From: Gemmatimonadales bacterium
GTDB taxonomy: Bacteria > Gemmatimonadota > Gemmatimonadetes > Gemmatimonadales > GWC2-71-9
Assembly: GCA_035997125.1 (NCBI GenBank)
Contig: DASYIX010000052.1
Coordinates: 5,752 to 69,751, forward strand
Direction: 5' to 3'
DNA: 64,000 nt
Positions 1 to 64,000 of the stretch are shown here, one piece after another; the stretch's first letter is position 1; each line of letters starts with the position of its first letter. Both the position numbers and the translations under genes were made by a program. A model generated the notes under the pieces. That model was not told the DNA's origin. It did no database searches and worked only from the letters and a program-made list of their open reading frames with translations.

Positions 1-29
1 AAGCTCCTCCGGCGCCGCCGCTCCGAGGC

Positions 30-1229
30 GTGACCGTGTGGGCCGGCCGGCACGTCGTCCTCGGCGTGTCTGGCGGGATCGCCAGCTATAAGAGCTGCGT
101 CCTTGCCCGCCGCTTGACCGAAGCAGGAGCATCGGTGGACGTGGTGCTCACTCGGGGAGCGGCGGAGTTCGTCCGAGCCCCGCTGTTCGAGGGACTCACT
201 GGGCGCCCCGTTCTGACTTCTCTCTGGGAGTCGGGCGGGGCGCTCTCCCATGTCCGGCTGGGTCAAAGCGCCGATCTCATCATCGTCGCACCCGCGACGG
301 CGCATCTGATCGCCCGCGTCGCCCAGGGCTTGGCCGACGACGTGCTGACCGCGCTGCTGCTGGCCCGTACCGCCCCGCTGCTGCTGGCTCCCGCGATGAA
401 CGACGAGATGTATGCTCATCCTGCGACCCAGGCGAACCTGGAGACCCTGCGGGCTCGGGGCGTGTCGCTGGTCGGTCCTGAAGTCGGCGCGCTGGCGGAA
501 GGGCCATCTGAGCGACCCGGCCGGATGAGCGAGCCGGAGACGATCCTGGCGCATGCTGCCCGGCTGTTGCGGCGCGGTCCCCTCGCAGGCCGCCGCGTCG
601 TCATCACTGCGGGTCCGACCCGAGAGTCGATCGATCCGGTGAGAGTGGTGACCAACCGGTCGAGCGGGAAGATGGGGTATCGCCTGGCGGAGGCGGCATG
701 GGAGCGGGGAGCCGAGGTGGTGCTGGTGGCGGGACCGGTCGCACTGCCCGATCCGATCGGCGTCACCGTGCGTCGGGTGGAGACTACCCTGGAGATGGAG
801 GAGGCCGTCCGGGCCGAGCTCCCCGCCGCCGACGTGTTGGTGATGGCCGCGGCACCGGCCGACTTCCGCCCCAGCAGTCCGAGCGAGGGGAAGCGCCCGA
901 AGACGGACGGCGCGCTCGCTATTCCCATGGAGCCGACCGGCGATGTGCTCGATGCCACGCGCGGCGTGAGAAAGCGGGGCAGCATGATCGTGGGTTTTGC
1001 CTTGGAGACTGGCGACGCTCTCTCCAAGGGACTGGCCAAGCTGGAGCGCAAAGGACTCGATCTGATTGTAGTGAATGACGCGCTCGAGCCTGGCGCCGGA
1101 TTTGAGAAGGACACCAATCGCGTGGCTCTTCTGGCCCGTGACGGCACCCGGCGGATTCTCCCGCTACAGTCGAAGCGTGAAGTGGCCGAAGCAATCCTCG
1201 ACACGGTGGAGGAGTCTCTTGGCCGGTGA
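30..1229 (+). CDS. coaBC: bifunctional phosphopantothenoylcysteine decarboxylase / phosphopantothenate-cysteine ligase
   Basis: 399 aa. N-terminal flavoprotein half (VLGVSGGIASYKS, APAMN) and C-terminal CoaB half (ITAGPTRESIDPVRVVTNRSSGKMG). Confidence 0.9.
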   Translation: MTVWAGRHVVLGVSGGIASYKSCVLARRLTEAGASVDVVLTRGAAEFVRAPLFEGLTGRPVLTSLWESGGALSHVRLGQSADLIIVAPATAHLIARVAQGLADDVLTALLLARTAPLLLAPAMNDEMYAHPATQANLETLRARGVSLVGPEVGALAEGPSERPGRMSEPETILAHAARLLRRGPLAGRRVVITAGPTRESIDPVRVVTNRSSGKMGYRLAEAAWERGAEVVLVAGPVALPDPIGVTVRRVETTLEMEEAVRAELPAADVLVMAAAPADFRPSSPSEGKRPKTDGALAIPMEPTGDVLDATRGVRKRGSMIVGFALETGDALSKGLAKLERKGLDLIVVNDALEPGAGFEKDTNRVALLARDGTRRILPLQSKREVAEAILDTVEESLGR

Positions 1230-2046
1230 ATGGGAGAGATACCTGCGGCAGCAGATCGAGCTTGGGGGGTCAGAAATCGTGCTCAGCGGTCGAGCTGGCA
1301 AGGCAAGTCATTCCCAGTCCGTTCGCTCCGCTCACGATGAACTCCGCCAGGAATCGATTGGCGCTACGTCAGTTCGAGATCTCGACCAGACGTCACCTTC
1401 CGAGCCCAGGTGGAAACAAGGTGCTCCGCCCATACCCGGATCTGGGATCGCGGTTGAATCTCCCGAGCACCACCTCCTCGGCGACGATCTTACCACGCTG
1501 AGTACCATCGACCAGGTCGCCGAGCGAATCCGCACCACGCATTGTTGCGGGCTGTGTCCCGGCCGCACCAACGCGGTGCCTGGAGAGGGGAATCCCAAGG
1601 CAAAATTATTTCTGGTGGGTGAGGGACCCGGCGCGACGGAGGACGCCACCGGGCGACCCTTCGTGGGTCAAGCGGGGAACTTGCTGAACGGCATTTTGGA
1701 TGCTATTGAAGTTCCTCGCGATTCAGTGTACATCACGAACATCGTAAAATGTCGGCCCCCCCAGAATCGGAAGCCCTTACCCGATGAAATCGCCGCGTGC
1801 ATGCCATATCTCCACCGCCAATTGGAGCTCATCCGGCCGAAAGTGATCGTCGCCCTCGGCGGCACGGCGGGTGAGACCATGCTGGGGGTGAGAAAAAGTC
1901 TGGGCGAGCTGCGCGGGAAGGTGCACACGTATAACGGGATCCCGCTGATCGTGACCTACCATCCCGCGGCGCTGCTCCGCAACCCGAACTGGAAGAAGCC
2001 GACCTGGGATGACGTCCGTATCGCACGACAACTACTCGACCGCTGA
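1219..2046 (+). CDS. family-4 uracil-DNA glycosylase with N-terminal extension
   Basis: Motifs GEGPGATEDATGRPFVGQAG and HPAALLRNP plus a Cys cluster (HCCGLCPGR). The ORF opens at 1075 inside coaBC. There is no in-frame ATG after the coaBC stop, so TTG 1219 or GTG 1279 is the likely start. Confidence 0.75.
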   Translation: MAGEWERYLRQQIELGGSEIVLSGRAGKASHSQSVRSAHDELRQESIGATSVRDLDQTSPSEPRWKQGAPPIPGSGIAVESPEHHLLGDDLTTLSTIDQVAERIRTTHCCGLCPGRTNAVPGEGNPKAKLFLVGEGPGATEDATGRPFVGQAGNLLNGILDAIEVPRDSVYITNIVKCRPPQNRKPLPDEIAACMPYLHRQLELIRPKVIVALGGTAGETMLGVRKSLGELRGKVHTYNGIPLIVTYHPAALLRNPNWKKPTWDDVRIARQLLDR

Positions 2047-3394
2047 GACTTACGTCGGGCGGTCCGCCCCATGGAGTCAGGAGGCCGAGCAGGCGGTTCT
2101 CGGCGCCATGCTCCTGGACCAGGATGCCGCGCTCCGGGCCGCGGAGTTGGTGGACGACTCGATGTTCTATCGGGAGGCCCACCGCCGGCTGTTCCGCGCC
2201 ATGCTGGCGCTCACCGAGCAGCGCGTCGTCATTGATCACATCACCCTGCGCGACGAGCTGCTCCGCAGGGGCGAGCTGGAGACGGCGGGGGGCCTCGAAT
2301 ACCTGGCCGAGCTGGTGGACGCGGTCCCCACCGCCGCCAACATCGAGTTCCACGCCAAGATCGTCAAAGACAAGGCAATCCTCCGCCGCCTGATCGAAGC
2401 CTCCACCTCCATAATTACCGAAGCGTACGACGGCCACTCCACCGCCAACGATCTCCTCGACAACGCTGAATCCAAGATCTTCCAGATCTCCCAGCAGCGG
2501 GGGGACGAGGGGTTCACCCGGATCAAGGAGATGCTGTGGCCTACCATGGAGCGCATCGAAACGCTCCAGCGGAGTGGGAAAGCGATTACCGGGGTACCGA
2601 GCGGGTTCCAAGATTTGGACGAGATGACCTCGGGCTTCCAGGCCAGCGAGCTGATCATCGTCGCGGCCCGGCCGTCCATGGGAAAGACCGCCTTCTGTCT
2701 CAACGTGGCCACCCAGGCCGCGGTGGATGGATTCGGGGTCGCGGTGTTCTCGCTGGAAATGTCGAAGGAGGCGTTGGTGCAGCGGATGCTGTGCGCGGAG
2801 GCTCGGGTGGACAGCCAGGCGGTACGGCGGGGCGCGCTCAGAGATCCGGATTTCACTCGGCTGGCGCGCGCGGCGGGCATTCTCCAGAGCTGCCCGGTGT
2901 GGATCGACGACTCGCCGGCGCTGACGCTGCTGGAAATGCGCTCCAAGGCGCGGCGGTTGAAGGTGGAGAACGACGTCCGGCTCATCATCGTGGACTATCT
3001 CCAGCTCATGCGCAGCCCCGAGTATTCCGAGAACCGGGTCCAGGAGGTGTCCGACATCTCCCGCTCGCTCAAGGGGCTGGCCCGGGAGCTCAATATTCCG
3101 GTCATCGCGCTGTCCCAGCTCTCCCGCGCCTCGGAGCAGCGCGGTGGGGAACGGCGGCCGATTCTCTCCGACCTCCGCGACTCGGGCGCCATCGAGCAGG
3201 ACGCCGACGTGGTGCTCTTCATCCATCGGCCGGAGATGTATCAGAAGGAAGACAGCGAGGGCAACAGCGTCCAGGGCATGGCGGAGGTCATCGTCGGCAA
3301 GCACCGGAACGGGCCCACCGGGCTGGTGAACCTCTACTTTCACAAGCAATTCACCCGGTTCGACAATCGGACGGAGAGAGAGGCGCCGGAATGA
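2009..3394 (+). CDS. dnaB: replicative DNA helicase
   Basis: 461 aa. DnaB N-domain (QEAEQAVLGAMLLD), Walker A ARPSMGKTAF, IIVDYLQLM, and a SQLSR...RP..SDLRDSGAIEQDAD tail. Confidence 0.95.
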   Translation: MTSVSHDNYSTAETYVGRSAPWSQEAEQAVLGAMLLDQDAALRAAELVDDSMFYREAHRRLFRAMLALTEQRVVIDHITLRDELLRRGELETAGGLEYLAELVDAVPTAANIEFHAKIVKDKAILRRLIEASTSIITEAYDGHSTANDLLDNAESKIFQISQQRGDEGFTRIKEMLWPTMERIETLQRSGKAITGVPSGFQDLDEMTSGFQASELIIVAARPSMGKTAFCLNVATQAAVDGFGVAVFSLEMSKEALVQRMLCAEARVDSQAVRRGALRDPDFTRLARAAGILQSCPVWIDDSPALTLLEMRSKARRLKVENDVRLIIVDYLQLMRSPEYSENRVQEVSDISRSLKGLARELNIPVIALSQLSRASEQRGGERRPILSDLRDSGAIEQDADVVLFIHRPEMYQKEDSEGNSVQGMAEVIVGKHRNGPTGLVNLYFHKQFTRFDNRTEREAPE

Positions 3395-3396
3395 CA

Positions 3397-3428
3397 GGCG
3401 GTAAGGCGGTAGGGCGGTACGGCGGTAG
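3397..3428. repeat. tandem octamer array (GGCGGTAN) x4
   Basis: Read directly: GGCGGTAA GGCGGTAG GGCGGTAC GGCGGTAG. It lies between the dnaB stop (3394) and the radA ATG (3452). Confidence 0.9.
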
Positions 3429-3451
3429 CGTTGTCACCCTGAGCGCAGCGT

Positions 3452-4831
3452 ATGCCTAAGCCACGCTCAGTCTACCGCTGCACCGAGTGCGGGCACGAGC
3501 ATCCCAAGTGGGTGGGACGGTGCGAGGAGTGCAGCGCCTGGAATTCGGTGGCGGAGGAGCCGGTCGCGCTGGCGCGCGGCGGAAGAAGCGGAAAAGGCGG
3601 AAGAGGCGGTCGGGGTGGGTCCGCTCCTTCCGCTCCTTCCGCCATTCGACTCCGCGACGTCGCCGCCGAATCGCTCACTCGCTGGCAAACCGGCCTGCCG
3701 GAATTCGATTTCGTCCTCGGCGGAGGAATCGTCCCCGGCTCCATGACACTCATCGGGGGCGAGCCGGGAATCGGCAAATCGACGCTGCTGTTGCAGGCTG
3801 CTGCTCGCCTCGAGTCGGCCGGTCGCACGGTGCTCTATGCCAGCGGCGAGGAGTCCCCCGACCAGATCCGGCTCCGGGCCGACCGGCTGGTGGAAGATGC
3901 CGGCACGGTGCATGTGCTGGGCGAGACCCGGCTGGAAGCGATCATCGAGGCGGTGTCCGCAGTGCAGGCCGATGTCGTGGTGATCGATTCCATTCAGACG
4001 GTCTATACCGGAATGCTGGAGAGCGCGCCGGGCAACGTCGGGCAGGTGCGGGAATGCTCCGGCCAGCTGATGCGCTTTGCCAAGGACAGCGGCACCTCGG
4101 TGATTGTGGTGGGGCACGTGACCAAGGGTGGCGGCATCGCCGGACCCAAGACCCTGGAGCACATCGTTGACACGGTGTTGTACTTCGAGGGCGAGGCCAC
4201 TCTGGATTATCGCCTGCTGCGCACCACCAAGAACCGATTCGGCTCGGTGGACGAGCTCGGAGTCTTCTCCATGACCGAGAGCGGCCTGGTGGCGGTGCCC
4301 AACCCATCCGCGGTGTTTCTTGCTGCCCGATCCGACAAGACCAGTGGCAGCGCCGTCACCGCTCTTATGGAAGGCACCCGCCCGGTGCTGGTGGAGGTGC
4401 AGGCGCTCGCAGCGAAATCCGGGTACGGCACTCCCCAGCGGGTCGCGACCGGTCTGGATCCCCGCCGGCTCGCGGTCCTGCTCGCGGTGCTGGAGCGCCG
4501 AGCCCAGACCTCCTTCGCCGATCTCGACGTCTTCGTGCAGGTCACCGCCGGCGTGCGGCTCAACGAGCCCGGTGCCGACCTCGCGGTGGCGGCGGCGCTG
4601 CTGTCCAGTCTCCATAACCGGCCGGCCCCAGCCGACGTCATCTTCCTGGGCGAGATCGGATTGGGCGGTGAGATCCGGCCCAGCGGGGCGGTCGAGCGGC
4701 GGATTGCGGAGGCCGTGCGACTTGGCTTTCACCGGGTGTTTGGCTCCTCCCGCAGCCCGGTGCAGGTACCGGGCGCTTCGCTGGTGGGGCTGGATCATGT
4801 GGATCAGCTGGTGCGCGCGCTTGCCGCGTGA
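3452..4831 (+). CDS. radA: DNA repair protein RadA/Sms
   Basis: Zn ribbon CTECGHEHPKWVGRCEECSAWNS, Walker A GGEPGIGKST, KNRFG motif, Lon-like C-terminal domain. Confidence 0.95.
   Translation: MPKPRSVYRCTECGHEHPKWVGRCEECSAWNSVAEEPVALARGGRSGKGGRGGRGGSAPSAPSAIRLRDVAAESLTRWQTGLPEFDFVLGGGIVPGSMTLIGGEPGIGKSTLLLQAAARLESAGRTVLYASGEESPDQIRLRADRLVEDAGTVHVLGETRLEAIIEAVSAVQADVVVIDSIQTVYTGMLESAPGNVGQVRECSGQLMRFAKDSGTSVIVVGHVTKGGGIAGPKTLEHIVDTVLYFEGEATLDYRLLRTTKNRFGSVDELGVFSMTESGLVAVPNPSAVFLAARSDKTSGSAVTALMEGTRPVLVEVQALAAKSGYGTPQRVATGLDPRRLAVLLAVLERRAQTSFADLDVFVQVTAGVRLNEPGADLAVAAALLSSLHNRPAPADVIFLGEIGLGGEIRPSGAVERRIAEAVRLGFHRVFGSSRSPVQVPGASLVGLDHVDQLVRALAA
3578..3643. repeat. in-frame intragenic inverted tandem-repeat (nonamer units) inside radA linker
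   Basis: GGCGGAAGA AGCGGAAAA GGCGGAAGA GGCGG, an 11-nt loop, then CCGCTCCTT CCGCTCCTT CCGCC. Translated as GGRSGKGGRGGRGGSAPSAPSA. Confidence 0.85.
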
Positions 4832-5519
4832 TGTAGGTGCGATTGTAGTCGCTGCGGGGCGGGGCGCCCGATTCGGCAGCGAGACTCCCAAACAGTTTCA
4901 CCTCGTGGGCGGCGTGCCCATAGTGCTGCGAGCGCTGCGTTCCTTTACCTCCCACCCTGACGTGGCTCACGTGGTTTTGGTGCTGTCGGCCGAGCACGCG
5001 GCCCATCCTCCCGCCTTCCTCTCCGCCTTCTCCGCTCTCTCGCCGCTCTCCGTCGTTGCCGGAGGCACGCACCGAGGCGACTCGGTCCGGGCAGGCCTCG
5101 CCGCCCTGAATGCGGATTGCGGCGTGGTGCTGGTACACGATGGGGCGCGGCCGTTCGTGCAGCGCTCGCTGATCGATCGGGTGATCGAGTACGCCCGACA
5201 AGGCGAGGGCGCGGTGCCGGCGGTGCCACTGAGTGACACGCTGAAGGAAGTCGCTGGAGACGACCCCACGCGGATCGTGCGGACCCGGCCGCGTGCGCGG
5301 CTGTGGCGGGCGCAGACCCCCCAGGGATTCCCCCGCACAATTTTGGAAGCGGCTCATGCCCACGCGGCCCAGGTCGGACGCCGGGCTACCGACGATGCGG
5401 CCCTGGTCGAGGCCATGGGAGTGACAGTTCGGCTGATTCCTGACTCCAGCCGCAACATCAAGGTCACCACCCCCGAAGACCTGGCGCTGGCAGAAATGTT
5501 GGCCGCCGAGCCGCGATGA
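4797..5519 (+). CDS. ispD: 2-C-methyl-D-erythritol 4-phosphate cytidylyltransferase
   Basis: AIVVAAGRGARFG...PKQF N-terminus typical of IspD. The ORF track start at 4320 is an artefact inside radA. Start is ATG 4797 or, by N-terminal length, more likely TTG 4821. Confidence 0.85.
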   Translation: MWISWCARLPRDVGAIVVAAGRGARFGSETPKQFHLVGGVPIVLRALRSFTSHPDVAHVVLVLSAEHAAHPPAFLSAFSALSPLSVVAGGTHRGDSVRAGLAALNADCGVVLVHDGARPFVQRSLIDRVIEYARQGEGAVPAVPLSDTLKEVAGDDPTRIVRTRPRARLWRAQTPQGFPRTILEAAHAHAAQVGRRATDDAALVEAMGVTVRLIPDSSRNIKVTTPEDLALAEMLAAEPR

Positions 5520-6166
5520 TCCTGCCCTTTCGAACTGACAGCGAGGTGTTCGCTGCCATCCCGCAGGTGGGCCGGCACCTCCGGGCCAACAAATTGCTCG
5601 CGTACCCTACCGAAACGGTCTACGGCCTAGGCTCCGCCCCCACGATTCCGGCACTCGCCGCCTTGGCTCGGCTGAAGGGCCGTCCGGAAGGGAAGCCTTT
5701 CCTCCTTCTCATCTCGGGGCGGAAGATGGCGGAAGACTGGGGACTGGTGTTTACCCCCTCGGCCACCGCGCTGTCCGACGCGTTCTGGCCCGGTCCGCTG
5801 ACTCTGGTGCTCCCTGGCGGGGAAGGAAGGCTGCCCGACGAGCTGCGGGGCAGGGAAGGCGGGATCGCCGTGCGGCACACCTCGCATCCCGGCATTGCCC
5901 GACTGATCTCCTCGTTGGGCGGGCCGCTCACCTCGACGTCGGCCAATCGTCCGGGCGGCCCGCCTGCACCGGGTCCCGATCGCCTCATTGAGTTGTTCGG
6001 TCCGGAAGAACGGAACGGCGAGCTGCTCGTGCTCGACGGCGGCGTGCTCGGCAACGTGCCCCCGTCGACGCTGGTCGATTGCACCGGGGTGACGGCGCTG
6101 ATGGTTCGCGAAGGAGCGATACCGCGGGGAGAGCTGCGGCGAGCGGCGGGCAGGCTGGCACCATGA
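5516..6166 (+). CDS. tsaC: L-threonylcarbamoyladenylate synthase (YrdC/TsaC type, short form)
   Basis: 216 aa. YPTETVYGLG and TSTSANRPG motifs of the Sua5/YrdC family. ATGA overlap with the ispD stop. Confidence 0.8.
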   Translation: MILPFRTDSEVFAAIPQVGRHLRANKLLAYPTETVYGLGSAPTIPALAALARLKGRPEGKPFLLLISGRKMAEDWGLVFTPSATALSDAFWPGPLTLVLPGGEGRLPDELRGREGGIAVRHTSHPGIARLISSLGGPLTSTSANRPGGPPAPGPDRLIELFGPEERNGELLVLDGGVLGNVPPSTLVDCTGVTALMVREGAIPRGELRRAAGRLAP

Positions 6167-6170
6167 GAGC

Positions 6171-6265
6171 GGGGCAGCGCGGCAGCGGGGCAGTGAGGCG
6201 GTTGTCTGGCCAGCGAGAGCTGAGCCGGTGTGCTGTTGCTGCCCCGCCGCGCCGCCGCGCCGCTG
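6171..6265. repeat. imperfect inverted repeat built from GGGGCAGC-type octamers
   Basis: 5' arm GGGGCAGC GCGGCAGC GGGGCAGT GAGGCGGT (6171-6202). 3' arm GCTGTTGCTGCCCCGCCGCGCCGCCGCGCCGCTG (6232-6265) contains the reverse complement GCTGCCCC. Confidence 0.8.
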
Positions 6266-6278
6266 TTATCTTCTGAAA

Positions 6279-6737
6279 ATGCACGTTCTATTCGTCTGTA
6301 CCGGCAACACCTGCCGCAGTCCCATGGCCGAAGGGCTCCTGCGCGAGGCGCTCACTAACCGAGGCGCCGATCAGGTGACCGTGGCTTCCGCCGGCACCGG
6401 CGCCTGGGACGGGGCGCCGATATCGGAAGGCGCGTATCTGGTAGGACTGGAGCACGGTCTCGACCTCAGCGGGCATCGAGCCCGGCTGCTAACCCGGGAT
6501 CTGGTCAAGTCGGCCGATCTCATCCTGACCATGTCGGCCCATCATCGGGCGCGGGTGGCGGAATTGGGTGGTGAAGACAAGGCGCGGGTGCTCGGTGAGT
6601 ACGTCGGCCGGGACGAGTCCAGCGCGGAGGTCAGCGATCCGTTCGGGTCCGATCTGCCGAGCTACCGGCAGACCTACGAGGAATTGCAGGAGCTGATCGG
6701 GTTGTTGGTGAGCCGGCTGGCCGGCACCGTGCGGTGA
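6279..6737 (+). CDS. low-molecular-weight protein phosphatase (YwlE-like Tyr/Arg phosphatase)
   Basis: P-loop VLFVCTGNTCRSPMAEG at the N-terminus and an SDPF region. It follows a Sua5/YrdC gene, as ywlC-ywlE do in Bacillus. The track start at 6228 lies in the repeat. Confidence 0.8.
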   Translation: MHVLFVCTGNTCRSPMAEGLLREALTNRGADQVTVASAGTGAWDGAPISEGAYLVGLEHGLDLSGHRARLLTRDLVKSADLILTMSAHHRARVAELGGEDKARVLGEYVGRDESSAEVSDPFGSDLPSYRQTYEELQELIGLLVSRLAGTVR

Positions 6738-7537
6738 TCAGCGGCGGCTCCCGCGTCCTCGCCATCCTGGGCGATCCGGTCGCGCATTCTCTCTCTCCAA
6801 CCATGCAGAACGCCGCGTTCCGGGCCCTCGGATTGTCCGCGGTCTATGTTCCCTTGCGCTGCTCTGGCGAAGACTTACCGCTGCTGCTCCGCGCCCTCGC
6901 TCGAGCCGGAGGCGGCGGGAACATCACTGTCCCGCACAAAGAGGTTGCGGCGCGCTCGGTGGATACCTGCCGTGAGCTGGCGGAGACGGTTGAAGCCTGC
7001 AACACGTTCTGGAGCGAGAACGGCCGTACCGTGGGCGACAATACCGATGTCCCCGGCCTGGTCGAGGCGCTGCATCAGTTGGAGGTGTCGCGCGCGCCCT
7101 GGTTCATCGCCGGCACCGGCGGCGGGGCCCGGGCGGCCGTGGTGGCGGCGCGAGAATTCGGCGTGCCGGTCGCGGTCCGATCCCGGGACCGGGGGCGGCA
7201 GAGCCGGTTCGAGAGCTGGATCTCCTCCCGTGAGGTGGAGCTTGCGGCGCCCGCCGACTGTGGGGTGCTGATCAACTCGACCCCGCTCGGCCTCCACCCG
7301 GACGATCCTTTCCCCATTGAGCCTGACGGCTTTCCTCGCGCCGAGGTCGCCTTCGACATGGTGTACGCTCCGGGGCAAACCTCCTGGGTGCGCGAGATGA
7401 AATCCCGGGTCCGGCGAGCTGCCGACGGGCGTGCCATGCTCGTGGCCCAGGGCGCGGCTGCGTTCGAGCGCTGGTTCCCCGGCAAGCCCGCTCCGGTTGA
7501 GGTGATGCGAGCAGCGGTCGATGCTGCGCTTCGCTAA
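6734..7537 (+). CDS. aroE: shikimate dehydrogenase
   Basis: ILGDPVAHSLSPTMQNAAF N-terminus, NITVPHK, NTD..G motifs. GTGA overlap with the upstream stop. Confidence 0.85.
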   Translation: MISGGSRVLAILGDPVAHSLSPTMQNAAFRALGLSAVYVPLRCSGEDLPLLLRALARAGGGGNITVPHKEVAARSVDTCRELAETVEACNTFWSENGRTVGDNTDVPGLVEALHQLEVSRAPWFIAGTGGGARAAVVAAREFGVPVAVRSRDRGRQSRFESWISSREVELAAPADCGVLINSTPLGLHPDDPFPIEPDGFPRAEVAFDMVYAPGQTSWVREMKSRVRRAADGRAMLVAQGAAAFERWFPGKPAPVEVMRAAVDAALR

Positions 7538-8270
7538 TCCCGGCCGGCAAACCGGTCGCTCCGAAATCCTGGCGGGGATGGAACGCTGGCTACTTCCGGC
7601 CGCGTGTCTCCTCTGCGGCGAGCCGGTTCCAGAGCGTCAGGCCGACGCGCTCATCTGCGATCTCTGCCGGATCCGTTGGCGCCCGATCCCTCACCCGCTG
7701 TGCGGTCGCTGCGGCCAGCCCAGCTTGGGAGATCTCGCGTGTCGGCTCTGCGCCGAGTGGCCAGAAGGTCTCGCGCGGGTGCGCAGCGCGGTGTGGCTGG
7801 AAGGCTCGGCTCGGGACGCCGTCCATCGGCTCAAGTACGACGGTTGGACCCGCGCGTCCAAGGCAATGGCGGAGACGATGCGGTCGCTGGAGCCATTGAC
7901 CGGGCGGGTATCCTTGATACCGGTGCCGCTGGGCCGGCGCCGGCTGCGGCAACGAGGCTACAACCAGAGCGAGTGCCTGGCGCACGCGCTCGGCGGAGCG
8001 GTCGGGGCGCCGGTTCGAACCGATCTGCTCGGCCGAGTGCGGGAGACGCCCACTCAAACCGCCTTGACCCCGGAGGCGCGGCACGCCAACGTCGCCGGGG
8101 CGTTTCATGCCGGCGCGGTGCGGGGGTTGGAACTGGTCCTGGTGGACGATGTGTTTACCACTGGGGCAACCCTCGCCGCTGCTGGAGCGGCGCTGTCCGA
8201 AGCGGGGGCGGCGCGAGTGGAGGCAGTGACGTTTGCCCGTGCTGTGGTGGAGCTCGGAGTCGGAAGCTAG
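7521..8270 (+). CDS. comF: ComF family phosphoribosyltransferase-like protein
   Basis: N-terminal Cys pairs (CLLCG..CDLC, CGRCG..CRLC) and PRTase motif LVLVDDVFTTGATL. Alternative start at ATG 7578. Confidence 0.75.
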   Translation: MLRFANPGRQTGRSEILAGMERWLLPAACLLCGEPVPERQADALICDLCRIRWRPIPHPLCGRCGQPSLGDLACRLCAEWPEGLARVRSAVWLEGSARDAVHRLKYDGWTRASKAMAETMRSLEPLTGRVSLIPVPLGRRRLRQRGYNQSECLAHALGGAVGAPVRTDLLGRVRETPTQTALTPEARHANVAGAFHAGAVRGLELVLVDDVFTTGATLAAAGAALSEAGAARVEAVTFARAVVELGVGS

Positions 8271-8295
8271 GAGTCAGGAGACACTCCCAGCTTCC
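8262..8295. repeat. 12-bp stem hairpin spanning the comF stop, carrying GAGTCAGGAG
   Basis: GGAAGCTAGGAG (8262-8273) pairs with CTCCCAGCTTCC (8284-8295) with 1 mismatch. There is no T-tract. GAGTCAGGAG is at 8271-8280. Confidence 0.7.
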
Positions 8296-8302
8296 TAGCT
8301 GA

Positions 8303-10524
<2,222 letters not shown>

Positions 10525-10536
10525 TGAGCCCGTCTT

Positions 10537-11289
<753 letters not shown>

Positions 11290-11290
11290 T

Positions 11291-11413
11291 GCGCTATTGG
11301 CTATTCGCTATTAGCCATTGGCTAGCTCCTCATGCGGCCGTCCTCTGGGGATGACGTCGGAGTATCCACCTCTGGCAATAGCCAAGTAGCCAATAGCCAA
11401 TAGCCAATAGCGA
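11291..11413. repeat. 123-bp palindromic element made of CTATTGG / CCAATAG heptamers (MITE/REP-like)
   Basis: Left arm is CTATTGG CTATTCG CTATTAG CCATTGG (11294-11321). Right arm is CAATAGCCAAGTAGCCAATAGCCAATAGCCAATAGCG (11376-11412). The core is about 50 nt, and the element is visibly less GC-rich than its flanks. Confidence 0.85.
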
Positions 11414-11423
11414 ACAGCCCCTC

Positions 11424-12308
11424 ATGCCTGAGCTCCCCGACATCACCCTGTACCTCCAGCAACTCGCCCCTCGAATCCTCAACCAGCCCCTGGTCCACAT
11501 CACCCTCAAGAATCCGTTCATCCTCCGCTCGGTTGATCCTCCGATCTCCCAGCTGGAGGGGAAGCGGGTGCTTGGCCTCAGCCGGATGGGCAAGCGGATC
11601 GTGATGGCGTTCGAAGCCGATCTGTTTCTGGTGCTTCATCTCATGATCGCGGGACGGCTCCGCTGGCGCGAGCTGGGTGCCAAGGCGGGTGGCAAGCTGG
11701 TGGTTGCGGTTTTGGAATTTCCTCACGGTGCCATGCATTTCACCGAAGCCGGGTCCAAGCGGCGCGCATCCATGCATCTCGTGGCCGGTTCCGAGCGTCT
11801 TCGCGAGTTCGACCGGGCCGGACTCGAGGTATTGGAGGCCGACGAGGCGGCGTTCGCTCAGCGGCTGATCTCGGAAAGCCATACCCTAAAGCGCGCGCTC
11901 ACCGATCCCCGGCTCTTCAGTGGGATCGGCAATGCTTACTCGGACGAGATCCTGCACCGCGCCCGGCTGTCCCCGCTGGCGCTCACGGGGAAACTCACCG
12001 CTGCTGAGATCGCGACGCTGTACCAGGCCACTCGCGCGACCTTGCAGGACTGGATCGATCGGCTGAGCCGGGAGACGGGCGACGCCTTTCCCGAGAAGGT
12101 CACCGCCTTTCGCGAGGGGATGGCCGTGCACGGCCGGTACGGCAAGCCATGCCCCGAGTGCGGCTCTCCGGTACAGCGGATTCGCTACGCCGACAACGAG
12201 ACCAACTACTGCGCTCGGTGCCAGACCGGCGGACGTCTGCTGGCAGACCGGGCGTTGTCCCGGCTCTTGAAGAAGGACTGGCCGCGTTCGATTGATGAGC
12301 TGGAGTGA
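11424..12308 (+). CDS. Fpg/Nei family DNA glycosylase / AP lyase
   Basis: N-terminal MPELPD (catalytic Pro2/Glu3), an H2TH region, and a C-terminal zinc finger CPECGSPVQRIRYADNETNYCARCQ. Confidence 0.85.
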   Translation: MPELPDITLYLQQLAPRILNQPLVHITLKNPFILRSVDPPISQLEGKRVLGLSRMGKRIVMAFEADLFLVLHLMIAGRLRWRELGAKAGGKLVVAVLEFPHGAMHFTEAGSKRRASMHLVAGSERLREFDRAGLEVLEADEAAFAQRLISESHTLKRALTDPRLFSGIGNAYSDEILHRARLSPLALTGKLTAAEIATLYQATRATLQDWIDRLSRETGDAFPEKVTAFREGMAVHGRYGKPCPECGSPVQRIRYADNETNYCARCQTGGRLLADRALSRLLKKDWPRSIDELE

Positions 12309-12311
12309 CTC

Positions 12312-12340
12312 TCGACTTTCGTCACCGTCCCCGCTAAACT
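12312..12340 (+). promoter_or_regulatory. possible sigma-70-type promoter for secG
   Basis: TCGACT, 17 nt spacer, TAAACT. The -10 ends 10 nt before the secG ATG, so the leader is very short. Confidence 0.3.
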
Positions 12341-12350
12341 GCACGCCACT

Positions 12351-12818
12351 ATGTTCGGATTTCTCGTCTCGCTTCTCATTCTCGACGCCCTCCTGCTCTC
12401 GGTCGTGGTGTTGCTCCAGGCCGGTCAGGGCGGGGGACTCGCCTCGCTCGGTGGCGGCGGCACGGACACCGTGCTCGGCGGCCGCCAGGCGGTGACCATC
12501 CTGACCAAGCTGACCTGGTGGTGCGGCGGGATCTTCCTGGTGCTCTCCCTGGCGCTCTCGCTCACGCCGCGGGGCGGCAATTCCAGCGCGCTGCAGGAGA
12601 AGCTTCGGGCCGCAACTCCCGCTGCTCCGAGCCAGGCTCCGCTTCCCCTGGGACCGGCGGCCGAGCCATCCGCGGAAACGCCAAAGGGACCGGCTCCGCT
12701 CCCCTTGGGGACTCCGACCCAGCCTGCTGGCAAGGCTCCAACCGGGGCCGCTCCTGCCGCGCCGAAGCCGACGCCGGCGCCGGCTCAGAAGCCGTCCACT
12801 CAACCACCGAAAAAGTGA
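12351..12818 (+). CDS. secG: preprotein translocase subunit SecG with Pro/Ala-rich C-terminal extension
   Basis: [37 protein letters not shown] is a typical SecG N-terminus, followed by a second TM segment. Residues 72-155 are low-complexity P/A-rich. Confidence 0.85.
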
Positions 12819-13972
12819 GAGGGCCGGAGAGCGGGGTCGGTGATCGCCCCGCTTTCGTGTTGCTGGAGGACGGTACCTGGTTCGCCGGCAGCAGCCGGCG
12901 CGCGCTCAGTCCGGCGTTCGGTGAGGTCGTGTTCACCACCAACCTGACCGGCTATCAGGAGACCTTCACCGATCCGAGTTATCTCGGGCAAATCGTGGTG
13001 ATGACGGCTCCCATGATCGGCAACTACGGCGTCAATGAAGAGGACATGGAGTCGGCTCACCCGCAGGTGAGCGGCGTGGTCGTGCGCGAGCTGTCCCGGC
13101 ATTCTTCGAACTGGCGGGCCACCCGCACGCTGGATGAGTGGCTCGCCGCTTCGGCGGTGCCCGCGATCGAGGGGATCGACACCCGCCGCCTGACCCGCCA
13201 CCTGCGAGAGCGCGGCGCCATGCGCGGGGTCATAGCCGAGGGGACCGAGCCGACGCCGGCCTTGTCGGCTCGGCTCCTCGCGTCTCCGTCGATGGAGGGA
13301 CTGGATCTGGCCTCGCGGGCCACTGTCGGCGCGGCGCGCAGCGAAGGTTCGGGCCCCCACGTCGTCGCCTACGATTTCGGGATGAAGCGCAACATCGTAA
13401 GAAGGCTGGTGGGTGCGGGCTGTCGGGTGACGGTGGTCCCGTCGACCACGCCCGCTGCTGCGGTGCGGGAGCTAAAGCCCGATGGGCTCTTTCTTTCCAA
13501 CGGGCCCGGCGATCCCGCCGCGGTGGGATACGCGCTGAGCACGATTCGCGAGCTGGCGGACGCGGGCCTGCCCACCTTCGGCATCTGTCTCGGCCACCAG
13601 CTCATCGGGCTCGCCTATGGCGGCACCACCGCCAAGATGCCCTATGGCCATCGGGGCGGCAATCATCCGGTGCGGGACGTCCGGACCGATCAGGTCCTGA
13701 TCACCACTCAAAACCATGGCTTCGCGGTGGTTGGAGATGAGCGTGGTATTCCCGGAGCAGCGTCACTCCAGGTGACCCACCTGAATCTGAACGATGGAAC
13801 TATCGAGGGAATTCGGCATCGCGAGCTGCCTCTCTTCGCCGTGCAATACCATCCCGAGGCCGCTCCCGGTCCCCATGACGCGCTCCCCCACTTTGCCGAA
13901 TTCATGGAGTTGCTTGGTGTCGGGCCGGTATTAGATCGGCAACCCCTTGACAGACAAGGGTTAAGCTCGTAG
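12815..13972 (+). CDS. carA: carbamoyl-phosphate synthase small (glutaminase) subunit
   Basis: [33 protein letters not shown] motifs. GTG 12815 overlaps the secG stop (GTGA). The track start at 12518 lies inside secG. Confidence 0.92.
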
Positions 13973-13975
13973 TAT
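13947..13975 (+). promoter_or_regulatory. sigma-70-type promoter for hup, embedded in the carA 3' end
   Basis: TTGACA (13947-13952), 17 nt spacer, TAGTAT (13970-13975). The -35 overlaps a small hairpin CCCTTG-acaga-CAAGGG (13944-13960). Confidence 0.6.
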
Positions 13976-14028
13976 CGGCCATTGGTGGTCCTCCCTGCGC
14001 ACGCTGTCATAACCCTCCTGGGGGATGC

Positions 14029-14358
14029 ATGACCAAGGCAGATCTCGTCGAACAGGTGACCGCCTCCATCGCCCGGACGGCCGGTCCCATGATCTCGAAG
14101 AAGGACTGCGCCCGCGTGGTCGACGCCTTCCTGGAGGCAGTGAAGGAAGCGCTCAAGCAGCAGCACAACATCGAAGTGCGCGGTTTTGGGACCTTCAAAA
14201 TCCGCCGGCGTAAGACCCGCATGGCGCGGAACCCGCGCACCGGAGATCCAGTGGAGGTAGCCGCGCGTCCTGTGCCGGTATTCAAGCCCAGCAAAGAGTT
14301 ACGGGCGTTGGTGGCGGACGAGACCGGGTCCGAAGCGGAGCCTGCGCAGGGGATGTAG
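14029..14358 (+). CDS. hup: HU/IHF family nucleoid-associated DNA-binding protein
   Basis: 109 aa. MTKADLVEQV, GFGTFKIRRRKTRMARNPRTGDPVEVAARPVPVFKPSKEL (beta-arm signature). Confidence 0.9.
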   Translation: MTKADLVEQVTASIARTAGPMISKKDCARVVDAFLEAVKEALKQQHNIEVRGFGTFKIRRRKTRMARNPRTGDPVEVAARPVPVFKPSKELRALVADETGSEAEPAQGM

Positions 14359-14390
14359 CTCCGCCCGAGTGCTGCATCACAGATGAAACC

Positions 14391-14435
14391 GAGGTCGCCC
14401 CGGGCATCATCCCCCAGGGCGGCCTCACCTTTTTT
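14391..14435 (+). terminator. rho-independent terminator after hup
   Basis: GAGGTCGCCC (14391-14400) pairs with GGGCGGCCTC (14417-14426) with one G-U pair, plus an inner GGG/CCC extension. It is followed by ACC and a TTTTTT run (14430-14435). Confidence 0.8.
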
Positions 14436-14513
14436 CGGACTCCTGCTGTTTCCGTCCCTGGCGTCCGGCGGTAACTTTCACTAATGCCAAATGCTACCGT
14501 CTCGACCGTAACA

Positions 14514-14750
14514 ATGCGCGTCCTCCTGTTTGCGAGCTACGCGGAGACCCTGGGCTTCGATTCCGTCGAAATGACCCTGGACTCCCCGGCGACGGTGGGC
14601 GATGCGCTGGAGCGGCTGAGGGGATTGCCCGGAGGCGAGAACCTTCCTCCCCGGCCGCTCTGTGCGCTCAACCTTTCGCAGGCGACGGTGAACGATCCGC
14701 TCTCCGGCGGGGACGAGCTGGCCGTGCTTCCACCGCTGGCCGGAGGTTGA
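14514..14750 (+). CDS. moaD: molybdopterin synthase sulfur-carrier subunit
   Basis: MRVLLFASYAETLG N-terminus and C-terminal GG, the ThiS/MoaD fold signature. The ORF opens at 14484, but ATG 14514 gives the canonical N-terminus. Confidence 0.85.
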   Translation: MRVLLFASYAETLGFDSVEMTLDSPATVGDALERLRGLPGGENLPPRPLCALNLSQATVNDPLSGGDELAVLPPLAGG

Positions 14751-15187
14751 GCGTGGCTTACCTCACTTCCGAGCCGGTCGCCCTCGGTCCGTTGCTGGAG
14801 TCGGTCCAGTCGCCCTCGCGGGGAGGCGTGGCATGCTTTCTCGGCACCGTGCGCAATCACCATGGCGGCCGCGAGGTGCTCCGGCTCGACTACTCGGCGT
14901 ACGCTCCCATGGCGGAAGCGGAGCTTGCCCGGATCGTGGCCGAGGCAGAGTCGCGCTGGGACGTGGCCGTCGCGGTTCGACACCGTATCGGCAGTCTGGA
15001 GATCGGTGATGCTGCGGTTGCGGTCGCCGTGGCTGCCGGTCACCGGGATGAGTCCTTCGTGGCCTGCCGCTTCGTCATCGAAGAGGTGAAGCGGCGGGTA
15101 CCCATCTGGAAGAAGGAGTACTTCGCCGACGGGACGGTGGAATGGGTAGGGGCAGCGGGGCAGCGGGGCAGCGGGGCAGTGGTATGA
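14747..15187 (+). CDS. moaE: molybdopterin synthase catalytic subunit
   Basis: 146 aa. G..V.F.G.VRN, VPIWKKEYF motif. Positioned between moaD and moaA. The last 12 codons are encoded by the GGGGCAGC array. Confidence 0.85.
   Translation: MSVAYLTSEPVALGPLLESVQSPSRGGVACFLGTVRNHHGGREVLRLDYSAYAPMAEAELARIVAEAESRWDVAVAVRHRIGSLEIGDAAVAVAVAAGHRDESFVACRFVIEEVKRRVPIWKKEYFADGTVEWVGAAGQRGSGAVV
15149..15180. repeat. tandem octamer array (GGGGCAGC) x3 + GGGGCAGT; G-quadruplex-type motif
   Basis: Read directly as GGGG-CAGC repeated. It lies on the sense strand and ends 4 nt before the moaA ATG (15184), inside the moaE 3' end. Confidence 0.9.
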
Positions 15188-16200
15188 TCGACTTGCTCGG
15201 TCGCCCTCTGAGAAGCCTGCGGATCTCCGTAACCGACCGCTGCAATATGCGCTGCCGTTACTGCATGCCGGAGCAGGATTACGTCTGGCTCCCGCGGGCG
15301 TCTATTCTCTCCTTCGAAGAAATCGATCGCCTGGTCGGCATCTTCACGGGACTGGGCGTGCAGAAGCTGCGGCTCACGGGGGGCGAGCCCCTCCTGCGGC
15401 ACGAGCTGCCCAAGCTGGTAGCTCTCGTGCGCCGGCATCCTCAATTGCGCGACATCGCGCTCACCACCAACGGTATCCTGCTGGCTCGGCACGCCGGGGA
15501 GCTGCGCCAAGCCGGCCTCGATCGGGTGACGGTGAGCCTCGATACGCTCCGCGCCGAGCGGATGCTGGAGTTCGCCCGGAGCGCCAAGCATGGCGACGTC
15601 CTGGACGGAATTGCGGCGGCCCAGGCGGCGGGCTTCGGGGCCATCAAGCTCAATGTGGTGGTGATCCGGGGCTACAACGACGACGAGCTGGTCGATCTGG
15701 TGGAGTTCGGCCGGCGTCAGGGCGCCGAGGTGCGCTTCATCGAGTATATGGACGTGGGTGGGGCGACCGAGTGGTCGAGCGCTCAGGTGGTGAGCCAGCG
15801 CGAAATCCTGGCACTGCTGGGCCGCCGCTACGGACGGATCGAGCCAGTCGGTCAGCCGGACTCGGCTCCGGCGGAGCGGTTTGCACTTCTGGACGGAACG
15901 GTGTTTGGGGTCATCGCTTCCACCACGGCTCCCTTCTGCCGGACCTGCGACCGCAGCCGGCTTACGGCAGACGGCACCTGGCTCCTCTGCTTGTACGGCG
16001 AGAACGGCCTCGACTTGCGCGAGGCGCTGCGAGACGGCTCCAGCGATGAATTAATTGCCGCCCGGGTCGCGCAACGATGGAGCGCCCGCACCGACCGAGG
16101 CGCCGAGGAACGGGCCCGGGCTCCCGACCGGGGTGCGTTGTACCAACTGGAGTCTCTCCGTGCCGATCCGCACCGGGAGATGCACACCCGGGGCGGGTGA
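15184..16200 (+). CDS. moaA: GTP 3',8-cyclase (radical SAM)
   Basis: LRISVTDRCNMRCRYCMP (CX3CX2C) and a C-terminal CRTCDRSRLTADG cluster. ATGA overlap with the moaE stop. Confidence 0.93.
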   Translation: MIDLLGRPLRSLRISVTDRCNMRCRYCMPEQDYVWLPRASILSFEEIDRLVGIFTGLGVQKLRLTGGEPLLRHELPKLVALVRRHPQLRDIALTTNGILLARHAGELRQAGLDRVTVSLDTLRAERMLEFARSAKHGDVLDGIAAAQAAGFGAIKLNVVVIRGYNDDELVDLVEFGRRQGAEVRFIEYMDVGGATEWSSAQVVSQREILALLGRRYGRIEPVGQPDSAPAERFALLDGTVFGVIASTTAPFCRTCDRSRLTADGTWLLCLYGENGLDLREALRDGSSDELIAARVAQRWSARTDRGAEERARAPDRGALYQLESLRADPHREMHTRGG

Positions 16201-16718
16201 TGGCGCTTAATATCGCGCTGATCCAGCCTCAGATTCCTCCCAACACCGGCAACATCGCCCGCCTGTGCGTCGCGACCGATACGCCCCTTCATCTCATTGA
16301 GCCGCTCGGCTTCTCTATCACAGATGCCGAGGTGCGCCGCGCCGGCCTGGATTATTGGGATCGTCTGGACCTCTGGGTTCATCCCGACTGGTTTGCGTTT
16401 CGTGACGCGATCAATCGTAGCCGCTGTCTCTACTTCTCGGCCAAGGCGACGCAGAGCTATCTCACCGCACCGTATCGCCCGAATAGCTGCCTGGTGTTCG
16501 GGAGTGAAACCGAGGGGATGCCGCTGCGGATCCTGGAGAAGCACCCCGAGCAGTGCTACACGATTCCCATGACCGGCTCGGTACGGAGTCTGAATCTGGC
16601 GAACGCGGTGAGCATTGTGCTGTACGAGGCTCTCCGGCAGACGGGTCGGGAGTCGGGCGTCGTGAGTCAGGAATCGGGAAGTTCATCTGGCGACTTACTC
16701 CAGACTCCAGACTCCTGA
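16200..16718 (+). CDS. trmL: tRNA (cytidine/uridine-2'-O)-methyltransferase, SpoU/TrmL type
   Basis: IALIQPQIPPNTGNIARLC, LVFGSETEG, SLNLANAVSIVLYEA. The C-terminal ~24 aa are encoded by a repeat hairpin. Confidence 0.85.
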   Translation: MALNIALIQPQIPPNTGNIARLCVATDTPLHLIEPLGFSITDAEVRRAGLDYWDRLDLWVHPDWFAFRDAINRSRCLYFSAKATQSYLTAPYRPNSCLVFGSETEGMPLRILEKHPEQCYTIPMTGSVRSLNLANAVSIVLYEALRQTGRESGVVSQESGSSSGDLLQTPDS

Positions 16719-16724
16719 CTCCCG
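16648..16724. repeat. inverted tandem heptamer element forming the trmL 3' end
   Basis: 5' arm GGGAGTC GGGCGTC GTGAGTC AGGAATC GGGAAGT. 3' arm ACTCCAG ACTCCAG ACTCCTG ACTCCCG. The perfect 9-bp core is GAGTCAGGA (16664-16672) / TCCTGACTC (16713-16721). Confidence 0.85.
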
Positions 16725-16786
16725 GCTATATTGCGGCGGCCTAAGTCCAGGCTCCTCACTCAAGTTGAAATAGCGAGAACGACTGC

Positions 16787-17716
16787 ATGCTGAACAAAGT
16801 TGCGGTGGTCGGGGCAGGAAACGTGGGTGCCACCGCGGCACAGCGGCTGGCGGAAAAAAACCTGGCGCGGTCAGTGGTGATGATCGATGTGGTGGACGGC
16901 ATCCCTCAGGGCAAGGGTCTGGATCAGCTGCAGTCCGGGCCCATCGAGGGGTTCGATACCCGAGTAGTCGGGAGTGGGAGCTACGACGAGGCCGCCGGCG
17001 CGGAAGTGTTTGTGGTGACCGCGGGCATTGCGCGGAAGCCGGGGATGAGCCGGGACGACCTGGTAAAGACCAACGCAGGCATCGTACGCTCGGTCAGCGA
17101 GCAGATCGCCCGGGTGGCGCCCAAGTCGATCATCGTGGTGGTCTCCAATCCGCTCGACGTGATGTGCTACGTCGCCATGAAGGCGAGCCGCTTCCCCCGG
17201 GAGCGCATCATCGGGATGGCGGGTGTGCTGGATACCGCCCGCTACCGGGCCTTTCTGGCCGAAGCCCTCGACATTTCGGTCGAAGATATCCAGGCGATGG
17301 TCCTGGGTGGTCACGGCGATACCATGGTGCCGCTCGTCTCCTACACTACGGTCTCCGGCATCCCGGTCACCCAGCTGATCGATCGGGCCAAGCTCGACGA
17401 GATCGTCACCCGCACCCGGAACGGCGGGGCCGAGATCGTGGCCTTCCTCAAGACTGGCTCTGCCTTTTACGCCCCGAGCGCCGCTGCGGTGCAGATGGTG
17501 GAAGCCATTGCCCTGGACCGCAAGCGGATCCTGCCGTGCTCCGCCTGGCTCAAGGGGGAGTACGGCCTGAAGGATGTGTTCTGCGGTGTGCCCTGTAAGA
17601 TCGGGCGATCGGGCCTGGAGCGGATCATCGAGGTCACTCTCACCGACGCCGAACGGGAGGAGCTGCGCAAGTCGGCGGAGGCGGTTCGCTCTACCCAGGC
17701 GGTTGTGGACGCGTGA
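16787..17716 (+). CDS. mdh: malate dehydrogenase (LDH-like family)
   Basis: [24 protein letters not shown], and the GGHGDTMVP catalytic His region. Confidence 0.92.
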
Positions 17717-17729
17717 GCCGCGCCGGAAC

Positions 17730-18389
17730 ATGAGCCGCTTGCGGTTGCTGTGGGATTCCTCGGTAGGCAAGAAAGTCATCCTGGCGCTCAGCGGGCTGAT
17801 CTGGCTGGCCTACCTCATCACCCATGTGCTGGCCAACCTTCTCGTCTTCCAGGGACCGGTTAAGATCAACGCGTACAGCGCCTTCTTGCACGGCACCGGA
17901 GGCGCGCTCTGGGTGGCGCGGCTGGTGCTGCTTGCCGCCCTGCTGCTGCACATCACCGCCGCCATACAGCTGGCAGCCCGGAGCCAGGACGCTCGCCCGA
18001 CCGGGTACGCCGCCGGACGCAAGCCCCAGGTGTCCACCCTTGCCTCCCGCACCATGCGCTGGGGCGGGGCGCTGATTCTGCTCTTCCTGGTCTTTCACAT
18101 CCTTCATTTCACTGTGGGCACCGCTCATCCTGATTTCGTGGAGGGCAATCCGTATCACAATGTCGCCTCCGGCTTCCACAATCCTCTGGTCGTCGCGTTC
18201 TATCTCATCGCCATGGCAGCCGTGGGTCTTCACCTCTACCACGGGGTGTGGAGCAGTGGACGGAGCCTGGGCATGAGCTCTCCCTCCCCCCATCCGCTGC
18301 GTCGCACGGTCGCATTGGTGCTGGCGCTCCTCGTCTGGCTCGGCTTCACCATCATTCCAATTGCGGTCTACGCGGGGGTGGTCCGATGA
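17730..18389 (+). CDS. sdhC: succinate dehydrogenase cytochrome b558 subunit
   Basis: About 219 aa with five hydrophobic helices. [27 protein letters not shown]. Directly precedes sdhA and sdhB. Confidence 0.85.
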
Positions 18390-20302
18390 TGGAGCTCAGC
18401 TCCCGGGTGCCCGATGGGCCGATCGAGCGGAAGTGGCACAAGCATCGCTTCGAGGTAAAGCTGGTCAACCCGGCCAACAAGCGGAAATACACCGTTCTGA
18501 TGGTGGGCTCCGGGCTGGGCGGCGCCTCGGCGGCCGCCTCACTCAGCGAGCTAGGCTACAACGTCAAGTGTTTCTGCTTCCAGGACTCGCCTCGACGGGC
18601 CCACAGCATTGCGGCCCAGGGCGGAATCAATGCGGCCAAGAACTACCGGAACGATGGCGACAGCATCTACCGTCTGTTCTACGACACGGTAAAGGGCGGT
18701 GATTTTCGCTCCCGCGAGGCCAACGTCTACCGGCTGGCACAGATCAGCGTCCAGATCATCGACCAGTGCGTTGCCCAGGGCGTGCCCTTTGCGCGAGAGT
18801 ACGGCGGCCTCCTGGCCAACCGCTCGTTCGGCGGGGCGCAGGTGTCCCGCACCTTTTACGCGCGGGGCCAGACCGGCCAGCAGCTCTTGCTCGGCGCCTA
18901 CCAGCAGATGGAGAAAGAGATCGACCGGGGCGGGGTCACTATGTATCCCCGCACCGAGATGCTCGACCTGATCGTGATCGACGGGCGGGCCCGCGGCATC
19001 GTCACCCGCGACATGGTCACCGGGAAGGTCTCGTCTCACGTGGGCGATGCTGTCGTGCTCGGCACCGGTGGCTATGGCAACGTGTTCTACCTCTCCACCA
19101 ACGCCAAAGGCTCCAACGCCACCGCCATCTGGCGGGCCTACAAGCGGGGTGCAGCGTTTGCCAACCCTTGCTTCACCCAGATCCACCCCACCTGCATTCC
19201 GGTGAGCGGCGAATATCAATCGAAACTCACCTTGATGAGCGAGTCGCTGCGGAACGATGGGCGGGTCTGGGTTCCGAAGAATAAGGGTGACAAGCGGGCG
19301 CCGGCCCAGATCCCCGACTCGGAGCGGGATTACTACCTGGAGCGGAAGTACCCCAGCTTCGGTAACCTCGCTCCGCGCGACATCGCGTCCCGGGCCGCCA
19401 AGGAGGTCTGTGACGAGCTCCGGGGTGTGGGGGAGAGCGGGCTCGGCGTGTATCTCGATTTCGCGGATGCCATCAAGCGGGTGGGGGAGCAGGCGATTCG
19501 TGACCGCTATGGCAACCTGTTCGAGATGTACCAGCGGATCACCGACGAGAACCCGTACGTGTCGCCTATGCGCATCTTCCCGGCCGTGCACTACACCATG
19601 GGCGGGCTGTGGGTGGACTATAACCTGATGGGGACCATCCCCGGACTCCACGTCATCGGCGAGGCCAACTTCTCCGATCACGGCGCCAACCGGCTGGGCG
19701 CCAGCGCCCTGATGCAGGGGCTGGCCGATGGCTACTTCATTCTCCCCGCCACCATCGGCGACTATCTCGCCTCGTCCAAGCTGGCCAGGGTGGACCCGAG
19801 CCACCCGGAGTGCCGCAGGGTCGAGGAGCAGGTCGCGGCCTACACCCGCAAGCTGCTGGACATCAAGGGCACCCGGACGGTGGACTCGTTCCACCGCGAG
19901 CTGGGAAAGCTGATGTGGGATTACTGTGGCATGGCGCGCAACCGATCCGGTCTGCAGAAGGCGCTGGAAAAGATCCCCCAGCTCCGGGCCGAGTTTTGGC
20001 GCGATGTGAACGTGCCTGGAAGCGACACCGAGCTGAACCAGGCTCTCGAAAAGGCTGGGCGAGTGGCCGACTTCCTGGAGCTGGGAGAGCTGATGTGCCG
20101 CGACGCGCTCCACCGGGAGGAATCGTGCGGCGGGCATTTCCGGGAGGAGTTCCAGACCGAGGATGGTGAGGCGCTGCGCGACGACGAGCACTTTGCCTAC
20201 GTCGCAGCCTGGGAATACAACGGGCCAGACCAGGCCCCAGAGCTACATAAAGAGCCGCTGGAGTTCGAGTACGTACACTTAGCCCAGCGCAGCTACAAAT
20301 GA
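18386..20302 (+). CDS. sdhA: succinate dehydrogenase flavoprotein subunit
   Basis: [14 protein letters not shown] fold, [28 protein letters not shown] overlap with sdhC. Confidence 0.95.
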
Positions 20303-21069
20303 ACCTCACTCTCCGCATCTGGCGCCAACCCGGACCCCGTGCGCCGGGAAAGATGGTCGCCTACGACGCCGGGGACATCAGTCCCGACATGTCGTTTCTC
20401 GAGATGTTGGACGTCGTGAATGAACGCCTGATGCAGCGCGGCGAGGTGCCGATCGCCTTCGATCACGACTGCCGGGAAGGGATCTGCGGCTCCTGTAGCC
20501 TGATGATCAATGGGGTGGCTCACGGCCCCCTGCGGGGTACCGCCGTCTGTCAGCTGCACATGCGGACCTTCAAGGACGGCGACGTCATCGCGGTCGAGCC
20601 CTGGCGGGTCCGGGCCTTTCCGGTGGTCCGCGACCTGGTGGTAGATCGGGGCGCGTTGGACCGGATCGTTCAGGCTGGCGGCTACATTACCGCCGCAACC
20701 GGCGCGGCGCAGGACGCCAATACCATCCTGATCCCGAAGGAAACCGTAGACACCGCAATGGACGCGGCCCAGTGCATCGGGTGCGGGGCCTGCGTGGCCG
20801 CCTGTCCCAACGGGTCGGCTTCCTTATTTGCCGCGTCCAAGCTGACTCACCTCGGTCTGCTACCGCAGGGGCAGCCGGAGCGCTACCGCCGAGCCCTCCG
20901 CATGGTGGCCCAGATGGACATCGAGCATTTCGGCGGCTGCACCCTGTACGGGGAGTGTCAGGAGGCGTGCCCCAAACAGATCAGCATAGACACTATCACC
21001 CGGATGAACCGCGACTTCCTTCGGGCCAGCCTGACGGTCGGCCGCGGCGCCGTTGCTGAGTCCGACTGA
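20299..21069 (+). CDS. sdhB: succinate dehydrogenase iron-sulfur subunit
   Basis: [15 protein letters not shown] (2Fe-2S), [13 protein letters not shown] and [12 protein letters not shown] clusters. Confidence 0.95.
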
Positions 21070-21104
21070 CCCTTTCTCGCGCAGTCCTGCTTCTCGCTTT
21101 CGCC

Positions 21105-22301
21105 GTGCCCTCCACCCTCCGAGCCCAGACATCGGCCTGGTTCCGGATCGGGGCCAACGGCATTCCTGCCTACACCCTGGTGGATCCTGTGCCGGGCGGC
21201 AACTCGCTCGGCGAGATCCGGCTCGTCCAGCCCACGGTGATGGCGCATGCCGGCGCCTTCTCCAATCGGCTCCGGCTGGTCGCCACGCTCAATCTCGAGG
21301 GGCTCACGATTCCCGATGGCGAGCTCGCCCTGGGTGACTGGGGCGAAGGGTTCATGGACCGGAGGCACCCTCACACCTACGCGCACGAGCTGGTCCTCAC
21401 CTATGCCGAATCCTTGGGTCGCTCGGTCCGAGCCTCGCTGTCGGCGGGGAAGGGCTTCGTCCCCTTTGGGACCGACGATCCCATGGTGCGGCCGATCTTT
21501 CGCTACCCGGTAAACCATCACCTGGCCCAGATCCTGGAGCGCGCCGTAGCCATCGTGGGAGTCCGCAGCGGGCCGCTGCTGGTGGAGGGCGGTCTCTTTA
21601 ACGGCGACGAACCGGAGCGCCCGGAACAATGGCCCTTGATCAGCCGATTCGGAGATTCCTGGTCGGCCCGTGTGACGCTGCTCCCCATCCGGCAGCTCGA
21701 GCTTCAGGGCTCGCACGCCGAGGTCCACTCCCCCGAGCACCGCCCGGGCTCGGGCACGGATCAAGACAAGTGGAGCCTCTCCGCCCGATGGGAAGGCGCA
21801 GTGCAGCGCCACCCGGTGTACGGCCTGCTCGAATGGGCCCGCACTTCGGAGGCCAATGGGTTCTTCGTCTTCCGGAGTGTGCTGGCCGAGGGTGCATGGA
21901 CCTGGGGGCGCAGCCGTCTCCACTACCGGTTTGAGTGCACCGACCGTCCCGAAGAGGAGCGGACCTTGAGCCCGTTCCGGTCGCTGCGGCCCCACCTGGA
22001 GAACTCGATTCTGGGGGAGACTCGCTGGACCATCCACACCGCCGGATATGGATATCAACTCCAGCCGTTTGAGCCAGTGAGCGCATTCCCGTTTGTCGAG
22101 CTCTCGTATGGGAGAATTGCGACGGTGGAGGGAGGACTGTTTGACCCGGCCTCGTTCTACGGGAAGACCTCTTTCTGGTCGGTCAGTATCGGGGTTCGCC
22201 TGAATCTGGGAATGCGGCTTCACCGGATGGGGCGTTACGGTGTGGCCCAGGACACTGCGAACGCTATGCAGATGCCGCAGCATGAGCAGCATGATCACTA
22301 A
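21105..22301 (+). CDS. hypothetical protein, outer-membrane beta-barrel-like, His-rich
   Basis: Alternating amphipathic strands (WSARVTLLP, WSLSARWEG, FFVFRSVLAEGAWTW, FWSVSIGVRLNLG). Several His clusters and a tail HEQHDH. A signal-peptide-like stretch [20 protein letters not shown] lies in frame upstream from 21066 but has no canonical start. Confidence 0.45.
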   Translation: MPSTLRAQTSAWFRIGANGIPAYTLVDPVPGGNSLGEIRLVQPTVMAHAGAFSNRLRLVATLNLEGLTIPDGELALGDWGEGFMDRRHPHTYAHELVLTYAESLGRSVRASLSAGKGFVPFGTDDPMVRPIFRYPVNHHLAQILERAVAIVGVRSGPLLVEGGLFNGDEPERPEQWPLISRFGDSWSARVTLLPIRQLELQGSHAEVHSPEHRPGSGTDQDKWSLSARWEGAVQRHPVYGLLEWARTSEANGFFVFRSVLAEGAWTWGRSRLHYRFECTDRPEEERTLSPFRSLRPHLENSILGETRWTIHTAGYGYQLQPFEPVSAFPFVELSYGRIATVEGGLFDPASFYGKTSFWSVSIGVRLNLGMRLHRMGRYGVAQDTANAMQMPQHEQHDH

Positions 22302-23775
22302 GCAACGCTTTCTGTCCTCCGTCCTCTTGGCCCTGGGGGCGTGCAGCAGCTCGAGCGATCCTCAGCCGCTGGTTCCATCATCGATAAAAATCCTCAGCGG
22401 AAATGGGCAGAGCGGCCGGGTCGGGAGCCCGCTGCCCGATTCCCTTCGGGTTGAGGTCACCGATGCCGCCGGCAACGGGGCGCAGGGGGTGGGAGTCAGC
22501 TGGTCGGTCCTGGCCGGAGGCGGATCGATCGCGCCGAGCTCATCGGTGACCAACGCCAGCGGCGTCGCTTCTGCCGCGTTCACCTTGGGACCCGCGCAGG
22601 GGGAACAACGCGCTCAGGCGGAGGCCAGCGCTGTCAGCGGGTCGCCCGTTGTCGTCACTGCCACAGGGGTGCCTGCCGGCGGCGGGGTGGCGTTGAACGT
22701 CGCGTCGGGAGGCAATAACGTCCCCGACCGCTACAGCTCCGACCTCTGGGTCCACGGCAACTTTGCCTACACCGGCACCTGGGGGTTCCGAAAGCAGCTG
22801 GGCAATGTGTTCAACGTCTGGAGCCTCGGCCCATCCGGTGCCCCAACACTGGCGGGGTCGGTCACCGTGCCCGACATCGGCACGGTAAGTGACCTTCAAG
22901 TCAGCGATGACGGCCAGCTTCTGGTCGTGAGCGGCGAGCGGGGCGACGACGGAGGGATCTACGCCTACAGCCTGGCCGATCCAGCCCATCCCGCATTCCT
23001 GGACTCCGCGCTGGTCGGCTCCCCCGGGTTTCACACCGTCACACTGGCGACGATCAGCGGTCGCAACTACGCCTTCGCTGCGCGGAATCCTGGTTTCAGT
23101 GGCACATCCGACGACCGTCCGGCCCTGGTCATCTATGACGTGACCCAGCCAAGCAACATTACCCGGGTCGCCGTGGTACCGGTCCCGCCGAATTACGGGA
23201 TTCACGACACCTATGTGCGGGATGGACTGGCCTTTGTGTTCGCCTGGGATAGCGGAGTCATCATCTACGATGTCGGCAACGGCATGCGGGGCGGCTCACC
23301 GGCCAGCCCGGTCGAGGTCAGCCGGCTGATCACCGCCGCCACCAGCTCGAGCAGTCCGGCGGTGCACAACGGGTGGTGGTTCCACAATCCGGTGACCGGG
23401 GAGAACCGCTACCTGTTCATCGGGCAGGAAGGCCCCGGCATCATCGGCTCGAGGTCCACTGGCGATATCCACGTGGTGGACGTATCTGACCTGAGCCACC
23501 CCGTTGAGGTCGCGTTCCTTCACCTCAACGGGGCGGGTACCCACAACTTCTGGATGGATGAGGGCCAGCAGATTCTATACGCCGCCTATTACAACGCGGG
23601 TGTCGTCGCTCTCGATGTTTCGGGCACGCTGGCGGGAGATCTCTCGGCGCGAGTGCTGAGCCGGCTTCAGGTCGGGGGCAAGAACAACACGTTCACCTGG
23701 GGCGTCCAGCTGGCGAATGGGTCGCTCTACGCGATCGATATGCTGAGCGGCTTGTGGCAGCTGAGCACCCAGTAG
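22282..23775 (+). CDS. lipoprotein with Big_1 Ig-like domain and LVIVD-repeat beta-propeller
   Basis: Signal peptide plus lipobox (VLLALGAC). Ig-like segment (ILSGNGQSGRVGSPLPDSLRVEVTDAAGNG...). Repeated hydrophobic-xYDV/VVDVS blocks typical of LVIVD repeats. Overlaps the upstream ORF by 20 nt. Confidence 0.6.
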   Translation: MSSMITKQRFLSSVLLALGACSSSSDPQPLVPSSIKILSGNGQSGRVGSPLPDSLRVEVTDAAGNGAQGVGVSWSVLAGGGSIAPSSSVTNASGVASAAFTLGPAQGEQRAQAEASAVSGSPVVVTATGVPAGGGVALNVASGGNNVPDRYSSDLWVHGNFAYTGTWGFRKQLGNVFNVWSLGPSGAPTLAGSVTVPDIGTVSDLQVSDDGQLLVVSGERGDDGGIYAYSLADPAHPAFLDSALVGSPGFHTVTLATISGRNYAFAARNPGFSGTSDDRPALVIYDVTQPSNITRVAVVPVPPNYGIHDTYVRDGLAFVFAWDSGVIIYDVGNGMRGGSPASPVEVSRLITAATSSSSPAVHNGWWFHNPVTGENRYLFIGQEGPGIIGSRSTGDIHVVDVSDLSHPVEVAFLHLNGAGTHNFWMDEGQQILYAAYYNAGVVALDVSGTLAGDLSARVLSRLQVGGKNNTFTWGVQLANGSLYAIDMLSGLWQLSTQ

Positions 23776-23778
23776 GCA

Positions 23779-25875
23779 CTACGGCGTCGCCGTTGTAGCC
23801 GGACGCTTCCAGACATCGTTGGTGGTGACAGCATCGGGGAAGGTGCCATCGGGATTGACCCGAGCGGTCACGATGGTCTTCCCCGGTTTGACCTGATACA
23901 CATACCGATTTCCCCCATACCAGATCTCGACCGGGAGCTTGACCAGCTGGGCGGAGCCGTCGTCAAAGCCCAGCTCCAGTTCCACCGGCATGACGGCGTC
24001 ACCGAGGTTGACCAGGGTCACCTGGGCCGACCCATCGGACTCCTGCTTCACCCCCTCGACCGATTGGTCGAGCGCCGCCGTCGTGTAGAAGAACCCCCGC
24101 CAGAACCAGGCGAGGTCCCGACCGGAGACCTCCTCGATGGTGCGGAAAAAATCGGCAGGCTGCGGATGCTTGAACGCCCAGCGCCGGGTGTATTCTCGGA
24201 AAGCGCTGTCGAACACCTGGGGGCCGAGCACCTTGTTCCTGAGGGTGAGCAACGCGATCGAAGGCTTCACGTAGGCCAGGGTGAGCAGATTGTTGCTGGT
24301 CTTGTATCGGTTGGCCGGAGTGAGAATAGGTTGGGCGGTCGGCATCTGGTCCACGCCGATCACCAGCTGCCGTTCGCGCTGCCGAATGGCCGAATCATCC
24401 CGCTTCCAGTAGCCCTCCTCCGAAAAGGTATTGATGAAGGTGTTGAACCCCTCGTCCATCCAGGCATAGCGCCGCTCATCGGAGCCCACGACCATGGGAT
24501 ACCACATATGACCGATCTCATGCGTGAGCACATTGTAGAGGTCGGGACCATCGTCCCCTCGAGCCTCCATGGCCAGCATGGGGTATTCCATGCCTGAGAC
24601 CGGACCCTCGACAGCGGAGATTTGGGGGTAGGGATAGCTGAACCAGCGGGTGCTGTACTCCTGAATCGAGTAGCGGCTCATCTTGGCCGCGTCACTCCAG
24701 GGGTCTACGGCGGTCGGTCGGTAATAGGCTTGAGCCAGGACTCCCTCCCACCCCGAGGCATCCCACAGATACTCCGGTGAGGCCGCCCAGGCCACGTCTC
24801 GCACGTTTTCCGCCCGGAAGCGCCAGGTCAGCGATCCATCCCGGGTGGGGCGCGCGGCTCCCGAAGCCAGCTCGGCCTGGGTCACGATGTGAACGGTGGT
24901 GTCAGATTTGAGGGCCGTCGCGAGCCGGTCGCGCTGAGTGTTGGTGAGTACGTCGGCTGGATTCTGCAGCTGCCCCGTTCCGGCCACGATGTATCCGGCG
25001 GGAACCGTGACTTCGTACTCGATATTGCCGTATTCCAGGTAGAACTCGCCCTGGCCGAGGTATTGGTCCGTATTCCAGCCGTGGACGTCGTCGTACACCG
25101 CCATGCGGGGATACCACTGCGCGATCTCGTAGAGACTGCCGTCCCGCCCCATGCGATCGGCGCCATGCTCCGGGACGTTGAAGCCATAGACCACTTGGAA
25201 CAGGGTCGAGGTTCCGGGTGCGATGGGATCCGCCAGATCCACGTACATCATCGTCTCATCGAGCCGGGTCCGAAGCGGCGACACTCGCGCTGCTCGGGCA
25301 CAGTCCGTGACCACGGCCCCGCTGTCGAGTGCGGCACGCTTGGTCCCGGCCCGCCGTTTGGATTTGGGTCGAGCGGCCACCCCGTTGCACTGGGTGATGG
25401 TGTTGATGTCGAAGCCACCCTCGAAGCCCGCCCCGCCGAAGCGGCTCTCCGAGGCAAAGAGCAGCGATCCCGTGCTCCCAGGCCGGAACAGGTTCTGGTC
25501 CAGCTGCATCCAGACAAACCGCAGAGTGTCGGGCGAGTTATTGGTATAGCGAATGGTCTCGGTGCCGGTGATCCGCTTGGCGGCGGTATCCAGCGTCGCT
25601 CGGATCTGATAGTCGGCCCGCTGCTCCCAGTACTGTTTTCCCGGAGCGCCATCGGCCTGCCGGACCTGATTTCCCGGCGGGATGGGTAGTGGGCTGAAGA
25701 TCCCGGTGTCCGCCACCGCGGGCCGGAGGGTGGGCAGCTGTAATGGCCGGACGGTTTGCCCTGGGGCCGGCCCGGGACCGGGCGGCTGCTGGGCGGCAGC
25801 GACGGATGGCCAAAGGAAAGGGAGTGGCGGGATCAGCAGGCAAGCAATCACTGCGGCGCGCATACAGGCCTTCAT
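23779..25875 (-). CDS. secreted M1-family zinc metallopeptidase
   Basis: 698 aa. N-terminal signal peptide, SGMEYP exopeptidase-type motif, HEIGHMW...WMDEGFNTF (HEXXH-18-E). Confidence 0.85.
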   Translation of the reverse strand: MKACMRAAVIACLLIPPLPFLWPSVAAAQQPPGPGPAPGQTVRPLQLPTLRPAVADTGIFSPLPIPPGNQVRQADGAPGKQYWEQRADYQIRATLDTAAKRITGTETIRYTNNSPDTLRFVWMQLDQNLFRPGSTGSLLFASESRFGGAGFEGGFDINTITQCNGVAARPKSKRRAGTKRAALDSGAVVTDCARAARVSPLRTRLDETMMYVDLADPIAPGTSTLFQVVYGFNVPEHGADRMGRDGSLYEIAQWYPRMAVYDDVHGWNTDQYLGQGEFYLEYGNIEYEVTVPAGYIVAGTGQLQNPADVLTNTQRDRLATALKSDTTVHIVTQAELASGAARPTRDGSLTWRFRAENVRDVAWAASPEYLWDASGWEGVLAQAYYRPTAVDPWSDAAKMSRYSIQEYSTRWFSYPYPQISAVEGPVSGMEYPMLAMEARGDDGPDLYNVLTHEIGHMWYPMVVGSDERRYAWMDEGFNTFINTFSEEGYWKRDDSAIRQRERQLVIGVDQMPTAQPILTPANRYKTSNNLLTLAYVKPSIALLTLRNKVLGPQVFDSAFREYTRRWAFKHPQPADFFRTIEEVSGRDLAWFWRGFFYTTAALDQSVEGVKQESDGSAQVTLVNLGDAVMPVELELGFDDGSAQLVKLPVEIWYGGNRYVYQVKPGKTIVTARVNPDGTFPDAVTTNDVWKRPATTATP

Positions 25876-25878
25876 GAT

Positions 25879-26439
25879 TTAGAGCTTTGGAAGCGTCACT
25901 CCGGTCTGCTTCTGGTATTTCCCCTTCTTGTCCGCATAGCTTGTCTCGCAGACGTCGTCAGCATCCGCCTCAAAGAAAAGTACCTGACAGATGCCCTCAT
26001 TGGCGTAGATCTTGGCCGGAAGCGGGGTGGTGTTGCTGATCTCCAGGGTGACGTACCCTTCCCAGTCGGGCTCGAACGGCGTCACGTTGGTAATGATGCC
26101 GCAGCGGGCGTAGGTGGATTTGCCCACGCAGATGGTCAGCACGTTGCGGGGAATCCGGAAGTACTCCACCGAGCGGGCCAGTGCAAAGCTGTTGGGCGGC
26201 ACGATGCATACGTCACCGTCGAACTTGACGAAGCTACGGTCGTCGAAATGTTTGGGGTCGACGATGGCGGAGAGTACGTTGGTGAAGATGCGGAATTCCG
26301 GGGCGACCCGCATGTCGTACCCGTAAGAGGAGAGCCCGTAGGAGATGGCGCCCTCACGGACCTGGCCGTCGACGAAGGGCTCGATCATCCGGTGTTCCCG
26401 GGCCATACGGCGGATCCAGCGGTCGGACTTGATGGACAT
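25879..26439 (-). CDS. dcd: dCTP deaminase
   Basis: [22 protein letters not shown]...[14 protein letters not shown] matches the short Dcd family. The track start at 26550 extends into the repeat region; ATG 26439 gives the canonical N-terminus. Confidence 0.9.
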
Positions 26440-26446
26440 GAGCTCA

Positions 26447-26610
26447 GGGGGCAGCGGGGCGGGTACCCGCCTGCGGGTGGATGGGCGGCGGGGCAGGGGT
26501 GCCCGGCAGCCTGAATCGGGGCGGAATATAGTAGGTATAGTAGCCGACATTCAGGCTGAGCTCTCCCAGAGTTTTTGCTGCCCCGGCGCCCTGCGCCCCC
26601 GCTGCCCACC
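26447..26610. repeat. nested G-rich / C-rich inverted repeat region (GGGGCAGC-type) in the dcd-nuoA divergent spacer
   Basis: G-tract arm 26447-26511 (GGGGGCAGCGGGGCGGGTACCC...GGCGGGGCAGGGG). Complementary C-tract arm 26577-26610 (GCTGCCCCGGCGCCCTGCGCCCCCGCTGCCC). Confidence 0.8.
26507..26558. repeat. perfect 10-bp inverted repeat enclosing a TATAGTAG direct repeat
   Basis: CAGCCTGAAT (26507-26516) and ATTCAGGCTG (26549-26558). Inside are TATAGTAG (26527-26534), a G, then TATAGTAG (26536-26543). Confidence 0.9.
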
Positions 26611-26613
26611 TGG

Positions 26614-26642
26614 TTGAATCGCATCCCCGAACGGGTTAATTT
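26614..26642 (+). promoter_or_regulatory. candidate sigma-70-type promoter of the nuo operon
   Basis: TTGAAT (26614-26619), 17 nt spacer, TAATTT (26637-26642). The nuoA ATG is at 26677. Confidence 0.5.
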
Positions 26643-26652
26643 CGACCGCATA

Positions 26653-26668
26653 AGTGAAAAATTTCACT
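26653..26668. promoter_or_regulatory. palindromic operator, Rex-like (GTGAA-N4-TTCAC)
   Basis: AGTGAAA-aa-TTTCACT is a perfect 7+7 palindrome between the predicted -10 and the nuoA start. It matches the core of the Rex consensus TTGTGAA-N4-TTCACAA and also the GTGA-N6-TCAC CRP-type core. Confidence 0.45.
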
Positions 26669-26676
26669 AAAGCGAG

Positions 26677-27054
26677 ATGTTGACGCTCATGCTGCAACCG
26701 TACGTGCCGATTCTGCTGCTGATCGTGTTCGTGGTCGCCAACGCCATTCTGATGCTGGGCGTCTCCCACGTTTTGTCTACCTACCGCCGGACTGCCACCA
26801 AGATCGCCCCTTACGAATCCGGGATGCCCGTGCTGGGCGATGCCCGGGAGCGTTTCTCGGTCAAGTTCTACCTGGTGGCGATGCTCTTCATCGTGTTTGA
26901 CATCGAGACGGTCTTCATGATTCCGTGGGCCGTCGCGTTCCGGCAGCTCAGCTCGATCGCCGGGCTGCTGATTATCGAGATGTTCGTCTTTATCCTCATC
27001 CTCGCGGTGGGGTACGTCTATATATGGAAGCGGGGAGCCCTGCAATGGGACTGA
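26677..27054 (+). CDS. nuoA: NADH-quinone oxidoreductase subunit A
   Basis: 125 aa, 3 TM. YESGMP...[17 protein letters not shown] motif. Confidence 0.93.
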
Positions 27055-27674
27055 GTAATCCTGCTACCCAAAACGGAGCAGAGGAGACGACTACGGTCTC
27101 CGCGGTCTCGCCCAATTGGGTCACCACCAAGTTGGACTTTCTCAGCAACTGGGCCCGCTCCAATTCGCTCTGGCCCATGCCCTTCGGTACCGCTTGCTGT
27201 GCCATCGAGTTCATGGCCACCGCCGCCAGCCGGTTCGACCTGGCGCGGTTCGGGATGGAACGCATGAGCTTCTCTCCCCGCCAGGCCGACGTCCTGATCT
27301 GCGCAGGCCGACTCCCCTTCAAGCTCGCACCGGTCATTCGCCGGATCTGGGATCAGATGCCCCAGCCCAAGTGGTCGATCTCGATGGGAGCCTGCGCCTC
27401 CTCCGGCGGGATCTTCGACAACTACGCGATGGTGCAGGGGATCGATACCATCATTCCGGTGGACGTGTACGTGCCCGGCTGTCCCCCTCGGCCTGAGGGG
27501 CTGCTCTACGGAATCCTACTGTTGCAGAAGAAGATCAAAGGAGAAACCTTCACCGACGACAGCCTGCGGGTGGAGAAGCTGGTCGGGCCGTCGGGGCTAT
27601 TCCTCCCACCGGAGCGGGTCGACGAGCTCAGTGAGCCGTTCGGCAATTCCGTCCAACAGACCCGATCCTCCTGA
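27045..27674 (+). CDS. nuoB: NADH-quinone oxidoreductase subunit B
   Basis: [36 protein letters not shown] (N2 cluster ligands). Confidence 0.95.
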
Positions 27675-27702
27675 TGCAGAGCTTCCCCCAACATGGTCGG
27701 CG

Positions 27703-28320
27703 ATGAGTAAGCTCTCTGCCTCGGTCGCTGCGCTCCGCTCCCAGTTCGGGCCTGCGGTGGAGCGGTACTTTATTTCCTCCGGCCAGACCGTCGTCTACGT
27801 GAGCCGGGACCGATCGCATGACACGCTCGCCTGGCTCAAGGACACCCCAGGTGAGGAGTACAACTACCTAACCGATGTCACCGCGGTGGATTATCGCGAT
27901 CCGGAGCGGCCGCTGGAGGTGGTCTACCAGCTCCGTTCGTTGGGCCGGCGAGAGGATCTCAGAGTGAAGGTCGCCCTCGACAAGCGGGCGCCCCTGGAGG
28001 TTCGCTCGGTGTACGACCTCTGGCGCGGGGCAGACTGGCTGGAACGCGAAGTGTACGACATGTTCGGCGTGACTTTCGTGGGTCACCCGGACCTGCGGCG
28101 CATTCTTATGTGGGAGACCTACGCCGAGGGCTATCCGCTGCGCAAAGATTTCCCCCTGCGGGGTCACTTCAGCCGGGCGGAGCAGACCCGCCAGGCGCTG
28201 GCCGCCAACCCCGAGGCAAACTACTCCCTGGAGGAGCTCGCGATTGCCGATAGCTACGGCGAATTGCCCAAGGACATGCAGGAGCGGCTGGCGCGTGGCG
28301 AGCGCGGATTTCTGAAATGA
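27703..28320 (+). CDS. nuoC: NADH-quinone oxidoreductase subunit C
   Basis: YLTDVTAVDY, WLEREVYDMFGVTFVGHPDLRRIL. Confidence 0.93.
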   Translation: MSKLSASVAALRSQFGPAVERYFISSGQTVVYVSRDRSHDTLAWLKDTPGEEYNYLTDVTAVDYRDPERPLEVVYQLRSLGRREDLRVKVALDKRAPLEVRSVYDLWRGADWLEREVYDMFGVTFVGHPDLRRILMWETYAEGYPLRKDFPLRGHFSRAEQTRQALAANPEANYSLEELAIADSYGELPKDMQERLARGERGFLK

Positions 28321-29612
28321 CCACGCTGCGGACCGTGGAGATGGCCCTGGGCACGCCCGGAGTGGATGCCGCCGGCAATCCGATCCGGGTTCCGCTCGGC
28401 GTTACCGAAGGCAACGGGGGATACCGGGAGGACCTGGGCGCCGAGCGCATGCTGGTCAACATCGGGCCGCAGCATCCGGCCACCCATGGCGTGCTGCGGC
28501 TGGTGCTGGAGCTCGAGGGTGAGACGGTGCGGCGCTGCATCCCTCACATCGGGTACCTCCATTCCGGCTTCGAGAAGCTGGGAGAATATCGCCAGTACAA
28601 CCAGATCATCCCCCTCACCGACCGCACCGACTACCTCTCGCCGATGGCCAACAACGTCGGTTTCGCCCTCGCGGTCGAGAAGCTGATGGGCCTGGAGCTC
28701 ACCGAACGGTGCAAGGTACTTCGGGTCATCGCCTGCGAGATGAGCCGGATCATTTCTCACCTGGTGTGGCTGGGAACCACCGGCATCGATCTTGGGGCCT
28801 ATACCCCGTTCCTGTGGTCGTTCCAGGAGCGGGAGCGCATCTACAACCTGCAAGAAGCCTGGACCGGCGCCCGGCTCACCACCAGCCTCACCCGGGTTGG
28901 TGGGCTCATGGCCGACATCCCGGATGGATGGGAAACAGGTCTCCGGGAATTCACCACCACCTTTCCCAAGACCCTGGCGGAAGTGGACACCATGTTCACC
29001 CGCAACGCCATCTGGATCGGACGCACCCAGGGCGTTAGCGCGCTCACCGCGGAGGAAGCGATCAACCTGTCGCTCTCCGGTCCGATGCTGCGGGCGAGCG
29101 GGGTGGACTACGATGTGCGGAAGGACCGGCCCTACCTCGACTACGAGACCTACGATTTCGAGGTGCCGATCGGCGAGCACGGCGACATCTACGACCGGTA
29201 CCGGGTGCGACTGGAAGAGATGTGGCAGTCCAACCGGATTCTGGAGCAGGCGATCGATCGCCTGGCTCGGCTCAAAGGCGCTCCCATCAACGTGTCCGAC
29301 CCGCGGGTGGTGCTCCCGCCTAAGTCGCGCGCCATGAGCGACATGGAGGCAATGATCTTCCACTTCAAGCAGGTAATGGAAGGGGTGAAGCCGCCCGCTG
29401 GTGAGGTCTACCTCGGGGTGGAGAATCCCAAGGGCGAGCTGGGTACCTACCTGGTCTCCGATGGTACCAGCAAGCCGGTCCGGTGGCGTATCCGGCCACC
29501 TTCCTTCATCAACCTGGCCAGCCTTCCCACCATGTGCGAGGGAGCGCTGCTGTCCGACGTGATCGCGATCAACGCGAGCGTGGACATTGTCATGGGAGAG
29601 GTGGATCGATGA
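28317..29612 (+). CDS. nuoD: NADH-quinone oxidoreductase subunit D
   Basis: NIGPQHPATHGVLRLVLELEGE, GYLHSGFEKL, and the C-terminal IDIVMGEVDR. Confidence 0.96.
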   Translation: MTTLRTVEMALGTPGVDAAGNPIRVPLGVTEGNGGYREDLGAERMLVNIGPQHPATHGVLRLVLELEGETVRRCIPHIGYLHSGFEKLGEYRQYNQIIPLTDRTDYLSPMANNVGFALAVEKLMGLELTERCKVLRVIACEMSRIISHLVWLGTTGIDLGAYTPFLWSFQERERIYNLQEAWTGARLTTSLTRVGGLMADIPDGWETGLREFTTTFPKTLAEVDTMFTRNAIWIGRTQGVSALTAEEAINLSLSGPMLRASGVDYDVRKDRPYLDYETYDFEVPIGEHGDIYDRYRVRLEEMWQSNRILEQAIDRLARLKGAPINVSDPRVVLPPKSRAMSDMEAMIFHFKQVMEGVKPPAGEVYLGVENPKGELGTYLVSDGTSKPVRWRIRPPSFINLASLPTMCEGALLSDVIAINASVDIVMGEVDR

Positions 29613-30139
29613 GCGTGTCCGAGCACGGGTCGTCCGGCGGGCATGTCACCGAGACCGAGCCCTACCAGCCGGTCTTCACCGGCGCGCGGTTGGCCCGGTT
29701 GGAGCAGCTGTTCACCCTGTATCCGACCAAGCAGGCCTGCCTGCTGCCGGCGCTCTGGATGGTGCAGGAAGCTCGCGGCTGGATCTCGGAAACCGCCATC
29801 GGCGAAGTCGCCGACGTGCTGGACCTGACGCCGGCCTACGTGAAGGGCGTGGTCACCTTCTATACCATGTACCACACCCATCCGGTGGGGCGGCACTTCA
29901 TCCAGGTCTGCACCACGTCTCCCTGCAACTTGTGCGGGGCCGAGGGCGTGATGAAGGCGCTGCTGGAAAAGAGCGGATGTGGCGAGCTCGGAGCCACCAG
30001 TCCCGATGGCCGCTTCACCGTCATCGAGGTCGAATGCCTCGGCGCCTGCGGGTTCGCCACGCCGATCATGATCGGTGATGACTTCATCGAGAGCGTCACA
30101 CCCGACAAGGTGGCAGGCATCCTCCAGAGGTATGAGTAA
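29609..30139 (+). CDS. nuoE: NADH-quinone oxidoreductase subunit E
   Basis: VCTTSPCNLCGA...ECLGACGFATPIM (2Fe-2S). ATGA overlap with nuoD. Confidence 0.93.
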   Translation: MSVSEHGSSGGHVTETEPYQPVFTGARLARLEQLFTLYPTKQACLLPALWMVQEARGWISETAIGEVADVLDLTPAYVKGVVTFYTMYHTHPVGRHFIQVCTTSPCNLCGAEGVMKALLEKSGCGELGATSPDGRFTVIEVECLGACGFATPIMIGDDFIESVTPDKVAGILQRYE

Positions 30140-31446
30140 TGGGCTACCCACATCCCAGTCATCCCAAGGAAAATCCGGTCCTCTCGAAGCACTTCGGCGA
30201 CGCCGAGGCGCGCACCTTCGACGGCTGGGTCAAGCGCGGCGGGTACGAAGCCCTCAAGAAAGTCCTGAAGCTGAGTCCCGAGGCGGTGGTCGAGGAGATC
30301 AAGACCTCGGGTCTGCGCGGGCGAGGCGGGGCGGGCTTCCCCACCGGCCTCAAGTGGTCGCTCATGCCCAAGGCTGATGGCAGGCCGCACTACCTGGTCT
30401 GCAACGCCGACGAGTCGGAGCCCGGCACCTTCAAGGACCGGGAGATCATGCGTTGGACTCCGCATCAGCTGATCGAAGGCTGCGCCATTGCCGCGTACGC
30501 CATCGGCGCCGAGCGGTCCTACATCTACATCCGAGGCGAGTTCACCGATCCGCTTCTGATCATGCAACAGGCGATCGAAGAGGCGACGGCCAAGGGAGCG
30601 CTGGGATCCAACGTGTTCGGCAGCGGCAAGCGCATCGAGATGATTATCCACCGAGGCGCGGGCGCCTACATCTGTGGCGAAGAGACCGCGATGCTCAATT
30701 CCATCGAGGGCAAGCGCGGCAACCCCCGGATCAAACCGCCGTATCCGGCCCAGGCCGGAGTCTTCGGGATGCCGACCACGATCAACAACGTCGAGACTCT
30801 CGCCGCGGTGCCTCACATCATCATGCGGGGCGGTGAGTGGTACCAGGGACTCTCTCTCAGCAACCCCAAGAGCACCGGAACCAAGCTGATCTCCGTCTGC
30901 GGTCACATTCAGAGGCCGGGGAACTACGAGGTCACGATGGGCACGCCGATGAAGGAGCTCATCTACGACATGTGCGGTGGCATGCGGCCGGGCCGGACCC
31001 TCAAGGCCGTCATCCCCGGCGGCTCCTCGGTGCCGATCATGAACGCCGCCGAAGCCGAGGACTGCCTGTTGGATTACGAGGGCGTGGTGGCGAAGGGCTC
31101 CATGCTCGGTTCCGCCGGGATGATCGTCATGGACGACACCACCGACATGGTGTATCAGATCTGGCGATTGGCCCGCTTCTACGCCCACGAATCCTGCGCC
31201 CAGTGCACTCAATGCCGGGAAGGCACCGCCTGGTCGGTGCGAATCCTGGAACGGATCCTGGCAGGGAAAGGAAAGCAGGAGCACTTTCAGCTGCTGCTCG
31301 ATCTCTCGGACAACATGACCGGAAAGACCATCTGCGTGCTGAGCGACTCGTGCGCCGCGCCGATCGTAAGCGGTATTCAGAAATTCCGCCACGAGTTCGA
31401 GGCGTATATCCAGGGCGCCCGAGAGCCGGCGATGGCTGCGGTTTGA
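30139..31446 (+). CDS. nuoF: NADH-quinone oxidoreductase subunit F
   Basis: GLRGRGGAGFPTG, CNADESEPGTFKDR, ESCAQCTQCREGT. Confidence 0.96.
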   Translation: MGYPHPSHPKENPVLSKHFGDAEARTFDGWVKRGGYEALKKVLKLSPEAVVEEIKTSGLRGRGGAGFPTGLKWSLMPKADGRPHYLVCNADESEPGTFKDREIMRWTPHQLIEGCAIAAYAIGAERSYIYIRGEFTDPLLIMQQAIEEATAKGALGSNVFGSGKRIEMIIHRGAGAYICGEETAMLNSIEGKRGNPRIKPPYPAQAGVFGMPTTINNVETLAAVPHIIMRGGEWYQGLSLSNPKSTGTKLISVCGHIQRPGNYEVTMGTPMKELIYDMCGGMRPGRTLKAVIPGGSSVPIMNAAEAEDCLLDYEGVVAKGSMLGSAGMIVMDDTTDMVYQIWRLARFYAHESCAQCTQCREGTAWSVRILERILAGKGKQEHFQLLLDLSDNMTGKTICVLSDSCAAPIVSGIQKFRHEFEAYIQGAREPAMAAV

Positions 31447-31459
31447 GCTGAGGAACGTG

Positions 31460-33067
31460 ATGCCTGACGAATTGGTGAACGTCACAATCGATGGAATGCC
31501 CGTAAGTGTCCCCAAGGGCACGACCATCATCGAAGCCGCGAAGATGGCGGGTGTGCTGGTGCCGCACTACTGCTACCACCCGTCGCTGCCGTCGCCGGCC
31601 GTGTGCCGCATGTGCCTGGTCGAGGTGGAGAAGGCTCCCAAGCTGATGCCGGCGTGCGTCACCGCGGTGTCCGAGGGGCAGGTGGTGCACGTGGAGAGCG
31701 AGAAGGCCAAGAAGGCCCGCGAAGGGGTGCTCGAGCTCCTGCTCATCAATCACCCGCTGGATTGCCCCATCTGCGATCAGGCCGGCGAGTGCGAGCTCCA
31801 GGACTACGTGTTCCAGGAGGGCAGGGCGGGGACCCGGTATGCCGAGTATGCCAAGCGCTATAGCCCGGTGGAAGACTTCGGGCCCGACGTCCTGTACGTG
31901 CCCAATCGATGTATTCTCTGCACCCGGTGTGTCCGCTTCATGGAAGACGTGGCCGAAGAGCCGGTGCTCAACGTCTCCGAGCGGGGCGACCGGGCGTACA
32001 TCGGCATCTCGCCAGACTATCCGCTCGATCACGCCTGGGCCGGCAACGTGGTAGACCTCTGCCCGGTAGGATCGCTGATCTCCAAGGACTTCCTCCATAA
32101 GGCGCGGGCCTGGGATCTGGACAAGACCGCCAGCGTGTGCCCCGGCTGCACCCAGGGCTGCAACATCACCATTGATACCCGGGACGACATCGTCGTGCGT
32201 CTCCGTCCTCGGCCGAATCTCGAAGTAAACCGGCACTTCATCTGCGACTACGGGCGGATGAACTACCGTTGGCTGAATCGAGGTGACCGGGTGGAGGCAC
32301 CGCTGGTGCGAGACGGCGGCCGTCACGTAGCCACCGATTGGGATACCGCGCTTGACCGCCTGGGTCAGCTGGTCCGGGGCACTTCCGGCTCCGCGCTCAT
32401 CCTGGCCTCGAGCCGAGCCTCGACCGAGTCTCTGGGATTAGTTCGAATGATGCTGGGGCGGCTCAAGGTGACCGCGGCCGTCCAGGTGCCAATCGGAGAG
32501 GAAGCACCTCTCGTCGGGATTCCCAACCTTGCGCTGCGGGCCGAGCGCGCGCCCAACCTGAAAGGTGCCGAGCTGCTGGGCTACGGCGTCGACTGGCCCA
32601 CTGCCTTGCGCGAGCTGCCGAATGCGGGACTGGTCATCGTCCTCGACGCCGATCTGGCCGAGTCGGATCAGACCATGATCGCGGCCGCACCGGGTAGTCT
32701 GGTGCTGATGGGTACAGTTTTCCCAGAGGGACTTCGGAACGCCGAGCTGGTTCTCCCCCTCACCAACATGGCGGAGGAGAACGGCACTTACGTCAATCGC
32801 GACCGACGGATTCAGCGCTACAACCAGGCCAAGTCGCAGCCGGCCATGTCTCGTCCGGCCTGGTGGGTGGCGGGCGAAGTGATTGGCGGTCCGGGACCAA
32901 GCCCGTCCGCGCCGGCCACCGCAGCCGAGGCGTTCGATATGCTGGGTGAGCGCTGGCCGGTGTTCGCCGGGCTCAGCCATGCCGACGTGGGATATACGGG
33001 ACGGGTGCTCGACGGCTCCAGCGATTCGGTGGCGGAAAGCCAGCGGGCCGATGTGGGGGTAATGTGA
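31460..33067 (+). CDS. nuoG: NADH-quinone oxidoreductase subunit G (short, ~535 aa)
   Basis: 2Fe-2S CYHP..CRMCLVEV, HPLDCPICDQAGECELQD, CILCTRCVRF, CPVGSL, CPGCTQGCN. GAGGA Shine-Dalgarno favours ATG 31460 over GTG 31457. Confidence 0.9.
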   Translation: MPDELVNVTIDGMPVSVPKGTTIIEAAKMAGVLVPHYCYHPSLPSPAVCRMCLVEVEKAPKLMPACVTAVSEGQVVHVESEKAKKAREGVLELLLINHPLDCPICDQAGECELQDYVFQEGRAGTRYAEYAKRYSPVEDFGPDVLYVPNRCILCTRCVRFMEDVAEEPVLNVSERGDRAYIGISPDYPLDHAWAGNVVDLCPVGSLISKDFLHKARAWDLDKTASVCPGCTQGCNITIDTRDDIVVRLRPRPNLEVNRHFICDYGRMNYRWLNRGDRVEAPLVRDGGRHVATDWDTALDRLGQLVRGTSGSALILASSRASTESLGLVRMMLGRLKVTAAVQVPIGEEAPLVGIPNLALRAERAPNLKGAELLGYGVDWPTALRELPNAGLVIVLDADLAESDQTMIAAAPGSLVLMGTVFPEGLRNAELVLPLTNMAEENGTYVNRDRRIQRYNQAKSQPAMSRPAWWVAGEVIGGPGPSPSAPATAAEAFDMLGERWPVFAGLSHADVGYTGRVLDGSSDSVAESQRADVGVM

Positions 33068-34308
33068 CCCCGGAGCTGAAGGGCTTCATTCTCCTCAGTG
33101 TCATCAAGATGCTGGTGGTGTTCACCATCACCATGGTCGGGGTAGCGCTGTTGACCCTGATGGAGCGGAAAGTCAGCGCCTGGATGCAGAACCGCCGGGG
33201 ACCCAACCGGGTCGGGCCGGCCGGCCTGCTGCAGCCGGCTGCGGACGGGCTGAAGAATATTCTCAAGGAAGAGACCTTTCCGGCGCTGGCCAATCGCTGG
33301 CTCTTTTTGTTGGCACCGGCGCTTTCGTTCATCCCCGCCTTGCTTCTCTTTGCGGTCATCCCGTTCGGCGCGCCCCTCCCGGTCGATTTCGATTTCACCC
33401 TCGGCCCGCTGGGCCGGTTCGTGCACCACGGACTTATGCCGATGGTGGTGGCCGATCTGCCGATCGGATTCCTCTTTGTTCTGGCAATCAGCTCGATGGG
33501 CGTATACGGGATCGCCCTTGCGGGCTGGTCTTCCAACAGCAAGTACGCGCTGCTGGGCGGGCTTCGGGCCGCCGCGCAGATGGTGTCCTACGAGGTGCCG
33601 ATGGGACTGAGCCTCATACCGGTGCTGCTCCTGTCGGGGAACGTGAGTCTCTCGGCGATCGTTCACGCTCAACAGCTCGGGCTCTGGTATGTGCTCCCGC
33701 TCTTTCTCTCGTTCTTCATCTTCCTCATCTCCGGCTTTGCCGAGACCAATCGGCTGCCGTTTGACCTGCCGGAGGCCGAGTCGGAGCTGATCGCGGGATA
33801 CCACACGGAATACAGCGCAATGAAGTTTTCCTTCTTCTTCATCGCCGAGTACTCCAACGTGGTCACCGTGTGCGCCATGGTGACCACGCTCTTCTTCGGC
33901 GGGTGGGACATTCCCTTCACCCGATGGGATGAGTCCGGCGGTGTGCTCCAGAGCATTGCCACCGCGGGCTTCTTCTTCCTCAAGGTCATGTTCTGGATCT
34001 TCTTCGTGATGTGGATTCGGTGGACCCTGCCGCGGTTCCGCTACGACCAGCTGATGGCGCTGGGATGGAAGGTCCTGCTGCCCCTTGCCCTGGCCTACAT
34101 CATGGTGACTTGCGTCGCGATTTACGTCCTCGAGCGGTTTGCCGGGGTCACCGATCCGATCTATCAACCGCTGGCACTGTTTGGCCTGAACGTGATCATT
34201 GCCGGCCTGGTCTTCGGACTGCTGGACAGCGGCGTCTTTGTGCGCGGGTCCGGGCGGCAGCGGCAGGCTCTCAATGCCCGCGCCCGTCGCGAGGCGGTAA
34301 CGACCTGA
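33064..34308 (+). CDS. nuoH: NADH-quinone oxidoreductase subunit H
   Basis: ERKVSAWMQNRRGPNRVGP, AETNRLPFDLPEAESELIAGYHTEYS. The 414 aa include a C-terminal extension. Confidence 0.95.
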   Translation: MTPELKGFILLSVIKMLVVFTITMVGVALLTLMERKVSAWMQNRRGPNRVGPAGLLQPAADGLKNILKEETFPALANRWLFLLAPALSFIPALLLFAVIPFGAPLPVDFDFTLGPLGRFVHHGLMPMVVADLPIGFLFVLAISSMGVYGIALAGWSSNSKYALLGGLRAAAQMVSYEVPMGLSLIPVLLLSGNVSLSAIVHAQQLGLWYVLPLFLSFFIFLISGFAETNRLPFDLPEAESELIAGYHTEYSAMKFSFFFIAEYSNVVTVCAMVTTLFFGGWDIPFTRWDESGGVLQSIATAGFFFLKVMFWIFFVMWIRWTLPRFRYDQLMALGWKVLLPLALAYIMVTCVAIYVLERFAGVTDPIYQPLALFGLNVIIAGLVFGLLDSGVFVRGSGRQRQALNARARREAVTT

Positions 34309-34832
34309 TGGCCATCGGCGTCAAGGTTCTCAAGCGGCCAGAGCGGCAGGTCAGCTACGTCCGGGCCGCACTCAAGGGGATGACGCTCACCTTCAAGCAC
34401 ATGTTCGAGAAGAAGGTGACCATGCAGTACCCGGAGGAGAAGAGCACCGACAGCGAGCATGGCAGCGGGCGCTGGAGCATCTCTCCCCGGTGGCGGGGCA
34501 CCCACCGGATGTTGACCGACGAGCAAGGCCGCTCCAAGTGTGTAGCCTGCGGCCTGTGTCCCCAGGTCTGTCCGGCCAACTGCATCAAGCTCGTGCCGGG
34601 AGAGGACGAGCAGGGTAACCGCTACCCCCTGATCTACGAGATCGATGAGTTCCGCTGCGTCTTCTGCGGGTACTGTCAGGAGGTCTGTCCCGAGGAAGCC
34701 ATCCACGTGGGAGTACACTACGAGAACTCGGAGTACAGCCGGAGCCGGTTCGTCTACGATCTGGAGCGCTTGTCGTCGCAGACCCATGCCGTCTCGACGC
34801 TCTGGGACCCCACCGATCCCAAGGGTGAGTAG
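34308..34832 (+). CDS. nuoI: NADH-quinone oxidoreductase subunit I
   Basis: Two 4Fe-4S motifs, CVACGLCPQVCP and CVFCGYCQEVCP. The track start at 34011 lies inside nuoH. Confidence 0.95.
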   Translation: MAIGVKVLKRPERQVSYVRAALKGMTLTFKHMFEKKVTMQYPEEKSTDSEHGSGRWSISPRWRGTHRMLTDEQGRSKCVACGLCPQVCPANCIKLVPGEDEQGNRYPLIYEIDEFRCVFCGYCQEVCPEEAIHVGVHYENSEYSRSRFVYDLERLSSQTHAVSTLWDPTDPKGE

Positions 34833-35390
34833 ATGACCGAGGTGGTGTTTTATGTCTTCGCCGTGGCGGCGATACTCTCGGCCACGTTGTGCATCCTGCA
34901 GAAGAACCCGGTCTCCGCCGCGCTCTGGCTGGTTTCCACCATGTTTTCCCTGGCCGCCATCTACGTCCTGCTGAACGCCCAGTTCATTGCGGCCATCCAG
35001 GTGCTGGTCTATGCCGGGGCGGTCATGGTGCTCTTCCTCTTTGTCATCATGCTACTCAATCTGGGTCACGCTGAATCGGACATCCGGGGTCCGTCCACCG
35101 TAGCGGCGACACTGGTGATCGTCGGGCTGCTGGCCATCGAGCTGGTCGCCTTGTTCCAGTACACCCCGCGGCAATTGGCCTCCGAGCTCTCTCAGTGGCC
35201 CACCTTCACCGATCCGAAGACGGTGTTTGTGGCGGGCCAGCTCACCCAGCAGGAGAGTGCGACGCGGGGTGTGGTGGGGGCGGTGGCGGCTCCGCTGTTT
35301 CAGGTTTATCTGATCCCCTTCGAGATCACCTCGATCCTGCTGCTGGTGGCCATCATCGGCGCGGTCGTCCTCGCCAAGCGGAAGGTCTGA
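34833..35390 (+). CDS. nuoJ: NADH-quinone oxidoreductase subunit J
   Basis: 185 aa hydrophobic. NPV.SAL.LV...[23 protein letters not shown]. Confidence 0.9.
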
Positions 35391-35686
35391 TGCTGCTCGG
35401 CCCGGCTCTGGGACTCTCGGCCATTCTCTTCAGTCTGGGCGTGGCTGGAGTGCTGCTCCGACGCAACGCCATCGTGCTGTTCATGTGCATCGAGCTGATG
35501 CTGAATGCGGTCAACCTCAGCTTTGTGGCCCTCGCCCAGCTGCATGGGGCCAGTGGCTACGTCATGGTTTTCTTCGTGATGACTGTCGCCGCCGCCGAGG
35601 CTGCGGTAGGGTTGGCCATCATCATCGGGATTTTCCGCCATAGGCAGTCAGTGGATCTCGGGAACATCAACCTGCTGCGGGGCTAA
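35390..35686 (+). CDS. nuoK: NADH-quinone oxidoreductase subunit K
   Basis: 98 aa. [30 protein letters not shown]. 1-nt overlap with nuoJ. Confidence 0.92.
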
Positions 35687-37659
35687 TGGCTCTCTCTCAC
35701 TGGGTCTGGCTCACGGTTGCGTTCCCCCTGCTCGGGTTCCTGGTGAACGGCGCGCTGGCGTTGCGGCGTCCCGGGGCCAAGAATGCCGTCTCCGCCGTGG
35801 GCGTCGGGGTACTGGTGGCGGCCTTCGCAGTGTCGCTGGGCATCTTCCTCGAGCTGTGGCATCAGCCTCCCCATGAGCCGATCATCGTCAACCTGTGGCG
35901 GTGGCTGCCGGTCGGCCCGCTTCAGGTGGATATGGCGTTCCAGGTGGACCAGCTCTCCGCCGTGATGCTGCTGGTCGTCACCGGCGTCGGGAGCCTGATC
36001 CATCTCTTCAGCGTCGGCTACATGAAGGAAGACCCGGGATACGCCCGCTACTTCGCCTATCTCAATCTCTTCGTGGTCTTCATGCTGGTGCTGGTCCTGG
36101 GCTCGAGCTTCCCGGTCATGTTCATCGGCTGGGAAGGCGTCGGTCTCTGCTCCTATCTGCTGATCGGCTTCTGGTTCAACGACAAGGTCAACGCCGATGC
36201 CGGTAAGAAGGCCTTCGTCGTCAACCGGATCGGCGACTTCGGCTTCCTGATCGCCATGTTCATGATCTGGAACACGCTGGGGACACTGACCTTCACCGGG
36301 ATGGTCGAGAAAGCTCCGACGGTGTTCTCGTCCGGAAGCCCGGTGATTACGGCGATTACCCTCTTCCTGTTCCTCGGCTGCACCGGCAAGTCGGCGCAGA
36401 TCCCGCTCTACACCTGGTTGCCTGACGCCATGGCCGGGCCGACGCCGGTGTCAGCGTTGATCCACGCGGCCACCATGGTCACCGCGGGGGTCTACCTCGT
36501 GGCCCGGACCAACGTGTTATTCGCGCTGGCCCCGCTCTCCAGCACCGTGGTAGCGGGTATCGGTGCGCTGACGGCGCTCTTTGCCGCCACCATTGGCCTT
36601 CGACAGTACGACATCAAGAAGGTCCTGGCCTATTCCACCGTGTCCCAACTGGGCTTCATGTTCGTGGCGGTGGGTACCGGCGCGTATACCGCCGGGATGT
36701 TCCACCTCGTGGCCCACGCCTTTTTCAAGGCGTTGCTGTTTCTTGGCGCCGGAAGCGTGATCTACGCCATGCATCATGCCTATCACGCCACCCACTCGCA
36801 CGCCGACGCGCAGGACATGCGGAACATGGGCGGTCTCAAACAGTATATGCCGGTCACTTTCTGGCTGATGCTGATCGCCACCCTGGCCATTGCCGGGATT
36901 CCGCCGTTCGCCGGCTTCTTCTCCAAGGACGAGATTCTGGCCGCCGCCTACGCCCGGGGCCAGAGCATCCCGATCTATTACGTCTTCTACGCCATGAGTG
37001 TGATTGCGGCCCTCCTCACCTCGTTTTACATGGCGCGTCTGATGGCCATGACCTTCCTGGGGGAGAATCGGACCGGGGAGCAGGAACGGGCCCATCTTCA
37101 CGACGCCCCCCGGGTGATGACCGGCCCGTTGCTGGTGCTCGGCTTCTTCAGTGCGCTCGGCGGTTTCCTAAACTTGCCGGCGTTCCTGGGCGGCGGCGGA
37201 GGGATGGAGCATTGGCTCGAGCCGGTGATGGCGCCGGGTGCCCGCTACTTCGGTCTCGAGATGCCGCACGGCAGTACCGAACTGTTTCTGATCGGTGCCG
37301 CGGTGCTCGTCGGAGCGGTGGGCCTTCTGGCCGGCTGGCAATCCACTGTACGCGGGCCTACGCTGCCGGCCGCGGATGCGCCCGCGGACACCGGCCTCGC
37401 CCGGCTGCTCTATCGCAAGTACTACGTGGACGAGATCTATGACGCGGTCATCGTTCGGCCGCTGGTCTGGCTCTCCCGCGCGGTGCTCTGGAAGACAGTC
37501 GATCAGGCGGTGGTGGACGGCGCCGCTGTGAACGGGACCGCCAAGCTCTCCCGCGGGCTGGGCTGGCTCGGCAGCCGGTTGCAGACTGGGCAGGTGGGAA
37601 TCTACGTCGTGCTCTTCCTCGTCGGTGCGCTGTGGGTCTTGCACGCCGTGGTCAGGTGA
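35686..37659 (+). CDS. nuoL: NADH-quinone oxidoreductase subunit L
   Basis: 657 aa antiporter-like. WEGVGLCSYLLIGFW, KSAQIPLYTWLPDAMAGPTPVSALIHAATMV. Confidence 0.95.
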   Translation: MALSHWVWLTVAFPLLGFLVNGALALRRPGAKNAVSAVGVGVLVAAFAVSLGIFLELWHQPPHEPIIVNLWRWLPVGPLQVDMAFQVDQLSAVMLLVVTGVGSLIHLFSVGYMKEDPGYARYFAYLNLFVVFMLVLVLGSSFPVMFIGWEGVGLCSYLLIGFWFNDKVNADAGKKAFVVNRIGDFGFLIAMFMIWNTLGTLTFTGMVEKAPTVFSSGSPVITAITLFLFLGCTGKSAQIPLYTWLPDAMAGPTPVSALIHAATMVTAGVYLVARTNVLFALAPLSSTVVAGIGALTALFAATIGLRQYDIKKVLAYSTVSQLGFMFVAVGTGAYTAGMFHLVAHAFFKALLFLGAGSVIYAMHHAYHATHSHADAQDMRNMGGLKQYMPVTFWLMLIATLAIAGIPPFAGFFSKDEILAAAYARGQSIPIYYVFYAMSVIAALLTSFYMARLMAMTFLGENRTGEQERAHLHDAPRVMTGPLLVLGFFSALGGFLNLPAFLGGGGGMEHWLEPVMAPGARYFGLEMPHGSTELFLIGAAVLVGAVGLLAGWQSTVRGPTLPAADAPADTGLARLLYRKYYVDEIYDAVIVRPLVWLSRAVLWKTVDQAVVDGAAVNGTAKLSRGLGWLGSRLQTGQVGIYVVLFLVGALWVLHAVVR

Positions 37660-37666
37660 TCGCGCG

Positions 37667-39235
37667 ATGAAAGAGCTTCTGGCCTCGATCTACTTCGACC
37701 GGTGGATTCTCCACGCGCTGATCCTGCTGCCATTGGCCGGGACCGTACCCGTGCTGCTGGGCGACGAGCGGAGCGCCAAGCGGATGGCACTGGTCATCAC
37801 CACTCTCGAGCTCATCCTGTCGCTCGGGCTGTGGTGGGCGTTCGATCCGAGCCAGGCCGGCATGCAGCTGGTGTCCAGCGTTCCCTGGATCCCGCGCTGG
37901 GGCGTCAACTACCGGGTTGGCATAGATGGGATCTCGCTCTTCATGGTCCTGCTGACGACGGTGATGATGCCACTCAGCGTGTTGGCCAGCTGGACCTCGA
38001 TTACTCGCAGGGAGCGGGCGTTCTACGCCCTGATGCTCACCTTGCTGACCGGTCTGGTGGGGGTATTCATCGCTCTCGACCTGTTTGTGTTCTACGTCTT
38101 CTTCGAGGTGATGCTGATCCCGATGTACTTCATCATCGGGATCTGGGGCGGAGCCAACCGCCTCTACGCCGCCATCAAATTCTTCATCTATACCATGGCC
38201 GGCTCGCTGCTGATGCTGGTGGCCATCGTGGTCATGGTCTGGAAGATCGCCTCGGCCACCGGCACGCTGTCATTCGCGTACGAGCATTTGCTGGCAAACA
38301 CGGCCGCGTTGGGACCCGCCGCGCCCTGGCTGTTCGCGGCTTTCGCGCTCGCCTTTGCCATCAAGGTGCCCATCTTCCCGTTGCACACCTGGCTGCCGGA
38401 TGCGCACGTCGAGGCACCCACCGCCGGGAGCGTGCTCCTGGCCGCCGTCATGCTCAAGATCGGCACTTACGGATTTCTCCGCTTCGCCGTGCCTTTCTTC
38501 CCTGCGGTTGCTCTCTCTCCCGCGGTTACCCATCTCATGGTCGCCCTCGCCGTCATTGGAATCATTTACGGGGCGCTCGTGGCCATGGTTCAGCCCGACA
38601 TCAAGAAGCTGGTTGCCTACTCGTCGGTCAGTCACCTCGGGTTTGTGATGCTGGGGATCTGGGGCGTCTCCGTCATCAGCGTCCAGGGAGCCCTGATGGT
38701 GATGATCAGCCACGGCATCTCGACCGGCGCGCTCTTCCTCCTGATCGGCATGATCTACGAGCGGCGACACAGCCGGCTCATCGAAGCTTACGGCGGGATT
38801 GCCAGGGTGGTACCGATCTTCAGCCTCATCCTGACCGTGGTCGCGCTCTCGTCCATCGGGCTGCCCGGACTAAACGGCTTTGTGGGGGAGTTTCTGGTGC
38901 TGCTGGGTAGCTTTGGCTCCTACCCCTGGGCCACCGGAATTGCGACTACCGGGGTGATCTTCGCCGCCGCTTATCTGCTCTGGGCGCTCCAGCGGATGAT
39001 CTTCAACCGGCTGGACAATCCGGAGAACGAGAGCCTGACCGATCTGACCGGACGGGAGCTTGCGGTTCTGCTGCCACTCATCGTTGGCATCGTGTGGCTG
39101 GGGTTGTTCCCCGGGCCGGTCCTGCGCCGAATGGAGCCGGCCACCCGGCGCTTTGTCGAAGCGGTCCAGCCCTATGCGGCAGCCACGACGGCCCAGCTCG
39201 GAGCCAGCTCTCCGGCGGAGGACGGGAGACGATGA
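37667..39235 (+). CDS. nuoM: NADH-quinone oxidoreductase subunit M
   Basis: FEVMLIPMYFIIGIWGG, KVPIFPLHTWLPDAHVEAPTAGSVLLA. Confidence 0.95.
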   Translation: MKELLASIYFDRWILHALILLPLAGTVPVLLGDERSAKRMALVITTLELILSLGLWWAFDPSQAGMQLVSSVPWIPRWGVNYRVGIDGISLFMVLLTTVMMPLSVLASWTSITRRERAFYALMLTLLTGLVGVFIALDLFVFYVFFEVMLIPMYFIIGIWGGANRLYAAIKFFIYTMAGSLLMLVAIVVMVWKIASATGTLSFAYEHLLANTAALGPAAPWLFAAFALAFAIKVPIFPLHTWLPDAHVEAPTAGSVLLAAVMLKIGTYGFLRFAVPFFPAVALSPAVTHLMVALAVIGIIYGALVAMVQPDIKKLVAYSSVSHLGFVMLGIWGVSVISVQGALMVMISHGISTGALFLLIGMIYERRHSRLIEAYGGIARVVPIFSLILTVVALSSIGLPGLNGFVGEFLVLLGSFGSYPWATGIATTGVIFAAAYLLWALQRMIFNRLDNPENESLTDLTGRELAVLLPLIVGIVWLGLFPGPVLRRMEPATRRFVEAVQPYAAATTAQLGASSPAEDGRR

Positions 39236-40734
39236 TCGAGCTCGACCTGAGCACTCCCCAGGGGATTACCCTCGGTCTGATCCCTGAGATCCTGCTTACG
39301 GGCTGGGCCCTCATCGTCCTGCTCGTGGCCAGCTGGCGGCATGGCAGCGCCGAGGACAGCCGGCTGGCGGGTTGGCTAAGCTTTGCCGGGGTGGCGGTGA
39401 GCGGGGCCGGGCTCGCGTGGCTCTGGGGTAACAATGTCACCCCCGTTGGGCTGGCGCAGATGATGGCGCTGGACACGTTTCGGTACGCGGCCGCGGCCAT
39501 CATCTTGGTCTCCGCCGGCGGAACCATCCTGCTTTCGCTCGGTTATCTGGAGCGCGAGCTGCTCTTGGCGCCCGAGTACTACCCGTTGATCCTGCTCGCG
39601 ACCGCCGGCATGATGTTTCTGGCGGGAGCCGAGGATCTTATCGTGCTGTTCCTCGGCCTCGAAGTCATGTCGGTCGCGGTGTACGTGCTAGCCGGCTACA
39701 ATCGGGGGAACGCGGCCTCAGCCGAGGCGGCACTCAAGTACTTCCTTATCGGAGCTTTCGCCTCCGGATTCCTGCTGTACGGCATCGCGTTGGTCTACGG
39801 CGCCACCGGCACCACCAACCTGTCGCTCATCGGAGCATCGCTGGCCGGCGGTCAGCTCGCTCTCATGCCCGCGCTCGGCCTGGGCCTGCTCCTGATCGGA
39901 TTCGGTTTCAAGGTTGCCGCGGTGCCGTTCCATATGTGGGCGCCCGACGTGTACGATGGGGCTCCCACGCCGGTCACCGCCTTCATGGCAACCGGGGTGA
40001 AGGCCGCCGCGTTCGCGGCGCTGGTCCGGGTGCTGCTGGAGGGTTTCCCCGGCGCGCACGCCTTGTGGCAGCCGGTCATCGCAGGTTTGGCGATTGCCTC
40101 GATGGTGATCGGCAACTTGGTGGCGCTGGCCCAGCGCTCGCTCAAGCGCATGCTGGCGTATAGCTCCATCGCGCACGCGGGGTATCTACTGGTGGCGGTC
40201 TGGCCGGGAACTCGCCTCGGAGCCGGCTCGGTACTGCTGTATCTGGCGGCGTATGGACTGACCACCCTGGCCAGCTTCGGTTTCCTTGCCGCTCTGGGCC
40301 GGGGGGGGGAACAGGACGTGACCTACGAAGACATTTCCGGACTGGCAGCCAGCCGTCCCTGGACTGCCCTGGGACTCAGCATCTGCATGCTTTCGTTGCT
40401 GGGTTTCCCCGGAACCTTCGGATTCATCGGCAAGTGGTACATCATCTCAGCCAACATTGCCGAGAGCCAGATCATCCTTCCCGTGATCCTGGTGGTCACC
40501 AGCGTGATCTCCGCGGGCTATTATCTCCCGGTCATCATGGCGATGTATATGAAGCCGGCGGCGAGTGAGGAAGCCCATCGCGAGGTTCGCCTCTTCCCGG
40601 CGGCGGCCGGGGCCATCGCCATATCGCTCATCGCCGTTGTCCTGTTCGGTCTCTGGCCCCGCGGCGTTCTCGAGACGGCGGTCCACAGTGCGGTGACGTT
40701 GACCCAGACGGCAACGCCGGTCGCCCGCCAGTGA
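39232..40734 (+). CDS. nuoN: NADH-quinone oxidoreductase subunit N
   Basis: GLEVMSVAVYVLAG, FKVAAVPFHMWAPDVYDGAPTPVTAF. ATGA overlap with nuoM. Confidence 0.95.
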   Translation: MIELDLSTPQGITLGLIPEILLTGWALIVLLVASWRHGSAEDSRLAGWLSFAGVAVSGAGLAWLWGNNVTPVGLAQMMALDTFRYAAAAIILVSAGGTILLSLGYLERELLLAPEYYPLILLATAGMMFLAGAEDLIVLFLGLEVMSVAVYVLAGYNRGNAASAEAALKYFLIGAFASGFLLYGIALVYGATGTTNLSLIGASLAGGQLALMPALGLGLLLIGFGFKVAAVPFHMWAPDVYDGAPTPVTAFMATGVKAAAFAALVRVLLEGFPGAHALWQPVIAGLAIASMVIGNLVALAQRSLKRMLAYSSIAHAGYLLVAVWPGTRLGAGSVLLYLAAYGLTTLASFGFLAALGRGGEQDVTYEDISGLAASRPWTALGLSICMLSLLGFPGTFGFIGKWYIISANIAESQIILPVILVVTSVISAGYYLPVIMAMYMKPAASEEAHREVRLFPAAAGAIAISLIAVVLFGLWPRGVLETAVHSAVTLTQTATPVARQ

Positions 40735-40747
40735 GGGGGAGGCGGCC

Positions 40748-42148
40748 ATGAATGTTCCCAAGTCCATCTTCAGACAGTACGATGTCCGCGGCCTGGTGGA
40801 TCGGGAGCTCACCCCGGAATTTTCCCGGGCGCTGGGTCGGGCCTTTGCCACCGTGGCCTATGATCGGCTGGGCCATGCGCCGGTGATCGCGGTCGGACGG
40901 GACAACCGGCCCTCGGGTCCTGCTCTGGCTCAGGGAATTCGTCGCGGCATTGCCGACGCAGGAGGGACCGCAATCGACGTGGGCACCCTGCCGACGCCGG
41001 CGCTGTACTTTGCCGTCTCGGCATTGGGGACCGACGGAGGGCTTCAGGTAACCGGCTCGCACAATCCACCGGAGTTCAACGGTTTCAAGATGGTGCTCGC
41101 CGGCGAGGCTTTCCACGGCGACGACATCCTCGGTCTCTGGGAGATCATCGTGGCTGAGCGGTGGCGGTCGGGCGCAGGCAAGGAAGGCTCCGACGGCTCG
41201 GTGCTCCAGCGTTACCGCGATGGCATCATCAGCCGCCACCAGCTCGAGCGACCTGTGCGGGTGGTAGTCGACTGCGGCAATGGGGCAGGCAGTCTGATCG
41301 CCGTGTCCACCCTCCAGGGCCTCGGGGCCGAAGTGACGCCCCTGTTCTGCGAGTCCGACGGGACGTTCCCCAACCATCATCCTGATCCCACCGTGCCGGA
41401 GAATCTGCGAGATCTGCAAGTCGCGGTGCGGCGGGGCGGCGCCGAGCTGGGCATTGCCTTCGACGGCGATGCCGACCGGATCGGGGCGGTCGACGAGACC
41501 GGCGAGATCATCTACGGCGATCAACTTCTGGTGATCTTCGGAAGGGACGCGGTCCGCCGCTTCGGCCGGGGCACACCGGTGATCTTCGACGTGAAGTGTT
41601 CCGAGGTCCTACCCTCGGCGCTTACCGCCGCCGGCGCAAAGCCCGTCATGTGGAAGACGGGTCACTCCCTCATCAAGGCCAAGATGAAGGAGCTCAAGGC
41701 GCCGTTGGCCGGCGAAATGAGCGGGCACATGTTCTTCGGGGGCGACTACCTCGGGTTCGATGACGCTGTGTTTGCTGCGGCCCGGCTGCTTGAGATCGTC
41801 AGCCGCCAGCCCTTCGGGTTGTCGCCGCTTCTGGCCGACCTGCCGAAGACCTTTGCCACGCCGGAGATCCGGGTGGAGTGCCCGGAGGATGAGAAGTTCG
41901 ACCTGGTAGAGCGAGCCGCGGTCCACTTCGCCACCAAGTATCCAGTCAACACCATCGATGGCGTGCGGATCACCTTTCTCAAGGGGTGGGGACTCCTCCG
42001 AGCCTCGAACACCCAGCCGGTGCTCGTCATGCGATTCGAGGCCACCGACCTGCAGTCGCGCGATGCTTACCAGGCCGAGGTAGACGACTGGCTGGAAAAA
42101 CAGAAGAGCGCCAGCGAGGTCGAGAAGACGGTGAGCGGTAAGCGGTGA
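40748..42148 (+). CDS. phosphomannomutase / phosphoglucomutase (alpha-D-phosphohexomutase)
   Basis: Active-site TGSHNPPEFNGFK, metal loop FDGDADR, GEMSGH sugar-binding loop. Confidence 0.9.
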   Translation: MNVPKSIFRQYDVRGLVDRELTPEFSRALGRAFATVAYDRLGHAPVIAVGRDNRPSGPALAQGIRRGIADAGGTAIDVGTLPTPALYFAVSALGTDGGLQVTGSHNPPEFNGFKMVLAGEAFHGDDILGLWEIIVAERWRSGAGKEGSDGSVLQRYRDGIISRHQLERPVRVVVDCGNGAGSLIAVSTLQGLGAEVTPLFCESDGTFPNHHPDPTVPENLRDLQVAVRRGGAELGIAFDGDADRIGAVDETGEIIYGDQLLVIFGRDAVRRFGRGTPVIFDVKCSEVLPSALTAAGAKPVMWKTGHSLIKAKMKELKAPLAGEMSGHMFFGGDYLGFDDAVFAAARLLEIVSRQPFGLSPLLADLPKTFATPEIRVECPEDEKFDLVERAAVHFATKYPVNTIDGVRITFLKGWGLLRASNTQPVLVMRFEATDLQSRDAYQAEVDDWLEKQKSASEVEKTVSGKR

Positions 42149-42157
42149 ACCGCTCAC
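42131..42157. repeat. 9-bp perfect hairpin spanning the pmm stop codon
   Basis: GTGAGCGGT (42131-42139) and ACCGCTCAC (42149-42157). The 9-nt loop contains the TGA stop. The sequence reads as GAGCGGTA AGCGGTGA ACCGCTCA. Confidence 0.8.
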
Positions 42158-42171
42158 GCTGCTAGGCCAGG

Positions 42172-44625
42172 ATGTCACGCCGCGGTCGGAGACTCACCGC
42201 CGCGATTGGGGTGCTGTTTGCCCTTCTCTTTGTGGGACGCTGGACGGCTACGGTACTGGCCGACCGCTGGTGGGCCGCGCAGTTCTCACCTGGCGCCGCG
42301 AAATTTCTCACCGACTGGCACCTGCTCCGGCTTACCCTCGACCTGGCCGGCTGTGTGGTCGCCTCCGCCTGGTTCATCGGACACTTGCTGCTGGTCTACC
42401 GCGCCGTCGGCACGGTTCAAGTGCGGCGCAATGTGGCCAACCTCGAGTTCCGGGAAGCGCTGACACCCCGCGCCCTCCTCACCATGGTTGTGGTGACCGG
42501 GGTACTGCTCGGGTTTCTGGTGGGCACCGGGGCGTCGGGATGGTGGCGAGACGTCACCCTGGCCTGGCAGGGCGTGGCGTATGGAGTGAGCGATCCCTTG
42601 CTCGGTCGCGACCTCGGGGTCTACGTCGCTCAACTTCCGATCTGGCGCGCCGCGCACGGCTTTCTGGTCTTGCTGGTTCTGCTCGCGCTCACCGGTGTGA
42701 CCGCCTTGTACATGCTGGTGGGAGCTATACGATGGATCGAGCGGCGCCCCGCCATCAATCATCACGCCCGGGCCCACATTGGATGGTTGCTGGCGGCGCT
42801 CGCGCTGGCCCTGGGATGGGGATATTTCCTGGAGCGGTATGAGCTGGTAGCCGGACCGGCCGACCTGCTCGACAGCGCCGCCTGGCGGGCAACTGCGCTG
42901 GCATCGCCCATCCTGCCTGGAATCGCGCTCGCAGCTGCGGCGATCTCGGCGGTCTGGGCTGCCCGGCCCCGCCACGCACTCGTCCTGTCGGTCTGGATCC
43001 TGCTCGCAATGGCCTCAATGGTCGGGCACTGGCTGCTTCCGGCGATCGTGGGAGGATCGGGCGACCCGGCGGTCACGCTGCCCGCACTCGAGCGGATGGA
43101 ACGAGTCGCCTACCGGCTCGACGGTTTGCGCGACATCCAGCTGGAGCAGGCTGGGCCGCCGGCGCCACCAGCGGTGCCCTCACTCTGGAACGCAGCCGCT
43201 CTGGCGCAGATCTTCCCGGGTGACTCCACTCATCTCCTCTCCATCAATCCCGCGGTGTTGACGCCTGAATCACGGCACCGACCGGTATGGCTGGTAGTGC
43301 GATCGGCCAATCCGGCGCGGGTGCTCGCGTCCGCGGTGGCTGATCACCGAGTCAGTCCCACCGGTGCGCCATTGTTTTACCGGCTGGCCGATAGCATGCC
43401 TCGAGCCGTCGCCACTCCCTTACTCGACTTCGCGTCCGATCTCCTCGTCCCTGATGCCAGGGACTACCGGCTGGTTCAGGGGGATGGGCCCGGAGTGCCG
43501 GTCGACAGCTGGCCGCGTCGCCTCTTTTTGGCCTGGGCCCTACAGGCCGGCGAGCTGTTGGGAGACCTCCCCTCCGGTAGTCGAGTCGACTGGCATCTGT
43601 CGCCGGAGGATCGCCTCGGAAAACTGGCCCCCTTTGCCGACTGGAGTGCGCCCACCGCCAGGATCATCGACGGCGAGCTGGTGTGGCTGGTGGATGGCTA
43701 TCTCACCTCGGGCACCTTTCCCTTGACCCACCGGGTGATCTGGCGAGAACGCAAAGTGGGGTCGATCGGTGCCGCGTTCCTGGGGACAGTAAACGCCGAG
43801 AGCGGGGATGCGCGAGTGTACCTGCAACCGGGGGCCGATTCGCTTGCCGCCACGTGGAGCAGAATCTCGGACGGGGTTGTCGAGCCCGCCTTGGCTATTC
43901 CCGAATCGGTGCTTCGGGCCGCACCCTATCCGGCTGATCTCTTCCGTGCACAGGTGCAGCAGCTTGAGCGAGTGCCCTGGAAAGCAGGCACCATGAGCAG
44001 CAGTACGGTCCAGGGAGTATCCGAGGCCCCGCCTCCGCAGACCAGCTGGGCCGCTGACTCCTCCGGACCGATCGTTGTCACCACCTTCGAGTCGAGTGGT
44101 GACCGCCGACTCAGCGCCATCCTCATGGGATCCCGGAACGAAGGCCAGATTCAGCTCACCCTCGTACGACTCGACTCAGCGGCCACGCTTCCGGTGCGCG
44201 CCGTGTTGGAGAATCGCTGGGCCAGATTCCAATCCTACAGCGCCCTCAGCGACTCCATCCGCGAAGACGGAGGAAAACTGGAAGCGGGACCGGTTCGTTT
44301 CGAGCTCGGTCCCGGCGGGCCGGTTGCCTACCAGGCATACTTTGCTCACCGACCCTCGGGAGGAATGGTGCTGGCTTGGGTCAGCGTGGCGGCACCCAAT
44401 CGGCTCGGTGCCGGACGCACGCTGAAAGAGGCGTGGAGTAACCTGCTCGGCGCCACGGTTCCGGCTCCCCCAGGCACGGCCCAGGCAGGCAGACTCGACG
44501 AAGCCCGCCGCCTGATGCAGCATGCCGACTCCGCGCTCAAGATCGGCGACTGGACGGAGTTCGGCCGCACCTGGGGTAGCCTGCGAAATATTCTTGGGCT
44601 GTCCACCGATTCGACGAGATTTTGA
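42172..44625 (+). CDS. UPF0182-family large membrane protein
   Basis: 817 aa. About 7 N-terminal TM helices, then a large soluble domain. Family-like landmarks are LADRWWAAQF near the N-terminus, ERMERVAYRLDGL, and LVWLVDGYLTSGTFPL. Confidence 0.55.
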   Translation: MSRRGRRLTAAIGVLFALLFVGRWTATVLADRWWAAQFSPGAAKFLTDWHLLRLTLDLAGCVVASAWFIGHLLLVYRAVGTVQVRRNVANLEFREALTPRALLTMVVVTGVLLGFLVGTGASGWWRDVTLAWQGVAYGVSDPLLGRDLGVYVAQLPIWRAAHGFLVLLVLLALTGVTALYMLVGAIRWIERRPAINHHARAHIGWLLAALALALGWGYFLERYELVAGPADLLDSAAWRATALASPILPGIALAAAAISAVWAARPRHALVLSVWILLAMASMVGHWLLPAIVGGSGDPAVTLPALERMERVAYRLDGLRDIQLEQAGPPAPPAVPSLWNAAALAQIFPGDSTHLLSINPAVLTPESRHRPVWLVVRSANPARVLASAVADHRVSPTGAPLFYRLADSMPRAVATPLLDFASDLLVPDARDYRLVQGDGPGVPVDSWPRRLFLAWALQAGELLGDLPSGSRVDWHLSPEDRLGKLAPFADWSAPTARIIDGELVWLVDGYLTSGTFPLTHRVIWRERKVGSIGAAFLGTVNAESGDARVYLQPGADSLAATWSRISDGVVEPALAIPESVLRAAPYPADLFRAQVQQLERVPWKAGTMSSSTVQGVSEAPPPQTSWAADSSGPIVVTTFESSGDRRLSAILMGSRNEGQIQLTLVRLDSAATLPVRAVLENRWARFQSYSALSDSIREDGGKLEAGPVRFELGPGGPVAYQAYFAHRPSGGMVLAWVSVAAPNRLGAGRTLKEAWSNLLGATVPAPPGTAQAGRLDEARRLMQHADSALKIGDWTEFGRTWGSLRNILGLSTDSTRF

Positions 44626-44665
44626 GCTTGCTCCTCTCCGGGGCGCGGACTAGCTTGGAGGGCTT

Positions 44666-45622
44666 TTGACCTCGGAAGGCCAACGCACCGCGGTCCTCGC
44701 GCTTGGTGGAAACGCGCTGGCCCGTGCGGGTGAGCCGGCTACGGTGACGAATCAGTTCCGCCGAGCGCGTGAGAGCGTGGCGCCGATTGTGGAGTTGGCC
44801 AGGCAGGGGTGGCGCATTGTCATCGTGCACGGCAACGGTCCCCAGGTCGGCGACGAGCTGGTGCGAAACGAGGCGGCGCGCAAGATTGCCGAGCCGCTGC
44901 CGCTGGGGGTACTGGTGGCGGAGACTGCCGGGTGGATCGGTTACATGCTCCAGCAGTCGCTGCAGAACGCCCTCGCGGCCGCAGGGGTCAAGCGAGACGT
45001 CATCACCCTGATCACTCAGACTCTGGTGGACCGCTACGATCCGGCGCTCAATCAACCGACCAAGCCCATCGGGCACGCCCTCTCGTCCCACGAGGCGGGC
45101 CGACTTCGGGAGGCGGGACGCGCCGTCGGAAAAGACGGGGCGGGAGACTGGCGGCGCATGGCCACCAGCCCGCTTCCGTTGGGTGTAGTCGAGCTTCCTT
45201 TGATCACGCGACTGCTGGATCAGGGTACGCTGGTGATAGCGGCGGGTGGTGGCGGACCTCCGGTATACCAGGATCCGATCCTCGGTCTGGAGGGCCTCGA
45301 CGCTGTGGTCGACAAGGATCGCGTCTCCGCCATTCTCGGCAGCCAGCTGGGCGCCGAGGTGCTCATGATTCTGACCAACGTCGAAGCGGTGTTCGAGGGC
45401 TGGGGAACGCCCCAGGCGCGTCCCATCCGGCGTATGACAGTGGAGCAGGCCGAGGCGATGATCGCCAGCGGTGCGCTCGATGCTGGAGGAATGAAGCCGA
45501 AGATCGAAGCCGCCGCCGGATTCGTCCGGCGGGGTGGGGGACGGGCGATCATTGCCCGCCTCTCGGAAGGGCCCGCGGCACTTCGCGGGGAGACCGGAAC
45601 CACCATCGTGAGGGCGCCGTGA
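44666..45622 (+). CDS. arcC: carbamate kinase
   Basis: VLALGGNAL, IVHGNGPQVG, and a C-terminal GGMKPKIEAA motif. TTG start. Confidence 0.85.
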   Translation: MTSEGQRTAVLALGGNALARAGEPATVTNQFRRARESVAPIVELARQGWRIVIVHGNGPQVGDELVRNEAARKIAEPLPLGVLVAETAGWIGYMLQQSLQNALAAAGVKRDVITLITQTLVDRYDPALNQPTKPIGHALSSHEAGRLREAGRAVGKDGAGDWRRMATSPLPLGVVELPLITRLLDQGTLVIAAGGGGPPVYQDPILGLEGLDAVVDKDRVSAILGSQLGAEVLMILTNVEAVFEGWGTPQARPIRRMTVEQAEAMIASGALDAGGMKPKIEAAAGFVRRGGGRAIIARLSEGPAALRGETGTTIVRAP

Positions 45623-46758
45623 ATCTCCATGAGTACCAGGCCCGGACACTGCTCAAGGCTGCCGGCGTCCCCATGTTCGACGGCGACGTGGCCTCCACGC
45701 CGACCGAAGCCGAGTCGATTGCCCGCCGGCTTGGGGGCAAGGTGGTAATCAAGGCCCAGGTGCACGCCGGTGGCCGGGGAAAGGCCGGCGGCGTGAAGCT
45801 GGCGAACAACCCCAGTGAAGCGCTGGACCATGCCGCGGAAATCCTGGGGATGGAGATCAAGGGACTCGAGGTCCACAAGGTGCTCGTGGTCCCCGCGGCC
45901 GACATTGCCACCGAGAGCTACGTCGGTCTCATCATGGACCGGGAAACTCAGCGACCGGTGTTCATGGTCAGCTCGGCCGGTGGGGTCGACATCGAGGAGG
46001 TGGCTGCCACTACCCCTGAAAAGATCGTTCGTTTGCCGGTGGACCCGACCTACGGTCTTCTGCCGCACCAGGCATTGGCTCTTGCCTTTGCATTGTACAG
46101 CGACTTTAACCAGGTCAAAGCCGCGGCCCGGATCGTGGAGCAGCTCTACGCCGTGTTCACCGGCAATGGATGCTCGCTCGCCGAGATCAATCCGTTGGTG
46201 ACCACGCCGTCGGGCCAGGTGCTCGCGCTCGACGCCAAGATCGTCATCGACGACAACGAGCTGTTTTGGCGACCGGATCTCGGCCTGATGCGCGACGACA
46301 CGGCAGAAGAGCCGAGTGAAGCGGCGGCGCGGCGGGCCAACCTCTCGTTCATCAAGCTGGAAGGCGATGTCGGCTGTGTGGTCAACGGCGCGGGCCTGGC
46401 CATGGCGACGATGGATCTGGTGAAATACTATGGCGGCGAGCCGGCCAACTTCCTGGACATCGGCGGCAGCTCCAGTCCCGAGAAGGTCATTAACGCGCTG
46501 AAGATCATCACCGCCGACCGGCAGGTGAAGGCAATCCTTTTCAACATTTTTGGCGGCATCACCCGCACCGACGACGTGGCCAACGGCATCGTGGCGGCCA
46601 CCCGGCAGTTCAAGGTAAATGTGCCGATTGTCATCCGCCTCACCGGGACCAACGAGGCGGAGGCCATCAAGATCCTCGAGGGCGTCGGTATGACCGCGCT
46701 CAGCGACATGGACGAGGCGGTCCAGCGGGTTGTGAAGCTGGCTCGGAAGGCCGCATGA
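45619..46758 (+). CDS. sucC: succinyl-CoA ligase beta subunit
   Basis: [46 protein letters not shown] overlap with arcC. The track start at 44809 lies inside arcC. Confidence 0.95.
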
Positions 46759-47705
46759 GCATCTTCGTCGACAAGAAAACCCGACTGGTGGTGCAGGGGA
46801 TCACCGGGCGCGAGGGCGCGTTCCATACCCGGCAGATGCTCGAGTACGGAACCAGCGTGGTGGCTGGTGTAACACCGGGAAAGGGCGGCCAGAAGTTCGA
46901 AAACCGGGTTCCGGTGTTCAACACCGTCGCCGACGCGGTCAGGAACACCGGAGCGAACTGCTCGGTCATCTACGTGCCCCCCATGGCCGCAGCAGGCGCC
47001 ATCTTCGAGGCGGTGGACGCCGGCCTTCCCCTCGTCGTTTGCATCACCGAGGGCATCCCGGTCATGCACATGAGCCGGGTGATGCCTTTCGTGCGCTCTC
47101 GAGGAGCCCGCCTGATCGGTCCCAACTGCCCCGGGCTGATCACGCCGGAAGCGAGCAAGGTCGGAATCATTCCGGGAAATATCTGCATGACCGGCCGGGT
47201 CGGGTTGGTCTCCCGCAGCGGCACTCTGACCTATGAGGTGGTAAATCAACTGACCCGCCACGGGATCGGGCAGAGCACCTGCGTCGGCATCGGAGGGGAT
47301 CCCATCATCGGCACCAACTTCATCGACTGCCTCCAGGCATTTCAAAATGATCCCGACACCGACGCGATTGTCATGATCGGCGAGATCGGTGGCACCGACG
47401 AGCAGCAGGCAGCGGCGTTTGTAAGCGAGCAGGTGACCAAGCCCGTAGTCGGGTTCATCGCCGGCCAGACCGCTCCCAAGGGGCGCCGCATGGGGCACGC
47501 CGGGGCCATTATCTCGGGCTCCTCCGGCACCGCCGAGGAGAAGCTCGCTGCCTTCGAGAAAGCGGGCATCGGGGTGATGCGGCGGCCGGTCGATGTGGTC
47601 CCGCTGCTCCGGCAGCGACTCGAGTCTTTAATACCAGGAGGGAAGAAGCGTGGCAGTGTCTCTGACCCTGGGCATCGTAAAGCCCGACGCAGTGGGCCGG
47701 GGTAA
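46755..47705 (+). CDS. sucD: succinyl-CoA ligase alpha subunit
   Basis: [28 protein letters not shown] (phospho-His loop). A ~25-aa basic tail runs 56 nt into ndk. Confidence 0.95.
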
Positions 47706-48087
47706 GACCGGCGAGATCATTACCCATCTCCAGCGAGCCGGCTTTGTCCTTCGGGCGGCTGGGCTGGTGCGGCTTACTCCTGCCGAGGCGGGCGCCTTCT
47801 ATGCCGTGCATCGGGGCCGCCCATTCTACGCCGACCTGGTTGCCTTCATGACCAGCGGCCCGTGCCTGCCGATGGCCCTGGAGCGCGAGGACGCCGTCAT
47901 GCATCTCAGAACGGTCATCGGTGCAACTGATCCGGCCGAGGCGGCGCCGGGCACCATCCGGAAACTCTTTGCCGAGTCCAAGGGCAAGAATGCCATCCAC
48001 GCCTCGGATAGCGCGGAGAACGCCAGTCGCGAGGTTGGGTTCTTCTTTCCCGAAAGCGAGTTGGCGCAGCTGTGGGGGCAGGCGTAG
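47650..48087 (+). CDS. ndk: nucleoside diphosphate kinase
   Basis: [19 protein letters not shown] (active-site His). AGGAGGG Shine-Dalgarno about 10 nt upstream of GTG 47650. Confidence 0.93.
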
Positions 48088-48102
48088 GCCGAATATTGTT
48101 GC

Positions 48103-48131
48103 TTGACCCAAGTTGTTGTCGCTACTACTTT
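48103..48131 (+). promoter_or_regulatory. sigma-70-type promoter of the yceD-rpmF-plsX-fab operon
   Basis: TTGACC (48103-48108), 17 nt spacer, TACTTT (48126-48131). The yceD ATG is only 8 nt downstream and has no Shine-Dalgarno. Confidence 0.55.
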
Positions 48132-48139
48132 AAGCGGCT

Positions 48140-48616
48140 ATGCTGCGAGTTGACATACGGGACCTCCAGCGGGGCCCGGTTCGCACCGTCGGGGAGCTCA
48201 GGCCCGACGATCCGGCGTTTGAAGGGCTCGATTTGAATTTGGTCGGTCCGGTGTCGGTCACCGGGCAATTACAGGAAACCAGCGAGGGGGAGTATCTCTG
48301 GCGGGGCAAGGTGCACGGCGTGCTGGAAGGCGAGTGCCGGCGCTGCTTGTCTGAGGTGCAGACCCAACTGGATATCGAGGTGGACGCCGCGGTTTTCAGC
48401 AGCGATCCGGAGGCGGCTGACCACCCCGACTTCTATCCATTGCTGGAACGGGCATCCCACATCGACGTCCGTGATGTGGTACGGGAGGAGTTGGCCCTTG
48501 CCGCTCCCACCCGCCTGTTGCTCTGCCGGGACGATTGTGCGGGCCTCTGTCTCACCTGTGGAGCCGATCTGAACGCGGGACCCTGCGGTTGTTCCGCGCC
48601 CGCCGAACCTGTTTGA
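48140..48616 (+). CDS. yceD: DUF177 / YceD family protein
   Basis: 158 aa acidic protein with CRRC...[15 protein letters not shown]. Conserved position upstream of rpmF-plsX. Confidence 0.8.
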
Positions 48617-48623
48617 GGAAACC

Positions 48624-48806
48624 ATGGCAGTCCCCAAGCGTCGGACGTCGAAATCCCGGAAGCGCCTGCGGCGCGGCCATCACAGCGCGGCGGGCCCCCG
48701 AACCCAGGCGTGTCCGCGGTGCGGCTCTCCCAAACTCTCGCATCACGTCTGCGATTCGTGCGGGTATTACCGGGGGAAGAAGCAGGTCGAGGTCGAGGAC
48801 GTCTGA
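48624..48806 (+). CDS. rpmF: 50S ribosomal protein L32
   Basis: [20 protein letters not shown] and the zinc-ribbon Cys pairs CPRCG...CDSCG. Confidence 0.95.
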
Positions 48807-48808
48807 GC

Positions 48809-49822
48809 GTGATCCGCGTGGCGGTAGACGCTATGGGGGGCGATCACGCCCCGCAGGCGGAAATCGCCGGCGCGCTCGAGGCCTTGGCCGCCTTTCCCGA
48901 TAAGTTCGTCATCCAGCTGGTTGGACGGTCCGACCTGATCGCTGCCGAGCTGGCAAAGCACCCCGAAGCCGCTCGCAGCGGCCTCGAGATCCACGAGGCG
49001 GCTGAGGTGATCGGCATGGGGGAAAAGCCGCTTGCCGCCGTGAGGAAGAAGCGGAAGTCCAGTATCGTCGTCGGTCTTACCATGCAGGCCGAGGGCCACT
49101 CGGACGCATTTGTCTCCGCCGGGAACACCGGCGCCATCCTCGCAGCATCCACCATGCTGCTCGGGCTGCACGACGGAGTCGAACGAGCTACCGTCGCCAC
49201 CCTCTTTCCTACCGCAAGCCAGCCGGTGCTGGTACTCGACGGCGGTGCCAACGTCGACTGTTCCGCGCGCGAGCTGGTGGGGTTTGCCTACCTCGGCAGC
49301 GTCTACATGCGGGACGTGCAGCGTCGCCCCAGTCCGACCGTCGGATTGCTCAACGTCGGCGAGGAGGATGAGAAGGGCAACGCCGTCACCCGGGAGGCTC
49401 ACAGTCTCCTGAAGAAGAGCGCGCGGCTGCACTACCTGGGGAACATTGAGGGGCGCGATATCGTGGCCGGTCACCACAAATATGGGGAAGTGGATGTGGT
49501 GGTATGCGATGGCTTTGTCGGCAACGTGGTGCTCAAGTTCTACGAATCGGTGGGCCGCCTGATCGTCGGTTTGATCAAGCAGCGGGTGCCCGACCTTCTG
49601 GCGCGACCAGAGCTGAAGGACCTTTTCCGCGTTCTTGACTACTCCACATATGGCGGGGCGCCGCTCCTGGGGGTCAAGGGCGTGTCCATCATCTGCCACG
49701 GCGCCTCCCCATCCAATGCCATCAAGAACGCCATCCGAGTGGCCACCCAGTCGGTGGAGGCTGATCTGAGCAAGCACATCGGCGCCGAGTTCGCTCAGCG
49801 CGAGGCAGCGGGCTCCGCATGA
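48809..49822 (+). CDS. plsX: phosphate acyltransferase
   Basis: IRVAVDAMGGDHAP, VSAGNTGA, GAPLLGVKG. GTG start 2 nt after the rpmF stop. Confidence 0.93.
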   Translation: MIRVAVDAMGGDHAPQAEIAGALEALAAFPDKFVIQLVGRSDLIAAELAKHPEAARSGLEIHEAAEVIGMGEKPLAAVRKKRKSSIVVGLTMQAEGHSDAFVSAGNTGAILAASTMLLGLHDGVERATVATLFPTASQPVLVLDGGANVDCSARELVGFAYLGSVYMRDVQRRPSPTVGLLNVGEEDEKGNAVTREAHSLLKKSARLHYLGNIEGRDIVAGHHKYGEVDVVVCDGFVGNVVLKFYESVGRLIVGLIKQRVPDLLARPELKDLFRVLDYSTYGGAPLLGVKGVSIICHGASPSNAIKNAIRVATQSVEADLSKHIGAEFAQREAAGSA

Positions 49823-50814
49823 TCCGACGTCCGTTTGCCGAGATGGTCAGCGTCGGCGTCGCGGTTCCGCCGGATGTTCTGACCAATGACGATCTAAGCC
49901 ACATGCTCGACACCTCGGACCAGTGGATCGTCGAGCGGACCGGCATCCGGGAGCGCCACATAGCCCGGCCCGATCACTCGGTGGCCATGCTGAGCTGCGA
50001 AGCCAGCGTGAAGGCCTTGGATCAGGCCGGTCTCACCGCGAAGGACATCGACGTAATCGTGCTGGCCACCGCGACTCCGGACCGCTTGCTGCCCTCCACC
50101 GCCTGCGATCTCCAGGCCTTGTTGGGCGCGGACCAGGCGGTAGCCTTCGACATCTCGGCCGCCTGCCCTGGCTTCGTCTTTGCCACCAGCGTGGCCGAAG
50201 GACTGATCGCCTCGGGCCAGGGCGAAGTGGTGCTCGTGGTGGGCGCCGAAAAGCTCTCCACGATCACCGACTTCAAGGACCGATCCACCGCGATTCTCTT
50301 CGGCGACGGCGCTGGAGCAGCCGTGGTGCGCCGCAATTCGGAGGGCAGCCGACGGGGCATTCTCTCCACCTTTCTCCGCTCCGACGGAAAGCTGGCACCG
50401 CTGTTGTATATCCCGGGTGGCGGCGCGGCCGATCCGATCAGCGAGAAAGTGGTGTGCGAGCGATCCCATTTCATGAAGATGGCGGGCCGGGAAGTCTTCA
50501 AAGCGGCGGTCCTGGCAATGTCCGAGGCCTGCGATGAAGCTTTGCGCCGCGCCGGGGTTACCGCCGACGAGGTGGATCTTCTGATTCCACATCAGGCCAA
50601 CGTCCGGATTATCGAGGCCACGGCCAAGCATGCCGGCATGCCGATGGACAAGGTGATGGTCAACGTGGACCGTTACGGCAACACCTCCTCGGCCTCTATC
50701 CCGCTCGCGCTGGACCAGGCGATCAGCGAGGGGCGGGTGAAACCCGGCTCCCTCCTGCTGCTGGTCGCCTTCGGCGCCGGCTTTACCTGGGGCAGCGCCG
50801 TCATCCGGTGGTGA
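49819..50814 (+). CDS. fabH: 3-oxoacyl-ACP synthase III
   Basis: Active-site ISAACPGF, HQANVRII, GNTSSASIPLAL. Confidence 0.95.
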   Translation: MIRRPFAEMVSVGVAVPPDVLTNDDLSHMLDTSDQWIVERTGIRERHIARPDHSVAMLSCEASVKALDQAGLTAKDIDVIVLATATPDRLLPSTACDLQALLGADQAVAFDISAACPGFVFATSVAEGLIASGQGEVVLVVGAEKLSTITDFKDRSTAILFGDGAGAAVVRRNSEGSRRGILSTFLRSDGKLAPLLYIPGGGAADPISEKVVCERSHFMKMAGREVFKAAVLAMSEACDEALRRAGVTADEVDLLIPHQANVRIIEATAKHAGMPMDKVMVNVDRYGNTSSASIPLALDQAISEGRVKPGSLLLLVAFGAGFTWGSAVIRW

Positions 50815-51755
50815 CCGTGCTGATGTGCCCCGGCCAGGGTGCACAAAAGGTCGGCATGGGGAAGGATCTCGCCGAACGATTTCCCGAGGCCCAGGCGGTC
50901 TTCGAGGCTATCGACGATGCGCTCGGCACCCGGCTTTCCCGGCTGATGTGGGAAGGTCCCGAGGACGAGCTCACCCTCACCCACAACGCCCAACCCGCCA
51001 TCCTTGCCCATTCCGTTGCCGTTCTCTCCGTGGTTCGCCGGCGGCTCGACTCCCCTGGCGCGGCTGCAGGCCATAGTCTGGGTGAGTACAGCGCCCATGT
51101 CGCTGCCGGCACCTTGAGCAACGTGGACGCTGCTCGGCTGGTGCGCCGGCGGGGCGAGCTGATGCTGGCGGCTGGGAAGCAGCGCCCCGGGGCGATGGCG
51201 GCCGTGCTCGGCCTGGCGACAGCGGAGGTCCAAAGTGCCTGCGACGAATCCTCCGGTCCCGATGGACTCGCGGTTCCCGCCAATCTGAATGCGCCCGACC
51301 AGACCGTCATCTCCGGCGATCCGGAAGGCGTCAACCGGGCCGGCGAGCGCTGCAAGGCCCGGGGTGCCAAACGGGTGATCCCGCTCAAGGTGAGTGGCGC
51401 CTTCCATTCGCCGCTCATGGCCCCCGCGGTCGACGGCCTGCGCGAGGCGCTCGCCGAGGCCGCTTTTGCCGACCCCGCGTTCCCGGTCATCGCTAACGCC
51501 AGCGGTGAGACGGTGCGGACCGGGGTGGACGCCAAACGGCTGCTTGCCGACCAGTTGACGGCTCCGGTGCGCTGGGTGGCCTGCATGCAGGGCGCCGCCG
51601 AGATAGCACCCGACGCAACCTTCGTCGAGATCGGGCCCGGAAACGTGTTGGCCGGTCTGCTGAAGCGCATCGTCCCTGGGGCCCGGGCGATCAGCCTGGG
51701 GACCGCCGATGAAGTGGAGAAATTCCTCCGGCTGGCAACCGTAGATCGCGGATGA
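50808..51755 (+). CDS. fabD: malonyl-CoA-ACP transacylase
   Basis: CPGQGAQKVGMG, GHSLGEYSA, VSGAFHSPLM. Confidence 0.95.
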   Translation: MVTVLMCPGQGAQKVGMGKDLAERFPEAQAVFEAIDDALGTRLSRLMWEGPEDELTLTHNAQPAILAHSVAVLSVVRRRLDSPGAAAGHSLGEYSAHVAAGTLSNVDAARLVRRRGELMLAAGKQRPGAMAAVLGLATAEVQSACDESSGPDGLAVPANLNAPDQTVISGDPEGVNRAGERCKARGAKRVIPLKVSGAFHSPLMAPAVDGLREALAEAAFADPAFPVIANASGETVRTGVDAKRLLADQLTAPVRWVACMQGAAEIAPDATFVEIGPGNVLAGLLKRIVPGARAISLGTADEVEKFLRLATVDRG

Positions 51756-52492
51756 CTGCCATTGATCTCTCGGGGAAGGCCGCGTTCGTCACCGGCAGCA
51801 CCCGCGGCATCGGCCTCGCAATCGCCCAGGCGCTCCATGGTGCCGGGGCCAAGGTGGCCGTCGTCGGCCGGGATCTCGCACGCGCGCGCGCGGTTGCCTC
51901 CGGCCTTGGCCCCCGGGCCGCCGGAGTTGCTTGTGACGTGGCTCAGTCCGACCAGGTTGAGGCCGGCATCGGCGCGGCCGAAGCGGCGCTCGGACCGATC
52001 GATATCCTGGTCAATAACGCGGGACTCACCCGCGACAACATTCTGCTGCGGCTAACCGAGGACGATTGGGATACCGTGCTGGACGCCAATTTGAAGGGCG
52101 CCTTTCACACGACCAGGGCAACGATCAAGGGAATGATGAAGCGGCGAGCCGGCCGCATCATCAATATCACCAGCATCGTAGGCTTGACTGGCAACAAGGG
52201 CCAGGCCAACTACGCCGCGAGCAAGGCGGGACTTATCGGGTTCACCAAGTCGGTCGCGAAGGAGTACGCCAGCCGGAATATCCTGGCCAATTGCATCGCC
52301 CCAGGCTTCATCGAGACCGATATGACGGCCTCCTTGCCCGATGCAGCGCGAGCCTCATTATTAGAGCAGATCGCGCTGGGCCGCCTGGGCCGGCCCGAGG
52401 ACGTCGCAGGGGCCGTGCTGTTTCTGGCTTCCGATCTGGCGGGATACATTACTGGCCAGGTCCTGGTAGTTGACGGTGGAATGGTGATCTGA
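51752..52492 (+). CDS. fabG: 3-oxoacyl-ACP reductase
   Basis: VTGSTRGIGLAIA, NNAG, YAASKAG, and the tail GQVLVVDGGM. Confidence 0.93.
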   Translation: MTAIDLSGKAAFVTGSTRGIGLAIAQALHGAGAKVAVVGRDLARARAVASGLGPRAAGVACDVAQSDQVEAGIGAAEAALGPIDILVNNAGLTRDNILLRLTEDDWDTVLDANLKGAFHTTRATIKGMMKRRAGRIINITSIVGLTGNKGQANYAASKAGLIGFTKSVAKEYASRNILANCIAPGFIETDMTASLPDAARASLLEQIALGRLGRPEDVAGAVLFLASDLAGYITGQVLVVDGGMVI

Positions 52493-52522
52493 GGCGGACC
52501 GCAATCTTCAATCGAGGGCGAC

Positions 52523-52762
52523 ATGGCAAACGTGGAAGAGAAGGTCAAAGATATCATCGTCGAAGAGCTCGGGGTCGAGCGCGAGAAGCTGACCAGCGAC
52601 GCCAGCTTCATGGAAGACCTCGGCGCCGATAGCCTCGATACCGTCGAGCTGGTCATGGCATTCGAGAAGGAGTTCGACATCGATATCCCCGACGAGGAGG
52701 CGGAGAAGCTTCGCACCGTCGGCGATGCCATGTCCTATCTCCATGAGAAAATCGGAAAATAG
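52523..52762 (+). CDS. acpP: acyl carrier protein
   Basis: 79 aa. [17 protein letters not shown] phosphopantetheine site. Confidence 0.97.
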
Positions 52763-52763
52763 G

Positions 52764-54005
52764 TTGACCCACCGTGTCGTCGTCACCGGCCTCGGGCTGG
52801 TGACACCCGTCGGAACCGACGTCGAATCGACCTGGCAGGGGCTGCTCGCCGGCCGCTCCGGCGCGGCCCCGATCACCAAGTTCGACGCCTCCAATCAGCA
52901 GGTCCGCTTTGCCTGCGAGGTGAAGGGGTTCGATCCGCTGCAGTACATCGACAAGAAGGAAGCCCGCCGGTACGATCTGTTTGCCCAGCTCGCCATCGCC
53001 GCCGCTCACCAGGCCATCACCCAGGCCGGCCTCGAGGGGCAATTCCCCTCGCCGGAGCGCACCGGCGTCGTCATTGGCAGCGGCATCGGCGGCATGCAGA
53101 CCTACGAAGAGAACTGCAGGCTCTATGTCACCAAGGGGCCGGACCGGGTCTCGCCCTTCTTCGTCCCGATGTTCATCCCCGACATCGCGGCTGGCCTGGT
53201 CTCCATCCGCTTTGGGCTGAAAGGCCCCAATTTCGCCACGGTGTCGGCCTGTGCATCCTCGGCACATGCCATCGGCGAATCATTCAACATGATCCGCCAC
53301 GGCGCCGCGGATGCCATGGTGAGCGGCGGATCGGAGGGCGCAATCACCGGGCTCACCGTCGCGGCGTTCGCCAACATGAAGGCGCTGTCCACCCGCAACG
53401 ATTCCCCCCAGACGGCTAGCCGGCCCTTCGACAAGGACCGCGATGGGTTCGTGCTGGGGGACGGCGGCGCCATAGTGGTGCTGGAGAGCCTGGAGCACGC
53501 GGAGCGGCGGGGCGCGCGAATCCTGGGCGAGGTGCTGGGCTATGGGCTGAGCGGGGATGCATACCACATCACGTCGCCGGCTGAAGACGGTGAAGGGGCC
53601 CAGCGCGCCATTCGCAGCTGCCTCGACGACGGCAAGATCGACCTCAAGGACGTGGGCTACATCAACGCCCATGGTACGTCCACGCCGCAAGGCGATATCG
53701 CGGAGACCAGAGCGGTCAAGGCGGTCTTCGGTGAGCAGGCGCGTAAGCTGGTTTTCGGGTCGACCAAGTCCATGACCGGTCACCTCCTTGGCGGCGCCGG
53801 CGCGCTCGAATTCGTCGTGTCGCTGCTGGCCTCCACCTGCGGTGTCATCCCACCCACCATCAACCAGTTCACTCCCGACCCCGAGTGCGACCTCAACTCC
53901 GCGCCAAACCGTAAAGTGGAGCGTCGAGTGGATGTCGCGCTTTCTAACTCCTTCGGCTTCGGCGGCCACAACGTCACCCTCGCGGTGCGCCGCTGGGAGA
54001 CGTAG
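52764..54005 (+). CDS. fabF: 3-oxoacyl-ACP synthase II
   Basis: RVVVTGLG, ACASSAHAI, HGTSTPQGD, GHLLGGAG, FGFGGHN. TTG 52764 gives the canonical N-terminal length. Alternative ATG 52743 overlaps acpP. Confidence 0.93.
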   Translation: MTHRVVVTGLGLVTPVGTDVESTWQGLLAGRSGAAPITKFDASNQQVRFACEVKGFDPLQYIDKKEARRYDLFAQLAIAAAHQAITQAGLEGQFPSPERTGVVIGSGIGGMQTYEENCRLYVTKGPDRVSPFFVPMFIPDIAAGLVSIRFGLKGPNFATVSACASSAHAIGESFNMIRHGAADAMVSGGSEGAITGLTVAAFANMKALSTRNDSPQTASRPFDKDRDGFVLGDGGAIVVLESLEHAERRGARILGEVLGYGLSGDAYHITSPAEDGEGAQRAIRSCLDDGKIDLKDVGYINAHGTSTPQGDIAETRAVKAVFGEQARKLVFGSTKSMTGHLLGGAGALEFVVSLLASTCGVIPPTINQFTPDPECDLNSAPNRKVERRVDVALSNSFGFGGHNVTLAVRRWET

Positions 54006-54164
54006 TAAACATCGCGTCCTTGTGTCTGAGTCCCACCTGACGTCCCCTCCTCCCATCGCTAACTCATAGCTCACCTCCCGGAACGCTGGGTGGTGGGGTA
54101 GCTGCGACCATTATAAGTTTCCTCGAGTCAGGAGCTGTTACTTTCTCCAGTTCAAGGAGATACG

Positions 54165-55361
54165 ATGGCGGGTGGACTCGCTCTGGTACGCCTCCGGGAC
54201 CCTCTCCTGCGTCCAATTGCCGAGAAGGTGACGGCAGCCGAACGCCTGAGTCCGGAGGACGGCTTGGCACTCTACGGGACCTCTGATCTCCTGGGTCTCG
54301 GTAGCTTGGCCGAGTTCGCCAATGCTCGGCTCAACGGCGATCGGGTCTTCTTTTCCGCCAACCAGCACATCAACCCCACGAACGTGTGCATTCTCCGGAA
54401 CACCTGCACCTTCTGTTCCTTTGCCCGGATGCCGAAGGAAGCGGGAGCCTACACCCGCTCGTTGGAAGAGGTCTTCCATGAGGCGGAGCAAGCCACCGGC
54501 ATGCCGACCAGCGAGTTTCACATCGTGGGCGGACTCCATCCCAAGCTCCGCCTGAGCTACTACACCGACATGATCCGGGGGCTCAAGCAACGCCACCCCC
54601 ACGTGCATGTGAAGGCCCTCACCGCGGTGGAGATCGCCCATCTCGCTCGCATCGAGAAGCTCTCCGAGCGCGAGGTGCTCATCGCCATGAAGGAGGCGGG
54701 GCTCACCAGTCTTCCCGGTGGCGGGGCCGAGGTATTCAGCACCGCGGTGCGTGCCACCATCGCGGAGCGGAAGCTCACCGGTGAAGAGTGGCTGCGGGTC
54801 CACCGCACGGCGCACGAGCTGGGGATCCCCACCAACTGCACCATGCTCTACGGCCATGTGGAGACGGCCACCGATCGGATCGAGCACCTGCAGATGCTGC
54901 GGACGCTACAGGATGAGACCGGTGGCTTCCTGACCTACATTCCCCTGGCCTATCACCCCGACCATAACGAGCTGGGCGAGGAGATGGGCCGAGTCGGCAC
55001 CGCGACGACGGGATATGAGGACCTCAAGAACATCGCAGTGGGCCGTCTATACCTCGACAATATCCCCCACGTGAAAACCCATTGGCCCATGGTGACGCCG
55101 TTCCTCTCCCAGATTGCGCTCAGCTTCGGGTGTGACGATGTCGAGGGGACGGTGGTCTATGAGCGGATCTATCACGAGGCTGGCGCCCACACCGCGATGC
55201 ACCTGCCTTACCTGGATCTGGTCCGTCTGATCCGTGGGGCGGGGAAGCGCCCGGTGGAGCGGGATAGTCTCTACCGATCGGTTCGGGAAACCTTCGACGA
55301 GCCGCCTCCAGAGCCCTCCTTCAGGCGCGGGGCCACCTTGCCGGTGGTGCACGCCGCATGA
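54165..55361 (+). CDS. mqnE: radical SAM menaquinone (futalosine pathway) enzyme, probably aminofutalosine synthase
   Basis: NPTNVC....CTFCSF, HIVGGLHP, LPGGGAEVF, TMLYGH, ETGGFLTYIPL. The CSF/IPL pattern resembles MqnE rather than MqnC, from recalled sequences only. The cluster motif is CX5CX2C. Confidence 0.65.
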   Translation: MAGGLALVRLRDPLLRPIAEKVTAAERLSPEDGLALYGTSDLLGLGSLAEFANARLNGDRVFFSANQHINPTNVCILRNTCTFCSFARMPKEAGAYTRSLEEVFHEAEQATGMPTSEFHIVGGLHPKLRLSYYTDMIRGLKQRHPHVHVKALTAVEIAHLARIEKLSEREVLIAMKEAGLTSLPGGGAEVFSTAVRATIAERKLTGEEWLRVHRTAHELGIPTNCTMLYGHVETATDRIEHLQMLRTLQDETGGFLTYIPLAYHPDHNELGEEMGRVGTATTGYEDLKNIAVGRLYLDNIPHVKTHWPMVTPFLSQIALSFGCDDVEGTVVYERIYHEAGAHTAMHLPYLDLVRLIRGAGKRPVERDSLYRSVRETFDEPPPEPSFRRGATLPVVHAA

Positions 55362-56179
55362 AGCTCGGACGGATTCCCTGGATCAACTGCTACCCGGTCT
55401 ACGGCGCCATCGATCGGGGGCTGGTGAGTCTGCCGGCTGACCTGGTCTCGGGCACTGCGTCGGAGCTCAATGACTTGCTCGCCGCGGGAGCGCTGCAGGT
55501 CAGCGCCGTCTCCGCTGTCGAATACGCTCGGAATGCCGCCATGTATCACTTGTTGCCCGACCTTGCCATCACCTGCGACGGCCCGGTGCACAGCGTGGCT
55601 CTCTTCTCCAAGCGGCCGGTCGAGGATCTCACCGGTTGTACCGTACTGCTCAGTGCTTCCTCCCGCACCTCGGTGCTGCTGCTGGGGCTGTTTTGCCGTC
55701 ATCGGTGGGGGATCCATCCCCAGTTCGCGACCGCCCGCGCGGAGGCGCCCGATCTCACCTCGCTTGCTGCCCTCCCGCACGAAGCGGTGCTGGTCATCGG
55801 AGACGCGGCCCTGCACCTCTCGACCCAATCGGTGTATCCGGTTCGGGTCGACCTTGGCGCGGAATGGAAGGACTGGACCGGACTCCCGTTCGTCTTTGCC
55901 GTCTGGGCCGCTCGGCGGGATGCGCCGGCAGCAGGGGTGAGAGCGGTGCACCGCCGGCTGCTCGAATCGCGGGCCTGGGGACTCGGCCATTTGGACGAGC
56001 TGGCGGCCGCGGCCGCCCTCAACACCGGCGTCGCGGAGACTGTTTGCCGGTCCTATCTGGGCGATCTCGACTACGCCCTTTCCTATCGCCATCTCGCAGG
56101 GCTTACCGATTTCTTCCGTCGGCTGGCGCAGGAAGGGATGGTGCCGGATGGGTCATTGTCCTTTATCTCAGCGGCGTAA
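55358..56179 (+). CDS. mqnA: chorismate dehydratase (MqnA family)
   Basis: KLGRIPWINCYPV, VSAVSAVEY, VIGDAAL, DLGAEWKDWTGLPFVFAVW typical of VitK2_biosynth/MqnA. Confidence 0.8.
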   Translation: MKLGRIPWINCYPVYGAIDRGLVSLPADLVSGTASELNDLLAAGALQVSAVSAVEYARNAAMYHLLPDLAITCDGPVHSVALFSKRPVEDLTGCTVLLSASSRTSVLLLGLFCRHRWGIHPQFATARAEAPDLTSLAALPHEAVLVIGDAALHLSTQSVYPVRVDLGAEWKDWTGLPFVFAVWAARRDAPAAGVRAVHRRLLESRAWGLGHLDELAAAAALNTGVAETVCRSYLGDLDYALSYRHLAGLTDFFRRLAQEGMVPDGSLSFISAA

Positions 56180-56191
56180 GAGCCTGATACG

Positions 56192-57253
56192 ATGAGCGTT
56201 GTAGACCGCACCTCAAGCGAATTCAAAGACTACCTCCAGCTCTACGAACGGGCCAGTCTCCTCGAGCTGGGCCAGCTGGCAGATGCCGAACGGTGGCGGA
56301 TGCACCCGGAAAACGTGGTCACCTACATCATCGACCGGAACATCAACTACACCAACGTGTGCGTCGCCGATTGCAAGTTCTGCGCGTTCTATCGCCGGCC
56401 CAAACACGCCGAAGGTTACGTGCTCAGCTTCGAGCAGATCGGCGCCAAGATCGACGAGTGCAAGGCCATTGGCGGAGTGCAGATCCTGCTGCAGGGCGGC
56501 CATAACCCCTACATCCCGTTCGAGTGGTATCTGGAGCTGATGCGCTACATCAAGCAGCATCATGCGATTCACATCCACGGGTTCTCGCCCTCCGAGGTGG
56601 TCTTCTTCAGCGAGCGCTTCGGGCTGTCCGTGGCCGACGTGATCCGGGAGCTCCACTCGGCTGGTCTGGACAGCATTCCCGGCGGTGGCGGCGAGATCCT
56701 GGTGGATGAGATCCGCCAACGGGTTGCGAAGAAGAAAGCTCAAACCGAGGAGTGGCTCGGAGTCCAGGAAGAGGCCCACCGGCAGGGGATGAAGACTTCG
56801 GTGACCATGATGTACGGCCTGGGTGAGACCAACGCCGACCGGATCGAGCATCTCTTCCGGGTCCGCGAGCTCCAGGCCCGCACCGGCGGGTTCACCGCCT
56901 TCATCTGCTGGCCACTCCAGCCGGAGGGGACCGACATGGCGGATCAGGTAAAGACCGACGCCGTCGCCTACCTCCGTACTCTGGCGATGGGTCGCATTGT
57001 CTGCGACAATGTTCCCAACCTCCAGTCGTCCTGGGTGACCATGGGGCTGAAGGTCGGGCAGGTTGCCTTGCGGTTTGGCGCCAACGACTTCGGCAGCCTG
57101 ATGATGGAGGAGAACGTGGTCTCTTCGGCCGGAACTACCCACCGCGCCACGATCGAGGAGATGGAGCGCTGCATCCGCGACGCCGGCTACGAGGTGCGGC
57201 GGCGCCGGCAGGACTATTCCATCATCGGCGAGCCCACGACCGTGGCCGCATGA
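56192..57253 (+). CDS. mqnC: radical SAM menaquinone (futalosine pathway) enzyme, probably cyclic dehypoxanthinyl futalosine synthase
   Basis: DRNINYTNVCVADCKFCAFYRRP (CX3CX2C), LLQGGHNP, IPGGGGEIL, TMMYG, TGGFTAFICWPLQ. Confidence 0.65.
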   Translation: MSVVDRTSSEFKDYLQLYERASLLELGQLADAERWRMHPENVVTYIIDRNINYTNVCVADCKFCAFYRRPKHAEGYVLSFEQIGAKIDECKAIGGVQILLQGGHNPYIPFEWYLELMRYIKQHHAIHIHGFSPSEVVFFSERFGLSVADVIRELHSAGLDSIPGGGGEILVDEIRQRVAKKKAQTEEWLGVQEEAHRQGMKTSVTMMYGLGETNADRIEHLFRVRELQARTGGFTAFICWPLQPEGTDMADQVKTDAVAYLRTLAMGRIVCDNVPNLQSSWVTMGLKVGQVALRFGANDFGSLMMEENVVSSAGTTHRATIEEMERCIRDAGYEVRRRRQDYSIIGEPTTVAA

Positions 57254-57726
57254 TTCGAGTCGGCATCGGCTACGATTCACACCGCTTCGTTGATGGTCGT
57301 CCATTGGTTCTGGGTGGGGTAAAGATTCCGCATGCGCGAGGCTTAGCCGGCCATTCCGACGCCGACGCAGTGGCTCACGCGCTTACCGACGCCATCCTTG
57401 GAGCCGCGGCCGCGGGAGACATCGGTCAACTGTTTCCCGACACCGACCCCCGGTGGAAGGACGCCAATTCCATGGAGCTCCTCCGAACTGCCCATGAGTT
57501 GGTGCGAGGGCAGGGATACGCCCTGGCCCAGGCAGATCTCACCATCATCACGGAGCAACCCAAGTTGAGCTCCCATCTCGGCGCCATGGCAGCGAGGCTG
57601 GCCGAGCACCTGGGAGCCCGACCCGGATCCGTGAGCCTCAAGGCCAAGACCAACGAAGGAATGGGATTCATCGGCCGGGGAGAAGGCATCGCGGTCATTG
57701 CGGTCGCCACCCTGGAGGCCCGCTGA
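57250..57726 (+). CDS. ispF: 2-C-methyl-D-erythritol 2,4-cyclodiphosphate synthase
   Basis: IRVGIGYDSHRF, GHSDADAVAHAL, and the ATLE tail. ATGA overlap with mqnC. Confidence 0.93.
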   Translation: MIRVGIGYDSHRFVDGRPLVLGGVKIPHARGLAGHSDADAVAHALTDAILGAAAAGDIGQLFPDTDPRWKDANSMELLRTAHELVRGQGYALAQADLTIITEQPKLSSHLGAMAARLAEHLGARPGSVSLKAKTNEGMGFIGRGEGIAVIAVATLEAR

Positions 57727-57746
57727 TTGAGAGCCTCCTGGGGTGG

Positions 57747-58790
57747 GTGTCGCAGCTCCCCCCCATCGCGGTCTACACCGTCCTTGCGCTGCTGGCGGCG
57801 GTAGAGAACGTCATTCCTCCGGTGCCTTCCGACGCCGCGGTGGCGCTGGGAGCCTTCCTCTCCAATCGTGGCGTCACCACTCCCATCGGCGTCTTTACCG
57901 TTACCTGGTTGGCCAATCTCGCGGGCGCTGCCGCGGTCTACTTCGTGGCCCGTCGGTACGGTCGCAGGCTCTTCGCCACCTCGGTGGGCCGCAGGCTGTT
58001 GGCTCCTCGCTCGCTGGCGGTCATTGAACGGGAGTACCTCCGCTTCGGAGTCGCCGGCATCTTCGTGAGTCGATTCCTTCCCGGCATCCGCGCCGTGGTC
58101 CCTCCGTTCGCCGGACTGGTAAACCTGAGCCCGTTGCGCATGCTCGTGCCGACGGCGATCGCCTCCGCCATTTGGTATGCCGGCATCACCATCCTGGGGA
58201 CCGTCATCGGAGCCGAATGGCAGCGGATCAACCAGATTATGCTGGGGGTGAATCGGACGCTCGGCATCATCACGGTGGTGCTGCTACTCGCCGCCCTGGT
58301 GTGGTACTTGATCAGGCGGAAGCGACGGCGGCAGGAGCGAGTGTGGCATGCCACCCGTGATGCCCTCGACCCTAGCACTCCCTCCTTTCTCGAGGGTTCC
58401 GAGATCGCGGAGGGATCGGCCCGCCAGGCGGCGGCGTTGTTGGTCCTGGAGCTCGCGTATGCCGACACGGCGCTCACCGAGGCCGACCGGGATCTGGTGG
58501 TCTCTCACCTGCGCGACCGCTGGGGACTCAATCCTCAGAGCCCGCCGGCTCCCGAGGCGGAGTATGCCCGCCGGACCAGGTTCGCCGTGTATGCCGGCCG
58601 GCTCAGAGACCGGTTCGGACGGGGTCAGCGGCTGGCACTGGTCGAGCGGATGTGGACGGTTGCGTTCAGCGATGGTGCGATCGGCCATCACGAGGAGCGT
58701 CTCATGCACTTGGCGGGGGAACTGCTCGGGCTCCGGAAGACCGATGTGCTCGAGGTCCGCGCCCGGCTCCAGACCAGGCCGGAACCATGA
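57747..58790 (+). CDS. DedA (SNARE-associated) membrane domain fused to a TerB-like C-terminal domain
   Basis: N-terminal half: LLAAVENVIPPVPSD, FVSRFLPGIRAVVPPFAG (DedA signature), then a TM helix plus RRKRRRQ stop-transfer. C-terminal half: LELAYADTALTEADRDLV and WTVAFSDGAIGHHEERLMHLAGELLGL (TerB two-lobe pattern). Confidence 0.6.
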   Translation: MSQLPPIAVYTVLALLAAVENVIPPVPSDAAVALGAFLSNRGVTTPIGVFTVTWLANLAGAAAVYFVARRYGRRLFATSVGRRLLAPRSLAVIEREYLRFGVAGIFVSRFLPGIRAVVPPFAGLVNLSPLRMLVPTAIASAIWYAGITILGTVIGAEWQRINQIMLGVNRTLGIITVVLLLAALVWYLIRRKRRRQERVWHATRDALDPSTPSFLEGSEIAEGSARQAAALLVLELAYADTALTEADRDLVVSHLRDRWGLNPQSPPAPEAEYARRTRFAVYAGRLRDRFGRGQRLALVERMWTVAFSDGAIGHHEERLMHLAGELLGLRKTDVLEVRARLQTRPEP

Positions 58791-59707
58791 GCTTGCCCGC
58801 GGTTCGGGCCCAGATCGATCGGGATTTCTGGCTGGAGGGCTTCCGCGATTTCCTGGCGCTGGAGTCCGGGCACAGCGCCAACACCGTGGAGGCGTACCTG
58901 CGGGACCTCCGGCGCCTCGGAGAGTTCGCCACCTCGCGCGGGGTGCGCGAGCCCAACCGGCTGACCAGGGCCCTGCTGCGCGACTTCGTCTATCTGCTCA
59001 AGGATCTGGGATTGAGCGCCGCATCGATCCGCCGCGGCGTGTCGGCCATCCGGACCTATTACGGCTTCCTGGTGGGGGAGGGTAGGGTCACCGACGATCC
59101 CAGCGACCGATTGGAGAGCCCGCGCCGGGGGCGAGTATTGCCCGAGACCCTGAGCGTCACAGAGGTGGAGGCCCTCATTGGCGCACCGAGCGTGGAGCTT
59201 CCCCTTGCCTGGCGGGATCGTGCCCTCCTGGAGCTCGCCTATGGCGCCGGACTTCGGGTTTCGGAGCTCTGTGCGCTCGGGCTCACCGACCTCCTCCTCT
59301 CAGAAAACCTGGTGCGGGTGTTCGGCAAAGGCGGGAAGGAACGGCTGGTGCCCATCGGGCGCAGCGTGATCGGGGCGGTATCGGTCTATCTCCACACCAT
59401 GCGGCCCGAGCTCGACCGGGGAAAGAGTCGGGGTCGGGTGCTGCTGAACGCCCGAGGACAACCGCTTTCGCGAGTAGGTGCCTGGGGCGTCGTGAAGCGC
59501 TCAGCCGTGCGCGCCGGCATTACCAAGCGGGTCACGCCGCACACCTTACGGCACAGCTTTGCGACTCACCTGCTTGAGGGCGGTGCCGATCTTCGCGCCG
59601 TTCAGGAGATGCTCGGGCACGCCGATCTCTCCACCACGCAGATCTACACCCACGTCGACCGGGAATACCTCCGATCCATCCACAAGCAGTTCCATCCCCG
59701 CGGCTAA
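58787..59707 (+). CDS. xerD: tyrosine recombinase XerD/XerC family
   Basis: SANTVEAYLRDLRRL core-binding domain, RDRALLELAYGAGLRVSEL, HTLRHSFATHLLEGGADLRAVQEMLGHADLSTTQIYTHV. Confidence 0.8.
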   Translation: MSLPAVRAQIDRDFWLEGFRDFLALESGHSANTVEAYLRDLRRLGEFATSRGVREPNRLTRALLRDFVYLLKDLGLSAASIRRGVSAIRTYYGFLVGEGRVTDDPSDRLESPRRGRVLPETLSVTEVEALIGAPSVELPLAWRDRALLELAYGAGLRVSELCALGLTDLLLSENLVRVFGKGGKERLVPIGRSVIGAVSVYLHTMRPELDRGKSRGRVLLNARGQPLSRVGAWGVVKRSAVRAGITKRVTPHTLRHSFATHLLEGGADLRAVQEMLGHADLSTTQIYTHVDREYLRSIHKQFHPRG

Positions 59708-59717
59708 ACCGATTGCG

Positions 59718-61439
59718 CTAGAACGAGAGACCCGCGGCCGTCGGATCGGTCCGCTCGAATATCCGCCCCAGCCACTCGACCATCAGCGCCGCCTCGAACG
59801 CCATCGCCCCCAGGGCCAGAGCAGTGGCAGGAAGAGCGGCCCAGCCGCCGAGTGCCGGTCGGAGTAGCAGAAAGCCTCCGCCGGAGATCGCAGCCGGCAC
59901 CACGAGCGTGACGGCGAGCAAGGCCACGAAGGCAATCGTCATCAGGAGGTTCTGGCCCAAGGCTTCGACTCCGCCCGGTCGCCCTGATCCCAATCGCACC
60001 CAGGCGGGATAGAGCAAGGCCGCCCCGTTCTGAATCAGCATCCCCAGCAGGTTGATCCCTGGAAGGAAGACGATCGCCGCCAGCAGGAGCAGCGTGCGCT
60101 CCTCCAGGTCCGGGACCATGGTTTCATTACCCAGGAATGCCAGGTAGGCAAGGCCGAGCAGGCTGAGCTGGATCGCGGTGAGCATCAGCGTTGATGCCCC
60201 CGCCTCCGCGATGACCACAGACCAGCCGCGCAACGGGTAGCTCCGAAGCAGGTCGAGCTTCAACAGGTCACCCCGGAGGTCGTTGCGCACGTACTGGGAT
60301 CCGGTCAGGATCGTCAGCGCTGCCCACGACAGCGTGAGCCAACCAGCGATCTCGGACAGCGCGCCTTCGGGTTGGAACGACAGCGCCCCCACGAGCACTC
60401 CGGCGAGAGCGAGTGTCAGTGCCGCGTTGCGCGCTCGGCGAGTGCGGGTAACCGCGACGAGGTTCTTCCAGAGAATTGCGCCGGCGGGCCACCCAACTGG
60501 AGCCAGCCGCAACAATGGCCCCGTCGTCCTCGGTAGCCGTGACCGGCCGGCAGATCCTGTGCGGCGCTCCGACAGCGCCTTTGCCCGCCGTAGCGAGGCC
60601 TCGACCGCGGCTTCCTCGAAGGCCGTGTCCGCCCGGACTACCCAGACATAGTGGAGCACCATGAGCACCAGTGCGGGCCAGAGCGCGGCCAGCCATTGGG
60701 ACGCGCTATGCGCCGCCAGCGGCCGTACCATCACCCGGAACGGGTAGGTCAGTATTGTGGGGAGAGGACGCTGAGCCGCTTCCGCAGCCGCCGACAGAAA
60801 GCTGCGCGGCCCTCCGGCTCCTGCCGCCGCGACCTCCGGAAGCGCGTCCAGAATGCTCCAGACCAGCGCCACCAGTACCGTTGTAAGGGCAAGCAAGGAG
60901 ACGATCCGGTGCCGGACCGCCAGCCGTCCATGTTCCGAGAGACTAGTACGGACGAAGGAGGCGCCCAGGCGATGGAACGACAAAGTGGTCAACAGGACCC
61001 AGATCGAGATCGCTCGAAGCCAGGGTGACACGCCGAAGCGTTCCCGAGACAGGATCAACGTCCAGAGCAGCGCGTTGAAGAGAATCAGCAGCTGGCTGTG
61101 TAGCAGCTTGAATTGAATCAGTCCCCGACGGGACACCGGGCCGGCGAAGAGGAACGTCACCTCCGCCGGAGAGAAGGCGAGCACTCGCCTCTCGACCCCG
61201 AACACCCAGCCCCATGCCACCGCGCCAAGCAGTGCCAGGGCTCCCACCAACTCGAGGACGCGGGGGTCAGGCAGCTCCCCGGCCGCCGGCCCACTCCGCT
61301 GCCCCACGATCATGAACCAGAGGTATGCCGTTCCCAGTAACAGTGCGGCGAGGTAGCGGGGACTTTGCAGATGCCGCAGTTGCCTCCTGATCCGGTTATA
61401 CCCGGAGCGCCAGACCAGGTAACCGAACACCCGGATCAT
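59718..61439 (-). CDS. polytopic membrane protein, putative ABC exporter permease
   Basis: 573 aa with about 12 hydrophobic segments. 4-nt overlap with the upstream ABC ATPase. No recognised motif beyond topology. Confidence 0.5.
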   Translation of the reverse strand: MIRVFGYLVWRSGYNRIRRQLRHLQSPRYLAALLLGTAYLWFMIVGQRSGPAAGELPDPRVLELVGALALLGAVAWGWVFGVERRVLAFSPAEVTFLFAGPVSRRGLIQFKLLHSQLLILFNALLWTLILSRERFGVSPWLRAISIWVLLTTLSFHRLGASFVRTSLSEHGRLAVRHRIVSLLALTTVLVALVWSILDALPEVAAAGAGGPRSFLSAAAEAAQRPLPTILTYPFRVMVRPLAAHSASQWLAALWPALVLMVLHYVWVVRADTAFEEAAVEASLRRAKALSERRTGSAGRSRLPRTTGPLLRLAPVGWPAGAILWKNLVAVTRTRRARNAALTLALAGVLVGALSFQPEGALSEIAGWLTLSWAALTILTGSQYVRNDLRGDLLKLDLLRSYPLRGWSVVIAEAGASTLMLTAIQLSLLGLAYLAFLGNETMVPDLEERTLLLLAAIVFLPGINLLGMLIQNGAALLYPAWVRLGSGRPGGVEALGQNLLMTIAFVALLAVTLVVPAAISGGGFLLLRPALGGWAALPATALALGAMAFEAALMVEWLGRIFERTDPTAAGLSF

Positions 61440-62176
61440 TGCCCAGTGCTCTCCTGCTCACCGATGAGAGCCAGAAACACGTCCTCCAGACTCTTTCGAG
61501 TCTGGAGATCGGGCCGGCCGGCCACGATCTCCGGAATGGTGCCGAAGGCCACCACCCGGCCCCGCTGCATCACCAGGACCCGGGTACAGATCTCCTCCAC
61601 CAGATGCAGGAGGTGGGAGCTGAGGATGACGGCCGCACCTCCCGCAGCCCGCTGCATGATGGTTGCTTTCATCCGCCGAATCCCTACCGGGTCCAGGCCA
61701 GTCAGGGGCTCGTCCAGCAGCAACGCCTTCGGCTCGTGCAGAAGGCCGCAGGCAATGGCCAACTTCTGCTTCATGCCTCGCGACAGTTCTCCGGGAAGGG
61801 CGCCCCGCTTGTCCGTGAGATCGAGCTCACCCAGCAGTCCCGGAATCCGAGCCCCCACCTCGCCCAGGCGGTACAGCCGCGCGACAAAGCGGAGATGTTC
61901 CTCGACCGTGAGATACTCGAAGAGGTGCGGCTCATCGGGAATGAACGCGAGCGCTGATTTGGCGGCCACTGGGTCGGTGGCTAGGTCATGCCCGGCGATC
62001 CGAATCCGGCCCTTCGTGGGTATGATGATCCCGGCGATGCTTCGGATGGTGGTCGTCTTGCCGGCGCCGTTGGGGCCTACGAGACCTAGGACCTCGCCCG
62101 GGGCTACCTCGAAGGAGAGGGCTTGGACTGCTGGGAAATCGCCGTAAAGCTTTTGCAGGCCTTCCACTTGGATCAC
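61436..62176 (-). CDS. ABC transporter ATP-binding protein (ABC-2/CcmA-like)
   Basis: Walker A GPNGAGKTT, signature LSRGMKQKL, Walker B LLLDEP, H-loop SSHLL. GTG start. Confidence 0.9.
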   Translation of the reverse strand: MIQVEGLQKLYGDFPAVQALSFEVAPGEVLGLVGPNGAGKTTTIRSIAGIIIPTKGRIRIAGHDLATDPVAAKSALAFIPDEPHLFEYLTVEEHLRFVARLYRLGEVGARIPGLLGELDLTDKRGALPGELSRGMKQKLAIACGLLHEPKALLLDEPLTGLDPVGIRRMKATIMQRAAGGAAVILSSHLLHLVEEICTRVLVMQRGRVVAFGTIPEIVAGRPDLQTRKSLEDVFLALIGEQESTGQ

Positions 62177-62267
62177 GGGTAATCCCCGGACTTCCGGTGA
62201 AACTTTCCCTGCGGAGCCTACGTCACATATCGAAACATGTTACCCGGCATCCGGGCAGGCGGAATCT

Positions 62268-62996
62268 ATGCGAAACTATTGGCTGCGAATCGTGCTGGGG
62301 GCGGTGGCGATCTTCACGGTCGGAATGATCGGAGTCAGCCTGGCGAGACAGGGAGTCGGCCGGGTGCGCGGCGTGGTGCAGGGGAGTGGGCCGGTCTCGA
62401 TTCCCCTGGCCTTCGTGCCGTTCAACCTGGATGGCAGCAAGCTGGGCACCGTCGAGAAACTAACCCTGTTCCGTGACGCTCCCAAACGCATCTCGGCGGT
62501 CGAGATCCAAATCAAGCTGAAGGATTCCCTCTTGGCTGGTGGCCTGAGAGGATGCCGGCTTGCGGCCAACCTCGATAAGGACTCCGACGAGGGAGGGGTG
62601 CACATTCGGGCCGGTCAGTTCTCCCGCGGCGTATTCTCCTGCTTCACCGGGAATGACTCCACCGCGAACTTCCGGGAGTTTGGTCGGGCCTTCTTCCAAC
62701 CGGGCGGTGTGAGTGTGCCACTGCTCCTCCCCCGCGATGTCGTGGACGACCTCAAGAAGGGTGATTTCCACTCCGATGAGGATTCGACTGCAAGTGCCGA
62801 GGCGAGAGCCGACTCGATTCAAGCGGCGGTCGAGGCGAAGGCCGATTCCATTGCCGCCGCCGCCGAGCACCACGCCGACTCCATAATGGCGCGCACTCAC
62901 CGTTTGGTGGATTCCCTTCAGAAAGAAGGCCAGCGCCGGGCCGATTCCACCCGGCGGGTCCACCGCCGAATGGCGGACTCGCTCGCCCGCCACTAG
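62268..62996 (+). CDS. hypothetical membrane-anchored protein with C-terminal 11-residue repeats
   Basis: N-terminal TM ([21 protein letters not shown]). The C-terminus has about six ADS[IL]-phased 11-mers ([34 protein letters not shown] ...). Confidence 0.4.
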
Positions 62997-63004
62997 AGTA
63001 CGGC

Positions 63005-63619
63005 ATGCTCCTCGTCCTCGATAACTACGACAGCTTTACCTATAACCTGGTCCAGTACGCCGGTGAGCTCGGCTCCGACCCGGTCGTCTATCGTAACGAT
63101 GCGCTGACGGTAGAAGAGGTCCTGGCATTGGATCCCGCGGGTATCGTGATCTCCCCTGGGCCGTGCACTCCGCGCGAAGCCGGCATCTCGGTGCCACTCG
63201 TGCGTGCAGCGGCAGGGCGAGTTCCCCTGCTCGGCGTGTGCCTGGGCCACCAGGCGATTGGAGAAGCGTTTGGTGGCAAGGTGGTCCGGGCCGATCGTCT
63301 CATGCATGGCAAGACCACTATGGCCGCTCATACCGGACACCGACTCTTCGATGGTATCCCATCCCCCGTGGAGGTAATGCGGTACCACTCGCTGGTGGTT
63401 TCAAATGAGCAGCTGCCAGACGAGCTCGAGATCATCGCGTGGTCGAGCGACCGTCCCCGGGGGCAGGAGATCATGGCCCTGGCTCATCGATCTCTGCCGG
63501 TCTATGGGGTGCAATTTCACCCCGAATCGGTGGCGACTCTGCATGGCAAGCGTCTCCTTGCCAACTTCCTCTCCCTCCTCGGAATCCGCTCAATACCCGC
63601 CCAACTGGTAACTGTCTAA
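63005..63619 (+). CDS. trpG: glutamine amidotransferase, anthranilate / aminodeoxychorismate synthase component II
   Basis: [34 protein letters not shown]. Confidence 0.9.
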
Positions 63620-63680
63620 CTCTTTTACGCGCAAGCTGCTAGCTAATTGTCAAGAGCCGGCTGCGCTCGCGGCACAACTT

Positions 63681-63709
63681 TTGACTCAGGACCCCCTCCT
63701 TATTAGCTT
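63681..63709 (+). promoter_or_regulatory. sigma-70-type promoter for kdsB, leaderless-type spacing
   Basis: TTGACT (63681-63686), 17 nt spacer, TAGCTT (63704-63709). The kdsB ATG A is 6 nt after the -10, and there is no Shine-Dalgarno. Confidence 0.45.
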
Positions 63710-63714
63710 CCGTG

Positions 63715-64000
63715 ATGCGCGCCCTGGGCATCATTCCGGCTCGTCTCGGCTCAACCCGCCTCCCCAATAAACCGCTTCAGCTTCTGGCAGGTGAGCCACT
63801 TATCACCCGTGTCATCGAGCGGGTGCTGGACCATGGCCTGATGACGGAGCTGGTGGTTGCCACGGATTCGCCCCGCGTAGCGGCGGCGGCGGAGGGGTCA
63901 TCGGTTCGGGCGGTTCTGACCGGAGAGTCGCACCAGACCGGCACCGAACGGGTGGCCGAGGTAGCCGCTCGTCCAGAGTTCAGCGCCTTCGACGTGATCG
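63715..64000 (+). CDS. kdsB: 3-deoxy-manno-octulosonate cytidylyltransferase (5' part; continues beyond window)
   Basis: My translation is MRALGIIPARLGSTRLPNKPLQLLAGEPLITRVIERV...VVATDS...HQTGTERVAEV. It is absent from the ORF track because no stop lies in the window. Confidence 0.85.
   Translation, partial: MRALGIIPARLGSTRLPNKPLQLLAGEPLITRVIERVLDHGLMTELVVATDSPRVAAAAEGSSVRAVLTGESHQTGTERVAEVAARPEFSAFDVI

Follow-up and report, generated by a model that had tools for sequence, protein, structure and literature searches.

The window, a 64 kb stretch of DNA from a Gemmatimonadota soil bacterium, carries tandem arrays of short units, several of them followed by reverse-complementary copies. We compared it with 80 syntenic metagenome contigs, all of the window's Gemmatimonadota family, in which a total of 446 kb was scanned for arrays; the results thus describe one syntenic region of ~0.5 Mb including the relatives (L numbers below), not a whole genome. 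Over positions 6614-16425 the window is 99.9% identical to three independent JGI contigs with zero indels, indicating that its sequences are not assembly artefacts. All sequences named in an earlier note on this DNA were found where it had placed them. The features are as follows, with z scores referring to RNA folding of the interval given.

3396..3428, plus strand: one-armed array, GGCGGTAN x4, period 8, 2 nt past the dnaB stop codon (3392-3394); radA ATG at 3452
3578..3609, plus strand: 5' arm in the radA linker, GGCGGAAGA x3.6, period 9, reading frame kept
3620..3645, plus strand: 3' arm in the radA linker, TCCGCTCCT x2.6-2.9; z -2.0 (3555-3665)
6168..6193, plus strand: 5' arm, GGGGCAGC-type x3.2; sua5 stop codon TGA (6164-6166) within the hairpin base; z -3.9 (6155-6280)
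6239..6265, plus strand: 3' arm of GCTGCCCC and GCCGCGCC units, ending 14 nt short of the ptp start (ATG, 6280)
8262..8295, plus strand: small hairpin with two GGAGTC units across the comF stop codon (TAG, 8268-8270); z -2.2
11291..11325, plus strand: 5' arm, GCTATTG x4.6, period 7, 2 nt past the tpiA stop codon (11287-11289); z -6.7 (11280-11425)
11372..11419, plus strand: 3' arm, CAATAGC x6.1, ending 4 nt short of the fpg start (ATG, 11424)
12307..12330, plus strand: candidate remnant of a decayed array, GACTCTC GACTTTC, read by eye; weak
15149..15180, plus strand: one-armed array, GGGGCAGC x4, within the final 13 moaE codons
16645..16679, plus strand: 5' arm, GGGAGTC-type x5, period 7, translated in the TrmL tail; z -4.2 (16640-16735)
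16697..16724, plus strand: 3' arm, ACTCCAG x3.7, with the trmL stop codon TGA (16716-16718) inside the arm
26448..26497, plus strand: degenerate G-rich arm, GGGGCAGC-type, adjoining the dcd start (minus strand, 26439); z -2.3 (26440-26589)
26577..26608, plus strand: degenerate C-rich arm, GCTGCCCC-type, about 68 nt 5' of the nuoA ATG (26677)
42131..42157, plus strand: marginal, two AGCGGTNA units with a 9-bp stem over the stop codon of a phosphoglucosamine-mutase-like gene, not beyond chance alone; z -1.6 (42120-42165)

As the earlier note had observed, the loci adjoin stop codons or occupy spacers, and three copies, in the radA linker, the MoaE tail and the TrmL tail, are translated in frame. 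The radA array encodes residues ~43-64 of the linker that joins the Zn ribbon (8-35) to the ATPase domain (starting at 82), and relatives carry period-8 arrays of GGCGG/GGGGCAGC-type at the same linker position. The array at 15149-15180 is a perfect G4N4G4N4G4N4G4 motif that is read in frame, the MoaE tail ending in VGAAGQRGSGAVV before the stop codon. The array ends 3 nt short of the moaA ATG (15184), and this start overlaps the stop codon of moaE as ATGA; L099, L131, L088, L112 and L124 carry two arms at this junction. In trmL the frame runs across both arms, giving a tail of ~22 aa, and homology to TrmL in relatives stops at the array start.

The dnaB-radA junction, one-armed in the window, is two-armed in L108 (GGCGGTAC x3.8 / TACCGCCG x4). 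As sua5 and ptp overlap at an ATGA junction in other Gemmatimonadales, the window spacer of ~113 nt between them represents an insertion; the trailing GTTATCTTCTGAAAATG of its 3' arm is kept in L092, L093, L129 and L131. The hairpin at 8262-8295 is a reduced version of the comF-gap locus, where L092 has GGAGTCA / TGACTCC arrays, and the sequence at 12307-12330 is probably the remnant of an AGTCGCN heptamer array found past the fpg stop codon in relatives. Spacers orthologous to tpiA-fpg contain GCTATTG (L087, L092), GCTATGG (L096) or GCTCATA (L100, L111) units, 26 of the 34 spacers listed are short and array-less, and the long spacers of L097 and L108 hold other inserted sequence instead.

We searched the window for tandem arrays with TRF (period 6-10) and used 100 dinucleotide shuffles as control. 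The window contained 17 arrays (shuffle mean 3.3), 11 of them strong (score >=40; shuffle mean 0.13). Array pairs, defined as reverse-complementary units within 250 nt, numbered four (3578/3620, 6168/6244, 11293/11376 and 16645/16697), being the longest inverted repeats in the entire window, and none was found in the 100 shuffles. This excess confirms that the layout exists and is not a product of chance. At 3397 and 15149 the one-armed arrays proved genuine, but neither folds (z +0.4 and +1.3, respectively). The proposed two-armed locus at 26447-26610 survives only in degenerate form, with two units per arm that were detected when 2-3 mismatches were permitted, and the one at 42131-42157, merely two units and a 9-bp stem, does not by itself exceed chance. 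The loci had been said to spread over 3397-54134; all clean ones lie within 3.4-16.8 kb, and a check at ~54.1 kb revealed no array of this kind. The claim of a different unit at each locus was overstated, since GGGGCAGC is found at three places (6171, 15149 and 26448) and units of GGCGGTA type at two (3397 and 42131); rather than being unique to a locus, units come from a small repertoire reused within the window genome and across relatives. A scan of the whole window against Rfam 15 at gathering score gave 0 matches.

In the 446 kb of the relatives, strong arrays have period 7 (n=33), period 8 (n=30) or any other period (n=7), and only periods 7 and 8 exceed Markov controls, at 2.5-4.5 copies. 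The copy number has its mode at 4, to which 44 of 74 arrays round, and the median arm and loop measure 28 nt and 43 nt. Of 33 loci, 32 have the G-rich arm first (p = 8e-9), as do all four window pairs. Arrays are positioned with the G-rich strand sense <50 bp past a stop codon or antisense <50 bp upstream of a start codon. The few exceptions to this position rule were seen beside inserted cassettes.

Arrays occupy identical gene junctions across the family and the window, and junctions keep their own period and a drifting unit family, e.g. GCTATTG / GCTATGG / GCTCATA downstream of tpiA. Unit drift is concerted over the copies and both arms; the loops are unconstrained, and comparison in both orientations showed them to be unrelated. 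Absence of arrays is common, and the many relatives without them have ATGA overlaps or spacers of 4-44 nt at these places. Mismatches between arms are strand-symmetric (28 G:U-compatible vs 30 A:C, of 122), and a variant unit in one arm is not compensated in the other (mean z 0.06). Mirrored arms are not general, a perfect 18-bp mirror being present in L087 only. Contig pairs of 99.4-99.97% identity differ by 0 gaps; the arrays are stable in the short term, the copy-number variation that would mark contingency (phase-variation) repeats was not seen, and the neighbours are housekeeping genes.

The earlier note had not recognised a described element family, yet the loci match the class of long simple-sequence repeats and, more specifically, convergent pairs of G-rich heptamer arrays (PMC4692102). 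According to the summary in PMC4679880 of Mrazek, Guo and Shah 2007, long simple-sequence repeats have units of 5-11 nt with heptanucleotides most abundant, are phylogenetically scattered, are proposed to arise by polymerase slippage, and within genes favour unit lengths in multiples of three; that summary makes no mention of inverted pairing, polarity or junction-specific inheritance. Tandem units of 5-11 nt are present here far above chance, with about four units, convergent pairs and the position rule of the class, and radA holds the only 9-nt array of the window. The tandem heptamers that Rehm et al. 2015 (PMC4692102) described, GGGAATC in Xanthomonas and GGGGA(C/T)T in Nostoc, prefer four copies and are strongly intergenic. 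They form 70-75 convergent array pairs per genome, i.e. inverted repeats with the G-rich arm first, located with the G-rich strand sense <50 bp after a stop codon or antisense <50 bp upstream of an ORF. Related species occupy the same junctions with extensive variation in sequence and length, the arrays are unlinked to IS elements, and their function is not known (PMC4692102).

The window shares with these arrays the four-copy preference, the convergent G-first pairs, the position rule and the junctions common to relatives. It differs in phylum and in that one unit family dominates the genomes studied by Rehm et al. whereas the window has at least five in 64 kb (GGGGCAGC, GGCGGTAN, GGCGGAAGA, GGGAGTC and CTATTGG). 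Octamers make up half of the present arrays, several units are unable to form G-quadruplexes (G4), and three loci are translated in frame. A dominant G4-forming GGGNATC unit was not found in the window, which has several families, some without a G-run, and only GGGAGTC is similar. The repeat class is already known in Xanthomonas and cyanobacteria, though little studied; new here are the several unit families per genome, the octamer units and the in-frame translation. Cyanobacterial STRR heptamers, reportedly described by Mazel et al. in 1990, also resemble the window arrays, with several heptamer families in one genome. The TAACTGA repeats of Beggiatoaceae are direct, with one inverted case in 170, have a single dominant unit and take their orientation from the gene downstream (PMC4679880). 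Likeness to both lies in tandem heptamers of 2-6 copies, nearly all intergenic and near start codons; unlike TAACTGA, the present loci form convergent pairs of several units.

REP/BIME and REPIN elements are intergenic imperfect palindromes in operons, for which a part in mRNA stability has been proposed. They have one consensus across the genome, marked by a GTAG or CGTC tag, and need a RAYT transposase (PMC3733652, PMC3116915). The window loci are likewise imperfect palindromes within operons, but their arms are built of tandem units that differ by locus, their loops are unrelated and within these 64 kb they have no 20-40 nt GTAG/CGTC consensus, so that this family was rejected and the view that no single REP or MITE consensus exists was upheld. 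A MITE was also rejected, with no target-site duplication at the sua5-ptp insertion and unrelated loops. No RAYT (TnpA_REP) was found among the 20 of roughly 60 window genes run through Pfam. Rickettsia palindromic elements, reportedly described by Ogata et al. in 2000, are said to be dispersed copies of one ~100-150 bp consensus translated within housekeeping proteins; they resemble the window loci as palindromes translated in frame and differ from them, the window repeats being locus-specific tandem units.

An origin by slippage or template switching, as had been suggested, is the most economical reading, and we consider it somewhat more likely than not that the loci are chromosomal long simple-sequence repeats with a 7/8-nt unit in ~4 copies, which form convergent pairs at gene junctions and have a DNA-level origin. 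Most likely the arrays are tolerated at operon junctions and are generated and homogenised at the DNA level. Every junction has an array of its own that is passed on vertically, and one-armed arrays are left by decay or loss of an arm. Replication slippage of 7-8 nt units would account for the birth and homogenisation of arrays, and the partner arm would arise and stay similar by intrastrand template switching or recombination between inverted arrays; these would therefore constitute a DNA-level process and not a mobile element. Selection on expression would filter the surviving arrays. G-rich arrays, resembling Shine-Dalgarno (SD) sites and carrying GTG starts, would be excluded from the front of start codons, and C-rich RNA, resembling a Rho-loading (rut) site, from the region directly past stop codons; both exclusions would thus yield the rule of G-rich after stop and C-rich before start. 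The outcome would be stop-to-start stem-loops with ~28-bp stems in polycistronic mRNA, which may influence processing, stability or translational coupling as candidate roles. This reading draws on the non-random architecture, the sharp preference for period and copy number, the sharing of junctions, the unrelated loops, the presence or absence of arrays among relatives, the strand-symmetric mismatches, the uncompensated variant units, the short-term stability, the polarity, the match to the literature and the scattered occurrence in other phyla. Against birth and death by slippage, copy numbers plateau at 3-4 without an excess at 2, whereas decay from 2 copies would be expected; template switching predicts mirrored variants, seen in L087 only; the same unit families turn up at more than one junction and show some genome specificity, arguing against a purely local origin; and in relatives arrays flank replaceable gene cassettes.

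That the stem-loops are selected RNA elements acting on polycistronic mRNA, by RNase III processing, protection of the 3' end of the upstream cistron, or translational coupling in which the stem covers the next start codon and opens only when melted by the upstream ribosome, seems unlikely. Stems reach from the stop codon to 2-25 nt short of the next start, arms of ~28 nt exceed two helical turns, folds are strong (z -3.9 to -6.7), and junctions stay occupied at divergences where loops are already randomised. Moreover, in relatives a 23S_rRNA_IVP gene is bracketed by inverted arrays, and this family is located, in 23S rRNA, in the loop of a stem excised by RNase III. The mismatch spectrum, however, gives no support to a selected structural RNA role, the sense strand having no G:U bias, variant units are uncompensated, the corresponding junction has no hairpin in many close relatives, arrays with one arm fail to fold, three loci are translated, and the polarity is strand-symmetric. 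We regard it as improbable that the arrays are mobile or recombination-associated DNA, i.e. termini or attachment sites of small cassettes or MITE-like elements, with short hairpins as empty sites or scars. The sua5-ptp insertion would fit, as would a GIY-YIG ORF within the loop of this hairpin in L108 and L125, a 23S_rRNA_IVP gene that inverted heptamer arrays enclose at fpg-secG, in plus orientation in 2 cases and minus in 5, the replacement of this gene and its array units in the comparison of L112 with L116 (flanks 91% identical), and unit families shared by several junctions. Yet there is neither a common full-length consensus nor a target-site duplication, the loops show no relationship, every junction retains a period and unit family of its own, no transposase was found, and the window carries neither cassette gene. 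As short-loop loci are G-first and cassette flanks C-first, the former are not simple excision scars.

Selection of four G-tracts per arm for G4 or i-motif formation in DNA or RNA is very doubtful. The modal copy number of four, the perfect motif in moaE, GGG or GGGG in about half of the unit families and the in vitro G4 formation of Xanthomonas units (PMC4692102) agree with it, but units free of G-runs have the same layout of about four copies (CTATTGG in the window; GGCGACT, GACGACT, GTGAAAC and GCTCATA in relatives), and a duplex with the partner arm would compete. The least credible reading is that of intrinsic (Rho-independent) terminators or attenuators: GC-rich stems do lie directly past stop codons, but no hairpin is followed by a T-run or was picked up in a terminator scan, loops measure 26-73 nt instead of being short, and flanking genes overlap or are tightly coupled in relatives. 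By contrast, a canonical stem plus T6 terminator exists in the same genome after hu (14391-14435), and the terminator role put forward in the earlier note is accordingly unlikely.

In 72 other pgk neighbourhoods, from other phyla, period 7 was the commonest class, and G-first outnumbered C-first pairs by 10 to 3. The layout occurs in scattered fashion across these other phyla.

The architecture of tandem and inverted arrays in the window (65% G+C; PGK 71% identical at the protein level to that of a Gemmatimonadales MAG) is real and non-random. Using TRF we detected 17 arrays with periods of 6-10 nt, 11 of which score at least 40, whereas 100 dinucleotide shuffles gave means of 3.3 and 0.13 for the same counts, and reverse-complementary array pairs at most 250 nt apart occur four times in the window and in none of the shuffles. 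These four paired loci are also the longest inverted repeats of the whole 64 kb, and three JGI metagenome contigs match the window at 99.9% identity with no indels. All sequences quoted in the earlier note were found at the coordinates it gave, and the excess over shuffled controls bears out the recurrent layout it described. Its statement that the unit differs at each locus does not hold, as GGGGCAGC recurs at three loci, nor does its range up to about 54.1 kb, as the spacer at about 54.0-54.16 kb carries no array. The loci at 42131-42157 and 26447-26610 are marginal and degenerate, respectively. A CCTCTCCGC array at 5018-5052 was rejected as a member of the class; it shows 74% matches, lies within the IspD domain and was treated as coding low complexity.

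Features of the window (positions count within the window; a slash denotes the junction between neighbouring genes)
2-18 kb, co-directional housekeeping block dnaB-radA-ispD-sua5-ptp-aroE-comF-gap-pgk-tpiA-fpg-secG-carA-hu-moaD-moaE-moaA-trmL-mdh
radA, arrays in the linker separating the Zn ribbon from the ATPase domain
sua5/ptp, stem that takes in the sua5 stop codon and finishes 10 nt short of the ptp ATG
tpiA/fpg, stem that begins 2 nt past the tpiA stop codon and finishes 2 nt short of the fpg ATG
15149-15180, GGGGCAGC x4 array that encodes the final 13 MoaE residues and finishes 3 nt short of the moaA ATG at 15184
trmL 3' end, hairpin translated through to the TGA within its 3' arm, by which TrmL gains about 22 residues

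In agreement with the earlier note, three copies are translated in frame, showing that arrays can be absorbed into proteins (RadA linker, MoaE tail, TrmL tail). In annotation, arrays account for unusual C-terminal extensions and for starts called at the wrong place. The most likely start of moaA (region 15184-16200) is the ATG at 15184, which shares ATGA with the moaE stop codon; the public call on L001, a JGI contig 99.97% identical to the window, begins at 15265, 81 nt too late, and drops the conserved LRISVTDRCNMRCRYCMP radical-SAM motif. The sense strand at 15149-15180, inside moaE, carries a perfect G4N4G4N4G4N4G4 quadruplex motif, and the peptide GAAGQRG encoded by GGGGCAGC x4 is also present in the RadA linkers of three relatives (L093, L110, L131). 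In three Gemmatimonadales MAGs the variable loop of ComF contains in-frame heptamer arrays (L005:8769-8835, L004:8797-8829, L007:8749-8777), the one in L005 being a full TGCGGAA / TTCCGCA hairpin; the variable loop of the window's comF has no array, but a small hairpin lies over its stop codon.

We scanned eight Gemmatimonadota loci and 72 loci of other phyla in genomes, as well as 80 syntenic metagenome contigs of the same family (446 kb in total, TIM 72-81% identical). Strong arrays in the relatives' contigs have a period of 7 (33 arrays) or 8 (30 arrays), any other period accounting for seven, and enrichment over Markov controls is limited to periods 7 and 8 at 2.5-4.5 copies, two-copy arrays showing no excess over these controls. 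The copy number peaks at four (44 of 74 arrays), with a median arm of 28 nt and a median loop of 43 nt (range 7-128 nt). The architecture, which the earlier note had tentatively ascribed to a generative mechanism or a selected structural role, is kept in these relatives: arrays recur at the junctions occupied in the window, namely dnaB/radA, the radA linker, sua5/ptp, comF/gap, tpiA/fpg, moaE/moaA and trmL/mdh, and additionally at fpg/secG, each junction retaining the period and a related unit.

The unit 3' of tpiA is GCTATTG in the window, L087 and L092, GCTATGG in L096 and GCTCATA in L100 and L111, and this junction is found one-armed (L111), as a compact two-armed locus with a 7-nt loop (L087) or with long loops; 26 of the 34 tpiA/fpg spacers listed have no array and comprise just 4-44 nt. 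Loops of orthologous hairpins, compared forward and inverted, revealed no homology. In Gemmatimonadales that are more distant, sua5 and ptp either share ATGA or sit a few nt apart, indicating that the window's sua5/ptp spacer of about 113 nt is an insertion. Members of the family have, at this junction, hairpins built from 8-mers or from 7-mers, a remnant of one unit, or an insert of 500 nt. The radA linker of most relatives contains GGCGG- or GGGGCAGC-type arrays, often poorly paired, down to 58-67% protein identity. The family lends itself to comparison at fixed junctions of housekeeping genes, with states ranging from no array via one arm and two arms to a cassette-bearing locus, and shows that it is the architecture, not the sequence, that persists. 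The gene fpg (window 11424-12308) itself is limited to this family at its position between tpiA and secG, being found there in the window and most of the relatives' contigs L084-L163 and missing from the more distant Gemmatimonadales loci L004-L010. Several relatives have 2-6 kb of other DNA inserted 3' of tpiA.

Alignments of contig pairs with 99.4-99.97% identity are free of gaps, and therefore the arrays are not hypermutable contingency loci. In a small, hand-curated set of 8-mer units the mean distance was 1.71 for the same genome but different junctions, 1.83 for the same junction in different genomes and 2.30 for neither (permutation p about 0.03 and 0.02), suggesting vertical inheritance plus some within-genome homogenisation.

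Of 33 two-armed loci, 32 have the G-rich arm on the 5' side (p = 8e-9); in other phyla G-first and C-first loci number 10 vs 3. As an inverted repeat reads identically on both strands, neither replication nor transcription can impose this polarity through its direction. Gene cassettes of the relatives run oppositely (C-rich array, gene, G-rich array), and a single gene-relative rule fits all cases: read on the sense strand, arrays immediately before a start are C-rich and those immediately after a stop are G-rich. Exactly the same rule has been reported for Xanthomonas and Nostoc (PMC4692102); it holds across phyla. Arrays before a start might be tolerated solely when oriented so as to contain no SD-like or GTG motifs, and arrays after a stop solely when their orientation would not expose C-rich, rut-like RNA.

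RNA folding gave z values of -6.7 for tpiA/fpg, -4.2 for the trmL end, -3.9 for sua5/ptp and -2.0 for the radA linker; the weaker loci at 26440 and 42120 gave -2.3 and -1.6, and the one-armed arrays did not fold. The 122 inter-arm mismatches are strand-symmetric, as G:U compatibility was counted 28 times for the sense RNA and 30 times for the antisense RNA; the G:U versus A:C asymmetry looked for as a sign of selection on sense-strand RNA was not seen. Unit-order permutation detected no mirroring of variant units between arms (mean z 0.06; low power), a perfect arm mirror being found in L087 only. The mismatch and permutation results argue against base-pair-level selection on the sense RNA and favour homogenisation at the level of units, in which slippage acts inside each arm and the inverted arms convert or recombine with each other. 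Rfam yielded no match at gathering threshold in the whole window, and scanning 1-20 kb for terminator and promoter consensus sequences flagged no array locus. Ordinary terminators are in use in this genome, as a canonical intrinsic terminator with a 10+3 bp GC-rich stem followed by T6 is located 3' of hu (14391-14435); the tandem-unit hairpins look nothing like it and have no T-run, arguing against the terminator role considered in the earlier note. Of the features that define REP, MITE, terminator and contingency-locus families, the arrays lack those tested. We regard a dedicated RNA function as rather unlikely and lean, with reservation, towards an origin at the DNA level, through slippage and conversion between arms at operon junctions that permit it, the orientation being filtered by expression constraints.

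A different explanation links the arrays to mobile cassettes, as inverted arrays enclose small genes in some relatives.

Cassettes in the relatives' contigs
fpg/secG, 23S_rRNA_IVP / bAvd-like four-helix-bundle gene (PF05635, E 1e-33 to 1e-37) flanked by inverted heptamer arrays: L099:2417-2917, L116:3600-4097, L112:6300-6900, also L114, L120, L122 and L097
sua5/ptp, small GIY-YIG ORF in the hairpin loop, enclosed by GTCACCCTGA...TCAGGGTGAC inverted repeats: L108:4324-4819, L125:2174-2691

The 23S_rRNA_IVP gene is in plus orientation in two cases and in minus orientation in five, and between L112 and L116 the flanking genes are 91% identical while cassette and array units are replaced. Rather than being passive products of slippage, the arrays could be functional components of a cassette system of the chromosome, providing junction-specific sites at which small selfish genes (candidates being these two genes of the relatives) recombine, integrate or invert, or they could be written by an end-extending activity. 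If true, this would account for features that local slippage leaves unexplained: the sharply defined array size (about 4 x 7-8 nt), the G/C polarity relative to genes, the units that are in part specific to a genome, and the cassette at fpg/secG that can be replaced and inverted. Neither gene was found in the window, and we consider both the link to mobile cassettes and such a working role very improbable. An exact GTCACCCTGAGCGCAGCG fragment is present at 3433-3450, between a GGCGGTAN array and the radA start, and related TCATCCTGAGCG(T/C)AGCGAAGGA motifs occur in the comF/gap and tpiA/fpg spacers of five relatives (L084, L088, L092, L113, L116).

Heptamer and octamer arrays rank among the most over-represented sequence features of many bacterial genomes. 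According to the summary in PMC4679880, Mrazek et al. 2007 found that heptanucleotides are the commonest long SSR, and proposed polymerase slippage. The closest published description is that of Rehm et al. 2015 (PMC4692102), who reported heptamer arrays, of GGGAATC in Xanthomonas and of GGGGA(C/T)T in Nostoc, with a preference for four units and intergenic placement, 70-75 convergent pairs per Xanthomonas genome and the same junctions, with extensive variation, in related species; IS elements were not linked to the arrays and a function was not found. The window differs from this class in that several families of units coexist in it, octamers make up half of its arrays, three arrays are translated in frame and some units are unable to form a G4, and G-quadruplex formation cannot be a general explanation. 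We found no report on such repeats in Gemmatimonadota, and heptamers are absent from a 2025 short-tandem-repeat survey; the architecture of the window is a Gemmatimonadota variant, new there, of a known repeat class. The same tandem-then-inverted layout, built from AT-richer heptamers, is present in pgk neighbourhoods of unrelated phyla, namely in L063 (Pyrinomonadaceae), L073, L035, L040 (Deinococcus phoenicis) and L049, a Rhodothermales MAG with five array pairs in 21 kb.
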